This document shows, one piece after another, positions 1 to 64,000 of a DNA stretch of 64,000 bases. Under the pieces are notes generated by a model. It did not search any database. It was not told where the DNA came from and saw nothing but the letters and a program-made list of their open reading frames with translations. Both the position numbers and the translations under genes were made by a program. This stretch comes from Marsupella aquatica (taxonomy: Eukaryota; Plantae; Marchantiophyta). The DNA lies in contig OZ316893.1 in the NCBI GenBank assembly GCA_973895155.1, positions 10,049,660 to 10,113,659 of the forward strand, in the 5' to 3' direction. Within the stretch, counting starts at the first letter, position 1, and every line of letters begins with the position of its first letter.

Positions 1-228
1 TTCTTTTTTATTGTCCGATGCTGCATCCGATACTTAGAGGATCGGACTAGAATCGGACCTTACATGCCGAAAGCAAAAAAAACTAAGGCATGATCGAGCG
101 ACCTACGGGCATACAAAGACCTGTCCCGGGTTTGGAAGGGTTAGGCATTCGACAATTGGCCTCAGGTGATTAGGGAGGAGGAATGCTGCTGAAGGAATGC
201 ATGGAGAGGAGGGGAATGGAGCACTTAC

Positions 229-1224
229 AAAATCGGCCTTGAGACGCTGTGATCCGCCTTGCCCCATTCTGTGAGTAACCTTTGGCCTCTTTGTTACTCT
301 CAGCAGAGCTTTCATTAGCCAGGATGCTGGGTCTCCAAGCAGGGCTGATTTTGCTGACCATTCTTCAAGTTCTTGATGCATGGGTGCAGTATTCACCATC
401 TCTCCTTGTTCAATCTTCTTCTGAGCTGCTTGAATTTCAGCTTCCCAGCGTTGTGTGGCTTGCCAAGCTCGAACCTGCAACTCTTCTTCAAGCCAGGCAC
501 ACCAAGCATTCTCAGGAATCTCACCAGCTGGGCTTCCCCCTTTCCTGATCACCTCCTCATCCAGTTTGCATTCAGCCAGGTACTTTCGCATCTTCTCTCG
601 TACATGATTTTGCATGTCTGCAAGTGAGACTGAGATCTTTTTGTTTAAGAATCGATCGTCCACAAACGACCCATTCAAAAATCTCTCTTTGATTTGCTCT
701 CGAATTTGAAATCTCTCATCCTGCTTCTTCTTCCCCCAGTAGTCCATCGGGCCAAAATGAGACCTCACAATCTGCCTAACTTGACTCCCAAACAAACGAT
801 AACTCCTGGAGAGTGGAGCACCTCCCTCATTCAGAAACAATTTTGGCCTCTTGGCCCTATCATCTGCCTTCTTTCGTTCCTCCTGAATTCTTTGTCGTTC
901 TGCAGCCCAAGCCTCCCTCCTTAGGCTCTTCTCCTTTTGTCTTGGTGATAGGGCTTCCACTGGCCTCTCTCTCTCGTCCTCCCTAGTGTTACGTTTCCTC
1001 TTCCTCTGCAATCTCTCCTCCTCGAGTCTGGCTTGGAAAGCTTTTTCTGCATCAGTGATGGCTACCTTCTGGGAGCTGTCGATCAGTCCTTGAGTGAGCT
1101 GGGCTACCTGCAATGCAACCTCCGGTGAGAGCCCCACTTTCTCCCTAAACAATTGAGCCATGACTTCACCATAGCTGCTTGATGGCCCGGCACCATCTCC
1201 CATCCCTCCCGCATTCCCTTCCAT
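229..1224 (-). CDS. CACTA ORF2 / TnpA-like protein, first coding exon (element 1)
   Basis: Long basic coiled-coil ORF ending in THRMGQGG..LKADF, then a GTAAGT donor at 228. Homologous to THRLGQGG..LKAAF in element 2. The H-x-x-G-x-G-G motif resembles CACTA ORF2 (Transposase_24-like) proteins. Confidence 0.65.
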
Positions 1225-2289
1225 CGCTACGAGCTCTGCAAAGGTATCGTGAAATGCTCCCGATGCTTTTCCCGACTAGAGTGCCTTCGCACTTTAGTCG
1301 GGTGACCTAAAAACCCAAAATGCATAACGTCCGATACTTTCTGCATCGGAAACTCCGATTCTAGGTCAATCGGACTTAGTATCGGACCCCTCCTCCAAAG
1401 TATCGGACTTAACCCTCCCAATGTATTTTCTGATGGTTTGTGAATCGCATGACCTTGGCATTTGGACTTTTGCATTTGGATCCCATGTATACTATAATGA
1501 CCCCCTTTATGTTAGTTGGGGGTTAATTATGCTATATTGTGGGCTTATTAGGTGTGCGGCGCAAAACGGGCATATCAACGTACAGTGGCCGTGACAAAGC
1601 TAGCACACTATTTTTTGGTGGGTATGGATGATCATTGAATGTATGTACCCAGATCTATTTTCAGTTTGATTTTAAATGATTCCCATTTTGACCATGAGGC
1701 AATGCTATATGCATGGTGCAACTTTTGGGGACTATAAGAAGTCACAAATTAAATTAACACTCTAGTGCCGTTTTGTGCAGTTTTGTATTTTTTGTTTTTG
1801 GAGGGTCGGGTCGTTGCTTTTCCTTGGTTTTCTTAGTAGGGTTTATTTTTGCCAATGAATTATGCACAGCGAGAGTACGCGCATCCAAAAGGTATGACAT
1901 ATATGATCCTCCAAAATGTATTGGAAATATTTGACATGATATATGCGTTACTTGTGGGAGTTTATAATTGGACATCCAACTCGTCATTGATTTTTATTAA
2001 TTTCATTAATTATTGGTTTGTTACTTAGGTTTGCATGTATGTCATCTCATCTTTCAACTTCCCCACCTAGCCTGTATGTGCAGGTTTTTTTGGATTGGCC
2101 TTAGCATATAGTCTAAGGCTTAGAGCCTAGTAGGCACTGTAGAGCGCGGATATCATTCAGGTACTAATTAAGTCCAACACTGCAAATTATTAACATACTA
2201 TATATTTCCTGTTTGGGTTTACCTCAAGTTAGGGTGATGAATCAATCTTGCATTTTGGTAAAGACTTGTTTGTGTGTAATTGGCAGACA

Positions 2290-2520
2290 ATGTCGACTTC
2301 TGAGAGTTTGGATATAGATTCCGACTCTGACTTGTCTTCCTCTGAGGGGGACATTCCTCCTCCCCCTCAACAGCCTCGAGCACCCCCTCCATTAGGCCCT
2401 ATTCCATGCTGGTGTCTTAGATGTAAAGGACTGGTGGTTCGTCAAGCGTGGCAGTCCATTGAACACATCGAAAACTATGGTCGACATGAGGGTGATTTAC
2501 TGGGATATTCAGCTCGCCAG
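2290..2520 (+). CDS. Shared first coding exon: transposase-associated Zn-binding domain (element 1)
   Basis: ATG at 2290 just after a TGGCAG acceptor. Acidic/Pro-rich start, then CWCLRC...EHIENYG (C-x-C-x2-C...H, transposase-associated domain type). Phase-0 donor CAG|GTATTG at 2520/2521. Confidence 0.8.
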
Positions 2521-2630
2521 GTATTGCTTGACATGAACTCCGCTATATATGATACACTATCATAATAGTTGGCTGGTTTGAGACCTTTTAGGAGACAAGT
2601 ATTAATTTTTGTTTGTTTATGATTGAATAG

Positions 2631-3593
2631 GTGCGTTGTAGGGCCCGTCCTCCATTGGTCTCTAGTCAACTATGGCATGATGCATTCCTAGCTGGTGCTA
2701 GACAGTTGCTTGCATCATCAGTTGAAGACCCCGAGCAATCATGTACCCCCGCACATGTTCAGGCAGATGTTGTTCATGAACCCATAGTGGTAGAGTTGGG
2801 GCATGGTAGGGATGATGCACCGCCCCCTACTAGGGTTCTACGCACAAGACCACGTTCTCATAGACGTCGACAACAGCATGTAGTTCTAGACACAGACCCA
2901 TCCCATGAGCACTTTAGAAGGAGTGTTATGCCTCCACCAGGGGAGGAGTACATAGAAGTTGAAGGGAGGTTGGGCTTGTCATATGTGATGGGAAAGGCAA
3001 TCAGTGTCTTCAAGGATTTTGACCCTGAGAGTTTTGCGATTCCTCGTGGCCTAGCCATTGACATCCCTGTACATATATGGGGTCGGCAATGGATAGTGAA
3101 GGCATCGACCCTTGGCGGGGAGGTTGGGTTAGGCTTATTTGCTTTGGAGGACATTGAGGTCCCTCCAAAGCCTTGGCGTCGTGGCTATGATGGGGAACAC
3201 CTTTTCCCTTACATTGGGCCTGTGTATACATCCAAGAGTTGGAACATCCTCTTGCGCCAACATCCAGCTTGGGGGGTATATGCATTGCAGATGGACTCAG
3301 ACCCAGATGAGGTCCTAAGGAGGCCTTGGCATTGTAGGATGATTGATGGGGACCCTGTCCGTTCAAATAACATAGCTGGGTACATCAATAGTACACATGG
3401 TAGAGGGAGTGGACTCCAGCCTAATGTAGAGTGGGCTCAGATTTTTGGCCCACCCACTCCGCCTTACTATGTCACACATATGGATGATCATGTTATGACA
3501 GTAGCCATACGGACCATTAGGGCGGGTGATGAGTTGTTTTGTGACTATGAATGGAACGCAACCACGATGGGCATTCGATCTGGCCACACTTAG
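2631..3593 (+). CDS. SET/PR-like lysine methyltransferase exon inside the CACTA transposase intron (element 1)
   Basis: Acceptor AATAG|GTG at 2630/2631, in frame with exon 2290-2520. SET motifs GLGLFALEDI, FPYIG, IDGD..NIAGYINS, PNVE, IRAGDELFCDY. No stops. Confidence 0.85.
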   Translation: MRCRARPPLVSSQLWHDAFLAGARQLLASSVEDPEQSCTPAHVQADVVHEPIVVELGHGRDDAPPPTRVLRTRPRSHRRRQQHVVLDTDPSHEHFRRSVMPPPGEEYIEVEGRLGLSYVMGKAISVFKDFDPESFAIPRGLAIDIPVHIWGRQWIVKASTLGGEVGLGLFALEDIEVPPKPWRRGYDGEHLFPYIGPVYTSKSWNILLRQHPAWGVYALQMDSDPDEVLRRPWHCRMIDGDPVRSNNIAGYINSTHGRGSGLQPNVEWAQIFGPPTPPYYVTHMDDHVMTVAIRTIRAGDELFCDYEWNATTMGIRSGHT

Positions 3594-3701
3594 CACATAT
3601 GTGTATTCCCCATTTTTGAAGTAATATAAGAATATTGTAGTTTTTTAGGAACCCATGGGCTAACTCAAACGTATATATGTGTTTTGTGCGTTGTATGATA
3701 G

Positions 3702-5927
3702 AATGCATATGTTGAGCCGGATGTTGGGGTGTTACCACGAGCTATGCGCCAACACCTTGTGCAGGCCATGGAAGATTGGCGACATGCCTCTCTACCACCA
3801 GATGGCGATCCGGATGTTCCAGAGCAGGAACCAGATGCCTCCCAATCAAGAGTTGATGAAGATAGGGCCATGGATGACTTGATGCACCAATTCTATGACA
3901 TAGAGGATGGTGATCATGACATGGCTGATGGGGAGAACATTGAGGTCCCACTTCCACATCAAGAAGGTTGAAGGAGTTCAGCCTCCAAACAGTGGGAGGA
4001 AGCACGTCAACATGCGCAAACTCGGATATTTGATGGATCACGCTTGTCTTGTCTTTCAGCAATAATGTTGTTGTTGAACTTGCAACAAAGACATGGAGCA
4101 AGCAACTTACTTCTTGATGATCTCTTTCGGACATTGCATGATTGTATCTTGCCAGAAGGAAACAACTTGCCAGACTCTTGGAAAGAGGCAAAGAAGGTGT
4201 TGAAGTCCATAGGTCTGCAGGACGAAGTCATACATGCTTGCGTGAATGATTGCGTTCTGTTTAGAGGCACTTATAAAGATGCAACGTCATGTCCTACATG
4301 TGAGAAGCCTAGGTATCGTGAGGACATGTTGACGGGAAAAGTTCCTCAGAAGGTCATGAGGTACTTTCCTCTTATACCTCGTTTGCGCCACCAATATAGA
4401 TGTGCTGAGTTGGATGAGTATATGGTTTGGCATTCCCAAAATCGCTCAGATATGAGTTCACAACCACCCACCATGTGCATGATGGTTGACTCCCCTGCAA
4501 ACAAGTTTGTGGAGGAGAGATGGGGTGAGTTCCGAACTGACCCACGTCATGTTCACCTAGGATTGGCAGCGGATGGCATCAGCCCATTTGCACTAGCAGG
4601 TAAGGCCCAACCATATTCACTATGGCCAATGGTCCTTACTAATTACAACATCCCTCCATGGATGTCCATGAAGAAGGGTCATTTGCTCCTTTCCATGATT
4701 ATCCCTAGTCCTAAGCAAGTGAAAAAAATTGATGTGTACTTGCAACCATTGATTGAGGAGCTACAAAAGCTTTGGAGTGGTGTGGATTGCTATGATGGTC
4801 GAGTGCAAACGGGGGGCTTACGTCGAGAATTTAAGTTGAAGGCCATTCTTATGTGGACCATACATGATCTTCCAGGTATGAATCTTTGTTAAATTATCCC
4901 TTCCCATAGCTAGGCAACCGTACCTAGCATACTTTGTTATGTATTGAGTTAGCTAGAAGCACATATATCTTTTAATAAACTTATTTACTTATGCATGGGA
5001 TATATATTTATATGCAGGGTTTGGATATATTTCTGGCCTGACCACATCAGGATATCAAGCTTGCCCAACTTGTGGACCTAATTTGGAAGGAATAGCGCGG
5101 CCAAAGTCAAAGACCTTGAGGAAGATAGTGTATATTGGTCACACCAAGTACCTCCCTCCAGACCATGATTGGAGGAGAGACCCCTTTTTATATGACACTG
5201 AGGATGGCCAACCAGACAGACGACCACAACCTATTCCAAAAGATCCTGCATATTGGAAAGAGGTATGGGAGAGAGTATCTAATCCAGATGACCCATTGCA
5301 ATATGCCCGGTGTGGCATGACTTGTTTGTCTGCATTGTCACAACTACCTTATTGGGCTGAGATGCCACTTAACCATTTATTTGACCCTATGCACATTGAG
5401 GGAAATGTTGGGAGGTCCTTGATTCGCCACCTATATGGAGAGAAAGACAACAACTGGAGAGAGAGTTGTGAAGAGATGGGGATGCATGGCCCTCATGGTT
5501 TTTGGCCATCTATGGATCCCGATAATGCCCCCCTTACTATTCATCCTCCTTGGGTTTTGACACGAGGTGAGCGGACCGAGTTTCGCAAACGCATAGGGTC
5601 TATGCGATTTCCTACAGGGTATGGTGCCAATCTTCGCAAGGCATTTGGTGGACTTGACTCTCCAAAATGGCCAGCTTTCTTGAAGACCCATGATTATCAT
5701 CGCTTATTGCAACATGTTATTCCAATTGCTATTATTGGATTGGGTAGTGAGGATCTTCGTGATGCCCTTTGGTCGTTGGGTAAGTTGTTGAGATGGGTGT
5801 GTCAAAAGGAGGTGAACGAGGATGAGGTTGCAGCAATGGAGGTGTTTGGAGTGGAGGTTGTGTGCAAACTTGAAAGGGCCCTTCCTCCTTCATTTTTTGA
5901 TGGTCAGGTTCATTTTCTACTACATCT
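3702..5927 (+). pseudogene. CACTA Tnp2/TnpD transposase, 5' part (exons 3702-4875 and 5018-5927)
   Basis: Phase-0 acceptor ATAG|AAT GCA at 3701/3702. In-frame TGA at 3969-3971. Motifs IHACVNDC..CPTC, LGLAADG, WPMVLTNYNIPP, WTIHDLPG, DPMHIEGN, LKTHDYH, FFDGQVH. GT-AG intron 4876-5017. Broken by copia at 5928. Confidence 0.9.
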
Positions 5928-6348
5928 TGTTGAGCATAGACGACGATCGCAACGGCAAGCCCATGAACCATCCAACGCACAATAGTCGACACAAGAGATA
6001 CGTGGTTCACCTCCTTGAGGCTACGTCCACGGGAACACACAAGAGAGCTTTACTGAACTCTAAGCCCGTCGGCTATACCGAGTCTCCACAGTGTAAGCTC
6101 TCCCTATCTCTCAAGTGGCTCCATAACAATGAGCCTTGGTTCTACCTCTCCAAGCACACATGCCTCTTATGATATAGTGTGCAACTTAGTTGTACCTAAC
6201 CACATAGTTGTACCTAATCACGTAGTTGTACCTAACCACATAGTTGTACCTAATCACGTAGTTGTACCTAACCACGTAGTTGTACCAACCCACGTTGTTG
6301 TACCAACCACGTCATACCTAACCTAGACGTAAGAGTAAATACCCAACA
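5928..6348 (-). repeat. Copia 3' LTR containing an 18-bp tandem array (TAGTTGTACCTAAYCACR, about 7 copies)
   Basis: Direct repeat of 12002-12422. Purine tract AAGGGGAAGAT adjoins it on the minus strand. Confidence 0.95.
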
Positions 6349-6539
6349 ATCTTCCCCTTGACTCTGGTCTAGGGGAGAGTAATACTGCCAATGTATATGA
6401 TCCCTCAGCGGGAAATTCTGGACAGAAACCAAACCGGTTTCCCTCTCTAACTAGAGCAAACCAGAACTAAGCCGTAGCCTAATACATAGGAATGAGGAAG
6501 AGCATATATCAGTAATTACAATGAATGTTTAAGAAAACT

Positions 6540-9500
6540 CTACTTGTGATGCAATTGCAAAACCTGCAATACGTCACGGTGTCTAGAGAAACTCTCCAAA
6601 GGAATCACTTTGGTAAATGCGTCAGCCGGGTTGAGTTTACCATCAATCTTGACTAGCTCAAACAAATTATCAGACACAGCCTGCCTGATAAAATGGTACC
6701 TGACGTCAATGTGCTTCACTCTGCTGTCCATCACCTGGTTCACAGCAAGGTGGAGCGCACTTTGACTATCACAATGGAGCTTCACATTCCCCTGTGGCAA
6801 TCCCATTTCAGTGATAAGTCTATCCAACCAAATCGCTTCCTTTGCTGCTTCCGCAGCTGCAACATACTCCGCTTCTGTAGTAGACTGAGCAATACACTTC
6901 TGCAAAGTAGACCTCCAACTTATGCATCCACCGCCAAGTGTGAACACGTATCCTGTTGTTGATCTCCTTCGGTCCAAATCTTGTCCATAGTCAGAATCTA
7001 CATAGCCAATCAATGATCTAGCATTCTTTGCATTCGCATCAAATAAAAGACCATGATCCACGGTACCCTTCAAGTACCTGATAATCCACTTCACTGCTTC
7101 CCAGTGTACCTTCCCTGGATTCGACATGTACCTGCTCACCTTGCCCATAGCCATGGCAAGATCAGGTCTAGTGCAAGTCATCAAATACATGAGACTCCCC
7201 ACTGCCTTGTCATATGGAACCTTTGACATCAACCCCTTCTCTGTGTCATCCGTAGAACATAACGCTGATGATAACTTGAAGTGTGGAGCCAACGGGGTAC
7301 TTACTGGCTTGCTATTCTCCATGTTGAACCTTGCAATTACCTTCCTCGCATAACTGCTTTGCGTCAACCATAGCTTGCCAGCCTCCAAGTCCCTAGTGAT
7401 CTCCATACCCAAAATCCTCTTAGCTGGCCCTAAGTCCTTCATCTTAAACTCTGCACTAAGCAGTGCCTTGAGCTTAACAATCTCAGACCTATCCTTGGCT
7501 GCAATTAGCATGTCATCCACATAAAGTACTAAAACAATGAACCCAAAGACAACATTCTTCACCGGTTTCAAATACACACAAGGGTCAAATACACTTCTGT
7601 GAAAACCTTGTGACCAAATCCAATCGTCAAACCGCTTGTTCCACTGTCTTGGTGACTGCTTCAACCCATACAAGGATTTCAGCAATCTGCAAACCAATTC
7701 CTCCTGTCCTCTCTTCACAAAACCTAGCGGTTGTCTCATGAAGATCACCTCTTCCAATGTGCCATAGAGGAAAGCTGTGACAACATCCATCTGATCTAGG
7801 AGCAGACCAAACATTACAACAAGTACACACAATAGTCGTATTGTAGAGTACTTAGCAACTGGTGAGAAGACCTCATTGTAATCCACACCTTTCTCTTGTG
7901 TGAATCCCTTTGCTACCAATCTAGCCTTGTAGACCTTCGATCCATCTCCTATGGAATTATCCTTCAGCTTGTAAATCCACTTGCTGTCCACCACTTGCTG
8001 ACCCTTAGGCAGCTTAACAAGCTCCCAAGTTTTGTTGTCCTTTAGTGACTGCATCTCCGTTTGCATTGCTGCAGTCCACTTCTGCTTCTCTTTTGAAGCA
8101 CTTGCCTCATGAAATGAAGAAGGTTCTCCTTCTTCCAAAATTAACGCATCACCCTCATCATCAGCTGTAAAATCATCCTCTTGCAGTTGAGATGAATCAA
8201 CCCACTGTCCATACCTTGATGGAGCGCGTACAGTGCGACCAGATGTTCTTCTAGCCGATGACTCCGGTTGATCTGCGTGTGCTGGTACAATTTGAAGCTC
8301 AACAGCATCCACTTGTTGCTCACCAGCATCAACAAACTCCTCTGGTTCCTCTGGCATAGGAACCAGCTCCATAATTGGAGCAACTCCTTCTCTCCGGTCA
8401 TGCACCTCATAACCAATCTCCCCCTCAATGAGATCCGGGATAGGAGATTTTCCTTTGTCAGTACGGGAGACCTGAGTATTCTCCCCCTCCTTCAATAATC
8501 TAGATTCATTGAAGGAAACATCCCTACTGACAACGAGCTTACAGGCAATAGGATCCCATAGCCTATAGGCTTTCACACCACTCTGGTACCCAAGAAAAAC
8601 ACATTTCCTGGAGGTAGGATCCAACTTGGTCCTATTCTGCTTTGGTGTGAGAGCATATGCATCACTTCCAAAAATTACCAAGCCATGATAGTCTGCTTGC
8701 CGCTTATAGCGCATCTCAAACGGCGTTTTGAAATTGATAGCACTAGAAGGAGAAAGATTTACCAAATAAGCTGCGGTATTGACAGCTTCTGCCCAAAATT
8801 CTTGTGGTAAACCTGATTGGCTCAACATACTCCGTGACCGCTCCAACAGTGTCCGATTGAGCCTCTCAGCGACACCATTCTGCTGCGGAGTATAAACTGT
8901 GGTGAGATGGCGAGTTATCCCCTGTTCTGAACAGTACTCTTCAAATTCCATTGAAGTGTACTCCCCGCCGTTGTCTGACCTCAGACTCTTCACCCTTGTA
9001 TCCAAACACTTGATCGTGTTTCCAGTCTGATTCTCCACCTGGGCCTTCCACTTCTTAAAAATGGACAAGACATCAGACTTATGCGTCATGAAATAAATCC
9101 ACACAAATCTTGAGTAATCATCAATAAATGATACATAGTACAACTTTCCAGAGTGTGAGGGAGTCGGGGATGGACCCCACACGTCACTATGTATGTACTC
9201 AAGAACCGCTTTGGAACGATGAGTTCCAACACCAAAAGCACGACGATGCTGCTTTCCAAGAATGCAATGCTCACAAAACTCTAATTTACAAGATTGCAAA
9301 TCAAAAATGAGTCCATTCTTCCGTAAGATAGCCAAACCCTTCTCACTCATGTGGCCTAGCCGTGAATGCCACAGTTGAGTCATCTCCTCGTGAGACTTGG
9401 TTACATTGGCCTCTCCACATACAGTATTGCCCTGTAACACATACAAATTCTTTTGTCTACTCCCCTTCAAAATCATTGTCTCTCCCGACCTGACTTGAAG

Positions 9501-9812
9501 TTCACCATCAATAACGCTCCATTGATGACCATTTGAATCCAACACACCGAGTGAAATCAGATTCTTATGCATGCCAGGTACATACCTGACTCCGGACACT
9601 ATGCGCACAGCCCCATCAAACATTTGAATCTTCACAGACCCAATTCCCTCAATTTGACAGGAGTGATCATTTCCCATCAGAACTGAACCGTTTGAAACAG
9701 AGTAAGAACTGAAAAACTCACGAATGTAACAAATATGAAAAGAGCAAGCACAATCAAGAATCCACACATCATCTGCTCTCCTAGATGACGTGTACAGGGC
9801 ATACCCCCGGCT
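6540..9812 (-). CDS. pol: Copia pol (protease, GAG-pre-integrase, integrase, RT, RNase H)
   Basis: WILDCACSFH, WHSRLGH..CEHC, FIDDYSR, LRSDNGGEY, QNGVAER, KARLVAKG, YVDDML, YVDSDY, KHIDVRYH. Open frame all the way back to the gag stop. Confidence 0.95.
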   Translation of the reverse strand, partial: SRGYALYTSSRRADDVWILDCACSFHICYIREFFSSYSVSNGSVLMGNDHSCQIEGIGSVKIQMFDGAVRIVSGVRYVPGMHKNLISLGVLDSNGHQWSVIDGELQVRSGETMILKGSRQKNLYVLQGNTVCGEANVTKSHEEMTQLWHSRLGHMSEKGLAILRKNGLIFDLQSCKLEFCEHCILGKQHRRAFGVGTHRSKAVLEYIHSDVWGPSPTPSHSGKLYYVSFIDDYSRFVWIYFMTHKSDVLSIFKKWKAQVENQTGNTIKCLDTRVKSLRSDNGGEYTSMEFEEYCSEQGITRHLTTVYTPQQNGVAERLNRTLLERSRSMLSQSGLPQEFWAEAVNTAAYLVNLSPSSAINFKTPFEMRYKRQADYHGLVIFGSDAYALTPKQNRTKLDPTSRKCVFLGYQSGVKAYRLWDPIACKLVVSRDVSFNESRLLKEGENTQVSRTDKGKSPIPDLIEGEIGYEVHDRREGVAPIMELVPMPEEPEEFVDAGEQQVDAVELQIVPAHADQPESSARRTSGRTVRAPSRYGQWVDSSQLQEDDFTADDEGDALILEEGEPSSFHEASASKEKQKWTAAMQTEMQSLKDNKTWELVKLPKGQQVVDSKWIYKLKDNSIGDGSKVYKARLVAKGFTQEKGVDYNEVFSPVAKYSTIRLLCVLVVMFGLLLDQMDVVTAFLYGTLEEVIFMRQPLGFVKRGQEELVCRLLKSLYGLKQSPRQWNKRFDDWIWSQGFHRSVFDPCVYLKPVKNVVFGFIVLVLYVDDMLIAAKDRSEIVKLKALLSAEFKMKDLGPAKRILGMEITRDLEAGKLWLTQSSYARKVIARFNMENSKPVSTPLAPHFKLSSALCSTDDTEKGLMSKVPYDKAVGSLMYLMTCTRPDLAMAMGKVSRYMSNPGKVHWEAVKWIIRYLKGTVDHGLLFDANAKNARSLIGYVDSDYGQDLDRRRSTTGYVFTLGGGCISWRSTLQKCIAQSTTEAEYVAAAEAAKEAIWLDRLITEMGLPQGNVKLHCDSQSALHLAVNQVMDSRVKHIDVRYHFIRQAVSDNLFELVKIDGKLNPADAFTKVIPLESFSRHRDVLQVLQLHHK

Positions 9813-10847
9813 TCATAAAACATACTCATCATTGAGTAAATCAGCTTCTCCATCAGCCCTAGCCACATTTGCCGATGAAGTTTCCGCTGCCTTTCCCTTA
9901 CAGTCTCGCTTGAAGTGTCCAACTTGGTTGCACTTCCAACATGTCACCTGCCTCCTCTGAGGGGATTTACCCTTGGACTTAGATCTGGATTTAGATCTAA
10001 ACTGGGTTCTACGGTCCCCAGTTGGTCGCTGCATACTCCTCCCACGGTTAACATTGAGGGCAGCATCAGATGATGAAGGCTGTGACGTGATGTGCATCTT
10101 CTGCTGAAGATCATCACTAAGCAGAGAACTTACCACGTCATTGTATGAAATGGTATCCCTATCACGATGCAACAACACTCGTGATAGGGACTGGTAAGAT
10201 GGAGGCAATGAACTAAGAAGCTGCAGAGCCTTCGTCTCATCATTCAAAGTCTCCCCAAGGTTTTCCAAGTCAATGACCATGTCGTTGAAAGCATCCACAT
10301 GGTCTTGCAACTTCGTACCAGATTCCTTCATTCTAAAACTCATCAGTTTGTAGGAAGTGTAGAGCTGGTTCGACAACTCCTTGCGGTGATACTTGCTCTG
10401 CAATTCCGCAAACAAGGACATGCAATCCTTATGTGCACCTAACTGCTTGATGATGGGAGGCATGAGATAGAGTGTAACACACCACACTCCCTGCTCCTGC
10501 ATGCGGTCCCATTGTTTCTCATCAACATCGTCTTCACGAGGGCTCAGCAGTTGGCCCATCCCTAACGCATAAAGCACTCCCTTCACCTGCTTCTCCCATA
10601 GCAAGTAGTCAGAGCGCCCATCATACTTTGTCACTTCATACTTGGGTCCCCCAAGCTTGAAAGTCCCCATCTTCTTCTTTACCGTGAGCTCCGGTAGTAG
10701 TACTGCTTCCTCCACCACACGCCGCACCAGTGATGGTATCGGTGTCACGTGCTCTTCCTCCTGCTCCTCTCTCTGCCCCTGAAACCTCCGCGGTGATCCT
10801 CGTGCTTCAAGTTCCACGTCTTCGAAAAACTCCTCCGAATCACTCAT
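9813..10847 (-). CDS. gag: Copia gag
   Basis: KYDGRSDYLLW, LLSSLPPSY, zinc knuckle CWKCNQVGHFKRDC. Ends in a TGA that is in frame with pol. Confidence 0.93.
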   Translation of the reverse strand: MSDSEEFFEDVELEARGSPRRFQGQREEQEEEHVTPIPSLVRRVVEEAVLLPELTVKKKMGTFKLGGPKYEVTKYDGRSDYLLWEKQVKGVLYALGMGQLLSPREDDVDEKQWDRMQEQGVWCVTLYLMPPIIKQLGAHKDCMSLFAELQSKYHRKELSNQLYTSYKLMSFRMKESGTKLQDHVDAFNDMVIDLENLGETLNDETKALQLLSSLPPSYQSLSRVLLHRDRDTISYNDVVSSLLSDDLQQKMHITSQPSSSDAALNVNRGRSMQRPTGDRRTQFRSKSRSKSKGKSPQRRQVTCWKCNQVGHFKRDCKGKAAETSSANVARADGEADLLNDEYVL

Positions 10848-11987
10848 ATGAGAAAGTCACAAAAAATGTTGTTTTTCACAACTTCTCAAAAAACTCGAAA
10901 CTCAACACCGCCGCGTAACCCACAAAGCTAGGAGTCCAATACTGAAAACCAAAATCAAAATTGAAATTTGACGGAAAAGTTATTCAAATTTCGGTCGAGG
11001 TGGGTAAAACCTTGGGAAACTCCCCCGTTTTGACCACCTCAGGGAATGACCGAAATACCAAGTACAACCCGTTGTCGGAATTGCGATGTGATTGGTGCGC
11101 TGCATTGCCAACTTCAATGGCTACGACCTTGCCGAAAAATAACCAAAAAAGTTACCGTTCGGCGGATGAAATCTTTGTCGGACGGTCAAAAAATAGCTCT
11201 CTGGTTTTTTGGAATATTCTATGACCCTTGTACAGTCCCTGTGGGAATTTTGGAAGAACAATCGAGGGGCTGACATGTGTCCTCGAACCCCCAAAACCCC
11301 CTACCACCCTTCGTCGTCGAAATCTGGTCGCGCGCGCAGAAAATACACACGGCAGAATGTACCCCTCGACACCAAACGCAAGATATCTCACTCGGGTTTT
11401 GACGAAATCAAGATCCGATTTCAGATTTGGAAACTAGACTCCGAGGCGATGAAGATCGATATAAGAAGCACCCAAAACGAGGAAAGAACGAGGGAGAAAA
11501 AAATTGGTAAAGATGACAGATTTCTCTCAATTGCCATAGCCAATTTCGAATCAGTTTTTCAAAGAGAAAAAAATGGTACCTTGTCAACAACGAATGTTGA
11601 TCAATTGCACTTGGTGCCGTCACCAAGTCCAACAAGGTAATTAATTTTGCTTAGCCTTCCTCTTTGCATCAAAGAGCCAATCCCGGACTCAAAAACAATC
11701 GTCTTGCCTCAATCTCTCCGTTGAGTCAAAACACTTGACGCTTCTCCCTCCGAGTCGATTGCCAACTTTCTTCACAAAATCCAGAACGACGAAAACTTAG
11801 ATCTCTCTGCACCACGAGCTCCGTTCAACGATTTCTTCACACCGTTAGAAAGCTCTTGCCCTGATCTATCCGTTGAGCCCATAAACTCCAAGTTCCATGC
11901 GATGGAACTCTGGAAAATCCACCAACACTCAACGCTGGAAAAACCGTCATGAAATCCCGTCACGAACACACGTCACCTCCCAAGCAT

Positions 11988-11999
11988 GCTCTGATACCA
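11988..11999 (-). promoter_or_regulatory. Primer binding site (initiator Met tRNA)
   Basis: TGGTATCAGAGC on the minus strand, 2 nt inside the 5' LTR. Confidence 0.9.
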
Positions 12000-12001
12000 A
12001 T

Positions 12002-12422
12002 TGTTGAGCATAGACGACGATCGCAATGGCAAGCCCATGAACCATCCAACGCACAATAGTCGACACAAGAGATACGTGGTTCACCTCCTTGAGGCTACGT
12101 CCACGGGAACACACAAGAGAGCTTTACTGAACTCTAAGCCCGTCGGCTATACCGAGTCTCCACAGTGTAAGCTCTCCCTATCTCTCAAGTGGCTCCATAA
12201 CAATGAGCCTTGGTTCTACCTCTCCAAGCACACATGCCTCTTATGATATAGTGTGCAACTTAGTTGTACCTAACCACATAGTTGTACCTAATCACGTAGT
12301 TGTACCTAACCACATAGTTGTACCTAATCACGTAGTTGTACCTAACCACGTAGTTGTACCAACCCACGTTGTTGTACCAACCACGTCATACCTAACCTAG
12401 ACGTAAGAGTAAATACCCAACA
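12002..12422 (-). repeat. Copia 5' LTR
   Basis: Near-identical to 5928-6348 (AACGGC vs AATGGC). Confidence 0.95.
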
Positions 12423-12427
12423 CATCT

Positions 12428-13469
12428 AGTGCGTGAGGTTGGTATTGCAGGCCCTGTACATTGTCGTTGGATGTACTGGGTAGAGCGGTACATGGGAGTG
12501 ATGAAGTCCTATGTTTCAAATCGCGCAAGGGTGGAAGGTAGCATTGCAGAGCGTCATCTTGGAGCAGAGAGCATGTTTTATTGTACAAACATTATTGCTA
12601 CACTTGATTCAAATGCTCCAAGCGGGTGGATAGATGAGGCATCAAGAGAAGCAGACTATGAGGATGACCGTTTGACAGGTGCAAAGGGAGAACGGCTTCT
12701 TGACCCTAGTGAGCACACTAAAATCACTGCATTCATGTTGTATAACTCTCCAGAGATTGTTGGGGAGTGGACCACATTTTATGAGGAGGATAAGCACAAT
12801 AGTCGACGACCACGCTTATTTCCCAAATTCCACATGTACATGAAGGGGAAGTTGTTAGAAGTGGATGCCTTGGTGGCTATTGGGGAGAGTGTATCACACT
12901 TCCCAATGGTGACTGATAAGTTGCGCACCTTGGTTCATGGACCTCTACTTACAGTTACAACCAGGACTGCCATGTGGTCCAAGGGGAGACACTTTCGTGT
13001 GGAACGACTTGATGACAAGAGGGCAGCTACACAAGATTGTGGGGTGATGGGTTGGTTCACCCAGGATTCTGTAAGTAGCAGATCTGACACAAATCCCATC
13101 CGTTCTACTATAGCTCACTATGGAAAGATAGAGGAGATCCTTGTTGTAAAATACCATGCGCATACAACATTGGAAGAGGTGGTGCTGAAGTGCAAATGGT
13201 TTTGGATGAATCTTGTTGGCCACAATCGAACATGTGAAGAGGATGCTTGCGGCTTCACACGACTGAAGACAGGGGCTGTCATCAGCTCAAATTGGAGGGC
13301 CTCAGATCCTTTTGCATTTCCTCATAATCTTGAGCAGGCATTCTATCTCCCTTATCCAGATGATCCTGAGTGGTCCATTGTAATGCCTTACATTCCACGA
13401 TCCCGATCCATAGTCCAAGAACAGCCAAATGTAGTTGTTGTGGAAGATTTGGAAAATGAGAACAACTAG
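12428..13469 (+). pseudogene. CACTA transposase, 3' part (DUF4218/DUF4216-like region)
   Basis: Removing the copia and one TSD restores HFLLHLVREVGIAGPVHCRWMYWVER. Also YGKIEEI, KCKWF, DPFAFP..QAFY. Confidence 0.9.
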
Positions 13470-14544
13470 CTACTTAGGAATTTCATGGTAAAAGCTAGGT
13501 AGCTAGCACTAGCTAGACCTAATTAATGACCACTTCCCTCCATGTATTGATTTTTTTGGCATATATATGTTATCTACATTGTCATTACCATTTTTTTGTT
13601 GCATGTTACTTTACTTATATATACCACTTAAATCTCTGGGCTCTAGCTGTGGCTATATATTTGTGCTTTTAATATATATGAAATGAAAGCTTCCAATTCA
13701 TTTCAAGTTGACCCTAGTTGAGTTCCCACATACTTCAAATGGAAATGGAGTCAAAAACCTATCGGAAACACAACATGCCTTAATTAGAAGCTAGGAAGAT
13801 GATAAAACCCTCAAAAAACCCCGGCTCTACTTAAAACCGATATTTCCGATATTCAAAGAAACGGAACACATATGCCATACTACAGGTATCGGGAAACTTT
13901 TCCATCTTTATCACATCGGAAATGACGTCCGTTTGTAATGGGTTCGGACACAAGTCGGAACACATTTCTGATTCCAAAAATATCGGAAATGTTTCGTCCC
14001 TAAGTTCATCGGAACCAACATGCGATATTTTATTTATCGGACGCCTCTTGCGTCACGGCAGTCTCATTGTCCGATGCAGGTAGAATGGGAAATTCTCCGA
14101 TAGTTTTTACATGGGAAACTATTTCTGATTCTAATAGTATGGGACAGTATGTGTCCGATGTAGAATTTCTGGTAAATCCCCGATGCGGGGACAATCGAAG
14201 AGTACCGATCTTCTCTGTATCGGAAAGTGTTGCCGACCGAAAGAAGAGCATCGGAAAAACCCAAAATATGTACCAGTGTTGAAAATCGTGTCACATTGAC
14301 CCAGTCAACATTTATGCATTTTTCTGTGTCTAGCTATGTTATTTTTGCATTTTTTCGCCTACTTACGATTCATACTGCGTCTTCCTCTTTCTCTCAAAAC
14401 CTGAGTGTCTAGGTTTGTTGGATGCGGCTTGACTTCTTCTTTCCAACGGTATAAAGAATGACACATTTGGTTTCCAGATCTTCCTACTCCGTAACATTTA
14501 CGTGCTTTCATTGGAGCTCTGCATGACAACTACATTTTTTCTAT

Positions 14545-15225
14545 TCTCCTAACACTATGCCTGCTTCCGTTGGACAGGAGCGCTGCATGTCGGCGATGTA
14601 TTTTATTGTTGCGCCTCTCCCAGAGAGCTAGTTTCTCCCAACAGGTATAGATCTCGGTTTTATTCTGAAGGTTATGTGATCGTTGGAAGCCAGGTACAGT
14701 AGTTCCCTATCTATTTTTAACGTTCTTAGCAATCTGATTGGAACAAGGATAAGACGAATTGACCATACAGTGTTATTCAAACTTAGAAAGTTTGACAAAG
14801 CTTGCAATAGATTAGAATTTAATTCTCAATGTCGATGTCAGCCTGACATAAACTAGAATCTAGATCCATGCGTGAGATTATCTAACAAATGCCAAATTTT
14901 AAAACAATTCTGTAATCAGAAGGATAGCTACATAGCATAAAATTAAAATAGTAGTACATTTGTCTTGTGTGTAGATGGACACATCTTCTTTATTCTTCTG
15001 ATGTCATTTGTACTTCCATTGGACAGGAGCGCTGCATGTCAAATATGTAATTTAGTGCTGAGATCCTCCCAGGGATGCTATTCAGAGTTAAACTACTACT
15101 TCACCAACAACGTACTTCACCAACAACAGAAGGTAGATCTGGTTTTCATTACCAAGGTTATGTGATTGTTAGGAAGGTACTTCCCTGTCTATTTTAATAT
15201 TCTTACCACTTTGATTGGAAGAGGA
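14545..15225. repeat. Diverged direct duplication (period about 450 bp)
   Basis: TTGGACAGGAGCGCTGCATGTC near 14570 and 15019, followed by matching AGATCT.GGTTTT...AAGGTTATGTGAT and TTCCCT.TCTATTTT...TGATTGGAA blocks. Confidence 0.6.
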
Positions 15226-16066
15226 ATATTGCTCTCCTAGTTTTACGTCAGACAACACAAATTATGAAACTATAATGTACTCTACATATTGATTCATCAC
15301 TTTGCTTCCGACATGTGTTCTAACCAAGAGCAATGGCATTGATAAATTGTCTTGTAGACGTACATGAATATAATTTGTAAAGTTTTTTATGTGCATCTCA
15401 TCGTTTTCTGCTGCATGCAATTAAATACTGTGGTGGGTTTGCCAAAGTTTCAGTTCATTGTTTTAGCTTGTTGAAAATTATATTCACTGTTTATCTTCTT
15501 TAGTGGTGGCCTTGAGATACTAAAGTTTGTTGCCTGGACATGTAGGTCCAAGACAACTTTGACTTCAACACAATAGAGTGAGCAACAGGCGTAGCCGTTG
15601 ACAGTAAAAGCACAGGTCAGATTTGGGTATGCACTAAACTATTATTGGGCAACTGCATATAATTAGCCTCTACGTGCCAGAAGTCAGCCCTGTCAATAAT
15701 GCTAAAGAGTCCGTAGATCGAGTCACTCAAGGAGAGGTATCTTTGTTGGGACTGTGTATGGATCGAGTATCAATTGCAAGCATTCTTAGCACAAGGCTTG
15801 GTTTCTGTGCAAAGACAACTCAGACTAGTATATGGACGTACGTAGAGTTTAAGAAATTAATCTAAAAATTTGCTGCTAATTCATAACTAATCAATCGATC
15901 ATGGCAAGAAGCTGAATATTTAGTCTGATATATCGAGGGCTTAGTTTGAGGTAAATTAAAAATGACTAGATCAAATATTTTGGGCCAGATTCTGGGCCTT
16001 CTAAGATCTAGGAATTGATCTCAGTCAGTAAGGGTCGATAATGTATATATTGGCATATATGTGATT

Positions 16067-16099
16067 GAGTAGAGTAGAGTAGAGTAGAGTAGAGTAGAG
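16067..16099. repeat. (AGAGT)n microsatellite
   Basis: About 6 pentamer copies, read directly. Confidence 0.85.
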
Positions 16100-18757
16100 A
16101 GGTCGGGGGGACAACTGCCTGTGTCACAACATGAACTCATTTGTCCAACTTGCACGTCTTGGTCTAATTTAACATTCACACTCTCACAGTCTGTAGTCTA
16201 CCCGGCTGTCTACTCAGTTCAGTGTACAAGAATCAAGTGCCTTAGTTTCATTACGATGCTACATGTCAATAATATGCTTGTCAGAGTGTATGCTTGGCTG
16301 TGCAAACAGACCCAGTCAAACAATTAATGCAGCAAACTGTTGTTGCTTACTGTTGGCAGCCATGTGGAAGATAGTAGCTTAGAGCAACACTCAACAATAG
16401 AGTTTCCAAGCACGCGGTAGGAAGACTAAATTTTGGTTGTATGTTTTCATTTGGTTCTACAAATCTCACATGCTTTTGATCAGATTGTCTTTTTTTCCCT
16501 TCAGAAGTGGTTGTTCTTTAAATTAGTGTTCCTTTGTCACCTCCGCCCTTGCTATTTGGGTGGATTGACTCATTTGTTGATCATGCCTCTCAGTATTGAG
16601 TCGTGTTCTTGTAACTCGTTGTGATTGGTAAGAGTTTTAATGCTCAACTTCTGGTTTTGTTCCTTTGTGTGGTGCAGTATGCTGCGTAAAGGCGTGGAAG
16701 GCCAGGACTATTCTCACATGCTGTGTGAAGGCCAAGACTATTCTCAGTGGTAAGTGCTGCTACATGATTATACTGTTGGACATCCTTAAGTCTCTATCGT
16801 TGTTTTGGAGCCTTTGTTAATTGGAAACTTCTTGTTATGGCATATCTGTTTGAATATATACCCTTTGATATTGGCTATGTGAGCACATGATGAAGTGTGA
16901 TCTTGGATGTGTTTGGCAGTCTAGGAAGGTGGATCGAGCTACCCCTTCTCATCTCAATAACTGGCCTAAACGTGGCATATATCCCTTTTTCTAATCCCCA
17001 TCAGCGCGGAGTTGTTGAGGCTTGAGCTGGTCTGAGCAGGGTTGCTGAGCTAACTTGAAGTGCACTTGATCATAGGTAACCTGCCCTCAATCTCTGTAGT
17101 CCAGAGTGTGCTGAAGATTGCCATAGCAAGATTTGTCCTATTGTGCTTGACTATTCCTAAAGGTCATTTTATGTTCATTAACAATAACCAAAGTCTAAAC
17201 TTGGAGGTCACAACTAAAAGTTTATGGAGGATTGTAATATCCCCTTCTTCCCACAATCCTAAATCAATCCATGAATCCTTCAAGTAAGCTGTTACGGACT
17301 GTACACCTTATCAAAGAAATCATCCCTGAGGCCAGCAGCTAAGTCGTTACGGCCAGTGCATTTCCTGAATCCGTTCCATGTTGTGGAGTCCCAATAAAAT
17401 CACTCCACTCTAAGTCAGCTATCATTCCAGCAATCCCACTTTATGAAATGGATTGCATTTTATCCCTACCAGCTCAAACCATGATGTGCAATTCAACTGT
17501 CTCTCACATCGTGTCCCCTTGGCCTCTCTGTGGTCAACTGAGCTAGCCTTCCTTTGAGGCAATACATTTATCAATTGCTGCATGAACCATGGCTTGTGCT
17601 GCGAAGCAAGTGACCTCGATTATCCTCCCAGTCGGCCCTGTCTCTGAAATAGATTTTCATGATTTCATATAGCACAAACCATGGTTTGCACATCTTTATG
17701 TTAAGTCTAATTCCACCACTCTGACCTCAACTCACCTTCCTTTGAGGCATTACATTTTCCAAACCTGGTGCCTTGTACCTATCGTGGCACAAACCATGGT
17801 TCGTGCTGTGAAGGGGTAATATGTGACTCCCACTATCACAACTCACATCTGGACTTGGCTGTCCTTCCAGCCAACAATTTTCTAGCAAATGGATTTACAT
17901 TTGTACTTGCAGCACAAACAAGGATTTGCACATCATGCATGTCCACCCAGTCCAATTTCTAATCTTAATCACTACAACACTATGCACCTCTTTTGCGAAC
18001 CACCACCCTTCGCATCATACAAAGGAAACAAAATCCAAAATACCCAATTTGCAAACTTACTCGCATCGCAACGTCTTCGCTACTTCCCATCTCAAATTCT
18101 TCGCAAACGGCCCTTTGCAACTACTTCGCAACTTGCGATTCTAAATACGTCGCAACATCTCCACAACGTTGCGACGGCACTGTTCTTGCAAATATTGAGA
18201 AACGACAAATTTCATTATTTTGCGAGAACAAATGAATCGCTCGTGTTGCGATAACATTTACATCGCAATTTCCGATGTTAAATTTCTCTGTAACTTGCGA
18301 TGCAAACAAACTCGTAAGATTGCGAGAAGCGGATAACCGCTTTGTTGCGAAGGCATTTAACTCGCAAACGTGTGGAGAGGAAGTCTTCGCTAGGGTTTTG
18401 ATTTAGACAACATCGCAAGTGTTGCGATGCGTTTCTCCTCGGAATGGTTGCGATACGTTCACCGTGGGTCTTTGAGATGGGGGTTGGTTCTCAAAAGCTT
18501 CGCAAAATGTATATTTCATGGGTTTTTGTGTATTTGGGTTAGGGTGAGGGTGAGGGAGACCATTCATGGGTTTTGAAGGAGGGAGGAAAGTGATGTTGAC
18601 CCAGTCTGCCGCAATTAAAATGGCATTACTGAAAAAGTACAAAAGTTACAAAATGGAAGGGTAAAAACCCTTAGGTAAAGTGCCACGGCCATGCATGCTG
18701 ATCGCTATACATGTGAACTCGATGTAAGTGCTCTAGCTACAACTTGTCTACATCAAG

Positions 18758-20854
18758 CTAGAAAGGAGTGTTCCTGCCCCTCCTTGCCTTCTTCCCCTTG
18801 GCCTTCTCCTTGCCCTTGTGTGCTCTTGGGGGGGGTGCAACATGGACTTCCTCCTCCTCTTGGTCACCCTCGGGGTCACCCTCATCCTCATCCTCATCCT
18901 CATCCCCACCTCCACCGCCCTGGCTTGCCGCGCTACCACCCCCAGCACCACTGGAACGTGCTGATGCAAATGACTGGTCTCCAGTGCTAGTTGGCCTGGC
19001 TTGAGTAGCAGGAGCTGTGCTCCCCTCCCCTGTCCCCTCCACATCCTCATCACTACTATCGGTGCCACCCTCGGTATGGGAGTCACCATCCTCCCCTCCC
19101 TGCTTCCATTAGCAAACCAGGGTGTCTGTTAGTCTCATATTCTTTACAAGTGTGAACAAAAGAGATATTCATTCAAAATTGCAATGAATGTAATAACCTA
19201 AAAATTCTCACCAATAATTCATCAACTTGCTGAAAGAGACGCTCCTTCCCATGTTTCTGGCCCACCTCCATCTCAGCCGCCGTAATCTTCCTCTTGTACC
19301 TCTTGTACTAAGCCAAAACAAAACCAGCACAATTGGGTTAACACCAACCCATAACCCGATTCACATGGCTTCTAAAAATTAGGGGGTTTGTTGGGGCTGG
19401 TGGGGTGGTGCATCAAGGTTTTGGGGTTATGGAGGGTGGCATATATGGGGAAGACCCTCAAAGAACACTTAAACGATCGGAAAATTTAAAAATTCAAATT
19501 TTTGAAATTTTGCGAAGGCGCCAACTTCGCAATCATAAGGACAATTACGTTTGCGAAGCTGGTTGCGATGCGAACGTCTTTGCAACGCCTTCGCAAACGT
19601 AAGCAAAAAAAGGGCATAATAAGGTTTGCGAAGGATTTGTGAAGCTACCCGCATCGCAAATGTATCGCAAACTCTGTCATGGCAAAAACCCGAGAGGGAA
19701 GCAACTGTACGTGACCTAATCTGACACAACAAGTCTAATTGTAACTACTTGGTGGAAATGCAAGAAAGAGTTGGCTCATTGCAGGTGTGTTGGAATAGGA
19801 ATTGGAGTAGCAAGAAGTCAAGGGAGGAGAGGGAGGTGCACTCACGAATGCTGCTTTGAGGCCGGGGAGGCCACCTTGACCCAGCCTGTGGGTGATGTTG
19901 GGCTTGTCTCGGACTCGCTCAGCTGCCTTCAGGAACTTGTTGGGTGGATCGCCTACTTCTGCTACAACCTGCTGGAGCTGGGCTACCTTCTGCTCCATCA
20001 CCTTCAGGTCCCGGTCAGACTTCCCGGCCTCCTTTGCCCTTCGAGCCTTTGCCAGCTTCTCTGTGAAATCATTGAGGAGCCTGGCTGCTTTCAACTTCAC
20101 CTCTGTCTGGTAGAAGGCCTGCCAGATATCTTCTGAGAATTGCAGCGGCCTCTGCAAATTCCTATACTCCTCCAAATCTCTAAGGTGAGACCTGATCTTC
20201 ATTCTATCATGGTATCTAGCTTGTGACATGGAGTTTGAAATTTTGTCAACAAGCCACTGTGAATCCATCTCTCCTCCATTTCAAAATGCATCTTTCACCT
20301 GATTGATGACTCGCTTCTGCTCTGCCTTTGAGCGAGTGCCCCACTCGACTCCTCTTGCAAAATTTGTGGATACAATGTGCCTGATTGTGCTCTTGGCCCC
20401 ATTGTAAGCAAGCTCGGTGGGAATCCCCTCATCCTCTAAAGTAATCAGAGGCAGCTTCCTCCTTGCTGCCTCCTTCTTTCTTTGCTCCTCCCTCTGTTTC
20501 CTGATCAGGTCTCTCTCATCTTTCCTCCTCTTCTTTTCCAATGCTTGAGGCGAGAGCACTCCAGCCTGAGCTCTCTCGTCCCTCTTTCGCTTCCTCTCAG
20601 CAGCCACCTGCTCTGCTGCCTTCCTTGCATCCTCCTCCACTGCTGCTTGCCCTGCAGTGAGACCTGCTTGCAAGGCTTGGCCCAGAAGGGCACTCAATGA
20701 TGCCAGCCCTGCTGGACTGGTGAAATCAATTTGACTCAACTATGCAACCAAAAAATGCTCATCCACAATCGCCTTCAATCGATCCCCCCCCTCGGTTGCC
20801 TCCGCTGCTGCCAGAAGCTCCTCCATCACCACCAGTCCCCTCTTCGCTCGCCAT
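18758..20854 (-). pseudogene. CACTA ORF2 / TnpA-like gene (element 2), multi-exon, disrupted
   Basis: Probable ATG at 20854, apparent frameshift in a G run near 20790, in-frame stops at 20740-20742 and 20281-20283. THRLGQGG motif, then GTGAGT donor at 19845. Probable last exon (about 19100-18758) has an acidic DEDEDE tract and a basic KGKKARRGR NLS-like end. Downstream exon boundaries are uncertain. Confidence 0.62.
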
Positions 20855-21559
20855 CGCTCCGCCCTTGCCCTCGTTGCTCTCCTCAGGCCTGAATGAACTG
20901 AATCCGCCTTGTCCGCGCTCGGCAATCCATAAGGATTCAAAATATTGGGCTTTGCGATTCGTTTCGCATCGCAATTTGCGATGCATCGGCCTTCGCAAAA
21001 AGCTTCGCAAATTCTATCTTTGCGAAGCTTCAAGATTTGCAAAAGCCTTCGCTATTTGGTTTTGCCATAACCCCCGTCTCGCATGCGTATTTGATGTGTT
21101 GTTAGGGATACTAAGGGGGCTTATGAACATTACATGGGGTAGATGTAGAGGATTATGTTGCATTTTAGTGGGATGTGATGAGATAAGGATTGGGGGGGTT
21201 AGAAAATTGAAGGAGTTATATTGCAGGGTAAGAGGAGGGGGTTTGGCCTGGTTAGGGGAGGGTTTCTTTTGTGAAGGTTGGGCTTAGATTGGCTTAGATA
21301 CGAGGGGTTTTATGTTTTGGGTTTGCAGGGGGGTTTTATTTATGAAGGTTGGGGTTATATGTATTGGAGGGTAAGAGCTAGGAGGGGTTTTATGTTTTGG
21401 GTTTTGGGGTTTAGGCCAACTTAGGAGGGTTTGAAAGAGAGGTTTCAGTTTTATAGTATCTTGGGTTACTTTTATGGTATCTTAGGAGGGTAACCAAGAG
21501 GGGTGGCATATAATTATGGTAGAGAGAAGCATAGGATGGTTGAAGGGAATTGACCATTT

Positions 21560-22630
21560 AGGTTTTTGCTAACTTCATTGGCTTACGCTTTTAGAGTTCC
21601 CAAGGGTCTATGGTGGGTTTTTATTGCATGACACTCACCTTTCACTTGAAGCGGGATGAGGTTTTGGTTTTTATGCTAACAATTGAGGGAAATCCCATGT
21701 AATCATGATCCAATGCAGGACCATCACTGCTTCCTCAACTTTTGTCTAATGCATATGCATTGTGGGAACCCGGACATCTAAAAGGTATATTTAAACATGT
21801 ATGTTAGCAGGGTTTGATAAAGAGATTGTTCATAAACCTTGCCCTTCTTTGTTGTGCAAGAATATCTATATGCACATGTTTGGGGGTCTACAACTTGAGA
21901 GAAGCTAATGGCTATCCAAACTTACTTTTTTGTTTCCAGTATTTTCCTCGTGCTTCTAGATTCAGCTCATGTTCAATGAGCCACACGACCTACAAGCACT
22001 ATTGAGTCCGGATCTCATTCAGGTAATTATTGTCCAACTTCATTCTGGGCTTAGGCCTTTAGAGTTTTCCCAGGGGTCTAGGGTGGGTTTTTATTGCATG
22101 ACACTCACCTTTCACTCGAGGGGGGATAAGGGTTTAGGGTTTAGGGTTTTATGCTAACAATTGAGGGGAAAACCCATGTAATCATGATACAACGCAGGGC
22201 CAACACTACTACCTCAACTTTTGTCTAATGCATATGCATTGTGGGAACCCGGGCATCTAAAAGGTATAACATCATGTATACAGTCAATGTTGTTAGTACA
22301 GATTTTTATGCTTGCCCTTCTTTGTTGTGCCATGATATATGTGGGTAAATGTCTAAGATTCCACAACTTGACGGCTGCTAATTACCATCCAAACTTACAT
22401 TTTGTTTCCAGTATTTTCCTCCTACTTCTAGATTTGGCAAATGTTCCAAAAGCCACGTGACCTATAGGCACTGTTGAGCCCGGGTCTCATTCAGGTAATA
22501 ATCTAACCTCACTTAGGACATAGGGTATTACAATTTTCCCAAAGGTTATAATGTGGTTTCTTCTTGCATGACACTCACCTTAATTTGGGTTTCATGCTAA
22601 CAAATATAAAAGGGTAATAAAACCCCATGT
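21560..22630 (+). repeat. 472-bp tandem duplication (2 copies plus a partial third) containing an 83-nt putative 5'UTR exon
   Basis: TTTCCAG|TATTTTCCTC...CTCATTCAG|GTAAT at 21940-22022 and 22412-22494. TTGCATGACACTCACCT occurs three times. Confidence 0.8.
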
Positions 22631-22737
22631 ATAAACCAACCTAATTGTTTTTTGAGTTCATTTTTTTTAAAATCGCTTTATATATGGCCTAATTTTTCCT
22701 AATCATGCCCTACATGCAATGTAATGTGGCAGTGGAT

Positions 22738-22962
22738 ATGTCCTCTTCCTCTGAACTATCCAGTAGTGAGTACTCCTCCGATGACGATATACCCCCTCCT
22801 CCTCAGCCCGAGGTTACTGGTCCTCGTGGTCCACCCCGAAGACTTTGTGACTGCACCAGATGTGTGGGCCAAATTTCTCAAAAATCTTATGTGTGTGCTC
22901 AACATATTGAGAGATATGGACATCATAGAGGTCTTACTCCCGGGGCTTCTTCATCCCATATG
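22738..22962 (+). CDS. Shared first coding exon: transposase-associated Zn-binding domain (element 2)
   Basis: ATG at 22738 after a TGGCAG acceptor. CDCTRC...QHIERYG. Phase-0 donor ATG|GTAAGT at 22962/22963. Confidence 0.8.
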
Positions 22963-23073
22963 GTAAGTTTGTTTCAATTGATTGCCGTTCTTTACTGTTA
23001 TTTTTAGAGGTGAATCAATGTTTACACATATGGTTTACACATTTGGTTGTTTGTGGGTGTTTGCATGGAATAG

Positions 23074-23904
23074 GGATCCAGTATGCGTAGATTGGTGACA
23101 CCACCACCCTATGTCCCATCACAAGGAGTTTTAGATGCTATAGGCAATGCACTTTCACAAGCCTTGGGTTTGGGAATTAGTACCAGTCATGGGACAGAAG
23201 GGGAACACCGTCATGTGCCCACTGAGACACGAAGACCCCGGTCCAGGCCCCAATCCAACAGGAGGCCACGAGCACCCAATGACCCATCCAGAACACTAGT
23301 TCAGGGTAGGTGGGGTGTTTGTTCATTCACTGGCAAGTGTGCCTCTATCATCAAGGATTGGGAACCTATCACTCTTGGCTTGCCTTATTTTACAGATTTT
23401 GATGAGGAGATTGTGGTTTGGGGTAGACGTTGGATTGTGAAAACTTCCACACTTGGAGAGAGACATGGATATGGAGTATTTGCTTGTGAGGATATCATCA
23501 TGGATGAGGAGGGTGGGTCAAGTGTTCGTGGTAGAGAGGGTCCTACTTTGTTCCCATACGGTGGACCCATCTACAAGAGAAGACATTGGAACATGATCCT
23601 TGCACAACATCCTGAGTGGAAAACATATGCTCTAGAGATGGATACTTTTGATGGTAGCACTAGAAGGTATAGTGAGCAGCGGGTGATAGATGGTGATCCC
23701 ATACGTAATGAGAATATTGCTGGTTTCATAAATAGTACTGTGGGGACTCGGCCCAAGCGTAGGGCCAATTGTGAGTGGGTTTTTACTGATGGTCCAATGC
23801 CGGCACCATATGGCACGACATATCATAAGGACCATTGCTTAGATCTTGCTACTAGGACCATTAGAGCAGGAGATGAGTTATTCACACACTATGAGTGGGA
23901 TTAG
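23074..23904 (+). CDS. SET/PR-like lysine methyltransferase exon inside the CACTA transposase intron (element 2)
   Basis: Acceptor AATAG|GGA at 23073/23074, phase 0. GYGVFACEDI, FPYGG, IDGD..NIAGFINS, ANCE, IRAGDELFTHY. No stops. Confidence 0.85.
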   Translation, partial: GSSMRRLVTPPPYVPSQGVLDAIGNALSQALGLGISTSHGTEGEHRHVPTETRRPRSRPQSNRRPRAPNDPSRTLVQGRWGVCSFTGKCASIIKDWEPITLGLPYFTDFDEEIVVWGRRWIVKTSTLGERHGYGVFACEDIIMDEEGGSSVRGREGPTLFPYGGPIYKRRHWNMILAQHPEWKTYALEMDTFDGSTRRYSEQRVIDGDPIRNENIAGFINSTVGTRPKRRANCEWVFTDGPMPAPYGTTYHKDHCLDLATRTIRAGDELFTHYEWD

Positions 23905-24115
23905 GAAATCATGTCCTTTATCCTCTTGCACCTATTTTGGACTTCCCATTTACTATTATATATATGGCCTTTGGGCTCATTTTGGAGTAATAAGGTTTTA
24001 GCCCATGCATTTACTTTAATTCTTAATGTCTTGAATGAATGGTGTTAAGTCTATTTTAATTTGTTGTACTTGGTCAAATATACATGAGGAGGTTTTTTGG
24101 TTGTAATGTGCATAG

Positions 24116-27100
24116 AATGCGCAACCATCTCAACAAATGTTACCACGAAGGTTGAGAGCAACATATCGGGAGATGGGTATGCTAGAAGAGGGAGAACCAT
24201 CAGAGGGTGATTCCTCATCAAGTAATGATGTAGGTGGTGCTGATGAGGAAGCCGCACCTCGGACTGATGACCAGGTCATGCATGATCAAGATAGAGCCAT
24301 GGATGACTTCATGGTTGATTGGTTTGGTGCCGATGTTGAGGATGATGTGCCTCACATTGGTCATGAGGTTGGCCCTTCAAATGACCCACGGCCACAACAT
24401 ACTCCAGAGGGACAACAACAATGGAAAGAGGCAGAGGAACATGCTCGAACACCTATTTTTGAGGGTGCTCGGTTGAGCCGTCTTTCTGCCATATTGGGGC
24501 TCTTGAACATTCAAGCCAAACACAAGACAAGCAATTCTATGTTATCAGACATATTTGAATATTGTCATGACTTGATGTTACCCTCGGAGAATGTGTTGCC
24601 AGGGACCTAGAAGGATGCAAAGAAGGTTCTCTCATCCATTGGTATGGATTACCATATTATTCATGCCTGTGTGAATGATTGCATGTTATTTCACGGGGAT
24701 ACAGCCCATATCACAGAATGCACAGTGTGTCATGAGCCACGGTATGAGCCAAACATGCTAACCCAGAAGGTACCAAGGAAAGCAGTTCGTTGGTTCCCCA
24801 TAATTCCTCGCTTGTTGCACATGTATAGATGTTCTGACTTGGCCGAGTTGATGGTATGGCACAAGAAACATCGTTCGGAGCCCGGTGTCATGCGATTACC
24901 AGTTGACTCTCCTGCTCATAAACATGTGGAATCAACATGGCCAGATTTTGAGCGTGACCCTCGGCATGTGCGACTGGGGTTGGCATCAGATGGAGTTAGC
25001 CCTCATTCACTTGGAGGGAAGGGGAGACCTACATCGGTCTGGCCTGTGGTTCTCATGAATTACAACCTTCCACCATGGTTGTCCATGAAAAAGGGTTTTT
25101 TGTTGCTATCTTTGATTATCCCAGGGCCAAAGAAGGTGAAGAACATGGACACCTATTTGACATTACTGGTTCAGGAACTCCAGAAATTATGGGAAGGAGT
25201 ATGGGCATATGATGGTCGAAAGACTACAGGGGGTACCCCACGGGTTTTCAAACTCAAAGGGGTTTGTATGTAGACCATGCATGACTACCCAGGTAAGAAC
25301 TTTGTTGTTTAAATGCATCATATTCTAATGCATGGTATCCCCTCATTTCCATGTGCTAATCCTAACATAATGTGTGTTTATATGACCAGGATTTGGCTTT
25401 GTGAGTGGGTTGCAAACCCAAGGCTACAAGGCTTGCTCCACTTGTGGCCCAAGCCTTGGTGATGTAGCCAAGTATTCATCACATCTTCGCAAGATTGTTT
25501 ATCTTGGGCATACAAAGTTTCTTCCAATGGGACATTAGATGAGGCGTGACCCACTACTATTTTCCTCTATTGATATGCCCTTTGGTGACGAGCGTGATGT
25601 ACCTGAGCCAACAACTTTTACACACTGGAAAGACATGGCTGCAAGAGTGGCAGACCCAGAGGATCCCATGCAATTTGACGGTAGTGGCTTGACAAGGTGG
25701 AGTATATTAACCACTTTGCCCTATTGGGGTGAGTTGAAGATCCGCCATCTATTAGACCCCATGCACATTGAGGGAAATGTGGGAAAGGCTTTGATAAAGG
25801 CTTTCTATGGAGAGAAAGACACTAACTTCAGGGAGGCTTGTGAGGATCTTGAGATGCATCCAGACGTGTGGGTCATAAGTGATCCTATCACGGGGATCGA
25901 GCATCGACCTTCAGCTCCATGGGTGCTTCCTATTGGCCAGAGAAGGGAGTTTCAGAATCGCATAGGAGACATGCGGTTTCCTACTGGTTATGGTGCCAAT
26001 CTCCGAAAGGCCTTTGGGATGGAGGACAATCATAAGTGGCCAAGGTATCTCAAGACACATGACTACCATAGGTTATTGCAGCACATATTGCCTGTGGCCA
26101 TAATAGGTTTGGCAAGTGAAGAAGTGCAAGATGCCCTTTGGTCATTGGGAAAACTATTGAGATGGGTATGCTCTAAGGAGATATATACTGATGAGATCCC
26201 TAGGATGGAGGTTTTGGCAGCAGAGGTGGTATGCAAGTTGGAGAAGGCCCTTCCTCCTTCCTTTTTTGATTGTCAAGTGCATTTACTTGTTCATCTTGTT
26301 CATGAGGTGGCCATTGCAGGTCCTGTGCATTGTCGGTGGATGTATTGGCTAGAACGATACATGGCAGTGTTAAAAGGTTATGTACGTAACCGTGCACGGG
26401 TTGAGGGAAGCATGGCTACAGGATACTTAGCAGCTGAGAGTATGTTCTATTGTAGTAACATATTGGCCACAATTGATTGTACCTCTCCCCGTACTTGGGT
26501 AGAGGAGAGGGAAGATGAAGAGGATCGTTTAACAGGTGCTAGGAAAACTCGCATGTTGACACCAGTGGAGGTGAAACAACTGACCACATTCATGTTGAGT
26601 AACAGCACTATCATGGAAGAATGGAAGGATTTCTATGAGGATGCCAAAAGTAACAGCACAAGACCAAGGATTTTTCCAAAGTACCTTGACTATATGAAGG
26701 AGAAGTTAGTTGAGGTGGATGACATGGTGGTCAGGGGAGAGAGTGTATTACATTTTCCGGCTATCACAGATGATGTTCGTACCATTGTTCATGGTCCCTT
26801 GAGAGTGGTTACAACAAGGACAGCAATGTGGACACAAGGAAGACATTTTAGGTGATCTCCATCTACCTTAGTAACCTTTGATTTGAATCACTTGGTTTAA
26901 TTTAATTCATTTGTAATACAAGCACGTATATTGAAGAGGCAGATTCTTGGTGTGTTCAATTAATTGGAATATGTTTGTGTCTATTTTTGTGTAACATATC
27001 CTTATGGTTTGATGGATTTTAGGATTTCTTCCCTTGATGAGAAGAGGGGTCATACCTTTGATTGTGGAGTTCAAGGACAATTCTCTCAAGATTCCCGCAG

Positions 27101-27509
27101 CAGTCGCCATGACACAAATATTATTCGAGATGTTGTGCCACATTATGGAAAGGTAGAAGAGATTCTAGTGATATCTTATGATGCACAATCAAAGTTTGAA
27201 GAGTATGTCTTCAAGTGCAAGTGGTTCAAAGTGAACCTTGCAGGTAACAATCCTACTGTGGTTCAAGATGAGTGTGGATTTACACGACTGAAGACGTCTG
27301 CCACTAGTTTCCAGCCATCTCATTGGCAAACATCAGAGCCGTTCACTTTTCCAAGTCATGTGGAACAATGTTTCTATATTCCATACCCCCCAAACCCAGA
27401 GGAATGGTCACTTGTCATCACATATGTGCCACGGTCTCGTTCAATCGTTGGGGAAAAGCCTGATATTCTGGTTGTGTCCCAACCTGAAGATGATGAGGAC
27501 CAAGTTTGA
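24116..27509 (+). pseudogene. CACTA Tnp2/TnpD transposase (exons 24116-25292, 25390-26851, 27023-27509)
   Basis: Phase-0 acceptor ATAG|AAT GCG. Same motifs as element 1. In-frame TAG stops at 24608, 25271 and 25536. Two GT-AG introns keep the frame. Confidence 0.92.
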
Positions 27510-29567
27510 GGGGTCTGTGTTTGTGGATATATAGCTACACGGATATATAGTTAGATTTGATGATATGAAGATTTCTCTTCTCGGTAGAATGGAGAAATAT
27601 GTGCTTCTCAATTATCAATAAACTTATGTTTTGTAAGTATATCATTTTCAAATGTTGTTTTCTATATCTCCCATCCCTACCCCACACTCACCACACCTTT
27701 TGGTAGACTTTATGCAAAGAAAACTCATGTTGCTTGTAGTCCTCTATCCTCCATGCTTTCCTAATCCCCCCCTAGCTGTTCTCCTTATTACTTGTACCCA
27801 CCTCCCTCCTCCTTTCTTTCATTGTCTGTCCCTCTTATTAAACCCTCCTTCCTCCTTCCTCTCCTTGTCCCAACCCCTGGCTTTCTATTTCAACCCTATA
27901 CTTTCCTTACTTTCCACCCCTGTCCCCCACTCTTACCTATACAAGCTAGCTTCTCTCCTCCCTCCTAAACCTATACCCTTAAACCTCCCTCATTTCCTTG
28001 TCCCTCTCTAAACCAATACCCTCCCTCCTTTCCTTGTCCCTCTCTAAACCCTAAACTCCCTCCTTTTTATTTTCACTCCCTAAATCCAAACCCTCCCTAA
28101 AACTATATCTACATACCCTTCCTCCTCCCTCATTTCCTTGTGCCCCCTAAACCTGTATCCTCCCTCTTGGATCCCTTCGTTCCTTGTCCCTCCTAGCCCC
28201 ATTCCCTTCCTCCTCCTTTTCATTGTCCCTCCCTAAAAATTACATGTATCCACCCTCCTTTACCCTCCCTCCCCAATCCCATTCCTTTTCCACCTCTTTG
28301 AAGCGCTCATAATATTTTGCGAAACATCTTGCGAAACCCCTACACCCGCAAACTCATCGCTACATTTGCGATACTTAACTGCTCCCTAATTGCCATCATC
28401 CCCTCATCGCAAACTTCCGAAGATACCACCATCTCAAAGTTGCGAAACCAAAACATTCACAAAATGAGACCCTAGACAGGCACAGGATTTGCGAGCCTAT
28501 TACTATCGCAAGTTAGCCATATATTCCACAAACATCGCTCATTTGCGAGACAATAAGACTCGCAAAATATTTTGAGATGCTTAAATATTCGCAACCATTT
28601 AGTTTTCCGGCGCATCTCAATGAATTTGCGAAGCGGTAAAGATCGCTAACGTGTTCAATGGTAATTGCTTCGGAAATGTTTTGCGATACCTGAAGTGTCA
28701 TAAAATGTTGCGATGGTCTAAGTTTCGCAATTATGTGTTGCGATGTGTGTAGATTTGCTAAGTGCGATGCGTATCGTATCGCAAGTTTAGCGATGAGATT
28801 AATCTTGCAAAGCTTTCTTCCTCTTGTAAAACGCCTTCGCAAAATTGGCAAATATGTAGTAGTGAATGAAGCTCAATTTTGCTTTCAAGGGCATGAACCA
28901 TGGTTTGCTCTGAAGTTTATCTTCCTAGTCAATTTTTCTAGACCTTGTTGCACAAAGGGACCTATTGATATCCGAGCCTTATTACTTCATGTTCATTTTG
29001 ATTGTTAGTGTTGCCATTCATTTAACGTGAAAGTCATATCATTTGCAGTGCAAACCATGGTTTGCACTACTGAGAATAAGTATCACAAGCCCTCATTGCA
29101 CGAATCTTGGTTTGCAGTATCCCCATTGATTTGTCCTGAAGTTCATTCCCTGTAACCATTTGCAAAGCAAACCATGGTTTGCAGTACAAAGAATAAATAC
29201 CAGTCACAGCTAGCTATCTTGCACGAACCTTGGTTTGCACTGTCCCAGTAGTCTTTGATTCAATTCATTTAGATTCAAAGCTAAATATTATTCCATGAAC
29301 CTTTGTTTGCACTATCCCTAGTCATCTTTGATTTCATCTAGATTTAGAGCTTGCAGCATGAACCATGGTTTGATGATCTACATTTTGCCAGAATCCAAAC
29401 TACTCTATGCTGTCCCTGGGAGAAAATTAAGTCAAACATTTCAAAATATCTGGTTTCTTTGAACATTCAACATGTTCTTTAAAGAATATCCTTGACACAT
29501 CTTGCCGACAGTATTCTTATGATCAAATTTGTTTTTGTTGTGAAGCAGAGCGAGAACGCACATAGTC

Positions 29568-32500
29568 ATGGCATCCGAAGGAGAAACTAGCAAGAAGAAG
29601 CGGAAGTCTTTGGAAAAAACTGATGGAAGCCCAAAAAAAAGGAAAGCCAAAGTTAGAAAGGGTGTAACAGGAGTGAATTCCATCACTAATTTTTGTGGGA
29701 GGAAGATGACATTGAAATCCACCATCACCGATACTGTTGTCCGAGTTGAACAGAAAGATATGAAGCACTGGGGAGTGGTGCTTGATAAGAATGTTCTTCG
29801 GATGTGCATCGCTTCTGAAGAGGGGACTTTGGTATTGTCAGACTCTCGAATTCTCAGTTGTGTTTATGAGAAAAATGTCAACCTGAAAGACTGTCAAGAG
29901 GCTTTGGTCCTTCTGGTCGAGGAGGATACCGTCGATGAATCACAAAACAATAGGATTTGCTATTGTTTCTCCAGAGAGGTATTTGGGATGTTTGACCAAA
30001 CATACATTGAGGCAAATTGCAGATTATCTCCGGAGGCATTCTCAACCATTTTGGATCCCACATTCCCAAAGGTTTCTACACTCATAAATGGCCCAAGCAT
30101 CGAGAGGTACATGTTATCCATCTTGGCATGGGCAAAATGCACCTTCCCGGAAACATTTCGTGTTGGAAAGAAGGAGGAACTTGAGAAGCAATCCAAGTTT
30201 GAAACAGGAGAACTTCCAAAAGTGATCACTGGAGAAAACATTGGAGATCTTTGCAAGAGTTTCAATGGTGTTTATAAAAAAGCAAACATCTTTGATAGTA
30301 GAGTTTTCAATGTTGAAAATTTGAAATGCCACATTGCACCCAATGTTGTAAAATGTAGAGGACATGACCCTGATTACTCAAGGGACCTTGCCAACTCGAT
30401 GAAATTTCAGTCGTTGGTAAATTTTGAGAAGCGGGTTTGTTTCCTCATCCCAGTGCTTTGGGATGAAAGCAGGAGCACTGAAGTTGGCTATTGTGGGACT
30501 CCATTGTCACACCCACCGATCCTTGATCAAATTGACAATTATCATTTTTGGATAATTGGAGGCCAGCACACAGTAATAGCTTACCGATTACTTTTGAATG
30601 ATGAATCAGTGGATGCTGCTATTCATCAAAAATGCCTTACAATTGATGCCGTGATGTTTTGGGCACCATATGATTTGGCTGGGAACCTGGTAATGATGGG
30701 ATTATCAAAGACATTGAATCATGTCCATCACACAACGATGGATGAATCCCAATTTTTCTTGATTGCAAGACAGGTCAGAGATATTTGGAAAAGTTATGGA
30801 TGTCCTCCTTCAGAGACAAACAGCACCAAAGATTCAAAATGGAAGGTAAGAGTCATATATTTCATAAGTTTATTTTTATTCTTGTTTAACTTCTGCTAGT
30901 GCATCTGAATGCAATAGAATGTGAAAAGTATAACAGTGTGAACCATGGTTCGTATCCACCTAATGATTTTAGTTGTGTGTGAACAACACTTCTCAAAAGC
31001 AACAATGATCGTCATCCCTTGGGCTAAAGAGGAGAATGGAAAATTTAATTTGGGTGAACTTGGACCTTTCATCTTAAATATGACAGATTCCACCTTCAAC
31101 TTGTGGATGAAAGTTTACGAGATGTCAAGAGAAGGAAAATTGGTTGCTTTCAATGGGTTCTTACAGAGAGATGTTATTAAGAAAGATTCTGCTCGAGGAG
31201 CTTGGGAGGTGGCACGAAGAACATTTCGGGATTTTCTTGGTGTTGAAGATGCAGTGTTGATGAAGATTGCAAGGTATCTTCTTACCAATAAGAAGATCTC
31301 ACTAATGAAGCAACGAAGTAGCGGAATTGCAAAGAAGATAGATGCAATTCCTATCGAAGAAGATTTCATTGCTCTTGATGAGTATTGCGTTCAAAAGAAG
31401 CAGGATAAGGAGTTTGAGATACTGCTTTTGAAATATCTTGCAAAAGATAATATGCCTAAGGGGAAACTACGAGCGTTGCCCATGGAGCAGAGAATCGAGA
31501 AGGTGAATGCAATGCGAGCTTTTTTTAAGCTTACTCGAGATAAAGTTGAAAAACTTCAAACTACGCTTGGACCTGCAGTAATCCCAAAATCATTAACGAA
31601 GAACACTAGAAATGACGAGTTGCAAAATCTTCTGCCTGGAGTTTTTAAGAGTTTGATATGGTCAATCAGGGCTTCAGTGGATGGAAAAGGTAATCCGGTG
31701 GTTGTGAAACTTGACTCAAAACTTAGGTTTTGTTCAAATGAGGGATTTGGAACTCCTGCATTTTTTCGTCCAATCATCTTGGAATTGAAAGAAATGGCAA
31801 CATTCATATTCTTGGATTCTACCATGATACCTGGAATAAGTCCCATGACACGGAAGACATATGAAGCATTCTTTGATGCAGCTTCTATGATTGGGTCCAA
31901 ACCATCTCATGTCGTGGTAGTGATATCATCTGCGATCGACTCTTTCTTTGTGATGAGTGCCATTTCAGCACACCCACATTATGTTGCATTCACAACACAA
32001 TACTGGACACAATCTCGACCGTCATCTTCTACATCGACAATTTATGATGTCAATTGTCTTTTTGTAACTTATGCATTCTTCAAAGTGTCATTCACTGAAG
32101 AATGTGAGGCAGATGACATTTCTGGAAATTTTTTGTTAAGCTTTAAGAAAGCAGGATGTTTGAAGAATTATGAAGAGACAACAGAAGATGTTGCAGAGCA
32201 GACTCAGCTTGGGGAGAAAAGCAAGAGTTTCTATGATAACTTGACTTCTCAACTTGTCTCATTTGACAAGTTTTCTGTCTGTTTTGGAGATGGCCGACAT
32301 CTGATCCACTCCCTTTTGGTATGAGTTTTTAAACCCCAAACCTTACAGTTGAAAGTTCATTTAATTATTCAACTATATTGAAATCCCAAGTATTAAAACT
32401 CAGTCTCATGGTTTTGCAGAACTTGGGAGCTCGGGTACGTTCATATTGTGACGAGTCTAATCACAAAGGACTTACGCAGTTCTTTTCTTCCACAAACAAG

Positions 32501-35500
32501 TTTAATCATGATCAGCCTGAAGAAGCATCATGTGAACTTCGAAGTATTTTAGAGAAAAATATTGCCAGATTGATGAAGTATAATTTGGCCAAGAAGAATA
32601 TGAGAGAGGACATTATTGAGCTTTGCAAAGATACCTTACACCTTGGTGAAAGTAGTATTGCTCGTGTGATCAAGGAATATGGATTGGGCAACATTCTTGA
32701 ATCAGATGACAAAGTCTACGAAATGCCAACCAATGTTCCTACTGATCCACTTGGAGGTTAATATGACTACCATTTGTTATAAACTACCATATTCAATAGC
32801 TAATGATGAATTAAGTAGCCAAACTTGTCATATGCCAGATATGAATCATGAATTATAAATCGATGTTCTCAAGAGAATGATGTACATGATTTGATATAGA
32901 ATGATTGATTGATGAAAATATTAGAATGAACCATGGTTGGAACAAGTTGGATGTGTGAAGTTAGATAAATTTATCAAGACAATATAGAACCTATTATTTG
33001 GTATAGTCCAAACATTTCAAATGGATAATAATTCCAACTAGAGTTGAAGCAAATACTAATACGAACTGAACAACCCAATCATAGTTTTAACTTGTCAAAT
33101 GAATCGCTTAAATTCTATAAATAGATTAACTTACTCTGGAATTTTGTGAAAAATTAGATTAGTACTTAACATAATATAGAAAACACTTGTCTAATACATC
33201 ATGTAGTCATTGAAATTAGGCAAAGCAAACTAATAGCGATATTTAATAAATAAAAATAATTAGAAGTTTATTGGTTCACCATATTTATCTATTGTTTGTT
33301 GTTTTGGTTGTAGGAGATAAAACCAATTCTATTGAGGACGAGAACAAGGATGAGGACGAAGAGGATAACATTGATTCCCCGAATGCTTGGCAGCCACTAA
33401 AGTTGGATCACGTGGAATCACCAAATGATTCAATGGAAATTCTTGACTCGTTCAGGGCTTTCCAAACCGAACCAGAGCTCAATGTCGAGGAACAAGGAGT
33501 TTCAATGACCAAAGGAAGATGCCCTACCTCAAATCTAAATGCAAAGAACGTTAAAAATATCCAATCAAATTGTAGCCGTGCTGGGGTGCAAGAATCAAAT
33601 CAAAGAAACAAAAATGAAGTGGCATTTGATGAAACCAAAAGTAAAAATGAGCGAAGAATGATTGTCCGCAAATTTGTGTGGGAAAATTATATTCCTGATC
33701 AGGAAACCAGTTGCCCAGATCACATTTCTACAATAGATTGGGATGAGTTCTTTCGAAGCGAAGCTCAATTTCATGGGTGGAAAGCAAGAGCATATTGGCA
33801 TGAAGCTTTGACTCATCGCTCCGGTTTGGAAACCCCTGAACAAATCACTAATTTACAAGATAATGTCTATTATGCAACAGAAGTATGTGAAATGGTTGGA
33901 GATCCTCCTATTGATGTTTTTGCCATTCAAAGTGAACCTAAAAGCACTATTAACAAATGGACTTGGATGAAGGAGTATCAACTAATCTCCAACCCTATCA
34001 CTAACTCTATAGATACACCCGTGTCTAATCTTAATGATGCTACACTAGATACATGTGCAGTTTATCAAAGTGATTATGAACAAGCAATCATCCAAGATTT
34101 GGGTGTGAAGAGAGATGATTCTTTCATTCCAAACGAGGAAACAATAGGAGACAATGCTTTGGTCGTGAATCCAATGGTGGAGCAGATGGATCCTTTACTG
34201 GTTGAAACTAACATTTTGGGCACGTCTCCCATATCGACAGAGCAAGTAAATGTTGATGGTGATCCAGTGGAGAAGAAAATGGATCCTTCAATGGTTGAAA
34301 CTAACATTTTGGACGTGCCTCCCACATCGACAGAGTCAAGAAATGCTAACAACAACCTAGCAAGGGAGCAGGTGGATCCTCTAGTGGTTGAGACTAACAT
34401 TTTGGATGTGCGTCCCACATCAACAGAGCCAATAAATGCTAACAATAACCTAGCAAGGGAGCAGATGGATCCTCTAGTGGTTGAGGCTAATATTTTGGAT
34501 GAGCCTTTAACATTGACAAAGCCAAGAAATGTTGACAGCAACCTAGCAAGGGAGCAAATGGATCCTCTAGAGACAAGAAATGTTGAAATCAATGCACAAG
34601 TGGATCCTGTTATGATTTTGGCCGAAAAACCAAAGGTGTCTCACACATCGATGGACCCTAAAACAAATGAGAGTGATTTGTTGGTAGATAGTGAAGAACA
34701 TCCTTGGATCCAACAAGCCACTAACCTTGAAGATCAAGACATACCGGAGGTGGGAAAAATTGCGCCTTGGGAAGAGGAAGCATCTGCTGCAGCCTACGCT
34801 GATGGATTGAATGAATTACCACCTCCTTTTTTGGGGATCCCATTAGTTTCAACTTCTCATGGAGATTGTTCACAAACGACTCCGGCAACAAGAATGGAGC
34901 TTCCTAAGACTGGTTCCAAGGTCATTCCAGGTCGTGCCACTCGACGGGATTCAAAGAGACCCTCGTTGATAGAAAAAGTTACTATGCTGCCAAAGGTGAA
35001 GAAGACACCTCAGCAGATTTTGCGCAACAAGAAGTAATGATTTTATTTTGACTATACTTAAAATGTATAATGTTTTTCATAGTGCTATAAATTGTTTGAT
35101 TGTTTAGGTGCAATCTGAGCCCAAACCAGCAAATTGGTCATTATGGATGTGAATAGTGTATAGTATCAAGGAAACTTACCCATTATGGTTGCAAAAGTCA
35201 TTGCAACAAGATTGGAGGGAACACTTCCAAATATGGATCAATACTCAGTATATTCGTGATCATGGAGATAGAAATCATTCAAGGAGATTCCATGTGTTTA
35301 ATAATCAGGGTACATTTTGGACTACTTATCACACTTATTTGTAGAATGAACCATGGTGCATAGTTAATTTATGACATATTTTTGGGTACTATTCTAAATC
35401 TCATCTGTGTGTGTTGTGTACAGGTGAGAGTTGAAAAATTATTCAGGAAATTACTTGTCATAAGTATCAACAAGTTCCTCATTTACACAACTGGGGTCTC

Positions 35501-35966
35501 TCGTCATTTGAAGAAGACATCATCTTTCCGAGTTTATAACAAAATGATCTTTCCGAGACCATATGTACAAGAATTTCTTGAATTTTGCACTTCAACTTTT
35601 GATGTGGTTCTTTGGGCACTCACTGACACATGCGAACTGGCTGATCAAATGGATCCAATACTCACAGATAAAGCTTTGAGTTTTTCTGGTCTTAAGTATC
35701 TTACATCAACTTTGATGGACATGAAACAGATCAATGATATTTATCCACAATATCAAAGACAAAATGTTATATTTTTAGAGTGTTATCCATCATTTGATAG
35801 TGTAAATCCAATGTATTCAAGGCTGTATCCCAAGCCGTATTATGGTAATTGTAAAGACAATTTTCTTAGAGGCACACTTATTCCATATTTACGTAATCTA
35901 GAAGATTCTGGTCAGACAGCGCATAAGTTTATTAAATATCACTATCCTACTTGGTCTGAAGTATGA
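29568..35966 (+). CDS. Large multi-exon gene of unknown function: NLS, ParB-like motif, degenerate amino-MTase-like region, repeat linker, inactive FCP1/NIF-like domain
   Basis: Exons about 29568-30845, about 30972-32318, 32420-32756, 33314-35033, 35424-35966. Junctions 32318/32420 and 32756/33314 keep the frame; the first and last junctions are unresolved. Motifs KKKRK..KKRK, FWIIGGQHT, RKLLVISINKFLI...RPYVQEFLEFC..FDVVLW. Confidence 0.55.
34172..34570 (+). repeat. Coding 93-bp (31-aa) tandem repeat, about 4.3 copies
   Basis: GGATCCT recurs at 34188, 34281, 34374, 34467, 34560. Unit REQ(M/V)DPLVVETNILD...NANNNLA. Confidence 0.9.
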
Positions 35967-37149
35967 GACAGTATCAATAGAAATGTAGTAAAAGAAACCA
36001 CAGCTTGTGTGGTGTAGTGTTTAGAATATATTCAAATGTATTCTTTTTGGATAATAAAAGTTACATTATTTACGTGAAAAATTGAAATGATTGCTTACTG
36101 CATTATATATTCATGAATGATTACTTGTAATGTTCATTTTACTTCATAATGTCGAATGCCAAAATGTCTACTTGTAGAGCAAAAATTCTATTCTTGAACT
36201 CAGTTTTGGCAGCACCCGATAATACTTGTAAATTCAGTCTTTATATTCATAGTGTCTGATGCGAAAATAGATACACATAGTATAAAACTTGTCATTTTGT
36301 AGAGATCTACTAGTGTTAAATGCAAAAAATTTGGCTTAAGTTTCTTTTAGGCCCTTGGGACTTATTGAGTATTATAGCCAATATTAATTCTCAAATTCAG
36401 TAGATACCAATTTAAATGAAAACTTTTTGTTTACTCACTATCAGTGTATTGCATTGAATATGCATTTCACCAACAAATTAGAATACGAACCATGGTTTAT
36501 TGTATGTTTTGACACTTAATTTGGTTTACTTCTTTTTTTGTTTGGGGAGGGGGGGGGGGGGAATAAAACCCGCAAAAACCCATGGGAAGGGGGGCCCAAC
36601 AGGGCAACAAAGACAGAGGCAGCAAAATGCAAACCTATGAGACTGAGAGAGAGCCCCAATGAGCAAGGACAAAAAAAGATGCGGTCCATGCAAGCAAGGA
36701 AAGACACAATCCAAAAGAAAAGTGTCCAAGCGTGTGACCCACCTAAGATGTTCCTGACTAACTAATTCTTTTACTCTAAGTAATCTAGTATGTTTTCTAC
36801 CAAGACCCGAGGCTTTGCAGAGGCCATGCAAAGAGTCTAACATTTATGATTCAAGGAGTAGATTCAAGTTAAACACTCAATTTGGTTTACTTTGTTTAAA
36901 TTGTTCCTATCACATGTGACTGAACTTGGATCCATCAGGTTTTTGCTGATGTCCTGGAGCATACCATACTTTCAAACTAGAGGAAAAGAGTTAATACAAT
37001 GGGGGAAAATGGAAGTCTTGGACACTTCCCCCTTATATATGGCCCGTGGTGGTTTAAATTTATTTATTTATTTATTTAAATGAATTAAATAAATCAGTAA
37101 TATCTTTGTAAAACTTCATTTAAGCATTTCTGGAATTGAAAATTCCACT

Positions 37150-39758
37150 TTTATCTAAATAAGGGTTCAAAACGGGGAAGACCCCCAGGAGCAAAAGACA
37201 ACCATCCACGACAGAAAAGAACCCCGGCTACGAATCCTGTCACAACATTAAGTATCGTACACTCAGCACCAACAAACTCCCAAAGCCACGATAATGAAGA
37301 AATCTCGATCAAATACCAAAACACTGGCCAGATATACCAACGACAGACCACACAAATAAACGAAAAGTTTGTATATCATATAGCACAAGAAATAGAAAGT
37401 GATACACCAGACCCACTTACTATGAAAGAAGCTCAACAAAGAACAGATTGGCCGAAATGGCAAGAGGCCATCAACACGGAGATGGACGCCCTTATCAAAA
37501 GACAGGTCTTCGGACCACTTATACCGACACCACCATGTAACAACTACACAGAATCCTGATTCACATTCATTAGAAAACAGAATGCGAAAGGAGAAGTAAT
37601 AAGATACAGAGCAAGACTAGTAGCCAAACGGTATACACAAATACCAGGTAGGGATTACGACCTCACATATTCACCCGTCATGGACGCGATCACATACAGA
37701 TACCTTATTACTTTCTCCATACAACATAAACTTATCAACAATTTAATGGACGTGGTAACTGCGTACCTTTATGGCACTCTGGACACAGACATTTACATGA
37801 AAGCACCTCACGAATTGATCCAGAGAGTGAAACACTATACTCAGGGGGAGACGTCCCAGAACCTAAGCCCAGATATCAAGTCGGGTATACGACAGATCAT
37901 ACCTGATGAAATGGTTAAAATGCTCCTTATGCACAGTGGACATACACAAGACAAGCATAAGAAAACCCCTGGAAATACAGGATCTGACAAACCGACATTA
38001 GCTGTAAAAGTATTACGCTCCATAAATGGCCTTAAACAGAGCGGACGAATATGGTGTACAAGAAGTTTAAAACAGAGATGATCAACCTTGGATTCACCAA
38101 CAACAATATTGCCCCATGTCTCTTTATCAAACAAAGGAACGATGAATTCATTATATTAGCACTGTACGTCGACAATGTGAACCTGTTTGGGACACCCACA
38201 ATTATCAAAGAGACTATCAGAACTCTGAAAGGAGTGTTCGAAATGAAAGACCTGGGCGAACCAACATATTGCTTAGGATTACAATTCGAACACCTCCAGA
38301 ATGGCACCTTTATCTACCAATCAACATACACACAAAAGATTATCAAACAGTTCAACATGCACCTAACACACCCGGTCTCCACACCAATGGAACTCCGGTC
38401 CCTTGACCCAGCAAAAGATATGTTCAGACGCAGACAAGATCACGAACCTATATTAGGCTCGGAAAAACCCTATCTATCTGCTGTGGGAGCGCTAATGTAC
38501 CTACCGAATCACACACGGCCTGATATCTCATTCTCAGTTAGTCTCCTTGCAAGACACAGCACACAACCGACAATCCGCCAGAAGAATGGCATCAAAAGGA
38601 TATTTAGGTACCTCCAAGGCACCCCCGACCTGGGCCTTTTCTTCCCGAAAGACAGCCCCGACAACCTCATCGGATACACAGACGCTGGATACTTATCTGA
38701 CCCCCAAGACTCAAAATCTCAAACTGGCTATGTCTTCCTGCAAGGCACGACTGCAATATCCTGGCATAGCACAAAGCAAACGATGACAACCACATCATCA
38801 AATCATTCTGAAGTCATAGCATTATACGAGGCATGTAGAGAAGCCCTATGGTTACGAAGTATCATTAACCACATCAGGACCAGCACGGGAAAGTCGAAGA
38901 TAACCAAACCCACAATAATCTATGACGATAACAAAGCCTGCATAGACCAAATCGTCCACGGCATTATGAAAACTGAAAGAACCAAGCATATTGATCCCGA
39001 GTTCTTCTTTACACAAGAACAGCAAGGCAAGAACATACAAGTAGAATGGATTCGATCACAGGAGAACAGGACAGATATATTCACAAAACCTCTACCTGCT
39101 GGAACTCATGGAGACCACGTTGCTGGAATAGATCACCAACACTTAACAAGCCACCACCACAAAGGCCACAATAAGGTGCGAAGGCGACTCACCTGAGAGA
39201 CGGATGTTCAAAGACACGGAACAACACAACGAATCGAGCTGCAACTGACGACTCGATCGGACATCCTAACCATACACCACTCATACGCCAAGCTCCCGCC
39301 CCGACGACTTACACTGAAGACCTTACGAACCTCAAGAACTCATCTTGGAGAAAGCGAAAGACCCAACTCAGTCGTATAGTATAGACACAGTATAACCATA
39401 CTCATAGGAAACATATTAGTCAAAACAAAACTAGGATATCCAAAACGGAACCATTGGATCCCAATATGTAATGATGGTAGTACTCTTTCCTTGAGAAGAA
39501 AGCGGCAAGGTTTTAATGAGGCTACATCAATGGGAATACCAATGAAATAATCTAGGGTTAAAAAAATAATTAAAAAATTGTGGTTACTTTATACACCCAT
39601 AAACTAACCAAGGGGGAGTGTTGTAAATCATAGTTTACCCTTAACCCTAGAATAAGGTTACCTTTAACCTTACATGATGTAACCCAATGGCTATATAAAG
39701 CCATACCTTAATGGAGTGAAGTATCTATTACTATGATGAAAAACCTTGTCTCACAACA
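37150..39758 (+). mobile_element. 5'-truncated degenerate Ty1/copia (Bianca-like RT/RNase H) with a short 3' LTR
   Basis: RYRARLVA, YSPVMDAIT, GLKQSGR, LYVDN, PYLSAVGALMY, TSSNHSE, KHIDP, with frameshifts and stops. PPT AAGGGGGAG near 39610, then TGTTGT (39619)...ACAACA (39758). Left boundary approximate. Confidence 0.85.
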
Positions 39759-40008
39759 GATATCAATTTTATTGTACTCTGCTATTCCCTTTCAAAATGG
39801 GTAGTCTGGGCTAGTCTAGGGCTAGTCTCTTCAAAAGCAAGAACTGGGCTGAGAGAGCTGGGCGGTGGGCCTGACATAGTGAAAAGAGGATAGGATAGGA
39901 ATTCACCTTACAGTGAATCTCATGGTGGCCAAAGCCATGACGAAAGAATCAAGTGGCCTCCAAAGCCATGACGAAAGGAACATAAGTTACTGTACATGAC
40001 TCGGATGG

Positions 40009-40117
40009 AAGGGGCAACCATATGATAAACAAGGGGCAATCATATGATAAACTAGGGGCCACCATGTGATAAACAAAGGGCAAACATATGATAAACAAGG
40101 GGCAAGCATATGATAAA
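40009..40117. repeat. 22-bp minisatellite, 5 copies (AAGGGGCAANCATATGATAAAC)
   Basis: Head-to-tail copies with no spacers. Confidence 0.85.
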
Positions 40118-40256
40118 TCGTGTTGCTTGGGAATGTGTAGTTTTTTAGGTCGGTAGCTTAATTATATCGCTGACGACAATCAAACGAAATACTCCAGTGG
40201 AGTGGTGATTCTTCCCAATGGCAACAACAGAGGAGAACTTTGACGAAAGCATGGTC

Positions 40257-40421
40257 GAGAGATACTAGATGGACCCGAAATGGAGAAGTGTTACTTAATG
40301 GACCCTATGAGGCCCATTGAGATTTTAGGACCGTTGATTTAAGGTCCATCAAGGGTATGGATCACTCTGGGGTCCATCAAGTAAAGATTTCCATTTTGGG
40401 GGTCCATCAAGAAAATCTCTC
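40257..40421. mobile_element. Small foldback/MITE-like element
   Basis: GAGAGAT..GATGGACCC...ATGGACCC on the left is mirrored by GGGTCCATC...GGGTCCATC..ATCTCTC on the right. TSD not identified. Confidence 0.5.
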
Positions 40422-40857
40422 TGGAGAACGCGGACTTACGACATCATATCACACGTGCTTTTTCGAGGTATTGTTTGGTGGGCAATGGCTATACCACTGA
40501 CCCTTCTTCGTGACAAATTTGTGAAATTACTTAAAGTCTGATCTCCATGGAGGCAGTGCAGTACATACGGCAGTTTAATCGATCGAAACCGAGCAAGCTC
40601 GCTGACCAGGCAAGCCCATCGGGCCCCTCTAAGTGGAGCAATTTACTGAAGTTGCTGTTTGTTCGCTGGTATTTGTCTCGTGGCCTTCTGACTGCTCAGG
40701 AAGTCGTCCATAAGTCTGTAGACTTAAGTTTCGAGAGGTGAACAGACGGGTTCAATTGGACGATCAATCACACTGATAATCCACAAGCTCACAGACCGGC
40801 CAACTGCAGGCGAGTTGTGGCAGATCAAAGGTAGGCAGGTTGAATTGGTCGGTAGCA

Positions 40858-41112
40858 ATGGCTGCAGCGGAGTTCATGATGCGTTTTGGAAAGGAGTTGA
40901 GGACCGTGACAATACGATTCTACAATCGGTATCCGGAGACAGGCAGATCATACTACAAGCCTCCTGCAGTACACGAAGACCCACCTGCAGCTGATAGAAT
41001 CGGACACAGACGTGAGTATGGACTTCACCATTTGCTGCAGGCGACATACTCGCACCTCATGTACAGGAGAGACTACGGGCATGATGAGATCTCTCATCGT
41101 CCAAGTCAGTGA
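40858..41112 (+). CDS. Candidate small protein (84 aa)
   Basis: Strong plant start context GCAATGGCT in non-repetitive DNA. IRFYNRYPETGRSYYKPP looks like a conserved motif, but I cannot name the family. Confidence 0.45.
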   Translation: MAAAEFMMRFGKELRTVTIRFYNRYPETGRSYYKPPAVHEDPPAADRIGHRREYGLHHLLQATYSHLMYRRDYGHDEISHRPSQ

Positions 41113-42447
41113 GTGATCCTTCGTTTAATGGAAATGGGTCCTGAGCGCAAATCAAAGAATTCCCTATGAATGCATCTCCGACCGTGCATGAGATCCATAG
41201 TACTCAGCGCTACATATACTAGCCGATCTTACAGCTCACCAGTGATTTACGTACAAGGCGGAGTCAAGCTGAAATTCAGTTGTGGCGATAGAAAGTATTA
41301 GCGGGGCGCCGTTAGGAAAGAAGCCATAGAGCCCCAGATCCCGAAATTGCTCGAAACTCATGTGGAGATTCCAAGGATGCTCGCTTGCACGACTCGGTCA
41401 TCTGCCTGACAAATTTCACAACATCCTTCGTGTTAGATTTATCGACCATGTGAATCACAATCAGCAGATACTGATGGCACCACATGCCGGTCGAATGATG
41501 GGAGCCTGAGGTTTTTGAATATGCATGAAGAATCTAGGCTTGAGCATTTCTTGTGATTAGAACGGATTTGAACACAAATGTTCATCTCGCATGGGAACCT
41601 GATGTGCGGTCCCACCTTGTCCGATGCCCCAGCCCAATTTATTACTTTAGATGTCATCTTGGTCTGAAACTTGTAAGCGACATTACTTAGTCTCCATGGT
41701 GATCCCATGTATTTTGTTACGAAGACAGATGTTCAATCCCGGAAAGTGAACTCTGCCTCTCGGACAAAACTCACGCAACGACATTACTTGATGGAGGAAC
41801 TTACAATTTCTCCATGCGATAACCTAACAATATGATCGACAATTATTTTGCTTTGGCTTTGTAGAGCTCGAACAGCAGAATCCACAAGTACTTGAATTGA
41901 AATAAAGGAAATCTCACGATTCGTCAATTGGCACACAGACGAGCGCATTATCCTAATTGGGTATTTGCGAATGCGGTTCGAGCTTATAACACATGTTTCC
42001 TATTGTTGAATCAAGAGATCATGTGTTCTAGATCCAGTCATGGTGAATTGCGGCTCTAGAACGTTACATCCAATCACTTGAAATTCATTTTCTGTGAATG
42101 AGTTCTTCAGTTGGGCGTTTGTACGATGAAGCGATCACACTGGCAGCAGCTGTTTAAAGGAGAGTGAAAATAAAATACAAAGCCTACCGAACCGTTGTTC
42201 AATGGCTTTAAGGAACTTAGGGGCAGCAGTACGTTCCTTTTTCCTTTTTTGCTGTAAAACACTTCATTTTACATGAACACAATCAAGCAAAACCATTACC
42301 TACCTAGTCATCTGCCAACAGGCAGATTCCTTTTTTGATAATGAGTACATGTTTTTTTTTCAAACTCTAGCTAGACCTCCTCTTGAGGTGGTCTAAAAAA
42401 TGGAGAAAGGGTAGTTTCTTTTCAGGGAATTGCATTTCTTATTTCCA

Positions 42448-42637
42448 CACATTTTGGCTTAGGTATTTTAACTTAAGTCTATGAAAATGGCCATAAACTT
42501 TGCTTGGATGGAGAGACACTAAACTGCCCCAGTTTATTCCTTCCAGTCCTAATACATTTTGGCTTAGGCATTTTAACTTAAGTGTATGGAAGTGGCCATG
42601 GGCTTTGCTTTGGATAGAGAGACACTAAACTGCCCCC
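42448..42637. repeat. Direct duplication of about 83 bp
   Basis: ACATTTTGGCTTAGG...GAGAGACACTAAACTGCCCC occurs twice, about 106 bp apart. Confidence 0.75.
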
Positions 42638-43736
42638 ACCGTCACAATGACTTACCATTTGAAAGGTATGAGCACCTGGCTTGATTTAAACAGGATTGGA
42701 AGTTTTGAACTGTCGAGAGTTGTTTTTCAATATTGTGCTAGCTGGAATTTTAACGTTTGAAGTAAGTGCCACTAACTGGTCCGTGGGTTGTGAATGACGG
42801 TCTAGACAGTCTGAGCCTGAGGAGCAAAGAATTCTTCTTCCCCGCACAAAGGTAAACTAAACTTTGTTCCGAACAGATATTGAGATGAGGCAAAAATGTC
42901 TAGTTGAGCAACGGCAATCAATTCTACAAAACTCTTGGTAAGTTAATTGACATACGCTGGCTAACAGTCGAGAGAATTTTACAGAACTTGTCACGATATA
43001 ATCAGAAGTCTACAAGTTGCTCTAGGAGTTTTTTTTGCAGTTTGAAGTCTATCGAGACTTCACAGCTGCCGTTATTTGAGTGCCAAGAATTCACTAGATT
43101 CTACCTCTACAAAACACTTTTTGCAACTTTTGACAAAAATTAGGTAGGTTTCTGTTTCCCATCAGCCAGTCTCCCACCTTGCCACAGAACCCATTAGGCA
43201 GAATCTAACTGTCATCCTTAAATCTAGGGAGATCCACAGATCATAAAGTAATTCACGAAAGTCAGATGAGGAAGATTCCTCCCACCTGCTCCTTTACAGA
43301 GGCTCACATTGGCCTCACTGGCTAAAAATGGAAAACCTTAATGATTACCCTGCTTCACAAGCCACGCCTAGTTCATCCAATCTTTAAGTTTCATGTTCCA
43401 GAATGAGCATGCCATATATCTATCTGGCGTATTGTTTCTACAAAACGATTTACAGCGAGCAATGTCTGGGGGAAATTCCGCTCTACAGTGTTGTAGTGGT
43501 GTAGCTTTATTACGTGCAAGTTTGACTTTGAAGAACACTTGCCAGTCGGGACCTCCTTCCAGTTTGGACGCAATGTTTAGTAGCAGGATCGAGCCTCCAA
43601 TTCCCCATGATAAGTGTTTTGCGCGAAACTCGACTCACTGGAACGGGTACACTATTGTTGGGGAAGAATCCTACTAAAACACTCTTGACAACCAAGAAGA
43701 TCAAATGAGCCATCTCGGAAGCCAGTCGAGTCTGCT

Positions 43737-46700
43737 TCATCTTCCGCTTGCCAATTCGTCGAGGAGTAAATGCAAGTTCTTATAAGAATACCCTCCTTCC
43801 GCCACAGCTGCATGCAATAACCTCTGCGCCTCTCCAGCGTTTTTCCTTAGCTCCTCCCCCTTCTTCTCCAGCATGAGCTGCCTCACTGCCTTCGTCACTG
43901 CCTGCCTTGTGATGTCTTCGAAACTGTCTTGATCCTTATCCTTGAACGAACAAATCGCCGATCCCACCTTGGCTACATCCGCTATGAACCTGTCCGCACC
44001 AACCAGTACCAAGTAAGAATTATTTAAAAATGCCCGTGACCAAAGGGGTTTGGTCACAAAAGCTGAACTACTTTTTATAATTTGTGACTGATTAGTTATT
44101 GTCACCAATACATGAATGTTTCATTAGGATAGTGATCACTCTCGTGAAGGGGATGTCTCAGATTCAAAACTCGGGTACTGAAATGCTTTGACCCAAATTT
44201 GACTCGCAATAGTACAAAAACATGATAAGTTGGGGTTGCATTTAAATTTGAGAAAAATTAATAAATACAAGGAAAAGATAATTCATTATAATATGATACC
44301 TCAAAATAATATAAGTTTGAAATAGAATTCATACATGTAATTTTTATTCGATAAGAGAAAAAAATGTATCAAAACCTAAATGTATCTAAAAGACTAACCT
44401 AAATTAACCCTAAATTGTCCACCACCTAATCTGAAATAAATCATAAAGAGTTTAATCTTTTTCTCCTCTCATCGTCAACCTTTCGTTGATGTATATACAA
44501 ACCAGCATCTGAAGGATGAACACGCTTGTCGGCAAAATATTTCTCAAGCAACAAGCATTGTATGCATCGACCAGCATTTAAAGGATGAACACGCTCGTAG
44601 GCAAAATATTTCTCAAGCAACAAGCATTGTATGCATCGAGAACACTCCATCGATGACAACACAAAGCCAAAGTATATCTCCAACAAAAAAGAGTTGCATC
44701 CAATTGTCGGGCCAAATGTACTAGATTAAGTGACTATAGGCAGGTCTGTAGCAAATGACTAGGTCATTGCTACCACCGGCTAGAGCAAACTCGCACTAGT
44801 CCAAGAGAATACGATAGAAAACTACCTATGAACGACCCTAATGATCGAGCGCGTCCCTCCACGACCACCTAGGCAAATGGTAGGTTGCAAGCAACGCTTA
44901 TGGCGCCAATGCCTATGAGGTCGCTTTGGCCAAAAAAAGGCAAAAGAATAAGCAATGAGAGGAGAAGAGAAGAGAATGAGGAGAATGAACTGAGAGACTC
45001 TCCCTTTTATGCTAATCATCTCTAAGTTCCTAATTAAAAGCACACCCACCCATTCTTCTAGAATTACTCAAATAAAAATCTATATCTATGTTGAAAAATG
45101 AGTGAGAAGTCCACAAAAGGAATAAAAACACATTTTTTGTTTTGATGTTGACCCCCCTCTTGCAAGAAAAAGGAAAGATTTATAAAACCTGAAATCTCTC
45201 CATTCTTTGTCTTTATTGTTCCTCCCCTTAAAAGACCCTTAAACCATTCATCGCTCCCCACTTCTAAGATAGAATAGGGGTTAGCTTGTTCGATACACTC
45301 AACTAGTGTCTGCCCCCTCTAGCAAGAAAAAAATATAAACAAAGACCATTTTGAAAATCTCTCCCTTAAATACCCTTAAACCTCTCAGCAATTAAAGAAA
45401 AAATTCTTTAAACCCTTATTATTTCTCCCCTTAAAGTAATCCTCCATCTGGGCCAAAAAATAAAAATGTCTCTTTTTGTCTTTTTGATTTTCCCATTCTT
45501 TAAAATACCCTTGATTATCTATCTGTTTTAATTCTCAAAGAAAATAAAATAATGAGATCAACCATAGGGCATGCTCCTTACTCATAGTTTTTTCTAAAAA
45601 AAAGAAGCCCCTTTAAAAATCTTTTCGAGGTGACCAATTTCACCCAAATACAAAAAGGAAGCCCCTTTAAGAGTCGTACCTTTTCAAGATGACTTTGGTC
45701 CCAAAGGGAAATATATAAAAGCATTAATAAATTCTGATAACTAAAAGACAAAGACATTAAGTGGTGAGAGAATCAAGTACACACGTACATTGAGGGGGAG
45801 CATTTAATGTACTTTCATTTGTGTTGAATACAATATACTCTATGTACTCCAATTTGTCTTGATCTTGACTACTCCATACAAACTAACGAGTGTTAGAATG
45901 AGTATATTGTGACTAACGTATATTTGTGTGCCTCTATAAGTATGTGGAGAAAGCATATGTGGAGAAAAAACGTATGCGCAGAAAAAAAGTTTGGATCCAT
46001 TTTGGGCTCCCACCACAAAGCTGAACTTTAACTTCAGCCAATTATGTTCTTTTGCGGCTGATGGGTGCAAATAATTCCACCTCCAGTCACAAATTAGTTT
46101 CCCAATTGGATAAACACCTATATATGGGAGCCAACCGTATTTAGACTCGCCTCGAATTTGTTCATGGCACATAGCTTAATTGGATGAAGCTATCATGGAT
46201 GTAATTACTTCAGTCCTCCAACCTGAAATTTTGGTCCCAGTAATAATCAAATATATCTTCAATCATTTGCGATTGAGATTCTTTACGATAGTAATTAAGT
46301 ACTGATTTCCTGCTGTGAGAGTCCACGTACTGCTCTGTTGGAACTTTCAACAGCATGGACCGGCTAAGAATTGAACCTAGGAACTCCCGTGTACATCGTA
46401 GTGCTCTACCACTGAGCTACAGGCCCTTTGTGGCTCTATCCATCTTCCTTCGAGTGTGGTTCATTTCCAACACCCTCCTTTGAGCCGCACTCGTTACAAG
46501 GGAAACTCCTTTTCTTTGGCTGTGATACCATGTTGGAACTTTCAACAACATGGACCGGCTAGGAATTGAACCTAGGACCTCCCGTGTACATAGTAGTGCT
46601 CTACCACTGAGCTACAGACCCTGTATCCATCTTCTTTCGAGTGTGGTTCATTTACAACATGCTCATCAACCATTGCCCTGGAATTTTTGGTGTTTCTGTT

Positions 46701-49079
46701 GTTTTGAACTCAGGCCAGAATATTACAAAATAGACTGGCCAGCTAGACCGGCTCGGACCCGAGTGTTAGGCCGAAATTACAAGTCAGGTAATTTCGATAT
46801 GATCTCTTGACTAACCCGGTTTTGTGGTTCACTAATGTTGTTGGTGCAGTGGCATGATGTTCCGATTAAGTGGCATGATGTTCCGATTAATTGACTTCCA
46901 AATACAGGACATCTACGCCAACCTGACAACTTAGTTTCCAAGAATCAGCAGTCATTACAATGTTCTAATGTCGCGGCCACCTTCGCCGGTTCATGGCCTT
47001 TCGGCTCACTTTAGTACATTCAAGAATGACCGTCCCGAACTGTGCTGATCACCGTTTGTGATAAAGTTGAATTTTCAACACAAACAAGGACAGAGAGTTG
47101 CGGCGGAACATATTTGGGTGTAACCAAGCAACGAGTATGTTAGTATCTGACTAAAGAGCAGAAGACTGACCTGGCGTTCATGAGTTGCTCCGCTGACAAA
47201 GGCCAGGAGATCAGAGGCACACCCGCACAAAGGCTCTCCTGTGTTGAGTTCCACCCGCAGTGAGACAAGAAGCCACCAGTGGAAGGATGAGCTACTATCC
47301 TGACCTGAGGAGCCCAACCTGTTTCGATGATGCCTCGCCCCTTGGTTCGCTCTAGAAATCCTTGAGGAAGTACCTCGGATAGACCCAAATTCGCAGGCAC
47401 CCTTAGAGCCCATAGGAACGGCACTCCACTCGATTCAAGCCCAGCTGCCAACTCCATTATGGAGTCCAGTGGAATCGCTCCCAAGCTTCCAAATGCCACG
47501 TAAAGGACGGTATTCTTTGCCTGATTGTCTAACCATTCTAAACAATTGCTCAAGGTCACCGTGGAAGTGAAGACTTTACCGAACCCGGGATACTGCAGCG
47601 AAGGGCCGATGGGCAAAATCCTGGTAGAGGGCAAGAGTTCCCTCGCGGCAGCAATCGATCCTCCCAGTGAATCCAGCTCTTCTGAGGCATTTAGTAAAAT
47701 TGCCGAGGCCCGTTTGGTCCGGTCTATCACTTCCTTATAGAACTCCTCAAAGAAAAATACCTCTTCTGTGAGATCTCGAATGCGAACGGATGGGAGTCCC
47801 GGGAAAGTGGGTTCCAGGAGGTCATTCAAATTCGGTGATGTCAGGGGATGTATCCCGGCTTCAATCATCGCGGAACGGTGCAAAACATTCACGAGGAATG
47901 AAGGGCCGGTCGAGAAGTATGTGTACCAAGGAACACCTAACTCGTCCGCTAGGTCCTGCATCCAATAAATGCATTACAAACATGCTCCACAGTCAAGCTC
48001 ACTAAGTTGCATTAGTGCAGCTAGATCTCGTGGCTAGCCAAGACGGAGATACAAACCAATAAAAGAAACTCTAGCTACGTACGGATGTAAGGAACAAATT
48101 ATGAAAGGCTTTTAACGATCACGAACACCTTAGCTGTCTCCAAGGTGAGTTTCAACTGGAACTAGTTCAAGGACTCTAACTCGGAAGCCATCTTCTCAGA
48201 ATTGAATTGAAACATCGGCAATACACAACAACTGATGACCGCCCTTTATGATAAAATACATACGTCATGTCTCAGGTAGCTAAGATTCACCTTATCCCTT
48301 GAGTTGGATTTCCGGAACTTCTTCTTTGGAAGCAATGAAGTTAGAAGTTAAAACTTCACGAACACTAAAGAGCTCCCTCTATCCGAAGATCGAAATGTAA
48401 CTTTGGAACCCGCACATCATCCAGATTAGCTAGCCAGCTGAATGATGTGCAAGCAGAATATATGTACCAATGTGATATATATGGAAGCTTGACAGATTAA
48501 TAAACCTGGGGGCAGCTGTTGAGCTAGAGTTCAGGAAATCAACCTTGGCCCACATCTAAGCTGGATGATGTGCAAGCAGAATATAGTGATACGATATGAG
48601 GGCTTTGCACATAATTTGCCTGGGAGCTCTGGAGTGTTCGGAAAACCAACCTTGGACCATTGTTGAAACATATCAGCAACGATTGCCGTAGGTCCGCCAG
48701 AAGCATCCTTCTGCGCGACCAGCTTTTCCCTGAATGGCTGACAGTCCTCGAAGAATTTATGGCTAGTGGTGGCCGACCGAACTGGGAATTGTGGGTCCGC
48801 AGCGTACACAGGAATCTCGCCGAATGCTTCCTCCAAGCGCAGGTCGAGGCCCTTCAGGTCACCCTTGAGTTGCAGCTTCTGAAGGTCTGCGATCCGGTCC
48901 TTGTTCGCCCACACCGTCACTATCAGACCCGGATAGTTTTCTTCCAGATGGTACAGCAGCTGTGCCTTGGGAACGAAGTGACTCGGAAATGCTATGGTCA
49001 CGAACAGCACATGCGCTTTATTGCCCTTCTTCTCTCCGTCATTTGCGACTCCATCTGAATGTCCGTTCTTCAAAACCAT
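43737..49079 (-). CDS. Family-1 UDP-glycosyltransferase (UGT), 3 exons: 49079-48651, 47955-47171, 43989-43737; 488 aa
   Basis: N-terminal catalytic His (FPSH), ADMF, LYVAFGS, full PSPG box WAPQVRIVAHPSTGGFLSHCGWNSTQESLCAGVPLISWPLSAEQ. GT-AG introns give an open 1467-nt CDS. Confidence 0.93.
44501..44638. repeat. 69-bp tandem duplication in UGT intron 2
   Basis: ACCAGCAT...AAGGATGAACACGCT...GCATTGTATGCATCG occurs twice. Confidence 0.8.
46336..46659 (-). mobile_element. TRIM (miniature non-autonomous LTR retrotransposon) with tRNA-like sequence in both LTRs
   Basis: LTRs 46336-46472 and 46531-46659 (TGTTG...CAACA), TSD TGCTC, 58-bp internal region with PBS TGGTATCACAGC and PPT AAAGGAGGG. A box TAGCTCAGTGGTAGAGC and B box GGTTCAATTC in each LTR. 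Confidence 0.93.
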
Positions 49080-52000
49080 TGTTTCTCTCGCTCTCTCTCT
49101 AGCAGGTTGCAACTCCGAACGCAGCTCAAGATATGGACTGGATCAAATGGATCGAGCTTCCCGTCTGGTGCTGGGTCCTTCCAGCTCGATCTACAAATCT
49201 TATAGGAGAAATGCGGGGGTGGGCAGGCAGGCAGGCAACCTCCCAAACAAACTCCGTACATGATCTACATACCCATGACGTCAAGACAGTAGACTATCAG
49301 GACTCTCACACCCCGCTGATGAAGAAGTCAAGAATCTGATCGCTACGAGATTGAGATCCTTGTCTTCACGAGTTCCAGGGTCTCATATATATTATTTTGT
49401 GTTTCTGTTGGCAGCGAAGTCTCTCTGAACCACGTGCGTGCTATCACGGTTGCAACCAGGCAGGACAGAGAAGCTCGAACTTCAATTTGACGACGATTGA
49501 GAGAGAATGAGTAATGAGAATCCGGATGATGCTGACCCAATTCAAACCAGAGTCCATGAGTGGTGGGTGTAGTCATTTAGTTCGCTATCGTGATTGGCCC
49601 TAAAATGGCCCCAAACAGCATTGTGCGTAGTAAGTTGTCACAACCATCATATTCGAGAGATTACACTACTTGAACCTCGACTTTGTCTCTCGTTTGACAA
49701 AAAGTTTCGTGGTGGACATCCGAAGAGACTTTCTCTCCCTGGGCCCAAAAGTCTCAGATTCTCTCCCCCTAGAACAAAAGTTTCAAATTCTCTCCCTCTA
49801 GACCATTCGTTTCATATACTAGCCAAGGCTACACCTTCTTTGAATGTGACCCTAGTGCACATTCTTTGAATGTGAATAGAGGGGAGGGGAGGACAATAAA
49901 AATATCACCAAAATATATACCTTCCTCATATTCTTAGAATGATAAAAAAAAAATCAATCATTTTAATAATCATTCATAACATATAATATTATTTTTTATG
50001 CACATATGTGATGGTATGGGCATGGAACCCATTTTCTAATGCAAATAGAAATTATAACAAAAAGTATGTATCATTATCATTTGACATATGTCATAGTCAT
50101 GAATTTTCCATCATGGACATGATGAGCATTGATGTAAGGTCTAGAGGCTTCACTCTATAAGCCTAGGCTATCACTCTAGCTTATAGTTGGTGTTTTATAA
50201 GTAAGATTTTAGTACCTCGTGATGAGGGCCCACTCTTTGCAACCATATCCTTATCAGGTGCTCTAAATACATTCTGTTTTTTTAGTACTGAATTCCTTAT
50301 TAGTCAAAAAGGAAATTACTTTGCACCTATTTATAAAGCACTTCCACACATTATTAATAGTAGACCCAAATTTGGCATTTTATTCAGCCTTCATGTACTA
50401 TATGGAAACAGCTTTTCATGAACCTGTCCCCCTAATTAGCATAATTTAGAGTGGTGTCCCCCAGACAATTTTATTTTCTAAACTGACCCCGTTCCATAGC
50501 TAGATGGGTTAGTATTGCCTTACTTAGTATACATCACTCAACTCTGTCCTCATTAGCATAAGGCCTCCTGCTGCCAGTGGCAAGGCACCATTGGCTGCAT
50601 GTTAACTTGTTGATCTCCCCCCTCCCCGTACTCTGCTGCAGGAACATACTTTGGCTGGCAACACCGGGAAGAGGGACATACAAGTTAAAGTACACAGCCA
50701 ATGGCACCTCACCACATGGTGGCCAGAGGCCCTACACCACGACAAAAACTAAGTTACGTCTACCGAGGCAACACTAACCCATATACAAAATGCGGGTCAG
50801 GTTAGAAATAAATTAATTTTGTTTGGGGGACACCTTAGTAAATTCCATAACTTGATCATCCGAGCCTTGATCCGAGCCTTGACCCAAGATTGATGGCCTC
50901 TTTCAAAGCTCTTTGTCATGTAATTAGTTAAAGCCTTGACCCTTAATTATAGTCCTTAATTATAGTCTTGACCTGTGACTCACTACCTGAATTTCAAAGC
51001 TCCCTGGTGACTTGGTACCTCTTCCCATGGGAGAGACAAATAAATGCTTCAGGATAATGTCAGCCTGTCTCCTATTAACTACTCAGACTGCTTGAAAATT
51101 GGGGCCAACACTATGACCAGTGGGGACAGGGGACAGGTACCAAGTGGCCCAAGATTAATTTATTCTTGCTTTAGGTTGGTTCAGAAAACGGATTGCAACC
51201 CTAAAATATTCTCACAAGTTTTGAGCTGGAAACACATAAGACAAGCTATTTACTTTCTACAGGACCAAGGGCACACCAAAACAATATGGTACACAAGATT
51301 GACGGCCTTGTCCCTGGCCTAGTCAAACTCTCTGTCTTGCAATGAATTAAAGTCTTGACCATTATTAGAGCCTTGACCCAAGACTGATGGCTTCACTTGC
51401 AAGGCTACTTGTCTTGTAATTAATTAAAGCCTTGAGCCTCTTGACCCTTGATTGCAATCTTGACCCGATACTGACGGCATGACTTCCAGAAAGCTCCTAG
51501 GTGACTTGCTACCTCTTCCCATGATTCAAGAATACTGTCCCCGCTTTGTCATTAATTGCTCCTTGATTTTCCCCCACATCCCATCGGAAGATTCTCCCCA
51601 TTTCAGGGTCCCACTTCATTCCCGGGGTCCTTCTTATCGCACGAAAGTAAGTATAGGTTTTATTTATTTGATTGAAAATAATACCTTTAAATTCCTGTAG
51701 AAGAACATTAGAATTCTTAAATACAATTTTGAAAATTATAAGAGAAGATAGAGTTTAGAAATGAATTTTGAGAATAATTTTAGAATTCAACATAGTTACA
51801 CTATTCACCTTCATTAGTATTATGCAAAAATCAGCGTTAGTGCAAAATTAGTGTTAATAACACTGGCTAATTTTGCTTACATGATTTTTGAGTCCAAGTA
51901 ATGCTAATTTTTTTTAGTTTTGTAAAATACTTACTCTTGTGTCCAAAGTAACAGTAATTTTGTGTATTTTTCAAAATAGTTTTTTCCCTTCTATTTTTCT

Positions 52001-53025
52001 CTTGAGACCTCAGTAACACTAGTTCATGTGTGCAGAAATAGTATAGCACAAAATTAATGTGACAGTAACTCGCAAGTAGACCCTGAAAATTGATGCTCTC
52101 AAAATTATGTTAGTCACACAAATGACAGTGAACAGTATAGTTATCTTGTCCTGTAGCAAATTAAATGAATGTATATTCCATCTTATTGAGTTTAACTGAA
52201 AAATATAGTCTATTAATATGGTTATATATATTTATTATTGTGGACATGATGCAGGTTGGCTTTTAGGGGTAGGCACAAATGTTGGCTCATGGCTGCTCAT
52301 AGTGGAGGAGAAGAGGAGCCAGTGCAAAATGAGTGGCATTTACAGCTAGTTTATGATGAGTCATTGTCAAATTCTTACAAGATTTAAGTGCATAGCCTAA
52401 TGGTATGAACCAAGCTGGGTGAAGAGGTTTGCAGTTAGATTCCTGGTAGCATTCATAATGCTTTTGTTTTACCATGTTAGAGAGGGAAGGAGATTGCAAG
52501 CAGCAGGCTGAATCGAGCATTCTCTCCCTGAACCGTAGCTGCAGCCCATAAATGCAACCTAGTATACCCGCCCATGAGTAAATTTGTGATGGAGGCGTGA
52601 GCTCCTGATGCCTTGACAATTTCATCATTGGGGCAGGTGAGCTTGTGGAAAGAGTTGGAGCACGTAGGAAATAATTGCAGCATGTATGATGGAAAGGAAA
52701 CACAATTGGATTTTCAGGGATCCAACAAGGGATCAAGCAAGAATTTGAGTTACAAAATTTTGCAAGATTTTGCAACAACATTTGGACCTAACAATTGAGC
52801 AGAATCAACTAGAAATCAGCAGAATTAAAATCAAGCACCAATGAGGGATGGAATGGAAGGGATTCAAAGGACTGTTAGATGAGAGCTTCAGCTCACAATC
52901 CCCTGGCTTGCAAAAATTGGATAGCATGGGTCAAGAAAATTTACCTCAATGCTTATGTGGACGGAGAATGCGAGACGAGACGGAGCTCCTGGCTATGGCG
53001 GCCCGGTAGGGCAGCCGGCGGCAGG

Positions 53026-55221
53026 ATGAATCGAAGCACCATTACGAGGAGCGAGCAGAGTAGGGAAACAATGGCGACGAAAGCTAGGCAAACGAACATG
53101 GAATATCAAACCGAACTCAGAAGGAATAGTACGACACAAAGTGGAGCGAGCACACTGACTCGGGGAACAGGGAAAGCAAGTACACTATCGATCACTGACA
53201 CGGAACCGAGTCAAGAGATTAATGGTGTAGGAAACATGCAAGATTGAAGCAAGGAGCAAGCAAACGAGCGAGCAGGAAAAATGGCTGCTGGGCAGGATTC
53301 TACACAGTTGAGCCCAGGAAAAACTGACATAGCGACCCACGCAACCACACGCAAACACACCGCCTGGCAAACCAGAACGCATGAATCTCAACACAACGCT
53401 GAAGGAGACATGGACACCCACCATGGCTGCCGCGGCCCACCACAGCATAACACTAGATCTCTAAACGGGGGGCTCTACCAAACCGGGGACACCCATCAGG
53501 GGACAGCTACAATAAAATCGATGGAGATCGTGCTGGAACAGAATGGAGAACAGTCCCGGTTTGGCTTCCGGGATCCTGAATGGAATCTGGACGAAGACGA
53601 CTTGCTTAGCAACCAGACGGAGGAAGACGAGCCAGAGAACCCATACGACCACAATCTAGATAAGGAAGCTGGCATGCATGTGTCTGACGACGACCTATGG
53701 GAACAGCTCGCCCATCTCCCCAAGGTCCCCAATGCCCCCTCACCAGGTATGCGAACAGCAAAGCTAATAGTAGACAAGAACATAGTAGCGAGTAGAATAT
53801 TGCATCTTCAGAATCAAGGAATCATATTTTACACTGTCGACTTCAACCCATCCAGGGACTTCTTTGAAGCTTGGGCACAAGATGTGATCGGCTTCCGTAT
53901 GCAGATCAACATTGAGCAAATCAAGGTGCTATCCAGGTACACCTTTTTAATTGTCGTCTTGACACCATTGGAACAAAAAGCTATTCTGCTAGAACCATAC
54001 CTCCAGATGGGGCGGAGGATGGTTGTGGCTATGCCGTGGACCCCTGATTTTGATTCCATTGCTATGCGGTCCACAAAGGCACCGGTCTGGGTGGACCTCC
54101 CATTGCTCAATCCTGCACTAGAATACTATGCTAATCAAATGCTCGCCAAAATTGGCACTGTCCTTTATGCTCAAACCGCACAAGCAAGAAGTAAATTCTC
54201 ACACATTAGAGGATGTGCGCTCTGCAACCTGAACGAGGATTTGGTAGAATACATTGATCTCACCATTCCTAACATAGGCAGCTATAGAGTTGATGTAATC
54301 TATCGAACCATTCCAGATGCGTGCTTTGCCTGCAAAAAACGTGGCCACATTGCCAGGTACTGTCCTCTCAAAGCTTGGAAGGAGAACGGCAAACCGGGCT
54401 CAACTCACAGAGGAACACACACGGAAAAAAATGAGCGAACACAACCTAAGACAAAGGAAATTGACGGGGACGGATTCATCACCGTCAAGGGGAAGAATGC
54501 GCAAAGAGGGAAGGCACAGGGGGAACAAACACTACCGACAGAGATCCTAAAACGGAATGCGTTTGAATCCTTAGCGAACGAGGAAGCACTAGAAGAAGGG
54601 GAGATCGAGAGCGAACACACAACAGAAAACGAGGCAAAACACAGCAGTATGACAGAAGAAATTGAAACCTTATCTTCCCCCACTCAGAGAACACTGGAAA
54701 ATCAGAGTCGCAAGGCATGTGACATTGCGCAAGCGGCTGGGCCAATAGAAAATCAGGGAGAAGCAGAAAACATCAATGTATTACAGGACTACAAGGAGGA
54801 GCATCCAGGGGAGACCACGCCAATGGAGACTGAAAGTGCCAAAAACGCATGCAAAGCTGACGCATCTCCTAATAGGGGATAGGAGACAGAAAACATTGGC
54901 TCACCCAAGCGAATAGATATCCCTGCGAGACAACCCCCCAAAAAAACAAGGAAAAATCTGAACACCGGGGCGACGCCCAATTTTGCAAGCAATCGGAGGA
55001 TGGCGGAGGTAATTCCTGAGGAGATTCCATACAACCAGTTGGGCAGCCCTGAAAACTCCAAGCTCTTGGACAAACAGTCACAACCCGAGCTGTTACGGAT
55101 AAACCACAACACCACGAGGACACATTCAAACTCGGAACAGACGAAGTCAGCATCAAGCACGGTAGCCAGAAGGGGATTTGGAGAGCAAGGCAGTGGAGCC
55201 CGCAGCACCAACAACAAATAG
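53026..55221 (+). pseudogene. L1 LINE ORF1
   Basis: DUF4283-like region (MPWTPDF, PVWVDLPLL) and zinc knuckle CFACKKRGHIARYC. One frame with in-frame stops at 53245 and 54880. Start uncertain. Confidence 0.8.
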
Positions 55222-55231
55222 ACTGTTTACC

Positions 55232-56959
55232 ATGATGGAGCACAATCTCAAAATTTGCCAATGGAATGTTAGGGGCCTCAATGACCCGGTGAAAGTTAAG
55301 CAAACTGTCAGCAGTTGGATAAGAAGGAACAAACTAGAAGATGCAATCTTCTGCATATAGGAACTCAAGATCAAGGAAACTCAGGCCTTGTTTCAGCTTG
55401 GTCTGCTGAATCCGAAGGGCATAAATCTGGTAGACTGTGACTCAAATGGGCGAGTTGGGGCAGCGCTGGTGATTCCACCTCACCTGAAGGTTGTTGGGCA
55501 GGGCCGGAGAGGCGATGGAACACTGGTATGGGCCAGAATCCAGACTGAGAGTGGAGAGCTCAGCATTGGTTCCATTTATGCTCCAAACGTCCGTAGAGAG
55601 AGAATTGCACTTTGGAGGTGGCTTACTACCCAGACGAGCCAAAACAACTGGGTACTGAGTGGAGACTGGAATATGATAGAACTTTGGGATGATGCGATTG
55701 GCCCCTCTACCCTGATTCACGGAACTGAGAGCAGAATCTGGAACAAATTCGTCGAACACTTGGACCTGGTCGACAATCATCTGTGCGCCGGGGAGAGGAA
55801 GGGGCCTCACTTCACCGGGCAATCATTTCATGCCAATAGGCTCGACCAATCTAGGCTAGATTGCAACTACAGCAGCAACAGAAACGCTTGGTGTGAATAC
55901 ATTCAGAGCAGTGAGCATGACGGGAAAGAAACCCTTTCGGATCACATTCCTGTGATTACCACGTTTGTCCTCAAAAATAGAGCACCCACGGGCAAACAAC
56001 ACAAATCAACATATTTCAAGATGGACGCAGCTATGCTGGACTCACCTGACATCGAGAAAGCGGTAGCTGACATCAGGTCCGATCAGATGGTGGCCACCAG
56101 GGATCCAAGGGTTAATTGGGATTTAGCTTGGGGAGCAGTGAAAAAACTTCTGCAGATTGAGAAGCGCCGGATCGCAAAAAACCGGGCCTCCAGGCACCCC
56201 GGACATCAACTCCAGAACCTCAGAATGGTAGCATGTCGCTCGGCTAACACGCTGGAGATGGAGGAAATGAAGAAGGAAGAAGAGAAAACTAGAAAGCTGG
56301 CTCAAGACGAGGCTCGCAAGCTGAGACAACGAAGCAGGGTTAGGTGGCTACAATTTGGAGAAGCACCTACAAAATATTTCTTCAATCTACTCAAGACGAA
56401 GCAGGCCAGAGAAAGCATCAAAAGACTCAGAACTTCTGACGAGGAGGTTACTGAGGACAAAGATCAAATCCTTCGGGAAGTCTCGTCATTCTATACTAAG
56501 CTCTACACCAACGACCACTCTGTGCAGAACCACCTTGATCTTCAGGAGGAAGTATTGAGCCGCCTCAAAAAAAAAGTCACCAGGAGAGAGAATGAATCCT
56601 TGACTAAGATTCCCAGCGCTGAGGAAATTGAAAACACAGTCCACGAGCTTCCTAAGGACAAATCGCCAGGGATTGACGGGGTCACTGCCGAGATGCTAAG
56701 GAAAGGTTGGGACTACATGAAGCCAGCTTGTGTGGCCATGGTACAAGCTTTTTGGCACGATGGAATTCTCTCCTCCAAAGCTGCAACTGGAGTCATCAAG
56801 CTGATACCTAAAACCCATGAGGTGTCAGAGCTAAGCAACTGGAGACCCTTGACCATGCTAACCACCACAGAAAAACTCATCGCCAAGATTATGGCAAATC
56901 GACTGAAGAAGATTGCCAACACACTTGTTGACCCACAACAGACGGGATTTTTGGAAGAG
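55232..56959 (+). pseudogene. L1 LINE ORF2 (AP endonuclease and start of RT), cut by a gypsy insertion
   Basis: WNVRGLN, CI*ELK (TAG at 55358), SIYAPN, GDWN, SRLD, SDHIPV, KSPGIDG, WRPLTML, QQTGF, then an abrupt switch to LTR sequence. Confidence 0.9.
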
Positions 56960-58443
56960 TGGTGGACCTCGCCACCCAGCGCCCTCACCAATCCCAGCAC
57001 TTGCACCTAAGTGCCCTTGGTGCCCGAACGCCTCCACGGAATACCTCGAGCAAGCATCCAAGTGCCTCTAGCACCCCCAGCGGCCACTCCCATACAAAGC
57101 CACACTTGCTCACCTACACGACCGCTACTCAACGGTCCTCATTGTCTACACAAGTAACCAAGTACCTCGGTAAGTAAACCCATCGGATCTAGAACTCGCC
57201 CAGTCTAGCATCCTAACTCAAGCTCAACATACGTTGATAAATAGGTCAGCGATAGGTCCTCCCGATGCCATAAGCCGGAACCAGAACCCACACCCACTGT
57301 CCGTCCAGGACAGCTCCTTCCTTGGGCGCGGCCCGGGTTCCCCCTCGTACCTATCCATCACCAACTGACCGCCCTGACCTCAGGACATACTCATGGCCCA
57401 AATAGTGTAGGTTGTCCTAAAGCTTGTCTCAACACGCCGGGACCAGAACGGCCCTGACTCTAACACCGACTCCCGGTTTGCCCCACTGATGGTCTAGGGA
57501 CCGAGCGCCCTTGGGACCCAGCCTCCATACCTACTTGGCCTTGCCTCCCCAACGCAAGCTCCCTTGGGAGGCTGAACGCGGCTTGGCTGCTGTTCGGCAA
57601 AATTTGGCAAGCGGGCGAGCTAACACCCGAAAACCACGAGAACCCATGGCACCCCCAGACCCAGCTGAGCTCAGGAGGGCATAGCCCTCCTCAAGAGCTT
57701 TCCAACGCACCTAAGAAGTCCTCCAACGGACTTCCCGTTGGGAAGATATCGCCATTTTCGTTTGGCGATTTCCCTTAGTGTCGCGATCGCCGCGGCTCAC
57801 GACTTCGGCTCGCCCTTAGCCCCTAGGGAAACACCACTCCCCTCATATATGCTTCTGGAGACCTGCCACCCCCGGACCAGCTTTGGTCCCGAAACATTTG
57901 GCCCCCAACCCGGATCCCATCGCGCATAATGGGCGCGCCACCAACTGGCAACGCCCATAACTTTCTTGATAGGCATCCGCAAGCGGAGTGCCTTAGCCCG
58001 TTGTAACCGGGCCGACCCAGTGCTCATGCCTAGGACCTCAGGTCTGATCGCCGCTCGGGGCCCCCGACCGGCCCAACCCGGCTCGGGCCACAACTTGCGC
58101 CCCAAGCGTCCGTTGCCAATGGCGTCAACTCCATTGGCCTTGGGCCCAAGAGGAGCTCACTTCCAAGCCCTCAGAACTCAAAGCCCATCCGACGGTCCGG
58201 ACGGCCATCCATGAGTCCGGCCCATTTCCCCTTGACCCGACCAACCATAGGCTAGTCCAAGTCCTTAGTTTGTGTCCCCAGCTTGGCCCCTTGCTTCGCC
58301 AATGCCACGTCTCATTCCCACAAGACTCCCCATGCTAAGTCCTCCCCGGATGGCCTATCCGGGCCTGGACCATAAGGGAGCTCGGCGTCAAAGTCAGAGA
58401 CGCCGGAGCTAAGTGTTAAGGTAGTCGAGTTCCGCGACTTGCA
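56960..58443 (-). repeat. Probable 3' LTR of the chromovirus (about 1.48 kb)
   Basis: On the minus strand it begins TGCAAG directly after the PPT AAGGGGGGG (58444-58452) and ends CCACCA where LINE ORF2 homology stops. The partner LTR is not in the window. Confidence 0.7.
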
Positions 58444-58876
58444 CCCCCCCTTAAAAATGGTCACGTCCGCGTGACCTAAGTAAATGTTCCAACACGCCTA
58501 GACCACTTTGGGCCTTAAAAATTTTATGAGGTAACAAATGGTTTGCCCATAAGGCTGATGCAAACCAAGTTGGTATGCACATTCCAAACTTAGGAAATTC
58601 CAACCTATCCCACTTATCCGAGTAGGATGCCAGTCCAAACGGGTAAGCTAACTCCAAACTCGTCGGACCCCTTGTCCTCCCCTTGGGGCACTCCCCATTG
58701 GTTCGAACTAGCCCGCCCACAGATGTAGGGCGGGCACCATCAACTTCCACTCGCAAAAGCAAATCAGCCGCCCAACAACCTCTAGCCCCAACGCAATCCG
58801 ACTTTATCCTTAAGAGGCCGAGAGGAGTGAAACTAGGATACAACTCACAAAGGTAGCTACAGTTGTCTGTACCAGT

Positions 58877-59314
58877 TCACAACGGCGGTAGGCCGCTTCG
58901 CTTACGATAGCTTCCAAGGATCTCTGAGGCATTACCCAAATTTTCCTCCGGTTCCCAAGTACTCTCGGCCTGATCATAGCCAGCCCACTTCACCAAATAC
59001 TCTAAGATTTGCCTTCCCAACTTGCGTTTGTAACGGTGGTCCAGAATTGCCTCCACCTCAAACTCCTCAGTGTCCTCCACCAGCATGGCATCCGGACGCA
59101 AGACCTGATCCCGGTTGGGATCATCGTCTTTGACAAATTTCTTGAGCCGGCTAACATGGTAGCTTTTGCCCACGCCCATTTCCTTGGGTGTCTCCAACAC
59201 CACCAAAACCGGATTATCCTTGTGGGCCCATCGTATAATGCGATAGGGCCCCGCATATCTGGGAGCCAGCTTCCTACTTATGTTCCCGTGGTATTGCTCA
59301 GGTCTCAACTGCAC
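58877..59314 (-). CDS. Integrase C-terminus: GPY module and chromodomain
   Basis: KLAPRYAGPYRI; EFEVEAILDHR...YLVKWAGY..AESTWEPEENL. Confidence 0.9.
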   Translation of the reverse strand: MQLRPEQYHGNISRKLAPRYAGPYRIIRWAHKDNPVLVVLETPKEMGVGKSYHVSRLKKFVKDDDPNRDQVLRPDAMLVEDTEEFEVEAILDHRYKRKLGRQILEYLVKWAGYDQAESTWEPEENLGNASEILGSYRKRSGLPPL

Positions 59315-62300
59315 CAGACGCTCTCCCCAATTTCAAAGCTTACCTGGCGTCGATGTTTATCCCCTTGCTCCTTGTACCAACTTTGGGCAAGCTAGGGTCA
59401 TACCCTTGGTAGCCGCTTCCACAACTAGGCGCCGCTCTCGAATAAAATCGTCCGCCAAAGGAACCTTGCTTTCCGTCCGCCAAGCTTCCGGATTTATAAA
59501 CTAGGAGGGCGCCCTTGGCGTCCTCCCTGTGGCCAACACAAATGGCACAAACCCCGTCGCCGAATGCTTGGTCGAGTTATACCTAAACTCGGCCATTGTT
59601 AAATGCTTTGCCCAATCTTTTTGATTGACTGTCACAAAGTGACGCAAGTAGTCCTCCACAATACCATTAACTCATTCTGTTTGGCCATCTATCTCATGAT
59701 GATACGCTGATCCCCTGGTCAAGCCCGTTCCAGATAACCGGAACAACGCCTTCCAGAAATGGCCCGTGAACTTGGTATCGCGATCGGACAGGATATGCAA
59801 CGGCAATCCCCATTGTCGGAAGACATTGTCAAATACTAGACCGGCAACCTCTCGGGCCGAAACCATCTTCGTAGTAGGCAAGAAATACGTCATCTTGGAA
59901 AAACGATCCACGATTGTTAAGATGGAGTTACTGCAGTGGGACTCAGGTAATCCAACAATGAAGTCCATGGAGATAGACTCCCATGGAGCCGCAACTACTG
60001 GTAAGGGTTGTAGTAGTCCTCCTTTTGCCCTATAGACCGTTCGGTTCTTTTGGCACGAGTAACAACTTTGCACATGTTGAAGGACCGATTGCTTCATGTC
60101 CGGCCAATACACATCTCGCGACATGCTGCGATATGTAGCGGCTTGTCCTCCGTGCCCTCCCCAGGACGAGTCGTGGTACTTTTGCAGAACCTCTAACCTT
60201 AGAGACTCTGGTATGTACACACGCCTCTACTTGTATCGCCATAACTGGACATTATGCGTCATATCCAACCCCAACGATACGTGCCTTACCTTGCCCCGAC
60301 TACCCCCATTGCTTTGCCAATCCATAGCTAACCTGTCATCCCCATACGCCGCGGCCAGAACCTTTGGCCACTCGGATTCGAGCATCGTGATCCCATTGAC
60401 ACGATGTTGGTCCTTGCGCGATAATGCGTCCGCTGCCATATTTGTCTTCCTTGGAACGTGGCAGACTTCGAAATCAAAATCCGCCAAGAACATCTGCCAG
60501 TGCATTTCCTTGGGGTTCAGTCTTGGCTTAGAACTGAAGTACCCGGCCGGCGAGCTATTTGTGTGGATTACCACTTTGGGACCGTTCTTAAGGTAAATCC
60601 CCCACTTCTTCAACGCGTAGATCACAGCATACATTTCCCTTTCCGGTGTGATCCAGTGATTTTCCAACTTACATGACTCGAAAGCCACAGGACGCCCATC
60701 TTGGTTAAGATAGGCGCCAATGGCATAATCACTTGTGTCTGTCCAAATCTCGAACGGCTTCCCCATCTCAGGTAACTTTAGAACCGGTGGCGTTATCATT
60801 AATCGCTTAAGTTCTAGGAATGCTAACTCGCAATCCTGTGTCCACACAAACACTTTGTTTTTCAACATTAGCGCATTTAGGGGCCTCGTGATCCTCGCAT
60901 AGTCTTTCATGTATCTCCGATAGAACCCCATAAATCCTAAGAAGGCTCTAACTTGCCTTATATTGGACGGGCGCTCCCATTCTTTGATCTCCTTAAGCTT
61001 ATCCTGACTAGGCGTAATCCTTCCGGGGTAAAGGTATGGCCGAGGAACTGAATCTTGTTCATCGCAAACTCGCACTTGCTAGGTTTAGCAAAGAGATGAG
61101 CCTTACAAAGGCGAGAGAACACTTCTTTGAGCAACTGCTCATGCTCCTCCAACGTTTTCGAGTAGATTAGGATGTCGTCAATAAAGACAACCACTCCTTG
61201 GTTCAACAAGTCATGAAAGATGGTATTCATCATCTTCATGAACGTTGCGGTTGCATTACACAACCCAAACGGCATAACCAAAAACTCATAGGATCCGAAC
61301 CTTGTACGCATCACGGTCTTATACTCGTCTCCCTTAGCCATGCGGATCTGGTAATACCCAGACCGCAAGTCCACCTTTGAAAACTTCTCCGCCCCGGAGA
61401 GGCAATCGAAGAGGTCATGCATATGAGGTAACGGGTACTTGTTCTTTACCGTCTGCTTATTGAGGGCCCGGTAATCTGCGCACAATCTCAATGTACCATC
61501 CTTTTTGGACACAAACAGCGCGGGCGCCCCGTAAGGAATCTTACTAGGGCGAATGAACCCTTGGTCGATCAACTCTTCCAAGGCGTTCTTCAACATCATT
61601 TGCTCGTTCAAGTTCAGACGATAAGGAGCTTTAGCCTGAGGAGCCGATCCCGGCTCCAACTCAACTTGGTGATCCACTTCTCTCCGCGGGGGTAAACCTT
61701 TAGGTAGCTTCTGCGAGAGCACGTCGTTGAATTCCTCTAAAATGTCAGGAATTTGATCGCAGTCGGGCCCGACCTTAGCTGACTTGACCTTTGGCTACGA
61801 CGCAGCCTCCTTAGTTGGGTGGAGATGAAAGAAGAAACATTCATGTCCACCCTTGAAGTCTTTCCACCATTGCTTCGCCGATACACACGGAGACATCCAC
61901 GACACTTTACTTACTTTAAGAAATCTTTCTTTATTTTCGGTAATTTCGTGTACAACGATGGGCTCACCGCCCTTATTGGGAAAATGGAGCACCTCACCCC
62001 CGGTTTCAAGGTAACATTGTACTTTCTGAGATAACCTACCGACAAAATGAAGTCTACGGCTAGACCGTCTAGAACGTAGAACATCTCCTGACTAACAAAA
62101 TTTTGTTGTTCGCCTATGACCTCTACCCGAAGTCTATGCACTACTCTCGACACTATCCCCTTCGTGTCGTTGGCGAACTTGCACACTAACGGTTGTAACA
62201 GCTCTTGCACGTCCACCCAAGACGAGGTGCCGCCTGCCCACTTATGAAGCAGGCGGTCGCGCCTGTATCCACCAAGGCAACACCCAAATTACCGTTAGAA

Positions 62301-64000
62301 GTGACATTCACAAAAATCAGTTTTTCAGGATCCATTGTCTTAAGTTTAGGTATCTTCTCTTGCAACAACACCCTCTCACCGCCAGGGACATCCCCTACAG
62401 GGACCTTGTCAGCTACTAAGGGTTTGGTTAGAGCGATACTTACCTTAATGCTCTTCTGCCCTCCACCATCTCCGTTTGGCTTGCCACCTTTCGTGGAACA
62501 ATCCTTACTTTGATGGCCCATGGCGCCTACTTCTTTGCTTTCTGTGCCGATGAGGCTCCTTTCTTAAAGTTGTTGGCCTTCCGGTTTCGCTTAGCTTCTC
62601 CATTCTGGGGCTGGGGATCCAAACCACCGGCCCCCGCCCCCTCAGGTTGCTTCCGCTTATTCCCGGGACCTTTTGCTTTCCCAGCTTTCGCCTCGGATCC
62701 CTTGCCACCCACCTTTGCCAAGTCCGGTCGGTTATTCACCAACATAGTGGCCTTGTCGAAGGCGTTAGAAAGCGTTTTGAACTCATGACGCTTTTCCTGC
62801 AACTTTTCCCTGAGCAACGGCGGGAGACTCACAATAAAGTTGTGAAGTTGTGTGTGTAGGGTCTCTTGTCCCGTCGGGATACATGCCAACTGATTCTGGT
62901 AATAAGTGATGTACTTTTGGATATCACCCCTGAAACTCATCTCCGTTATGCATTTCTGAGCATGTCGCTCCGGGTACTTAGTGGTGACATGAGCACGGAG
63001 ACCCTCAACCAGGTTTTCCCAAGTTAACGGTAAGGAGGAGTCCTCTCGCGACTTCTTCCATGACTTGTACCAAGTCAAGGCATAGTCCTTCAGGTAAGGA
63101 GCGGCTGCGGTAGCCCAAGTGGAACGCTCAATGCAAGCTTGGAGATGAATCTCCATTGTGGAGAGCCAACTTAGGAACTTTTATCCACTTTGCTCGTAGG
63201 CTCCGTCGTAAGTTGGAGGAGTTGGTAGCTGGTTCACTTGGAACATACTCTGTCCAACTACCATTCCCCCTTCGGGACGCGACGCACTCTGACTACCCAG
63301 ACTAAGTAAGTACTTAATCTGGGCCCCCTTGTTGTGTTCCAACTGCTCATAGATGAGTCGTTGGTCTTGAGTCAACGGACCTAGACCGTCGTCAGCGGCC
63401 GGGCCCTTGCGGGTTGTATGAGGACGGTCCTCCAACCGTCTTTCCTTTGCGGGCCGCCTGTCCTTAGGTTCTCTTGTGGATTTTGGTGAAACACCCCGCG
63501 TTTTGCGAGTACCATGACCTCCCGGGACTGAGGTATCACCCGCATCATCCTGGTTCTGCTTGGTCAAATTATCCACGATGATGTCCGGCTCGGCATCATC
63601 CTCTGGTTCCGTGTTCAACCCTCTCAAGGCTGGGATCACTTCCTCCTCCGGGTCCTGACCCTCTTCCTCTGTCTCAACTTCAGCGTTGTCGTCGCTTGCG
63701 GTTGCATCGGAGTCATCATCGTCCGATCCATCCTCTGAAGGATCAACCGCCTCCTTCCCTTTAAGTTGACGGCGCTTTGCACTTGCTTTGTTTGCCGCAG
63801 CGGTCGACGGTTCGGCCGTTGCGTCTTCTTCATCCTGCTTGTAACGTTCGTCTAGGGAAGTCGACCCGTCCTCCTTCTGTTCATCTTGAACTTGGGCTCT
63901 CCCCTTGGTGGGGGGAGCCTGCTTGCCACTCTTTGCACGAGTGTTTTTAGCCATGTTCCCAACGACCAAATCTGCCCGCAGTCGACTCATCGGACACGTT

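Follow-up and report, generated by a model that had tools for sequence, protein, structure and literature searches.

Why would a DNA transposon place one short, CpG-containing motif not only at its ends but also around one of its own genes, and which protein reads it? The question is raised by a 64,000-nucleotide stretch of the Marsupella aquatica genome (contig OZ316893.1; hereafter, the window), which holds two CACTA-type elements. A preliminary description of this DNA had claimed that each element has its own motif, clustered at the termini and internally around ORF2, and had proposed family-specific addresses for ORF2 and/or a SET-domain isoform. We propose that the clusters are arrays of paired half-sites (dyads) bound by two copies of ORF2, a predicted TnpA-like factor that would organise the element ends and regulate its own gene; we give this reading a probability of roughly 0.6.

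Element 2 (17970–28864) is complete. It displays the features by which CACTA/EnSpm elements are recognised: CACTAC termini with short terminal inverted repeats (TIRs), a 3-bp target duplication (AAT), a TnpD transposase, and subterminal repeats in direct and inverted orientation. On the minus strand, ORF2 exon 1 (19846–20854) is damaged by internal stops and a likely frameshift near its start; exon 2 (19212–19307, minus strand) sets intron 1 at 19308–19845, with the same join as in annotated Sphagnum proteins, which confirm the exon structure of ORF2. On the plus strand lie an exon 1 encoding a small Cys/His domain (22738–22962), a SET-domain exon (23074–23904; PF00856, E 4.5e-04, slightly short of the curated cut-off, with 57 homologues), and TnpD (24116–27509), which contains premature stops. 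Splicing was deduced from splice signals and annotated homologues, and the join of exon 1 to SET also occurs in two annotated homologues (P0006 and P0007). Named homologues come from Sphagnum, Calypogeia, and Riccia.

Element 1 (1–14278) has its left end beyond the window; its right end reads CACTG on the minus strand and resembles the TIR of element 2. Its ORF2 exon 1 (229–1224, minus strand) is an open frame with a predicted three-helix domain, the likely motif reader. The plus strand carries exon 1 with the Cys/His domain (2290–2520), with predicted splice joins to either SET or TnpD, the SET-domain exon (2631–3593; PF00856, E 7.4e-07), and TnpD (3702–13469), where frames of element 1 match Transposase_21, DUF4218, and DUF4216 and an LTR retrotransposon at 5928–12421 interrupts the gene. 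ORF2 and the TnpD/SET genes run in opposite directions, diverging from the middle of the element.

Seven small non-coding clusters hold the motif. Element 2 has four: a left subterminal cluster (17993–18505; 9 dyads), an intron-1 cluster (19510–19670; 3 dyads, two with tandem half-sites on both sides), an upstream cluster (20952–21083; 4 dyads, about 100 bp 5' of where ORF2 probably starts), and a right subterminal cluster (28317–28842; 9 dyads). Element 1 has three within the window: a cluster at 14–57 (one dyad plus an extra tandem half-site on each side), placed in ORF2 intron 1 through a homologous donor at 228, with exon 2 beyond the window; an upstream cluster (1330–1407; two dyads and two half-sites, about 105 bp 5' of the ORF2 ATG); and a right subterminal cluster (13761–14256; 7 dyads). 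All lie at or near the coordinates first given for them, with two corrections: the upstream hexamers of element 1 occupy 1330–1407, and its right-end cluster starts at 13761.

The unit of these clusters is sharper than the hexamer of the preliminary description. In both elements it is a spaced palindrome, T[C/G]CGA-N11-TCG[G/C]A, whose halves form an inverted pair, their 5-base cores separated by exactly 11 bases. Element 1 has the form TCCGA-N11-TCGGA, element 2 the form TGCGA-N11-TCGCA. Counted with at most one mismatch, element 2 has 25 dyads at a spacer of 11 and none at 8, 9, 10, or 12–16, and element 1 has 10 at a spacer of 11 and none at 9, 12, or 13. All 35 fall within the seven clusters, which as delimited here cover 2,378 bases; there are none in the remaining ~61.6 kb of the window, none in coding DNA, and, at the same tolerance, none in 14279–17969 or 28865–64000. 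Half-site counts exceed those of all 1000 dinucleotide shuffles in every cluster, which bears out the claimed clustering; the dyad count is matched in 4 of 1000 shuffles for the element 1 intron cluster and in none of 1000 for the other six. These cluster windows were chosen after the motifs had been seen, so the related loci described below serve as the independent test.

The spacers of the 25 element 2 dyads are mutually unrelated, and the clusters lack long self-similarity. A constant distance combined with free spacer letters is the usual sign of two protein subunits on double-stranded DNA, and we read the dyad as a probable dimer site. Extra tandem half-sites stand beside internal dyads at a distance of 11–12 bases. 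They occur on 6 of 8 intron dyad sides versus 2 of 50 terminal sides in the window, and on 6 of 38 intron, 10 of 76 upstream, and 0 of 56 terminal sides in related copies (locus L037 left out). Their frequency at internal dyads and rarity at terminal ones suggests cooperative loading; in the related copies they are about equally frequent upstream and in the intron, so the intron is not singled out. A hairpin role for the inverted halves was considered separately and set aside: the length of a loop would need no fixing, and the spacers are free.

Related elements provide the test of conservation. A metagenome scan with the SET domain returned 39 loci, and one with the ORF2 alignment returned no locus. 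Ten of the 39 contain an ORF2 match, at ~70% identity to element 2, and element 2 dyads are present in every one of these; each of the nine loci that span intron 1 has 2–3 dyads there (eight are distinct, as L037 repeats L004). The conserved positions are the left end, ORF2 intron 1, the region upstream of ORF2, and the right end; one full element (L028), with a target duplication of ACA, has all four clusters. The spacing holds in the related loci as it does in the window elements, with 101 dyads at 11 versus 0–4 at spacers 7–10 and 12–16. Within intervals defined after the matches were seen, all 105 dyads of the 39 loci occupy cluster positions, with none in the other 182,501 bases. The element 2-type dyad is absent from 23 loci, in none of which ORF2 is matched, and several of these loci retain no more than a portion of SET or a TnpD that is interrupted.

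Within the clusters, the cores are what persists. In homologous upstream dyads (n = 2), core positions are identical at 22 of 23 versus 7 of 22 in the spacers (p 7e-06). Between element 2 and L028, blastn aligns coding DNA at 72–80% and leaves cluster DNA without an alignment; there the motif was retained and the surrounding sequence turned over. Intron clusters, too, retain the motif though their DNA no longer aligns by blastn. The dyad is a real feature and under selection, and the internal clusters are both enriched over background and conserved across a diverged family. No element 1-type relative with dyads was present among the 39 loci, and the internal clusters of element 1 rest on one copy because no relative with DNA was found.

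The CpGs of the motif had been thought to persist in elements otherwise damaged by deamination. This is only partly borne out: a CpG-decay allele is present in 6 of 25 element 2 dyads and 1 of 10 element 1 dyads, and in related copies no protection is seen: among 13 aligned copies (L033, misaligned, and L037, a repeat of L004, excluded), motif CpGs have decayed in 54 of 192 cases versus 130 of 463 outside the clusters, 28% in both. Inserted copies thus lack protection, and it is presumably selection acting on the lineage that transposes which maintains the motif. Raw CpG observed/expected ratios outside the motif are 0.86 in the clusters versus 0.27 in other non-coding DNA; with near-motifs masked, the cluster excess is only about twofold (p 0.02–0.11), and a CpG-island reading was not relied on.

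What are the internal clusters for? Their enrichment and conservation suggest that they are placed for the control of ORF2, as the preliminary description had proposed. An alternative, unlikely but the best survivor among its competitors, also has ORF2 bind the dyads and makes all four clusters structural, the internal ones being loading or bridging sites for transposition with no transcriptional role. It gains from the identical geometry of the dyads at the ends and inside, from the lack of CpG protection in inserted copies, and from a DNA-bridging TnpA4:TnpD2 complex that, according to the available text, has been modelled (PMC13547354). It fits poorly with the location of the internal clusters, which in either family lie within intron 1 and about 100 bp ahead of the ORF2 start, and with their absence from other long non-coding stretches such as 21111–22737 or 27510–28299. 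The gene layout bears on control as well. Since ORF2 and TnpD/SET are both transcribed outwards from the element's interior, the ends could probably not double as promoter sites, unlike those of maize Spm; the ORF2 promoter would therefore need sites of its own, and such sites are found about 100 bp upstream in both elements.

The evidence for ORF2 as the reader comes from its structure and its pattern of divergence. An ORF2 profile is matched by 97 representatives. Neither a credible Pfam match nor, specifically, one to PF03004 (Transposase_24) was obtained with the window frames, alignments of 7 and 26 members, or 22 further homologues. ORF2 may nevertheless share features with the TnpA Transposase_24 region, namely a conserved Trp and H-x-x-G-x-G-G. 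Residues ~125–220 are modelled as three helices (pLDDT 87.5). Structural matches to this domain are weak (Z ≤6.0, within the range of common folds); among the best 50, 18 are BEN, homeodomain, Myb/SANT-type, or similar DNA-binding domains. Foldseek at E 0.001 returned no match for either model, a whole-protein VIA search was dominated by a helical hairpin, and a PDB sequence search was unproductive. Prediction of an ORF2 homodimer (score 0.00, mark 0.32) speaks neither for nor against a dimer.

Divergence can also be set against motif type. Element 2 and Sphagnum, which share a motif, are 88% identical in the ORF2 helical domain, 67–85% in TnpD, 79% in SET, and 81% in exon 1; the corresponding values between elements 1 and 2 are 32%, 56–64%, 48%, and 41%. 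The remainder of ORF2 is 31–33% identical between elements 1 and 2, as diverged as the helical domain. The domain is thus the best-conserved part where the motif is shared and one of the least conserved where it is not, a pairing of protein and motif that is drawn from two motif types and that makes ORF2 the likely reader.

A further alternative, slightly less probable than the purely structural one, assigns the reading to the exon-1 Cys/His domain that TnpD and the SET isoform have in common. This domain would recruit TnpD at the ends, and at the internal clusters a histone methyltransferase. Proteins joining exon 1 to SET are annotated in Sphagnum and Calypogeia, the domain also tracks motif type in the identities above, and transposases can regulate their own elements, according to the text available (10.64898/2026.08.24.746577). 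Its core, however, spans just 27 residues, its DNA binding is purely hypothetical, and it is less conserved within a motif type than the ORF2 domain; moreover, in the known CACTA elements covered by the available reports, the second protein is the one that binds subterminal repeats (PMC2613891; PMC8195511). We found no link between the SET isoform and the dyad motif, and the earlier suggestion that this isoform or the exon-1 domain might be the reader is not supported.

With ORF2 as the probable reader, the dyads would be family-biased addresses. The one-base core difference noted in the preliminary description is real; it is not absolute, as mixed-core dyads occur at 14021 and 18423, and the two elements also differ at the position that follows the core (A in 49 of 55 element 2 halves; C or A in element 1). 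Specificity therefore appears to be a bias rather than exclusive, since mixed dyads blur the families; the proposed family-specific addresses stand to this extent, by virtue of a helical domain that tracks motif type. Mixed C/G dyads could mean one tolerant reader, such as a host transcription factor dimer whose binding drives expression or shields the sites, and the promoter and first-intron location fits host enhancers. We consider a host factor less probable again than the exon-1 domain: the core differs between two elements of one genome, it is constant between element 2 and elements of other organisms, and 35 kb of remaining window contain no dyad. Finally, a neutral origin of the internal clusters, as remnants of nested elements or of ends that had been duplicated, is very improbable and already largely refuted, for although rearranged internal DNA is described as frequent in CACTA elements (PMC8978399, as available), no TIR adjoins the clusters, the longest cluster-to-end alignments (56 bases at 71–82%) amount to the motif only, and between families the cores are conserved and the spacers changed.

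Taken as the reader, ORF2 would most likely be the TnpA of this clade, recognising dyads through its three-helix domain. At the termini, it would organise the transposition complex for TnpD. At the upstream cluster, it could activate its own gene in the manner of TnpA, through local demethylation and positive feedback. More speculatively, the intron-1 cluster, whose additional half-sites are spaced by one helical turn, may load several ORF2 molecules and damp ORF2 transcription once the protein is abundant. RNA polymerase can be blocked by bound TnpA, as the available text reports (PMC2613891); an intron roadblock, as with TnpA on defective Spm elements, would be the weakest step of the scheme. 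The most elaborate version is doubtful, on a par with the exon-1 reader: a self-contained switch in which an ORF2 dimer with an 11-base ruler and swappable half-site specificity would activate its silenced promoter through the upstream cluster, lower its output through a cooperative roadblock in the intron, and recruit the SET isoform to deposit a chromatin mark at that place, with reader, writer, and addresses moving as one between mosses and liverworts.

Inverted pairs of TnpA sites are described in the older Spm literature. In the available preprint text, TnpA-Spm1 binds clustered CCVTCGCAAA at termini and demethylates and activates cognate elements, Spm motifs are family-specific, and TnpA-like proteins are apparently restricted to flowering plants (10.64898/2026.08.24.746577). 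TnpA-type anti-silencing has been traced to element ends in maize and in Arabidopsis (TnpA-Spm1/Spm3). Our elements share with En/Spm and TnpA short, family-specific, CpG-containing motifs that cluster at either end and occur both as direct and as inverted copies (10.64898/2026.08.24.746577; PMC2613891). The Arabidopsis TnpA-Spm1 motif, given as CCVTCGCAAA or YCCTCGCAA, has TCGCAA in common with the element 2 half-site; in the window, exact CCVTCGCAAA occurs 0 times and CCNTCGCAAA 5 times. There are four differences. Binding and demethylation by TnpA-Spm1 concern termini only, as reported, whereas here two further conserved clusters flank ORF2 exon 1; the preprint text does not describe a fixed 11-base dyad; ORF2 has a gene of its own that runs the opposite way and does not match PF03004; and the TnpA-like proteins of print are, as noted, apparently confined to flowering plants. 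TnpA proteins have two tandem tri-helical HTH motifs; ORF2 was modelled with one three-helix domain, which may or may not correspond to one of them.

VANDAL elements and their VANC proteins offer a second parallel, with family-specific short motifs close to the presumed reader's gene, in introns, intergenic stretches, and terminal non-coding DNA (PMC5735166; PMC10398659, as available). The dyads here are likewise non-coding and absent from coding DNA, in the window (35/35) and in the related loci (105/105). VANDAL elements are, however, Mutator-like, and in those reports their motifs multiply as tandem repeats, whereas the CACTA dyads have unrelated spacers and a palindromic geometry (PMC5735166; PMC10398659). 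A SET domain carried by a DNA transposon is described for the Phytophthora transposons HarbingerS and MuDR (PMC12730594, as available); they belong to other superfamilies and hosts, and in our elements SET is a predicted splice isoform that shares exon 1 with TnpD.

Terminal, family-specific CACTA motifs bound by TnpA are already known; what sets the present elements apart is a strictly spaced dyad, internal clusters that are conserved, and a bryophyte candidate for a TnpA-like protein. Our literature search found no account of these elements of bryophytes, of the N11 dyad, or of CACTA clusters in internal positions, older Spm papers being mostly outside its scope. If ORF2 does read the dyads, the TnpA-type system would extend to bryophytes, with autoregulatory sites inside the element. 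The two elements also form a natural variant pair (equal spacing, one core base changed, a reader domain 32% identical), which makes the co-evolution of reader and address directly testable, as well as whether transposition and regulatory sites are separable.

Variation at the element 2 intron cluster can be followed in public data. Contigs of four public runs show 33 differences from the window copy. At 19581 and 19640 the contigs have the undecayed core where the window copy has lost it; four further differences are CpG decay and one is another half-site change, all of them minority alleles; the remaining 26 lie outside the cores.

Homologues of element 2, the complete CACTA element at 17970-28864, offer a hint of horizontal transfer between bryophytes. 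Its coding part is 72-80% identical at the DNA level to that of a full related metagenomic element (L028), and, with three protein homologues also compared (P0006 and P0007, both annotated with exon 1 joined to SET, and P0128), element 2 protein identity is about equal to moss and to liverwort homologues; it is this combination that would point to transfer.

The predicted isoform joining the Cys/His exon 1 to SET spans 2290-3593 in element 1 and 22738-23904 in element 2, and is kept at ~79% in Sphagnum and Calypogeia homologues. It carries GxG and terminal Tyr-like motifs, but NST stands where NHS is usual, which leaves its activity uncertain.

Related metagenomic loci forming one subgroup (L004, L007, L031, L033, and L037, the last a repeat of L004) have a mixed first upstream dyad: one half-site is TCGGA, as in element 1, and the rest is of the element-2 type. 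Such dyads may represent an intermediate in motif change. In element 2, the stretch that separates exon 1 from the ORF2 cluster contains ~3 diverged tandem units of ~470 bp (21590-22580), and part of this unit also occurs in element 1 (2126-2178).

The TnpD of element 1 is interrupted by an LTR retrotransposon (5928-12421) in which, judged by eye, integrase precedes reverse transcriptase, a Copia-like order. Its 420-bp LTRs differ by 1 base, and it is accompanied by a 5-bp duplication, CATCT; by these sequence features, the insertion is very recent.

Element 2 is itself surrounded by ~10 copies of a palindromic motif, AACCATGGTT and variants (17580-17940 and 28890-29390), distinct from its own dyad. 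Unassigned ORFs including a NIF-phosphatase-like frame lie directly downstream (29544-35966); together, cluster and ORFs are possibly another mobile element bearing its own address motif. Elsewhere in the window, frames at 43737-49142 resemble, by eye, UDP-glycosyltransferase genes.

What the first reader, a model, noticed from the sequence alone, without database searches (positions are those of the whole stretch)
3088..3555. SET active-site features resemble PR/SET (PRDM-like) domains more than canonical plant SETs
Seen in both copies: G-x-G-[LV]-F-A, F-P-Y-x-G, I-D-G-D, [YF]-I-N-S in place of the usual R-F-x-N-H-S, E-L-F-x-x-Y with the catalytic Tyr kept, a small residue (Cys/Thr) at the approximate F/Y-switch position, and no post-SET cysteines. 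Established: PR domains such as PRDM9 have FGPYxG and lack the His of NHS; PRDM9 writes H3K4me3 at sites where DNA is then cut; the switch residue controls methylation multiplicity. Inference: a possibly multi-methylating enzyme of non-standard origin, with a functional analogy of marking chromatin for DNA cleavage.
Basis: partly seen in the sequence, partly recalled or inferred. Interest (0 to 1): 0.7.

Follow-up and report, generated by a model that had tools for sequence, protein, structure and literature searches.

The report
CACTA transposon's own SET methyltransferase exon
Two jumping genes of the CACTA type in this plant genome (likely a liverwort) each carry, just ahead of their transposase coding exons, a conserved exon for an unusual SET-fold protein; it is not the animal PRDM type, and it is predicted to be a lysine methyltransferase that the element likely uses to mark chromatin and resist silencing.

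Summary
The motifs are real in both copies and conserved in a family of 68 full domains. The PR/SET reading is not supported: Pfam PRDM2_PR hits 0 of 67 members, the model's SET-I region is helical (PR domains have a beta sheet), and PR structures rank below Set1, EZH2 and SET8. The same His-less, Cys-less signature occurs in Legionella LegAS4, the best solved match by sequence profile (E 1.3e-7), an active histone methylase; by fold it is only tied. The small 'switch' residue is probably offset by a conserved aromatic (Trp160), so methylation multiplicity is open. The context matters more. Both SET exons lie inside CACTA elements (element 2: 17970-28864, CACTA ends, AAT duplication), between a zinc-motif first exon and the Tnp2 transposase, with matching phase-0 splice sites and dN/dS about 0.22-0.26. 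The likely product is an alternative splice form; no RNA was available. Relatives occur in Calypogeia, Riccia, Adiantum and Ginkgo. Transposon-borne SET genes are known (HarbingerS, oomycete MuDR, Helitrons, red-algal Plavaka), and this scan already noted the same layout three times in peat moss. New variant of a known kind.

The parts
2631..3593 (+). SET exon of element 1: Arg-rich linker, pre-SET extension (from about 2955), SET core (about 3090-3554), own stop codon
   Evidence: ORF; Pfam SET; AlphaFold models; AG acceptor at 2629-2630 in phase 0
2290..2520 (+). Predicted first coding exon of element 1 (Ser/Pro-rich, CxCxxC..H motif), likely shared by the SET form and the transposase
   Evidence: GT donor at 2521, phase 0, GC 0.51 against 0.32 in the intron; same motif heads transposases P0211 and P0212; the Calypogeia gene model P0001 joins its tail to the SET exon. 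No Pfam hit for this exon itself
3594..3701 (+). AT-rich segment after the SET stop, ending in the AG acceptor of the transposase exon
   Evidence: GC 0.32, like the intron; TAG|AAT junction
3702..13469 (+). Tnp2 transposase exons of element 1 (3702-4877, 5017-5927, then on past 12422 to 13469); one premature stop at 3969-3971 and a Copia insertion
   Evidence: Pfam Transposase_21, DUF4218, DUF4216; other copies have a sense codon at 3969-3971
5928..12422 (-). Ty1/Copia retrotransposon inserted in the transposase of element 1
   Evidence: 421-bp LTRs with 1 mismatch; 5-bp duplication CATCT; gag and pol ORFs
103..1275 (-). Divergently oriented left gene of element 1, no Pfam family, possible TnpA-like accessory gene
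   Evidence: 33% identical over 319 aa to the left gene of element 2, E 8e-33; no Pfam or NCBIfam hit
13761..14278 (.). Right subterminal repeats (ATCGGA/TCCGAT) and right terminus (reverse complement CACTGGTAC) of element 1; the left end lies outside the window
17970..28864 (+). Complete CACTA element 2 (10,895 bp): CACTAC.ACA termini, 3-bp AAT duplication, TTGCGA/TCGCAA subterminal repeats
22738..22962 (+). Predicted first coding exon of element 2 (CxCxxC..H motif)
   Evidence: GT donor at 22963, phase 0
23074..23904 (+). SET exon of element 2 (second copy of the finding)
   Evidence: ORF; Pfam SET; AG acceptor in phase 0
24116..27509 (+). Tnp2 transposase exons of element 2, with three TAG stops (24608, 25271, 25536)
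   Evidence: Pfam; stops
18748..21051 (-). Left gene of element 2, in several ORF pieces
   Evidence: ORFs; tblastn match 19816-20724 to the left gene of element 1

Best explanation
This is a divergent SET-fold domain, not a PR domain, carried inside CACTA transposons; it is likely made as an alternative splice form of the transposase gene and is predicted to be a protein-lysine methyltransferase that likely marks chromatin at the element to hold off host silencing. Shown: SET fold and motifs, position inside two CACTA elements, purifying selection, a family across liverworts with farther relatives in a fern and Ginkgo. Inferred (about 0.75): one promoter; exon 1 is spliced either to the SET exon, which ends the transcript's reading frame and gives a roughly 350-400 aa zinc-motif plus SET protein, or past it to the Tnp2 exons. 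Inferred (about 0.8): the enzyme is active, with Tyr86, Trp160 and Tyr198 lining the lysine channel and GxG, Asn145 and perhaps the aromatic at 200 binding SAM. Inferred (about 0.5): the substrate is a histone and the effect favours the element's own expression or mobility, with targeting through the shared zinc-motif exon or the left-gene product. The target lysine and the number of methyl groups cannot be read from the sequence.
For: Element anatomy: termini, AAT duplication and subterminal repeats, Tnp2 domains. Phase-0 donor and two phase-0 acceptors in both copies; the same exon 1, donor, SET acceptor and a matching downstream AG|AAT at the contig's end in locus L001. The segment after the SET stop has intron-like GC, 0.32-0.33 against 0.47-0.51 in exons. 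The CxCxxC..H motif heads 2 of 5 newly fetched long transposases (weak Transpos_assoc hits E 0.0056 and 0.031) and also precedes SET in Calypogeia and Riccia gene models. 3 of 71 family proteins scanned carry Transposase_21 in the same gene model, 2 of them named Riccia. Selection: dN/dS 0.22-0.26 in three pairs; 24 of the 40 listed variants among related copies are synonymous against 22% expected, p 2e-7. Catalytic residues kept in 63-68 of 68 domains. A His-less, post-SET-Cys-less SET of this type is active: RomA/LegAS4 trimethylates H3K14 (PMC10653858; alignment). Precedents: En/Spm makes TnpA and TnpD by alternative splicing (PMC13547354); SET genes ride in other transposons.
Against: No RNA evidence for either splice form and no activity data. 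Exon 1 itself has no Pfam hit. The protein ends 2-14 residues after the catalytic Tyr in the two copies, so it lacks the post-SET segment that helps bind substrate in LegAS4 and PRDM9 and may need a partner. Both elements here have broken transposases, so these copies are not autonomous; that both SET frames are open is not significant (three stops in about 1000 transposase codons of element 2). The 40 variants are the best supported of 152 rows and come from four runs of several organisms. For the fern and Ginkgo relatives no transposon context was seen. Anti-silencing is an analogy; nothing here shows the direction of the effect.
Confidence: 0.5

Rival explanations
1. The enzyme is active but methylates a non-histone protein, such as the element's own transposase or left-gene product, or a host silencing factor, to tune transposition.
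For: It is a minimal SET without reader or post-SET parts. The fold is tied among Set1, EZH2, SET8, SET7/9 and LegAS4, so no histone site is indicated. It likely shares its N-terminus with the transposase.
Against: Most of the nearest solved relatives act on histones. No call tested binding to either partner.
Confidence: 0.2
2. The enzyme writes a mark that guides or licenses cutting by the transposase at element ends or target sites (the first reader's PRDM9-like analogy; RAG1/RAG2 reading H3K4me3 would be a nearer parallel, recalled).
For: SET and a DDE transposase lie in one transcription unit. CACTA and RAG1 belong to one transposase clade (PMC12730594).
Against: No PR affinity, no zinc-finger array, and no methyl-lysine reader domain found in the transposase exons or left gene.
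Confidence: 0.12
3. The enzyme writes a repressive mark, so the SET isoform is a self-limiting brake, and splicing to it also diverts transcripts away from the transposase.
For: A terminal exon in the first intron would cut transposase output by itself. EZH2 is among the tied structural matches and second by profile.
Against: The EZH2 profile match covers only the two short terminal motifs. Nothing shows a repressive mark.
Confidence: 0.1
4. It is a catalytically dead or passenger domain: a lysine-binding module, or captured host sequence carried without function.
For: Loss of Arg and His of the usual RFxNHS motif and of any post-SET segment; some PR and SET domains are inactive (PMC4146578).
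Against: Purifying selection; Asn145, Tyr198, GxG and the channel aromatics are kept across members down to about 25% identity; LegAS4 is active without the His.
Confidence: 0.06
5. It is a true PR/SET (PRDM-type) domain that reached plants by transfer or deep ancestry.
For: FPYxG, IDG and the missing His. PRDM3's PR domain aligns over all 119 residues, Z 10.9 and 11.7, rmsd 2.5-2.7. One distant family member, P0184, has a sub-threshold PRDM2_PR hit (E 5e-5, weaker than its SET hit). Three of the 12 Atlas rows shown carry PRDM2_PR on 10-19% of members.
Against: 0 of 67 PRDM2_PR hits; helical SET-I; by profile, PR domains score only E 0.047-0.066 over the N-terminal motif against 1.3e-7 for LegAS4 over the whole domain; PRDMs are described as metazoan only.
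Confidence: 0.03

Closest known systems
Transposon-borne SET genes: HarbingerS and MuDR families of Phytophthora (cited in PMC12730594), Helitrons and Plavaka accessory gene PAG2 of red algae (bioRxiv 10.1101/2025.02.11.637652)
   Same: A DNA transposon carries a SET domain; Plavaka is in the same EnSpm/CACTA superfamily. Function is proposed, not shown, in the passages read.
   Different: Here the host is a land plant and the transposase is the Tnp2 type. SET appears to be an exon in the first intron of the transposase gene rather than a separate gene, and it is not fused to an adenine methylase as in PAG2. Homology to those SETs was not tested; no sequences were at hand.
Maize En/Spm and Arabidopsis EN/SPM3 and 7 (TnpA and TnpD by alternative splicing; PMC13547354, passages)
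   Same: CACTA ends, 3-bp duplication, subterminal repeats, and one transcription unit that likely gives two proteins.
   Different: The second product here would be a SET protein, and a separate divergent left gene is present.
Legionella RomA/LegAS4 (H3K14 methyltransferase; PDB 5CZY, 8SWI)
   Same: Best solved match by sequence profile over the whole domain (E 1.3e-7). Shares YxGxVY followed by a helix, a YA motif, GN..xYIN with no His, N-x-E-aromatic, a small residue two before the catalytic Tyr, and no post-SET cysteines in the stretch shown.
   Different: Only 22-29% identical. No ankyrin repeats or post-SET segment here. By fold it is first with one model and sixth with the other in Foldseek, and fifth to eighth in VIA. 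Shared ancestry is not shown; it may be convergence among minimal SETs.
PRDM PR/SET domains (PRDM9, PRDM3, PRDM5)
   Same: SET fold, FxPYxG-like strand, no His in the NH motif, small residue before the catalytic Tyr.
   Different: No PRDM2_PR match, helical SET-I, no C2H2 array, plant host, lower structural rank.
VANDAL/VANC anti-silencing system of Arabidopsis (cited; not read)
   Same: A transposon accessory protein that would act on the element's own chromatin.
   Different: VANC is described as a sequence-specific inducer of hypomethylation in a MuDR family; here the accessory protein is a predicted enzyme with unknown targeting.

Membership tests
PR/SET (PRDM) | Match to the PR-domain profile (Pfam PF21549 PRDM2_PR) | tested here: not met
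   0 of 27 and 0 of 67 members; the model is in the library and weakly hits 1 of 71 other proteins, P0184. HMMER filters drop most matches above E 0.1.
PR/SET (PRDM) | Three-stranded beta sheet in SET-I (PMC4146578) | tested here: not met
   Both models have two helices there (residues 93-102 and 104-109 at pLDDT above 90). Predicted models, not solved.
PR/SET (PRDM) | Closer in structure to PR domains than to other SETs | tested here: not met
   10 PR structures are listed in each wide search, Z 7.4-10.9 and 7.9-11.7, none in the top 8; top Z 12.2 and 13.0. The best PR is tied with several canonical SETs, so the fold does not exclude kinship.
PR/SET (PRDM) | C2H2 zinc-finger array; metazoan distribution | tested here: not met
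   No zinc-finger array in the SET ORFs or above cut-off in 71 relatives; named relatives are land plants.
PR/SET (PRDM) | Loss of the His of the RxxNHxC motif | tested here: met
   Ser in 65 of 68, His in none; not diagnostic, as LegAS4 has Phe there.
PR/SET (PRDM) | Nesting among PRDMs in a phylogeny | not testable with these tools
   No PRDM sequences could be obtained from a tool; the tree holds none.
SET-domain lysine methyltransferases | SET fold with GxG, the Asn of the NH motif and ELxxxY | tested here: met
   Pfam SET in 65 of 67; Z 11-13 to solved SETs; residue counts.
SET-domain lysine methyltransferases | SAM binding and methyl transfer | not testable with these tools
   No assay; no ligand docking was run and the model coordinates were not inspected.
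Ordinary plant SDG classes (ATX, ASHH, SUVH, E(z), ATXR5/6) | Companion domains (pre-SET, AWS, SRA, PHD, post-SET cysteines) | tested here: not met
   None in 71 relatives scanned; no post-SET CxC..C in 59 of 59 tails.
Ordinary plant SDG classes (ATX, ASHH, SUVH, E(z), ATXR5/6) | Nesting within an SDG clade | tested here: inconclusive
   No tree with SDG sequences. By profile ATXR5/6 score E 0.24-0.27; by fold SUVH6 Z 10.2-11.9, ATXR5 9.8-10.6.
CACTA/EnSpm transposon | CACT[AG] termini, 3-bp target duplication, subterminal repeats | tested here: met
   Element 2 complete with AAT duplication; element 1 right end only.
CACTA/EnSpm transposon | Tnp2 transposase (Transposase_21, DUF4218, DUF4216) | tested here: met
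   Both elements, both broken.
CACTA/EnSpm transposon | Alternative splicing of one transcript into two proteins | tested here: inconclusive
   Splice sites and phases fit in two copies and L001; not seen in RNA.
RomA/LegAS4 family | SET domain followed by post-SET segment and ankyrin repeats | tested here: not met
   Proteins end a median 5 residues after the catalytic Tyr; no ankyrin hit.
RomA/LegAS4 family | SET domain more akin to LegAS4 than to other SETs | tested here: inconclusive
   First by profile and by Foldseek with model 1; sixth with model 2; tied in VIA. Not found with the smaller profile.
Plavaka PAG2 / HarbingerS SET genes | Homology of the SET domain to those elements' SETs | not tested

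The most novel reading that the evidence does not exclude
Land-plant CACTA elements have long carried their own lineage of minimal, His-less histone methyltransferases, nearer to the Legionella RomA type and to algal or protist SETs than to any host SDG class. It is spliced onto the transposase's zinc-motif exon and writes a non-canonical mark (an H3K14me-like one, for example) on the element's own chromatin. This would be a catalytic anti-silencing system switched by alternative splicing, spread from liverworts to ferns and Ginkgo and apparently absent from the flowering-plant elements described.
Probability: 0.2. Interest if true: 0.8.

Novelty: new variant of a known kind. Interest (0 to 1): 0.5.

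Why it matters
Few transposon proteins are known to act on their own chromatin, and in the passages read the transposon-borne SET genes are only proposed to do so. This family is small, folds confidently, needs no large complex on its face, and sits in plants related to a tractable model (Marchantia), so the question 'can a transposon write its own histone mark?' becomes testable. It is also a SET subfamily with natural Tyr/Phe variation at one channel position (45 Tyr, 22 Phe of 68) and Trp/Phe/Tyr at another, a ready series for product specificity. The PRDM9 parallel should be dropped.

Tried and rejected
No whole genome is held, so copy number and empty sites were not measured. No RNA holder listed among 13 runs; the runs laid were contigs that cover the introns. 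Single-sequence search of solved structures: 0 hits at E 10. The 27-sequence profile gave only weak EZH2/MLL hits (E 0.064 or worse) and no LegAS4. No relative among 14 pattern matches in viral contigs or in 50,697 phage records; BFVD gives generic viral SETs, best E 1.2e-6 at 19% identity. The one metagenome scan gave 4 loci of 167 matches: L001 (same layout), L002 (family member, too short for context), L003 and L004 (ordinary bacterial SETs with NH, not kin). No PR domain is among the rows; the wide searches were run for that reason. The tree (quick method, 68 rows, four near-identical Adiantum-type rows left out, three distant outgroups on long branches) groups copy 1 with the Calypogeia protein (99) and copy 2 with L001 (100) but cannot place the family's origin. 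One dN/dS pair (second transposase exon) was out of frame and is discarded; the first transposase exon was saturated. A SET-transposase fusion by splicing was considered: my donor pattern finds no site inside the SET ORF of copy 1 and none near the stop in any of the three loci; fused Riccia gene models are predictions. NCBIfam: nothing for either SET. The Atlas could be searched only with homologue P0001. Complex prediction was not used: no histone sequence was at hand and no binding is claimed. The genome-contig scan was not used, so bacterial kin were not sought at DNA level.

Full report
Observation. The finding lies in ORF 2631-3593 (+). A second copy is ORF 23074-23904. Pfam gives SET only, E 1.1e-7 and 8.8e-5. 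Residue numbers below count from window 2955.

The family. A single-sequence search gave 5 relatives, the best from the liverwort Calypogeia fissa at 71% identity. The profile gave 25. Over 1.84 billion representatives it gave 178 at E 0.001 or better, 150 listed. Of 30 proteins looked up by cluster, named ones came from Calypogeia, Riccia sorocarpa, Adiantum nelumboides and Ginkgo biloba; the rest had no organism. The host is therefore probably a liverwort or another bryophyte; this is inferred, not shown. In 68 full domains (of 169 sequences examined) the kept residues are Gly58 64, Gly60 67, Tyr/Phe86 67, Gly88 66, Tyr91 65, Tyr109 63, Asn139 64, Asn145 63, Ser146 65, Asn157 68, Trp/Phe/Tyr160 66, Glu193 68 and Tyr198 67. 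Position 196 is small or aliphatic in 67. Tails are short (median 5 residues) and none of 59 has post-SET cysteines.

Is it PR-like? Four tests say no. First, PRDM2_PR matches 0 of 27 and 0 of 67 members, though it is in the library. Second, two AlphaFold models (pLDDT 91, pTM 0.85-0.86) show two helices in SET-I, while PR structures have a three-stranded sheet there (PMC4146578, passages). Third, against 48,161 representative chains the top matches are Set1, ctEZH2 and SET8 (Z 11.9-13.0). The best PR domain, PRDM3, ranks ninth both times (Z 10.9 and 11.7) and PRDM9 scores 9.9 and 10.5. Fourth, the 67-sequence profile matches PR domains only at E 0.047-0.066 over the first motif. The fold alone does not place the family.

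What the active site resembles. The same profile finds Legionella LegAS4 at E 1.3e-7 over the whole domain, ahead of EZH2 at 1.3e-4 on two short motifs. LegAS4 also has no His in the NH motif and an Ile two before the catalytic Tyr. RomA/LegAS4 is an active H3K14 trimethylase (PMC10653858, passages). I mapped residues by hand from the alignment to that paper's numbering, checking the offset against its Table 1: Tyr86 = Tyr148, Tyr109 = Tyr172, Asn145 = Asn194, Trp160 = Phe204, Tyr198 = Tyr233. Four of the six residues changed in the inactive allele of bioRxiv 10.64898/2026.05.29.728679 (passages; numbering 13 lower) thus have conserved counterparts here. The structural ranking is less clear: LegAS4 is first in Foldseek with model 1, sixth with model 2, and tied in VIA. 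The Atlas, searched with the Calypogeia homologue, gives streptophyte and haptophyte SET clusters first. Origin is unresolved; 'not an ordinary SDG' is likely.

Multiplicity. The Phe/Tyr switch is Tyr334 in SET8 and Tyr305 in SET7/9 (PMC3356298, passages). That Tyr305 lies three residues after the 'PN' Asn, where this family has Trp160, is recalled and not checked by a call. Suv4-20 shows that the switch residue can come from another part of the chain (PMC3874154, passages). A small residue at 196 therefore does not by itself imply multi-methylation. Position 86 matters too: the G9a Y1067F change adds a third methyl; I take that Tyr as the counterpart of position 86 from recall, and 22 of 68 members have Phe there. 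Both window copies have Tyr86 and Trp160.

Context. Both SET ORFs lie directly 5' of Tnp2 transposase exons. Element 2 spans 17970-28864 with CACTAC.ACA termini, an AAT duplication and subterminal repeats. Element 1 ends at 14278 and runs off the left edge; a young Copia (LTRs differ at 1 of 421 bases) splits its transposase. Each element has a divergent left gene; the two are 33% identical. Upstream of each SET exon is a short exon with a CxCxxC..H motif and a phase-0 donor. The SET exon and the first transposase exon both begin at phase-0 acceptors, and the DNA between the SET stop and the transposase acceptor has intron-like GC. Locus L001 repeats this layout up to the end of its contig. 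The same motif heads 2 of 5 long related transposases. The simplest reading is an alternative terminal exon in the first intron of the transposase gene, as En/Spm makes two proteins from one unit (PMC13547354, passages). It is not seen in RNA.

Selection. dN/dS for the SET region is 0.255 (copy 2 against L001), 0.227 and 0.218 (the last two near saturation). Of the 40 best-supported variants among related copies in four runs (152 rows in all), 24 are synonymous against 22% expected, p 2e-7. Many contigs at 80-100% identity lie on copy 1, which fits a multi-copy family with several subfamilies. Both transposases here are broken.

Mechanism. Shown: fold, residues, position, selection. Inferred: the splice switch (0.75), activity (0.8), and a histone substrate with an anti-silencing effect (0.5 overall). 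Rivals are a non-histone substrate, a mark that guides cutting, a self-limiting brake and a dead domain.

What is known. SET genes are reported in HarbingerS and Phytophthora MuDR elements (PMC12730594, passages) and in Helitrons and red-algal Plavaka PAG2 (bioRxiv 10.1101/2025.02.11.637652, passages). Five searches aimed at this listed no paper on SET-bearing CACTA elements of land plants; I saw listings and read passages of PMC8616336, PMC11982613 and the papers above. PMC4919437 and PMC3980110 were read as passages for background. Repbase Reports, most subscription journals and bioRxiv supplements (Bostrychia Table 6 and Figure 13; the LegAS4 alignment figure) were not seen and could hold an earlier description. 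This scan noted the same layout three times in peat moss, after I had written my reading down; those notes are unchecked and are not counted as support.

Verdict. Observation confirmed; PR/PRDM9 reading not supported; the real object is a conserved SET exon of bryophyte-type CACTA elements. New variant of a known kind, interest 0.5.

Noticed in passing
window 29544-35966 (+): A run of long ORFs with no Pfam family except an FCP1/NIF-like phosphatase at 35364-35966 (E 7.6e-10). ORF 29544-30899 has an IIGGQH stretch that recalls ParB-like motifs (recalled, untested). AACCATGGTT repeats at 17476-17792 and 28896-29361, also 30941, 32929 and 36488, flank element 2 on both sides, so element 2 may have inserted into the repeat region of a larger mobile unit.
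   Followed up: partly
window 1330-1402; 19510-19665 and 20952-21020: Each element's own subterminal hexamer also forms internal clusters around the left gene, which recalls the internal binding motifs of VANDAL elements (comparison recalled).
   Followed up: no
window 103-1275 (-) and 18748-21051 (-): Divergent left genes of both elements, homologous to each other, with no Pfam or NCBIfam family; candidates for a TnpA-like or anti-silencing protein.
   Followed up: partly
window 24608, 25271, 25536: All three stops in the element 2 transposase are TAG at positions where Trp is expected, a pattern that fits decay by cytosine deamination.
   Followed up: partly
window 21960-22500: Two tandem near-copies of an untranslated-exon-like block upstream of exon 1 in element 2, partly shared with element 1 (2126-2178) and L001; probably 5' UTR exons.
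   Followed up: no
proteins P0111/P0205 and P0125/P0207: Calypogeia carries divergent family members with long, unrelated N-termini, each in two near-identical records; P0125 has lost the catalytic Tyr. Possible domesticated or re-mobilised copies.
   Followed up: no
proteins P0183, P0192 (named Adiantum), P0178, P0187, P0194: Near-identical SET domains fused in gene models to unrelated pieces, which suggests a high-copy mobile family in the fern.
   Followed up: no
window 43737-49142 (-): UDP-glycosyltransferase gene pieces (Pfam UDPGT for 47140-47973), host genes.
   Followed up: no
window 37140-39196 (+), 53248-57010 (+), 58877-64000 (-): Further Copia-like, LINE-like and chromodomain-bearing Gypsy-like ORFs, read from translations only.
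   Followed up: no

What the first reader, a model, noticed from the sequence alone, without database searches (positions are those of the whole stretch)
17585..36497. Dispersed AACCATGGTT palindrome system marks a probable third, larger element into which CACTA 2 inserted
Seen: exact AACCATGGTT at about 17677, 17792, 28896, 29053, 29170, 29361, 30941, 32929, 36488, plus near matches (17585, 29103, 29226, 35349), often extended as GCA(C)AAACCATGGTTTGCA. A given 10-mer is expected well under once in 64 kb. Removing CACTA 2 joins the 17.6-17.8 kb and 28.9-29.4 kb copies into one cluster upstream of the 29568 gene. The rest lie in or at the edge of that gene's introns and just downstream, the same promoter-plus-intron pattern as the CACTA motifs. 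Inference: binding sites for a dimeric element-encoded protein (parS-like, given the ParB-like motif).
Basis: partly seen in the sequence, partly recalled or inferred. Interest (0 to 1): 0.72.

Follow-up and report, generated by a model that had tools for sequence, protein, structure and literature searches.

The report
Plant mobile element with ParB-like gene
A repeated DNA unit of at least 12 kb, likely a mobile element of a liverwort-like plant, carries a gene with the predicted fold of bacterial ParB DNA-binding proteins and sixteen copies of one palindrome in its non-coding DNA that likely are that protein's own landing sites, a pairing proposed for algal transposons but never tested.

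Summary
The palindrome is real: 9 exact AACCATGGTT (0.09 expected), 16 sites with near matches. All are non-coding and lie in a 12-kb unit (about 14280-37150 without CACTA 2). A public contig joins 17966 to 28865, so copies without CACTA 2 exist and the two clusters form one 12-site array. Contig depths put the unit at roughly six near-identical copies while the right flank is low-copy, so the 'third element' is supported. Its ends, target duplication and transposase were not found. The unit's one gene (six exons, about 1,800 codons, two apparent lesions in this copy) has a predicted ParB/sulfiredoxin-fold domain and a degenerate NIF phosphatase domain; the named relatives are from the liverwort Calypogeia. 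One distant relative reads through a motif-compatible peptide in the same intron. Best reading: a likely non-autonomous element whose ParB-like protein recognises its own DNA, as proposed for red- and brown-algal transposon accessory genes and shown for VANDAL/VANC. Against: binding is untested, the GxxR arginine is missing, and the bare 10-mer also clusters in unrelated repeats without this gene. New variant of a described but untested kind.

The parts
14280..37150 (.). Multi-copy host unit, about 12 kb after removing CACTA 2. Left end not determined (14427 or further left, possibly beyond CACTA 1); right end between 37042 and about 37205
   Evidence: Contigs at 99% or more identity over 14427-17966 and 28865-37042 have about 6 times the depth of flanking contigs in X1 and X2
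17477..17926 (.). Left half of the palindrome array: 17477, 17585, 17677, 17792, 17917
17970..28864 (.). CACTA 2, inserted into the array, 3-base duplication AAT (17967-17969 and 28865-28867)
   Evidence: Ends; transposase domains; joined form 17966/28865 in X2 record 10
28896..29370 (.). Right half of the array: 28896, 29053, 29103, 29170, 29226, 29298, 29361; partly made of short duplicated blocks (60-90 nt, about 79% alike)
29568..30845 (+). Exon 1: basic N-terminus (possible nuclear signal, inferred), unknown domain, ParB/sulfiredoxin-fold domain with GGQHT at residues 331-335
   Evidence: Model pLDDT 78; Foldseek and VIA-align matches; same exon end in homologues
30941..30950 (.). Palindrome in intron 1 (30846-30986); the acceptor of this intron reads CAA in this copy
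   Evidence: exon 2 start placed by spliced Calypogeia homologues
30987..32318 (+). Exon 2: helical region after the ParB domain (DNA-reading part, inferred) and an unassigned domain that resembles a beta-class N6A/N4C methylase by eye only
   Evidence: Atlas structure rows over residues 225-540 of P0037; methylase profile test negative; low-confidence model
32420..32756 (+). Exon 3
   Evidence: GT/AG borders and open frame
32929..32938 (.). Palindrome in intron 3 (32757-33313)
33314..35033 (+). Exon 4: acidic region with 93-nt (31-residue) tandem repeats at 34179-34550
35108..35309 (+). Exon 5, with an in-frame TAG at 35154-35156 in this copy
35349..35358 (.). One-mismatch palindrome in intron 5 (35310-35423)
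35424..35966 (+). Exon 6: NIF/FCP1-type HAD phosphatase domain; both aspartates of the first motif replaced (ISINK), so likely inactive
   Evidence: PF03031 E 7.6e-10, over the cut-off; motif; the DxDxT motif is recalled
36488..36497 (.). Last palindrome, behind the stop codon
36512..36892 (.). Small insertion between two 20-nt direct repeats (36512-36531, 36873-36892), carried by the multi-copy contigs
37068..37147 (+). Two AT-rich hairpins near the right edge, just before a 5'-truncated Copia fragment (from about 37160)
   Evidence: Copia RT; not shown to be the terminus

Best explanation
The palindromes lie in the non-coding DNA of a multi-copy unit that is likely a non-autonomous mobile element of a liverwort-like plant, and they likely are the binding sites of the unit's own protein, which has a predicted ParB-type fold. 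Shown: the sites, their confinement to the unit's non-coding DNA, the later CACTA 2 insertion, the higher contig depth and the gene structure. Predicted: the ParB/Srx fold. Inferred: the protein would bind the 20-bp twofold-symmetric site as a dimer through the helices that follow the ParB domain, load mainly on the 12-site leader array and on single sites in introns 1, 3 and 5 and the 3' flank, and so mark the whole element as self. It would then keep the element transcribed or shielded from silencing, as VANC proteins do for VANDAL, or regulate its own expression. Intact copies elsewhere would supply the protein and a partner element the transposase.
For: All 9 exact sites fall in the 11,983-nt unit, P about 3e-7; AACCATG is 1.84 per kb inside and 0.06 per kb outside; lone half-sites are not enriched (3.09 against 2.96 per kb); 16 of 16 called sites are non-coding, and P = 0.007 for the 4 sites in and behind the gene. 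Depth of listed contigs, unit against right flank: X1 113-130 against 15.8-22.3; X2 167-228 against 32.5-35.4; X4 488-575 against 21-79. The window differs from the deep contigs by a few letters per kb but by none from X1's 7 listed flank contigs, as expected for one copy against a family consensus. Diverged paralogues at 82-85% identity are also present. Fold: Foldseek's top 10 rows are ParB, Noc or sulfiredoxin (best E 7e-3); VIA Z 8.7 to PadC (rmsd 3.1, 100 aligned) and KorB (rmsd 4.5, 120 aligned), and the 8 rows at Z 5 or more are nearly all named members of that fold family. The Atlas model of the spliced homologue P0037 aligns to ParB_N + HTH_ParB clusters, TM 0.32-0.33 by query. Homologue P0010 (55% identical) reads YEPWF into intron 1, compatible with the motif; P0008 reads YESWF, one change away. 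Chance of [EKQ]PW[FL] in 244 intron-like codons is 0.00045, of any motif-compatible peptide 0.015. The same pairing is proposed for algal transposons and motif binding in introns is shown for VANC21.
Against: No binding data and no RNA evidence. No terminal repeats, target duplication or transposase were found for the unit, and its left end is unknown. Contig depth is only a rough copy measure, both piece tables were cut, and X1 may be the source sample. Only 1 of 15 homologue read-through tails shows the exact-compatible peptide (the tails are short, 268 residues in all, and no DNA could be fetched). Paired AACCATGGTT occurs in at least 119 metagenome stretches, including repeat families of 28, 14 and 9 loci; 0 of 119 match the gene by tblastn at E 0.01 and none matches the window's DNA. 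The Box II GxxR arginine is T in all 8 sequences of A3. Foldseek gave no match at E 0.001 or better, and Z 8.7 is only just above the tool's common background of 7-8. This copy of the gene appears broken.
Confidence: 0.55

Rival explanations
1. The unit is mobile, but the palindromes are bound by another protein: a transposase or TnpA-like helper encoded on the unseen left part (beyond CACTA 1) or on an autonomous partner. The ParB-like gene is then cargo.
For: The left end is undetermined, and CACTA 1 starts before the window, so more genes may exist. Motif arrays bound by element proteins are general in DNA transposons (recalled); CACTA 2 itself has TTGCGA clusters at both ends and in an intron.
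Against: The sites are not concentrated at the known right end (one site there) but upstream of and inside the ParB-like gene; the motif-compatible peptide in P0010 lies in the same intron.
Confidence: 0.17
2. The motif is a by-product or a host signal: a palindrome spread by local duplication, or a host transcription-factor site that many repeats pick up, with no tie to the ParB-like protein.
For: Short duplicated blocks in the array. The same 10-mer clusters in at least three unrelated repeat families without the gene.
Against: Flanks of the 12 array sites beyond the 22-mer are mostly unrelated (only 6 of 66 pairs reach 18 of 40 identical; best 22), yet the 20-mer is kept. Isolated copies sit in three separate introns and the 3' flank, and none lies in 52 kb outside the unit.
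Confidence: 0.15
3. The unit is not mobile itself: a domesticated ParB-like gene with autoregulatory sites, multiplied by segmental or tandem duplication or carried passively inside a larger element.
For: No termini, target duplication or transposase found. One X2 contig joins 29398 back to 15852 (table 5c), which may be a tandem junction.
Against: Depth falls within about 160 nt at the right edge, inside a truncated Copia. Several paralogue classes at different depths and frameshifted or partial homologues fit a transposon family.
Confidence: 0.13

Closest known systems
PAG3 of red-algal Plavaka (EnSpm/CACTA) transposons (Petroll et al., bioRxiv 10.1101/2025.02.11.637652; section 8 read whole)
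   Same: Transposon accessory gene with an N-terminal ParB-like domain and adjacent arrays of inverted repeats; self-binding proposed, not tested.
   Different: PAG3 carries a 2OG oxygenase domain and sits beside a transposase. Here: a land plant, a NIF pseudo-phosphatase at the C-terminus, sites also single in introns, and no transposase seen. Sequence kinship to PAG3 was not tested.
ParB-like + N4C/N6A methyltransferase accessory gene of Ectocarpus Sola1-1 (PMC12477816; passages read)
   Same: ParB-like accessory gene on a giant DNA transposon; the paper also reports giant non-autonomous families with only non-transposase genes.
   Different: The methyltransferase domain is recognisable there; here it is a resemblance by eye that failed a profile test. 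No palindrome array is mentioned in the passages seen.
VANC/VANDAL anti-silencing system of Arabidopsis (PMC5735166; passages read)
   Same: An element-encoded protein binds short motifs in introns and upstream regions of its own element; targets grow by tandem duplication; the protein has tandem peptide repeats.
   Different: The VANC21 motif (YAGTATTAY) is non-palindromic and arrayed in one orientation; VANC on a Mutator-like element is not described as ParB-like in the passages seen.
Bacterial and plasmid ParB-parS, KorB-OB, Noc-NBS; F plasmid SopB-sopC
   Same: ParB/Srx fold followed by helices; clustered palindromic sites next to the gene. F sopC shares the core ACCAYGGT (9 matches).
   Different: No ParA partner, GxxR arginine absent, spliced eukaryotic gene; profile comparison with SopB found nothing; sopC flanks differ, so the shared core may be coincidence.
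DUF3723 auxiliary genes of fungal Starships
   Same: Top feature hits of the homologue P0037 in the Atlas (0.91 and 0.90); function unknown in print.
   Different: Only 141 of 256 features shared, no Pfam DUF3723 hit, no tyrosine recombinase seen in the unit. A lead only.

Membership tests
ParB/sulfiredoxin fold superfamily | ParB/Srx nucleotide-binding fold | tested here: met
   Model pLDDT 78; top Foldseek and VIA rows are ParB, KorB, PadC, Srx and SerK; scores are modest
Canonical ParB-parS CTPase clamp | Box II GxxR motif | tested here: not met
   GGQHT, T invariant in 8 of 8 sequences; motif defined in bioRxiv 10.1101/2025.10.10.680097
Canonical ParB-parS CTPase clamp | Central helix-turn-helix that reads the site | tested here: inconclusive
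   Helices predicted at low confidence; Atlas alignment to ParB_N + HTH_ParB clusters under the tool's bar
Canonical ParB-parS CTPase clamp | ParA partner gene beside it | tested here: inconclusive
   No other long ORF in 14280-17960, but the left end of the unit is unknown
Canonical ParB-parS CTPase clamp | Specific binding to the palindrome and NTP-dependent spreading | not testable with these tools
   Needs EMSA, DAP-seq and nucleotide assays
ParB-like transposon accessory genes (PAG3 / Sola1-1 type) | ParB-like gene on a multi-copy element | tested here: met
   About sixfold contig depth with a sharp right edge
ParB-like transposon accessory genes (PAG3 / Sola1-1 type) | Inverted-repeat array adjacent to the gene | tested here: met
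   12-site array ending about 200 nt before the ATG
ParB-like transposon accessory genes (PAG3 / Sola1-1 type) | Fused DNA-modifying domain (2OG oxygenase or N4C/N6A methylase) | tested here: inconclusive
   hhalign against 62 methylases gave probability 0.1 with a two-sequence query; no Pfam or PHROG hit; Atlas uninformative
ParB-like transposon accessory genes (PAG3 / Sola1-1 type) | Host element with terminal repeats, target duplication and transposase | tested here: inconclusive
   None found between the visible ends; the left end is not in view
Starship (DUF3435 captain, DUF3723) | DUF3435 tyrosine recombinase at the 5' end; DUF3723 domain | tested here: inconclusive
   No Pfam hit to either in the ORFs and homologues scanned; Atlas feature lead only; left end unseen
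Helitron | 3' hairpin plus CTRR followed by target T; 5' TC; RepHel gene | tested here: inconclusive
   An AT-rich hairpin at 37131-37147 is followed by CTAA then A; no RepHel seen; end features recalled
NIF/FCP1 HAD phosphatases (active) | DxDxT/V catalytic motif | tested here: not met
   PF03031 matched but the motif position reads ISINK; motif recalled

The most novel reading that the evidence does not exclude
Liverworts carry an unclassified family of giant mobile elements that run their own ParB/parS-like self-recognition system: a ParB-fold reader and a matching palindrome placed in leader and introns, which load on the element and spread over it to hold off silencing or to pair its ends. 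The same reader family may include the Starship DUF3723 genes, which would make ParB-type self-marking a shared device of giant eukaryotic elements from fungi, algae and land plants.
Probability: 0.25. Interest if true: 0.85.

Novelty: new variant of a known kind. Interest (0 to 1): 0.55.

Why it matters
ParB-like accessory genes beside inverted repeats have been noted on red- and brown-algal transposons, and self-binding was proposed but not tested. My searches found no report for land plants (the library lacks most subscription papers, and Iyer et al. 2011, which the Ectocarpus paper cites, was not seen). This case offers a defined 20-bp site, a recently amplified family and relatives in an annotated liverwort genome, so the idea can be tested directly. 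If true, it would be a second, unrelated kind of sequence-specific self-recognition in plant transposons after VANDAL/VANC, built on a prokaryotic partition fold.

Tried and rejected
No genome is held for the window, so no genome-wide motif map. Word-index homologue searches: none for exon 1 among longer proteins, one among similar lengths, none for exon 2. The search for related loci with alignment A3: 0 of 4 stretches confirmed in metagenome contigs and 0 of 5 in viral contigs, so no homologue DNA was obtained. Paired motif in viral contigs: 2 loci, a 22-nt tandem repeat and a phage repressor region, unrelated. Methylase reading of exon 2/3: not supported. Exon 2 model too poor to search (pLDDT 38). 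PDB sequence search with A1: 0 matches. SopB profile comparison: nothing. Homodimer prediction for P0037 residues 215-541: no verdict, neither for nor against. Rfam over 14000-40000: one weak match inside CACTA 2, below threshold. No RNA holder listed. Run X5 (organism C) holds only short, mostly diverged pieces and was not used as evidence. Literature: DUF3723 with ParB, 0 papers; AACCATGGTT, 55 papers, of which the 25 listed titles are unrelated; Iyer et al. 2016 (PMC4738411; section 8 and passages) showed no such plant protein. Starship papers seen as passages only. No supplements were read; Supplemental Table 6 of the Bostrychia preprint may list related elements.
Full report
Observation. 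A position matrix extends the set to 16 sites with the symmetric consensus G-Y-R-Y-R-AACCATGGTT-Y-R-Y-R-C. All nine exact sites lie in 14280-17969 plus 28868-37160 (11,983 nt; P about 3e-7). Lone half-sites are no more frequent there than elsewhere, so the whole palindrome is what is enriched.

CACTA 2. It runs from 17970 to 28864 with the duplication AAT. In run X2 a 4,135-nt contig covers 16109-17966 and continues directly at 28865-31103 (record 10). Because that contig is deep, it most likely shows the other copies of the unit, which lack CACTA 2. Without CACTA 2 the sites form one array of 12 over about 1 kb, spaced 50-157 nt apart.

Is there a third element? No genome was available, so I laid contigs of five public runs from three studies; X1 to X4 come from two studies and two organism labels. 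Listed contigs at 99% or more identity over the unit have depths of 113-130 in X1, 167-228 in X2 and 488-575 in X4. Listed contigs over the flank at 40.9-53 kb, around a probable glycosyltransferase gene (identified by eye), have 15.8-22.3, 32.5-35.4 and 21-79. That is about six copies in X1 and X2 and perhaps ten in X4. The tool warns that depth is no copy number, and both piece tables were cut, so this is an estimate. Two more facts agree. The window differs from the deep contigs (for example 12 letters in 1,858) but not from X1's seven listed flank contigs. Diverged paralogues of the gene at 82-85% identity occur at other depths (23.8 in X1; 26, 830 and 874 in X2). The deep cover ends between 37042 and about 37205, where a 5'-truncated Copia begins. 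On the left it reaches at least 14427. I found no inverted repeat between the two visible ends and no transposase. The element may extend beyond CACTA 1, whose left end is outside the window.

The gene. Six exons give 1,803 codons. Homologues end exon 1 at the same place, and spliced Calypogeia fissa proteins fix the start of exon 2. This copy has CAA at the intron 1 acceptor and a TAG in exon 5, so it appears broken; whether other copies share these changes could not be seen. HMMER found 28 relatives at E 0.001 or better among 1.84 billion proteins. Of the 20 looked up, the only 4 with an organism name are Calypogeia fissa, which points to a liverwort or close relative as host (inference). 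The second half of exon 1 folds with pLDDT 78 and matches the ParB/sulfiredoxin family, though with modest scores. The Box II arginine of GxxR (bioRxiv 10.1101/2025.10.10.680097, passages) is threonine in all 8 sequences aligned, so CTP-driven clamping is doubtful. The Atlas aligns the spliced homologue P0037 with ParB_N + HTH_ParB clusters below its naming bar and gives DUF3723 as top feature hit. The last exon is a NIF-type phosphatase domain lacking the catalytic aspartates. Exon 2/3 looks like a decayed adenine/cytosine methylase by eye, but a profile test did not support this.

Site and gene together. All 16 sites are non-coding: 12 upstream, likely in a leader intron (acceptor 19 nt before the ATG), one each in introns 1, 3 and 5, and one behind the stop. 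One weak matrix hit at 32728 lies in exon 3 and was not counted. Of 15 homologues whose predicted protein reads on into intron 1, P0010 gives YEPWF, which is how the motif translates in one frame, and P0008 gives YESWF; the other 13 do not. The chance is 0.00045 for the strict peptide and 0.015 for any motif-compatible one. The DNA could not be fetched. Against specificity: a metagenome scan for two exact motifs 90-120 nt apart stopped at its limit with 119 stretches. They include three repeat families with other flanking letters, and none of the 119 holds a relative of the gene or resembles the window; the best profile hit was E 0.013. The 10-mer alone is therefore not a marker of this family.

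Mechanism. Most likely (0.55) the element's ParB-like protein reads the 20-bp palindrome as a dimer, loads on the leader array and intron sites, and marks the element as self, protecting or regulating it. The sites, gene and insertion are shown; copy number is estimated; the fold is predicted; binding, dimerisation and effect are inferred. Rivals are a different element-encoded binder (0.17), a by-product or host motif (0.15) and a non-mobile duplicated gene (0.13).

What is known. The Bostrychia preprint (section 8 read whole) describes PAG3, a ParB-domain accessory gene of Plavaka transposons with adjacent inverted-repeat arrays, and proposes self-binding. The Ectocarpus paper (passages) reports a ParB-like plus methyltransferase gene on a giant Sola element, and giant non-autonomous families. 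Hosaka et al. (PMC5735166, passages) show VANC21 binding motifs in introns and upstream regions of VANDAL21. F plasmid sopC shares the core ACCAYGGT, possibly by chance. Six searches found no land-plant report. Earlier notes of this scan describe a like layout in protist transposons; I did not test them.

Verdict. A real feature and a new variant of a described but untested kind. It works like a transposon self-recognition system but is not a canonical ParB-parS system. Interest 0.55.

Noticed in passing
window 23074-23904: CACTA 2 carries an ORF with a weak SET-domain match (PF00856, E 4.5e-4, just under the cut-off); CACTA 1 seems to have a similar stretch near 2900-3560 (by eye). SET accessory genes are reported on algal Plavaka and HarbingerS elements.
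   Followed up: partly
window 1-14278: CACTA 1 ends at 14278 with an unusual terminus (GTACCAGTG, i.e. CACTG type), has TCGGA repeats, and is interrupted by a Copia with near-identical LTRs at about 5.9-6.3 kb and 12.0-12.4 kb.
   Followed up: no
L126-L244 (metagenome contigs): AACCATGGTT clusters in at least three unrelated repeat families (28, 14 and 9 loci), with flanks such as TTAACCATGGTTAA and nested AACCA/TGGTT arrays; no shared gene was found.
   Followed up: partly
window 35045-35381: A low-depth paralogue contig in X1, X2 and X4 has a piece like 35335-35367 (the intron 5 site) after 35045 and then returns to 35314, which may be an extra site; deep paralogue contigs align over intron 5 with indels next to the site.
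   Followed up: no
window 14532-14626 and 14981-15075; 16680-17090: Duplicated blocks near the left edge and two short GT/AG-bordered stretches that could be non-coding leader exons.
   Followed up: no
window 46336-46622: Two 92-nt direct repeats (95% alike) that look tRNA-derived, inside an intron of the probable glycosyltransferase gene; very deep in all runs.
   Followed up: no
window 43190-43234, 44032-46000, 50173-50207: Short high-copy repeats with many loose ends; the glycosyltransferase-like gene appears split by insertions at about 44.1-46.9 kb.
   Followed up: no
window 53000-64000: A LINE-like element (about 53-57 kb) interrupted by a Gypsy-like element on the minus strand, read by eye.
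   Followed up: no

Follow-up and report, generated by a model that had tools for sequence, protein, structure and literature searches.

A conserved SET-domain exon ahead of the transposase exons of bryophyte CACTA transposons and its possible role as a chromatin-marking enzyme

The window analyzed here, a 64,000-nucleotide stretch of the Marsupella aquatica genome, contains two distantly related transposons of the CACTA/EnSpm type, referred to below as elements 1 and 2. Element 2 (17970..28864, 10.9 kb) is a full-length, dead copy. Its ends read CACTACAACA at 17970 and TGTAGTAGTG at 28864 and form 10-bp terminal inverted repeats (CACTA...TAGTG) with 1 mismatch, flanked on both sides by a 3-bp target duplication, AAT (17967-17969 and 28865-28867). 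Short subterminal repeats occur in both orientations. The motif TCGCAA/TTGCGA is present 50 times in element 2, compared to none in 14280-17969 and one in 28865-43500. By motif count, it forms a left subterminal cluster (17993..18506) and further clusters at 19509-19671, 20951-21025, and 28316-28843. An Rfam scan over element 2 gave no matches.

The reverse strand of element 2 carries ORF2. Its first coding exon is at 19846..20854 (start and donor set by eye), with more exons predicted leftwards. ORF2 is broken by in-frame stops at 20740-42 and 20281-83 and, as judged by eye, probably by a frameshift near 20800, in agreement with the at least three lesions counted in a preliminary description of this DNA. 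It is ~72% identical to ORF2 of related loci and 29-33% identical to that of element 1. The structure model of ORF2 is weak (pTM 0.25), and a fold search gave generic coiled-coil matches, uninformative on a TnpA-type tandem HTH. Prediction of a complex between ORF2 and the module encoded by the first coding exon (exon 1) scored 0.00, which is evidence neither way.

The forward strand begins with two conserved non-coding motifs, both predicted leader exons: motif A (22233..22266, GT donor-like site at its end, duplicate at 21754) and motif B (22465..22500, CAG/GTA at its end, duplicate at 21993). Motif A has counterparts in element 1 (position 1861) and in loci L003, L004, and L021. Motif B has 15 of 19 bases in common with element 1 (position 2131) and is found in nine of the ten loci with exon 1, the tenth locus being incomplete. 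Exon 1 (22738..22962, 75 codons) ends in phase 0, with GTAAGT next. A predicted GT..AG intron of 111 nt (22963..23073) leads to the SET exon (23074..23904), which encodes a linker followed by a SET core of ~200 aa from 23290 and ends in its own stop. The AT-rich spacer behind it (23905..24115) is predicted to be the 3' UTR of a SET form and the 3' end of a long intron in a transposase form. Three transposase exons follow, 24116..25292 (Transposase_21), 25390..26851 (CxxC, DUF4218), and 27023..27509 (DUF4216), the last preceded by an intron not present in element 1. The three domains are in order (E 4e-35, 1e-34, and 3e-8), and the last exon has a coding pattern of 0.85/0.92/0.63 in the correct frame. 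The transposase has three stops, as previously noted, at 24608, 25271, and 25536; other copies in public runs have TGG at both 24608 and 25271. The SET frame is indeed stop-free, and the contrast with the broken transposase had been taken as only suggestive. That contrast carries no weight, since the expected number of stops in 831 nt is 0.8 (P(0) ~0.45).

Element 1 has its left end beyond the window and a CACTG-type right end at 14278. On the forward strand it has a counterpart of exon 1 (2290..2520), a SET exon (2631..3593, PF00856 E 7e-7), and a transposase (3702..13469) into which an LTR retrotransposon has inserted at ~5932-12422. The preliminary description held that the two elements differ in termini and repeat motif while sharing splice words, and this is largely borne out. 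Element 2 has CACTA ends and TCGCAA repeats, element 1 a CACTG-type right end and ATCGGA repeats (23 times). Common to both is the order of Cys/His exon, SET exon, and transposase exon, with matching splice words: CAG/GTATTG at 2520, AATAG at 2630, and ATAG/AATGC at 3701 in element 1; the phase-0 donor at 22962, AATAG at 23073, and ATAG/AATGC at 24115/24116 in element 2. The last word is the same in the two elements, but related loci keep only ATAG/AAT, with different bases beyond. As also stated earlier, the SET cores align better than the linkers (47-48% identity over ~200 aa and 36%, respectively).

The layout and the stop counts were extended to 26 related loci, six of which end too early and three of which have a SET shortened by insertion or rearrangement. 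The transposase exon lies ~150 nt past the SET stop in 16 of the 26, and the acceptor word is found at the end of a 17th; ATAG/AAT is present in 15 of the 16 loci with this spacer. The predicted intron between exon 1 and SET is 111-118 nt long in 11 related loci, and its length is not a multiple of three in five. The downstream transposase introns vary between families, while the arrangement of exon 1, SET, and transposase is constant. In public gene models of Sphagnum and Calypogeia, exon 1 and SET are linked at the junction predicted here; no protein running from exon 1 straight into the transposase was present among the proteins that matched an exon-1 search. Both splices from exon 1, to SET and to the transposase, are predictions. 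In the contigs compared, no joint occurs at these splice sites, which carries no information on splicing.

Exon 1 encodes an acidic/Ser stretch and then a CxCxxC-x13-H motif, and is likely the CACTA transposase-associated domain, the Cys/His domain with which canonical CACTA ORF1 is described to begin (PMC8978399). PF13963 matched exon 1 below threshold in two relatives (E 0.011 and 0.031; 2 of 19 proteins); it did not match the window's own exon 1, nor any of 17 proteins after exon trimming. Whatever the function of SET, exon 1 might belong to the SET form only, with the transposase made from its own promoter or from an internal start. An in-frame Met at codon 8 of the transposase exon, found in element 2 and in 16 of 16 loci with element-2-type exons, makes a separate start possible, and the lack of an exon-1-transposase protein among the exon-1 search matches is in keeping with this. 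Element 1, however, has Val in place of Met8 and its first Met at codon 15, after a conserved LPR. The seven codons ahead of Met8 are open in 15 of the 16 loci, in phase 0, and behind a conserved AG, and the usual Cys/His start of CACTA transposases (PMC8978399) also argues against an internal start. We consider such an arrangement unlikely.

The SET core is clearly under purifying selection. Its dN/dS is 0.25 (bootstrap 0.15-0.38; 0 of 1000 resamples at 1 or above) among relatives with unsaturated synonymous sites. Over 22 related loci with at least 100 codons each, the median is 0.26 and the maximum 0.32, and values are 0.30-0.35 when the window elements are left out of the comparisons. The direct comparison of the two window SETs, proposed earlier, gives a usable direction and an uninformative size because synonymous sites are saturated (pS 0.72). 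Elsewhere in the element, dN/dS is 0.29 for exon 1, 0.14-0.18 for ORF2, and 0.08-0.14 for the transposase, so SET changes faster than the transposase. Closely related copies give 0.55-0.61 with intervals that span 1, indicating weak or no selection, as expected of dead copies, although these comparisons lend no support to selection. Over the 26 related loci, stops per 1000 aligned aa number 4.7 in SET and 4.9 in the transposase. That SET and transposase decay equally in dead copies speaks for selection on elements while they are active rather than for domestication by the host. Overlapping or antisense coding was rejected as the source of SET conservation, since each of the five other frames has at least nine stops.

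Both window SETs belong to one clade (support 99/99). In six lineages, distances between SETs parallel those between transposases (Mantel rho 0.86, 2 of 720 permutations); the test took paralogs as stand-ins for two Riccia SETs and had no SET-less CACTA outgroup. The two trees, whose comparison had been proposed in the preliminary description, are compatible over these lineages, and the SET exon appears to have been passed on with the transposase. Every named relative comes from Sphagnum, Calypogeia, or Riccia, and the element 1 SET core is 71% identical to Calypogeia P0001. No close host SET that could have been the donor was found among the relatives of the window SETs examined. Scans of viral and prokaryotic contigs, which reach close relatives only, gave 30 and 27 pattern matches, respectively, none confirmed; by language-model features the nearest outside clusters are giant-virus SETs. 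CACTA elements are known to capture gene fragments (PMC8978399), and the SET exons might be neutral passengers or two independent host-gene captures of the Pack-CACTA type. Given a dN/dS well under 1, the single clade, the compatible trees, and the lack of a host donor among the hits examined, this is highly improbable. The earlier proposal of an old, selected part of a CACTA clade, as opposed to a one-off capture, is thus supported, and neither of the two outcomes named beforehand as contradicting it was seen.

The model of the encoded protein has a SET fold. PF00856 scores 30.0 bits with element 1 and 22.4 bits with the element 2 core (gathering score 22.4), and Pfam detects SET, and no other domain, in 56 of 60 family members (E<=0.1). 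The AlphaFold model of the element 2 SET is confident (pLDDT 89). In fold searches, all 50 VIA matches and all Foldseek matches listed look like SET or PR domains by title (top Z 12.1). A PDB sequence search gave no match for the single SET protein, and the best E with a profile was 0.085. The model matches Set1, SET8, EZH2, SET7/9, and giant-virus SETs with Z of 11-12 and rmsd of 2.4-3.1 over ~125-134 residues. Activating (Set1/MLL, Set2/NSD), repressive (EZH2), and H4K20 (SET8) enzymes are tied, and substrate and direction therefore cannot be read from the fold.

Conserved over the 60 family members are GxG (57/60), N148 (51/60), N160 (59/60), E196 (60/60), and the final Tyr (54/60). The C-terminal motif, ELFTHY, matches the ELxFDY type defined for SET proteins (PMC3980110), including the final Tyr. 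In place of RFINHxCxPN the protein reads GFINST, with NST for NHxC and S in 55 of 60 members. There is no post-SET cysteine cluster; the protein stops two residues past the final Tyr. Because the His and Cys of NHxC and the pre- and post-SET flanks are missing, the family is not filed under SUV39, ASH1/Set2, TRX/Set1, or E(z); no subfamily stands out, and the protein appears to belong to no clear canonical one. At two conserved positions, the element 2 copy carries missense changes that appear private to it. The missing His of the NH motif and the faster evolution of SET (dN/dS 0.25 against 0.08-0.14 for the transposase) would suit a fold that is catalytically dead and retained as a reader or decoy of histone tails. 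However, conservation extends to the SAM-pocket positions and the final Tyr, and the same His is absent from a solved bacterial SET methyltransferase in a printed alignment, which makes a dead fold very unlikely.

An active enzyme may instead act on a non-histone substrate, which could be a product of the element itself (transposase or ORF2) or a host protein involved in silencing, and thereby tune transposition. The SET is minimal, devoid of pre-SET, post-SET, and reader domains (SET alone in 56 of 60 by Pfam); SET7/9 and SET8, which have non-histone substrates, are among the top fold ties; and a shared first exon would put the enzyme beside the transposase. Most top structural matches are nevertheless histone-bound enzymes, although this reflects what has been solved, and we regard a non-histone role as rather improbable. 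Were the mark repressive, dampening either defence genes of the host or the element that carries it, the enzyme would recall chlorovirus vSET, which acts on H3K27. EZH2 ties for the best fold match (Z 11.7), giant-virus SETs lie closest among outside clusters when compared by language-model features, and many Marchantia transposons are reported to carry H3K27me3 (10.1101/827881). Self-silencing is harder to select for, though, and the element-borne regulators described for the EnSpm superfamily activate, so this reading is decidedly unlikely.

The reading we prefer, to which we assign a probability of about 0.5, is that the SET exon is an old bryophyte CACTA gene that is constrained by purifying selection, has apparently been passed on with the transposase, and likely encodes an active protein-lysine methyltransferase, predicted to be made through an alternative last exon, which would mark histones to keep the element expressed and mobile. 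It builds on the conserved layout, the purifying selection, the confidently modelled SET fold, and the compatible trees; to these it adds, by inference, both splices, catalysis, a histone substrate, an activating direction, and targeting. Transcripts of both forms would start from a single promoter and carry short non-coding leader exons. Splicing of exon 1 to the near acceptor (23073) would give a 351-aa exon-1-SET protein with its stop at 23904, and skipping of the SET exon, with use of the far acceptor (24115), would give the transposase. The Cys/His region of exon 1, likely a zinc module, would provide both proteins with the same docking module, and ORF2 may be a TnpA-type binder of the TCGCAA repeats. 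The SET enzyme would then mark histones on the element, which would stay expressed and mobile. Since the SET exon is conserved, selected, and apparently inherited with the transposase, the elements likely bring their own chromatin-marking tool. TnpA and VANC are precedents for element-borne anti-silencing (bioRxiv 10.64898/2026.08.24.746577). A bolder version is possible but doubtful: a bryophyte CACTA clade that encodes its own histone methyltransferase, a member of a distinct SET family perhaps derived from giant viruses, the transposase zinc module being spliced onto the enzyme, splice choice switching between jumping and chromatin rewriting, and elements moving horizontally between peat mosses and leafy liverworts.

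Parts of this scheme have parallels. Maize En/Spm (TnpA-TnpD) and Arabidopsis Spm1/Spm3 are described to produce both a regulator and a transposase by alternative splicing of one unit, TnpA being a non-enzymatic HTH DNA binder that depends on host demethylases. The clustered Spm subterminal motif, CCVTCGCAAA, resembles the clustered TCGCAA of element 2, in the same superfamily (bioRxiv 10.64898/2026.08.24.746577). In the bryophyte elements, by contrast, the predicted alternative product has the fold of an enzyme, and ORF2 is divergent and forms a gene of its own.

SET-carrying transposons are already known. Red-algal Plavaka, also of the EnSpm/CACTA superfamily, has a long-retained SET accessory gene, PAG2, proposed to be a chromatin modulator. 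Compared by layout, PAG2 is a separate gene of a three-gene cassette with SET fused to an N6-adenine methylase (bioRxiv 10.1101/2025.02.11.637652), whereas the bryophyte SET stands alone and, in a plant-type Transposase_21 gene, separates the second coding exon from the first, which is predicted to be shared. The N6-adenine DNA methylase domain (PF01555) was absent from the 60 bryophyte-type SET family members scanned. Other DNA transposons with a SET histone-methyltransferase-like gene belong to other superfamilies and hosts: HarbingerS and Phytophthora MuDR families (Kojima and Jurka 2014, as cited in PMC12730594), and proto-Helentron-Pi, whose SET is reported to be 50% similar to Clr4 (PMC4067079). 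The bryophyte CACTA SET family, by contrast, has no close canonical relative. These reports present such SET genes as putative or predicted, and we found no assay of one in them. We found no published description of a plant CACTA layout with a SET exon between transposase exons.

With Set1, SET8, EZH2, SET7/9, and giant-virus SETs, the bryophyte SET has in common the fold and the GxG, YxG, and ELxxxY positions; it differs in its low identity (17-29%), NST for NHxC, lack of post-SET, and long insertions. It represents an additional SET family outside the canonical subfamilies. VANC and TnpA, the plant transposon anti-silencing factors described in the cited work, are non-enzymatic. The bryophyte SET-CACTA family has many intact copies in sequenced Sphagnum species, liverwort relatives, a small protein with a confident model, and one predicted splice switch, and therefore makes the self-writing of histone marks by a transposon directly testable in a land plant.

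Element 2 extends from 17970 (CACTACAACA) to 28864 (TGTAGTAGTG) with AAT on each flank, and all coordinates given for it in the preliminary description were confirmed on re-reading. Its first coding exon (exon 1, 22738-22962) has 75 codons, ends in phase 0 and is followed by GTAAGT; AATAG at 23073 opens a SET frame of 276 codons without a stop, and the transposase exon has its acceptor, CATAG|AATGC, at 24115. Element 1, the other CACTA transposon, has matching splice sites at 2520, 2630 and 3701, and Pfam identifies SET in the SET exons of both elements and Transposase_21, DUF4218 and DUF4216 downstream. The proposal of a common splice layout, despite different termini and repeat motifs, is thus upheld: element 1 has a CACTG-type right end (14278) and a subterminal motif unlike that of element 2. 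SET cores were also said to align and linkers not to, in agreement with identities of 47-48% in the cores against 36% in the linkers (transposase cores, 59%). Element 2's subterminal TCGCAA(A) (17993-18506, 28316-28843) resembles CCVTCGCAAA, described as the target of Arabidopsis Spm1 TnpA, which could reflect either common ancestry or, for so short a motif, chance. A Ty1/copia-type LTR retrotransposon (5911-12422) lies inside the element 1 transposase; its LTRs are 97% identical, each with an 18-bp tandem array.

The layout was compared with 26 related loci from a metagenome scan, most of them Sphagnum-type by likeness to named proteins. In 16 loci, 142-152 bases separate the last matched SET codon from the start of the transposase exon, and in 15 of these ATAG|AAT precedes that exon; of the other 10, one ends on ATAG|AAT, six break off too soon and three have a truncated SET. 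Exon 1 could be located in 10 loci, the donor that follows it in 11 and ORF2, the second gene, in 6. The first intron has 111-118 bases (11 loci), often no multiple of three. Annotated Sphagnum and Calypogeia proteins, which are gene models and not reads, have the exon 1-SET junction exactly as predicted, and Riccia members share the exon 1 motif, CxCxxC-x13-H. Conservation of the layout also extends upstream of exon 1, a new observation: both elements have two non-coding motifs with donor-like ends there, the nearer of which occurs in 9 of 10 loci and has a single further match elsewhere in the window, at up to 5 mismatches. Because these motifs precede it, exon 1 is probably no more than the first exon that codes. 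In element 2 a ~470-bp tandem duplication (21595-22581, two and a part copies) doubles both predicted leader exons. Later transposase introns vary between families, and what stays constant in the layout is therefore the region around SET.

Canonical CACTA ORF1 starts with a transposase-associated domain, as outlined in PMC8978399, and that domain (PF13963) gave weak matches in two exon-1 relatives, which were gone when exons were trimmed. On these grounds the SET exon likely sits inside the transposase's first coding intron, where it would act as an alternative last exon. A rival on layout, separate from function, is a transposase that makes no use of exon 1, and it seems unlikely. It would fit the absence of an exon 1-transposase junction from the proteins among the exon-1 search matches, and a Met at codon 8 makes a separate transposase start possible in element-2 types, but this start is not available in element 1.

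A profile search returned 61 proteins, and all 15 with an organism name are from Sphagnum, Calypogeia fissa or Riccia sorocarpa. Larger sets came from a 60-sequence profile (75 matches) and from a full HMMER search over 1.84 billion representatives (108 matches at E<=0.001). The call for non-transposon relatives yielded no canonical host SET among about 75 family sequences examined from these searches. One match, the long repeat protein P0150, was spurious. In a 60-row tree without an outgroup, the SETs of both elements fall in one clade (99/99), where element 2 joins Sphagnum and Calypogeia sequences (100/98) and element 1 a different Calypogeia sequence (100/99). Quick SET and transposase trees are compatible, as congruence would have it, and identities of the two proteins correlate over six lineages (rho 0.86, 2/720 permutations). 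Divergent SETs (36-46% identical) are fused to Transposase_21 in the Riccia gene models P0097, P0132 and P0140, the last placed in Riccia by likeness. The deepest SET branches may sit in other elements. One deep-branch member, P0112 of Calypogeia fissa, has a different architecture, with Cys/His repeats before SET and a weak match (E 0.09) to DUF5763, a domain linked to giant viruses.

The pairwise dN/dS suggested for the two SET exons is usable in direction (pN 0.38 < pS 0.72) and not in size, synonymous sites being saturated. Against the loci, element 2 SET has a median dN/dS of 0.26 (maximum 0.32) in the 22 of 26 with at least 100 codons and 0.28-0.48 in the four shorter ones, all comparisons having the element 2 branch in common. 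Two comparisons without element 2 gave 0.30 and 0.35 (0/1000 bootstraps at 1 or above), and two of near-identical copies 0.55-0.61, with intervals that span 1; among the differences listed for close copies in the SET exon, 11 of 17 are synonymous. Values are 0.29 for exon 1, 0.08-0.14 for the transposase and 0.14-0.18 for ORF2. Together with the single clade, the compatible trees and the lack of a host SET among the matches examined, the median of 0.26 bears out the view of an old, selected component rather than a one-off capture: the SET-bearing layout is real, selected and old. Neutral capture of SET is extremely improbable. Against locus L002, SET (23290-23901) has dS 0.58 (0.41-0.83) and the adjoining transposase exon 1.27 (0.93-1.95); the halved value could reflect cassette exchange between families or extra nucleotide constraint.

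The contrast between a stop-free SET exon and a transposase with 3 stops had been put forward as suggestive at most and has to be abandoned, because at a rate of 3 stops per 3120 coding bases one would expect 0.8 in the SET exon, with P(0) about 0.45. At two of the three stops other copies (four sequencing runs) have TGG, which suggests that the lesions there are private to the window copy. Relative to other copies the SET exon itself has two changes: G is replaced by E at 23711, and V by D at 23843, where 1 of 60 family members has D. Over tblastn segments of the 26 loci, in which frameshifts are not told apart, SET has 4.7 and transposase 4.9 stops per 1000 aligned residues. Both genes thus decay alike in dead copies, which argues against host domestication.

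A 204-residue SET core was modeled with confidence (pLDDT 89, pTM 0.85). Its best structural matches are tied (Set1, Z 12.1, rmsd 2.7, 124 aligned; SET8, 11.7; EZH2, 11.7; SET7/9, 11.4), and SET8 is the top Foldseek match. Among viral models, brown-algal virus SETs are best at about 20% identity, and language-model features of the homologue P0002 place giant-virus and haptophyte SETs as the next named clusters; such kinship is a lead only. By motif definitions in PMC3980110, the family retains GxG, PYxG, the Asn of the NH motif and ELxxxY, and lacks the His of NH (Ser instead) and the post-SET cysteines. A catalytically dead SET kept as a reader is accordingly a reading to weigh, albeit quite improbable. 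Neither sequence nor fold reveals the substrate or the direction of methylation. The most likely mechanism, with a probability of about 0.5, is that a small element-encoded methyltransferase would mark histones on cognate elements against silencing. A non-histone substrate is unlikely, and a SET protein that writes a repressive mark rather less likely still; H3K27me3 is reported on many Marchantia transposons (10.1101/827881).

Identity is 77% between the SET cores of named Sphagnum and Calypogeia proteins and 43% between two Calypogeia families. Element 2 and the loci L005 and L007 have a terminal word in common, and the first intron of element 2 aligns with that of L005 (78%). Old families plus moss-liverwort transfer would fit, as a lead drawn from raw identities. 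At 43479-43498 a CACTA-type right end agrees with the element 2 left terminus at all but 1 of 14 positions; its surroundings contain neither SET nor transposase nor a TCGCAA cluster, and it possibly marks a non-autonomous element. The only evident host gene in the window, by eye, is a multi-exon plant UDP-glycosyltransferase-like gene (47140-49142, minus strand). Element 2 itself appears inserted in another repeat (17476-17810, 28891-36500), in which the palindrome AACCATGGTT occurs as 9 exact copies. Beside it lie long ORFs at 29544-30899 (IIGGQHTV; no Pfam match; by eye, presumably ParB-like), 30942-32324 and 33250-35037, and a NIF phosphatase-like ORF at 35364-35966. In red algae, the Plavaka accessory gene PAG3 is described as encoding a ParB protein adjoining inverted-repeat arrays (bioRxiv 2025.02.11.637652).

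Among the top matches listed, no publication deals with a SET exon in a land-plant CACTA; preprint supplements and Repbase could hold such entries. The general CACTA layout is covered in PMC4158355, and a preprint on TnpA notes, for a set of 962 Repbase Spm proteins, accessory domains that it does not name (bioRxiv 2026.08.24.746577). HarbingerS and Phytophthora MuDR are reported to have acquired SET genes (PMC12730594, citing Repbase Reports), and further cases are red-algal Plavaka PAG2 (bioRxiv 2025.02.11.637652) and the Helentron SET (PMC4067079). Relative to these known SET-carrying DNA transposons, the predicted shared exon would be the distinctive feature of the elements described here.
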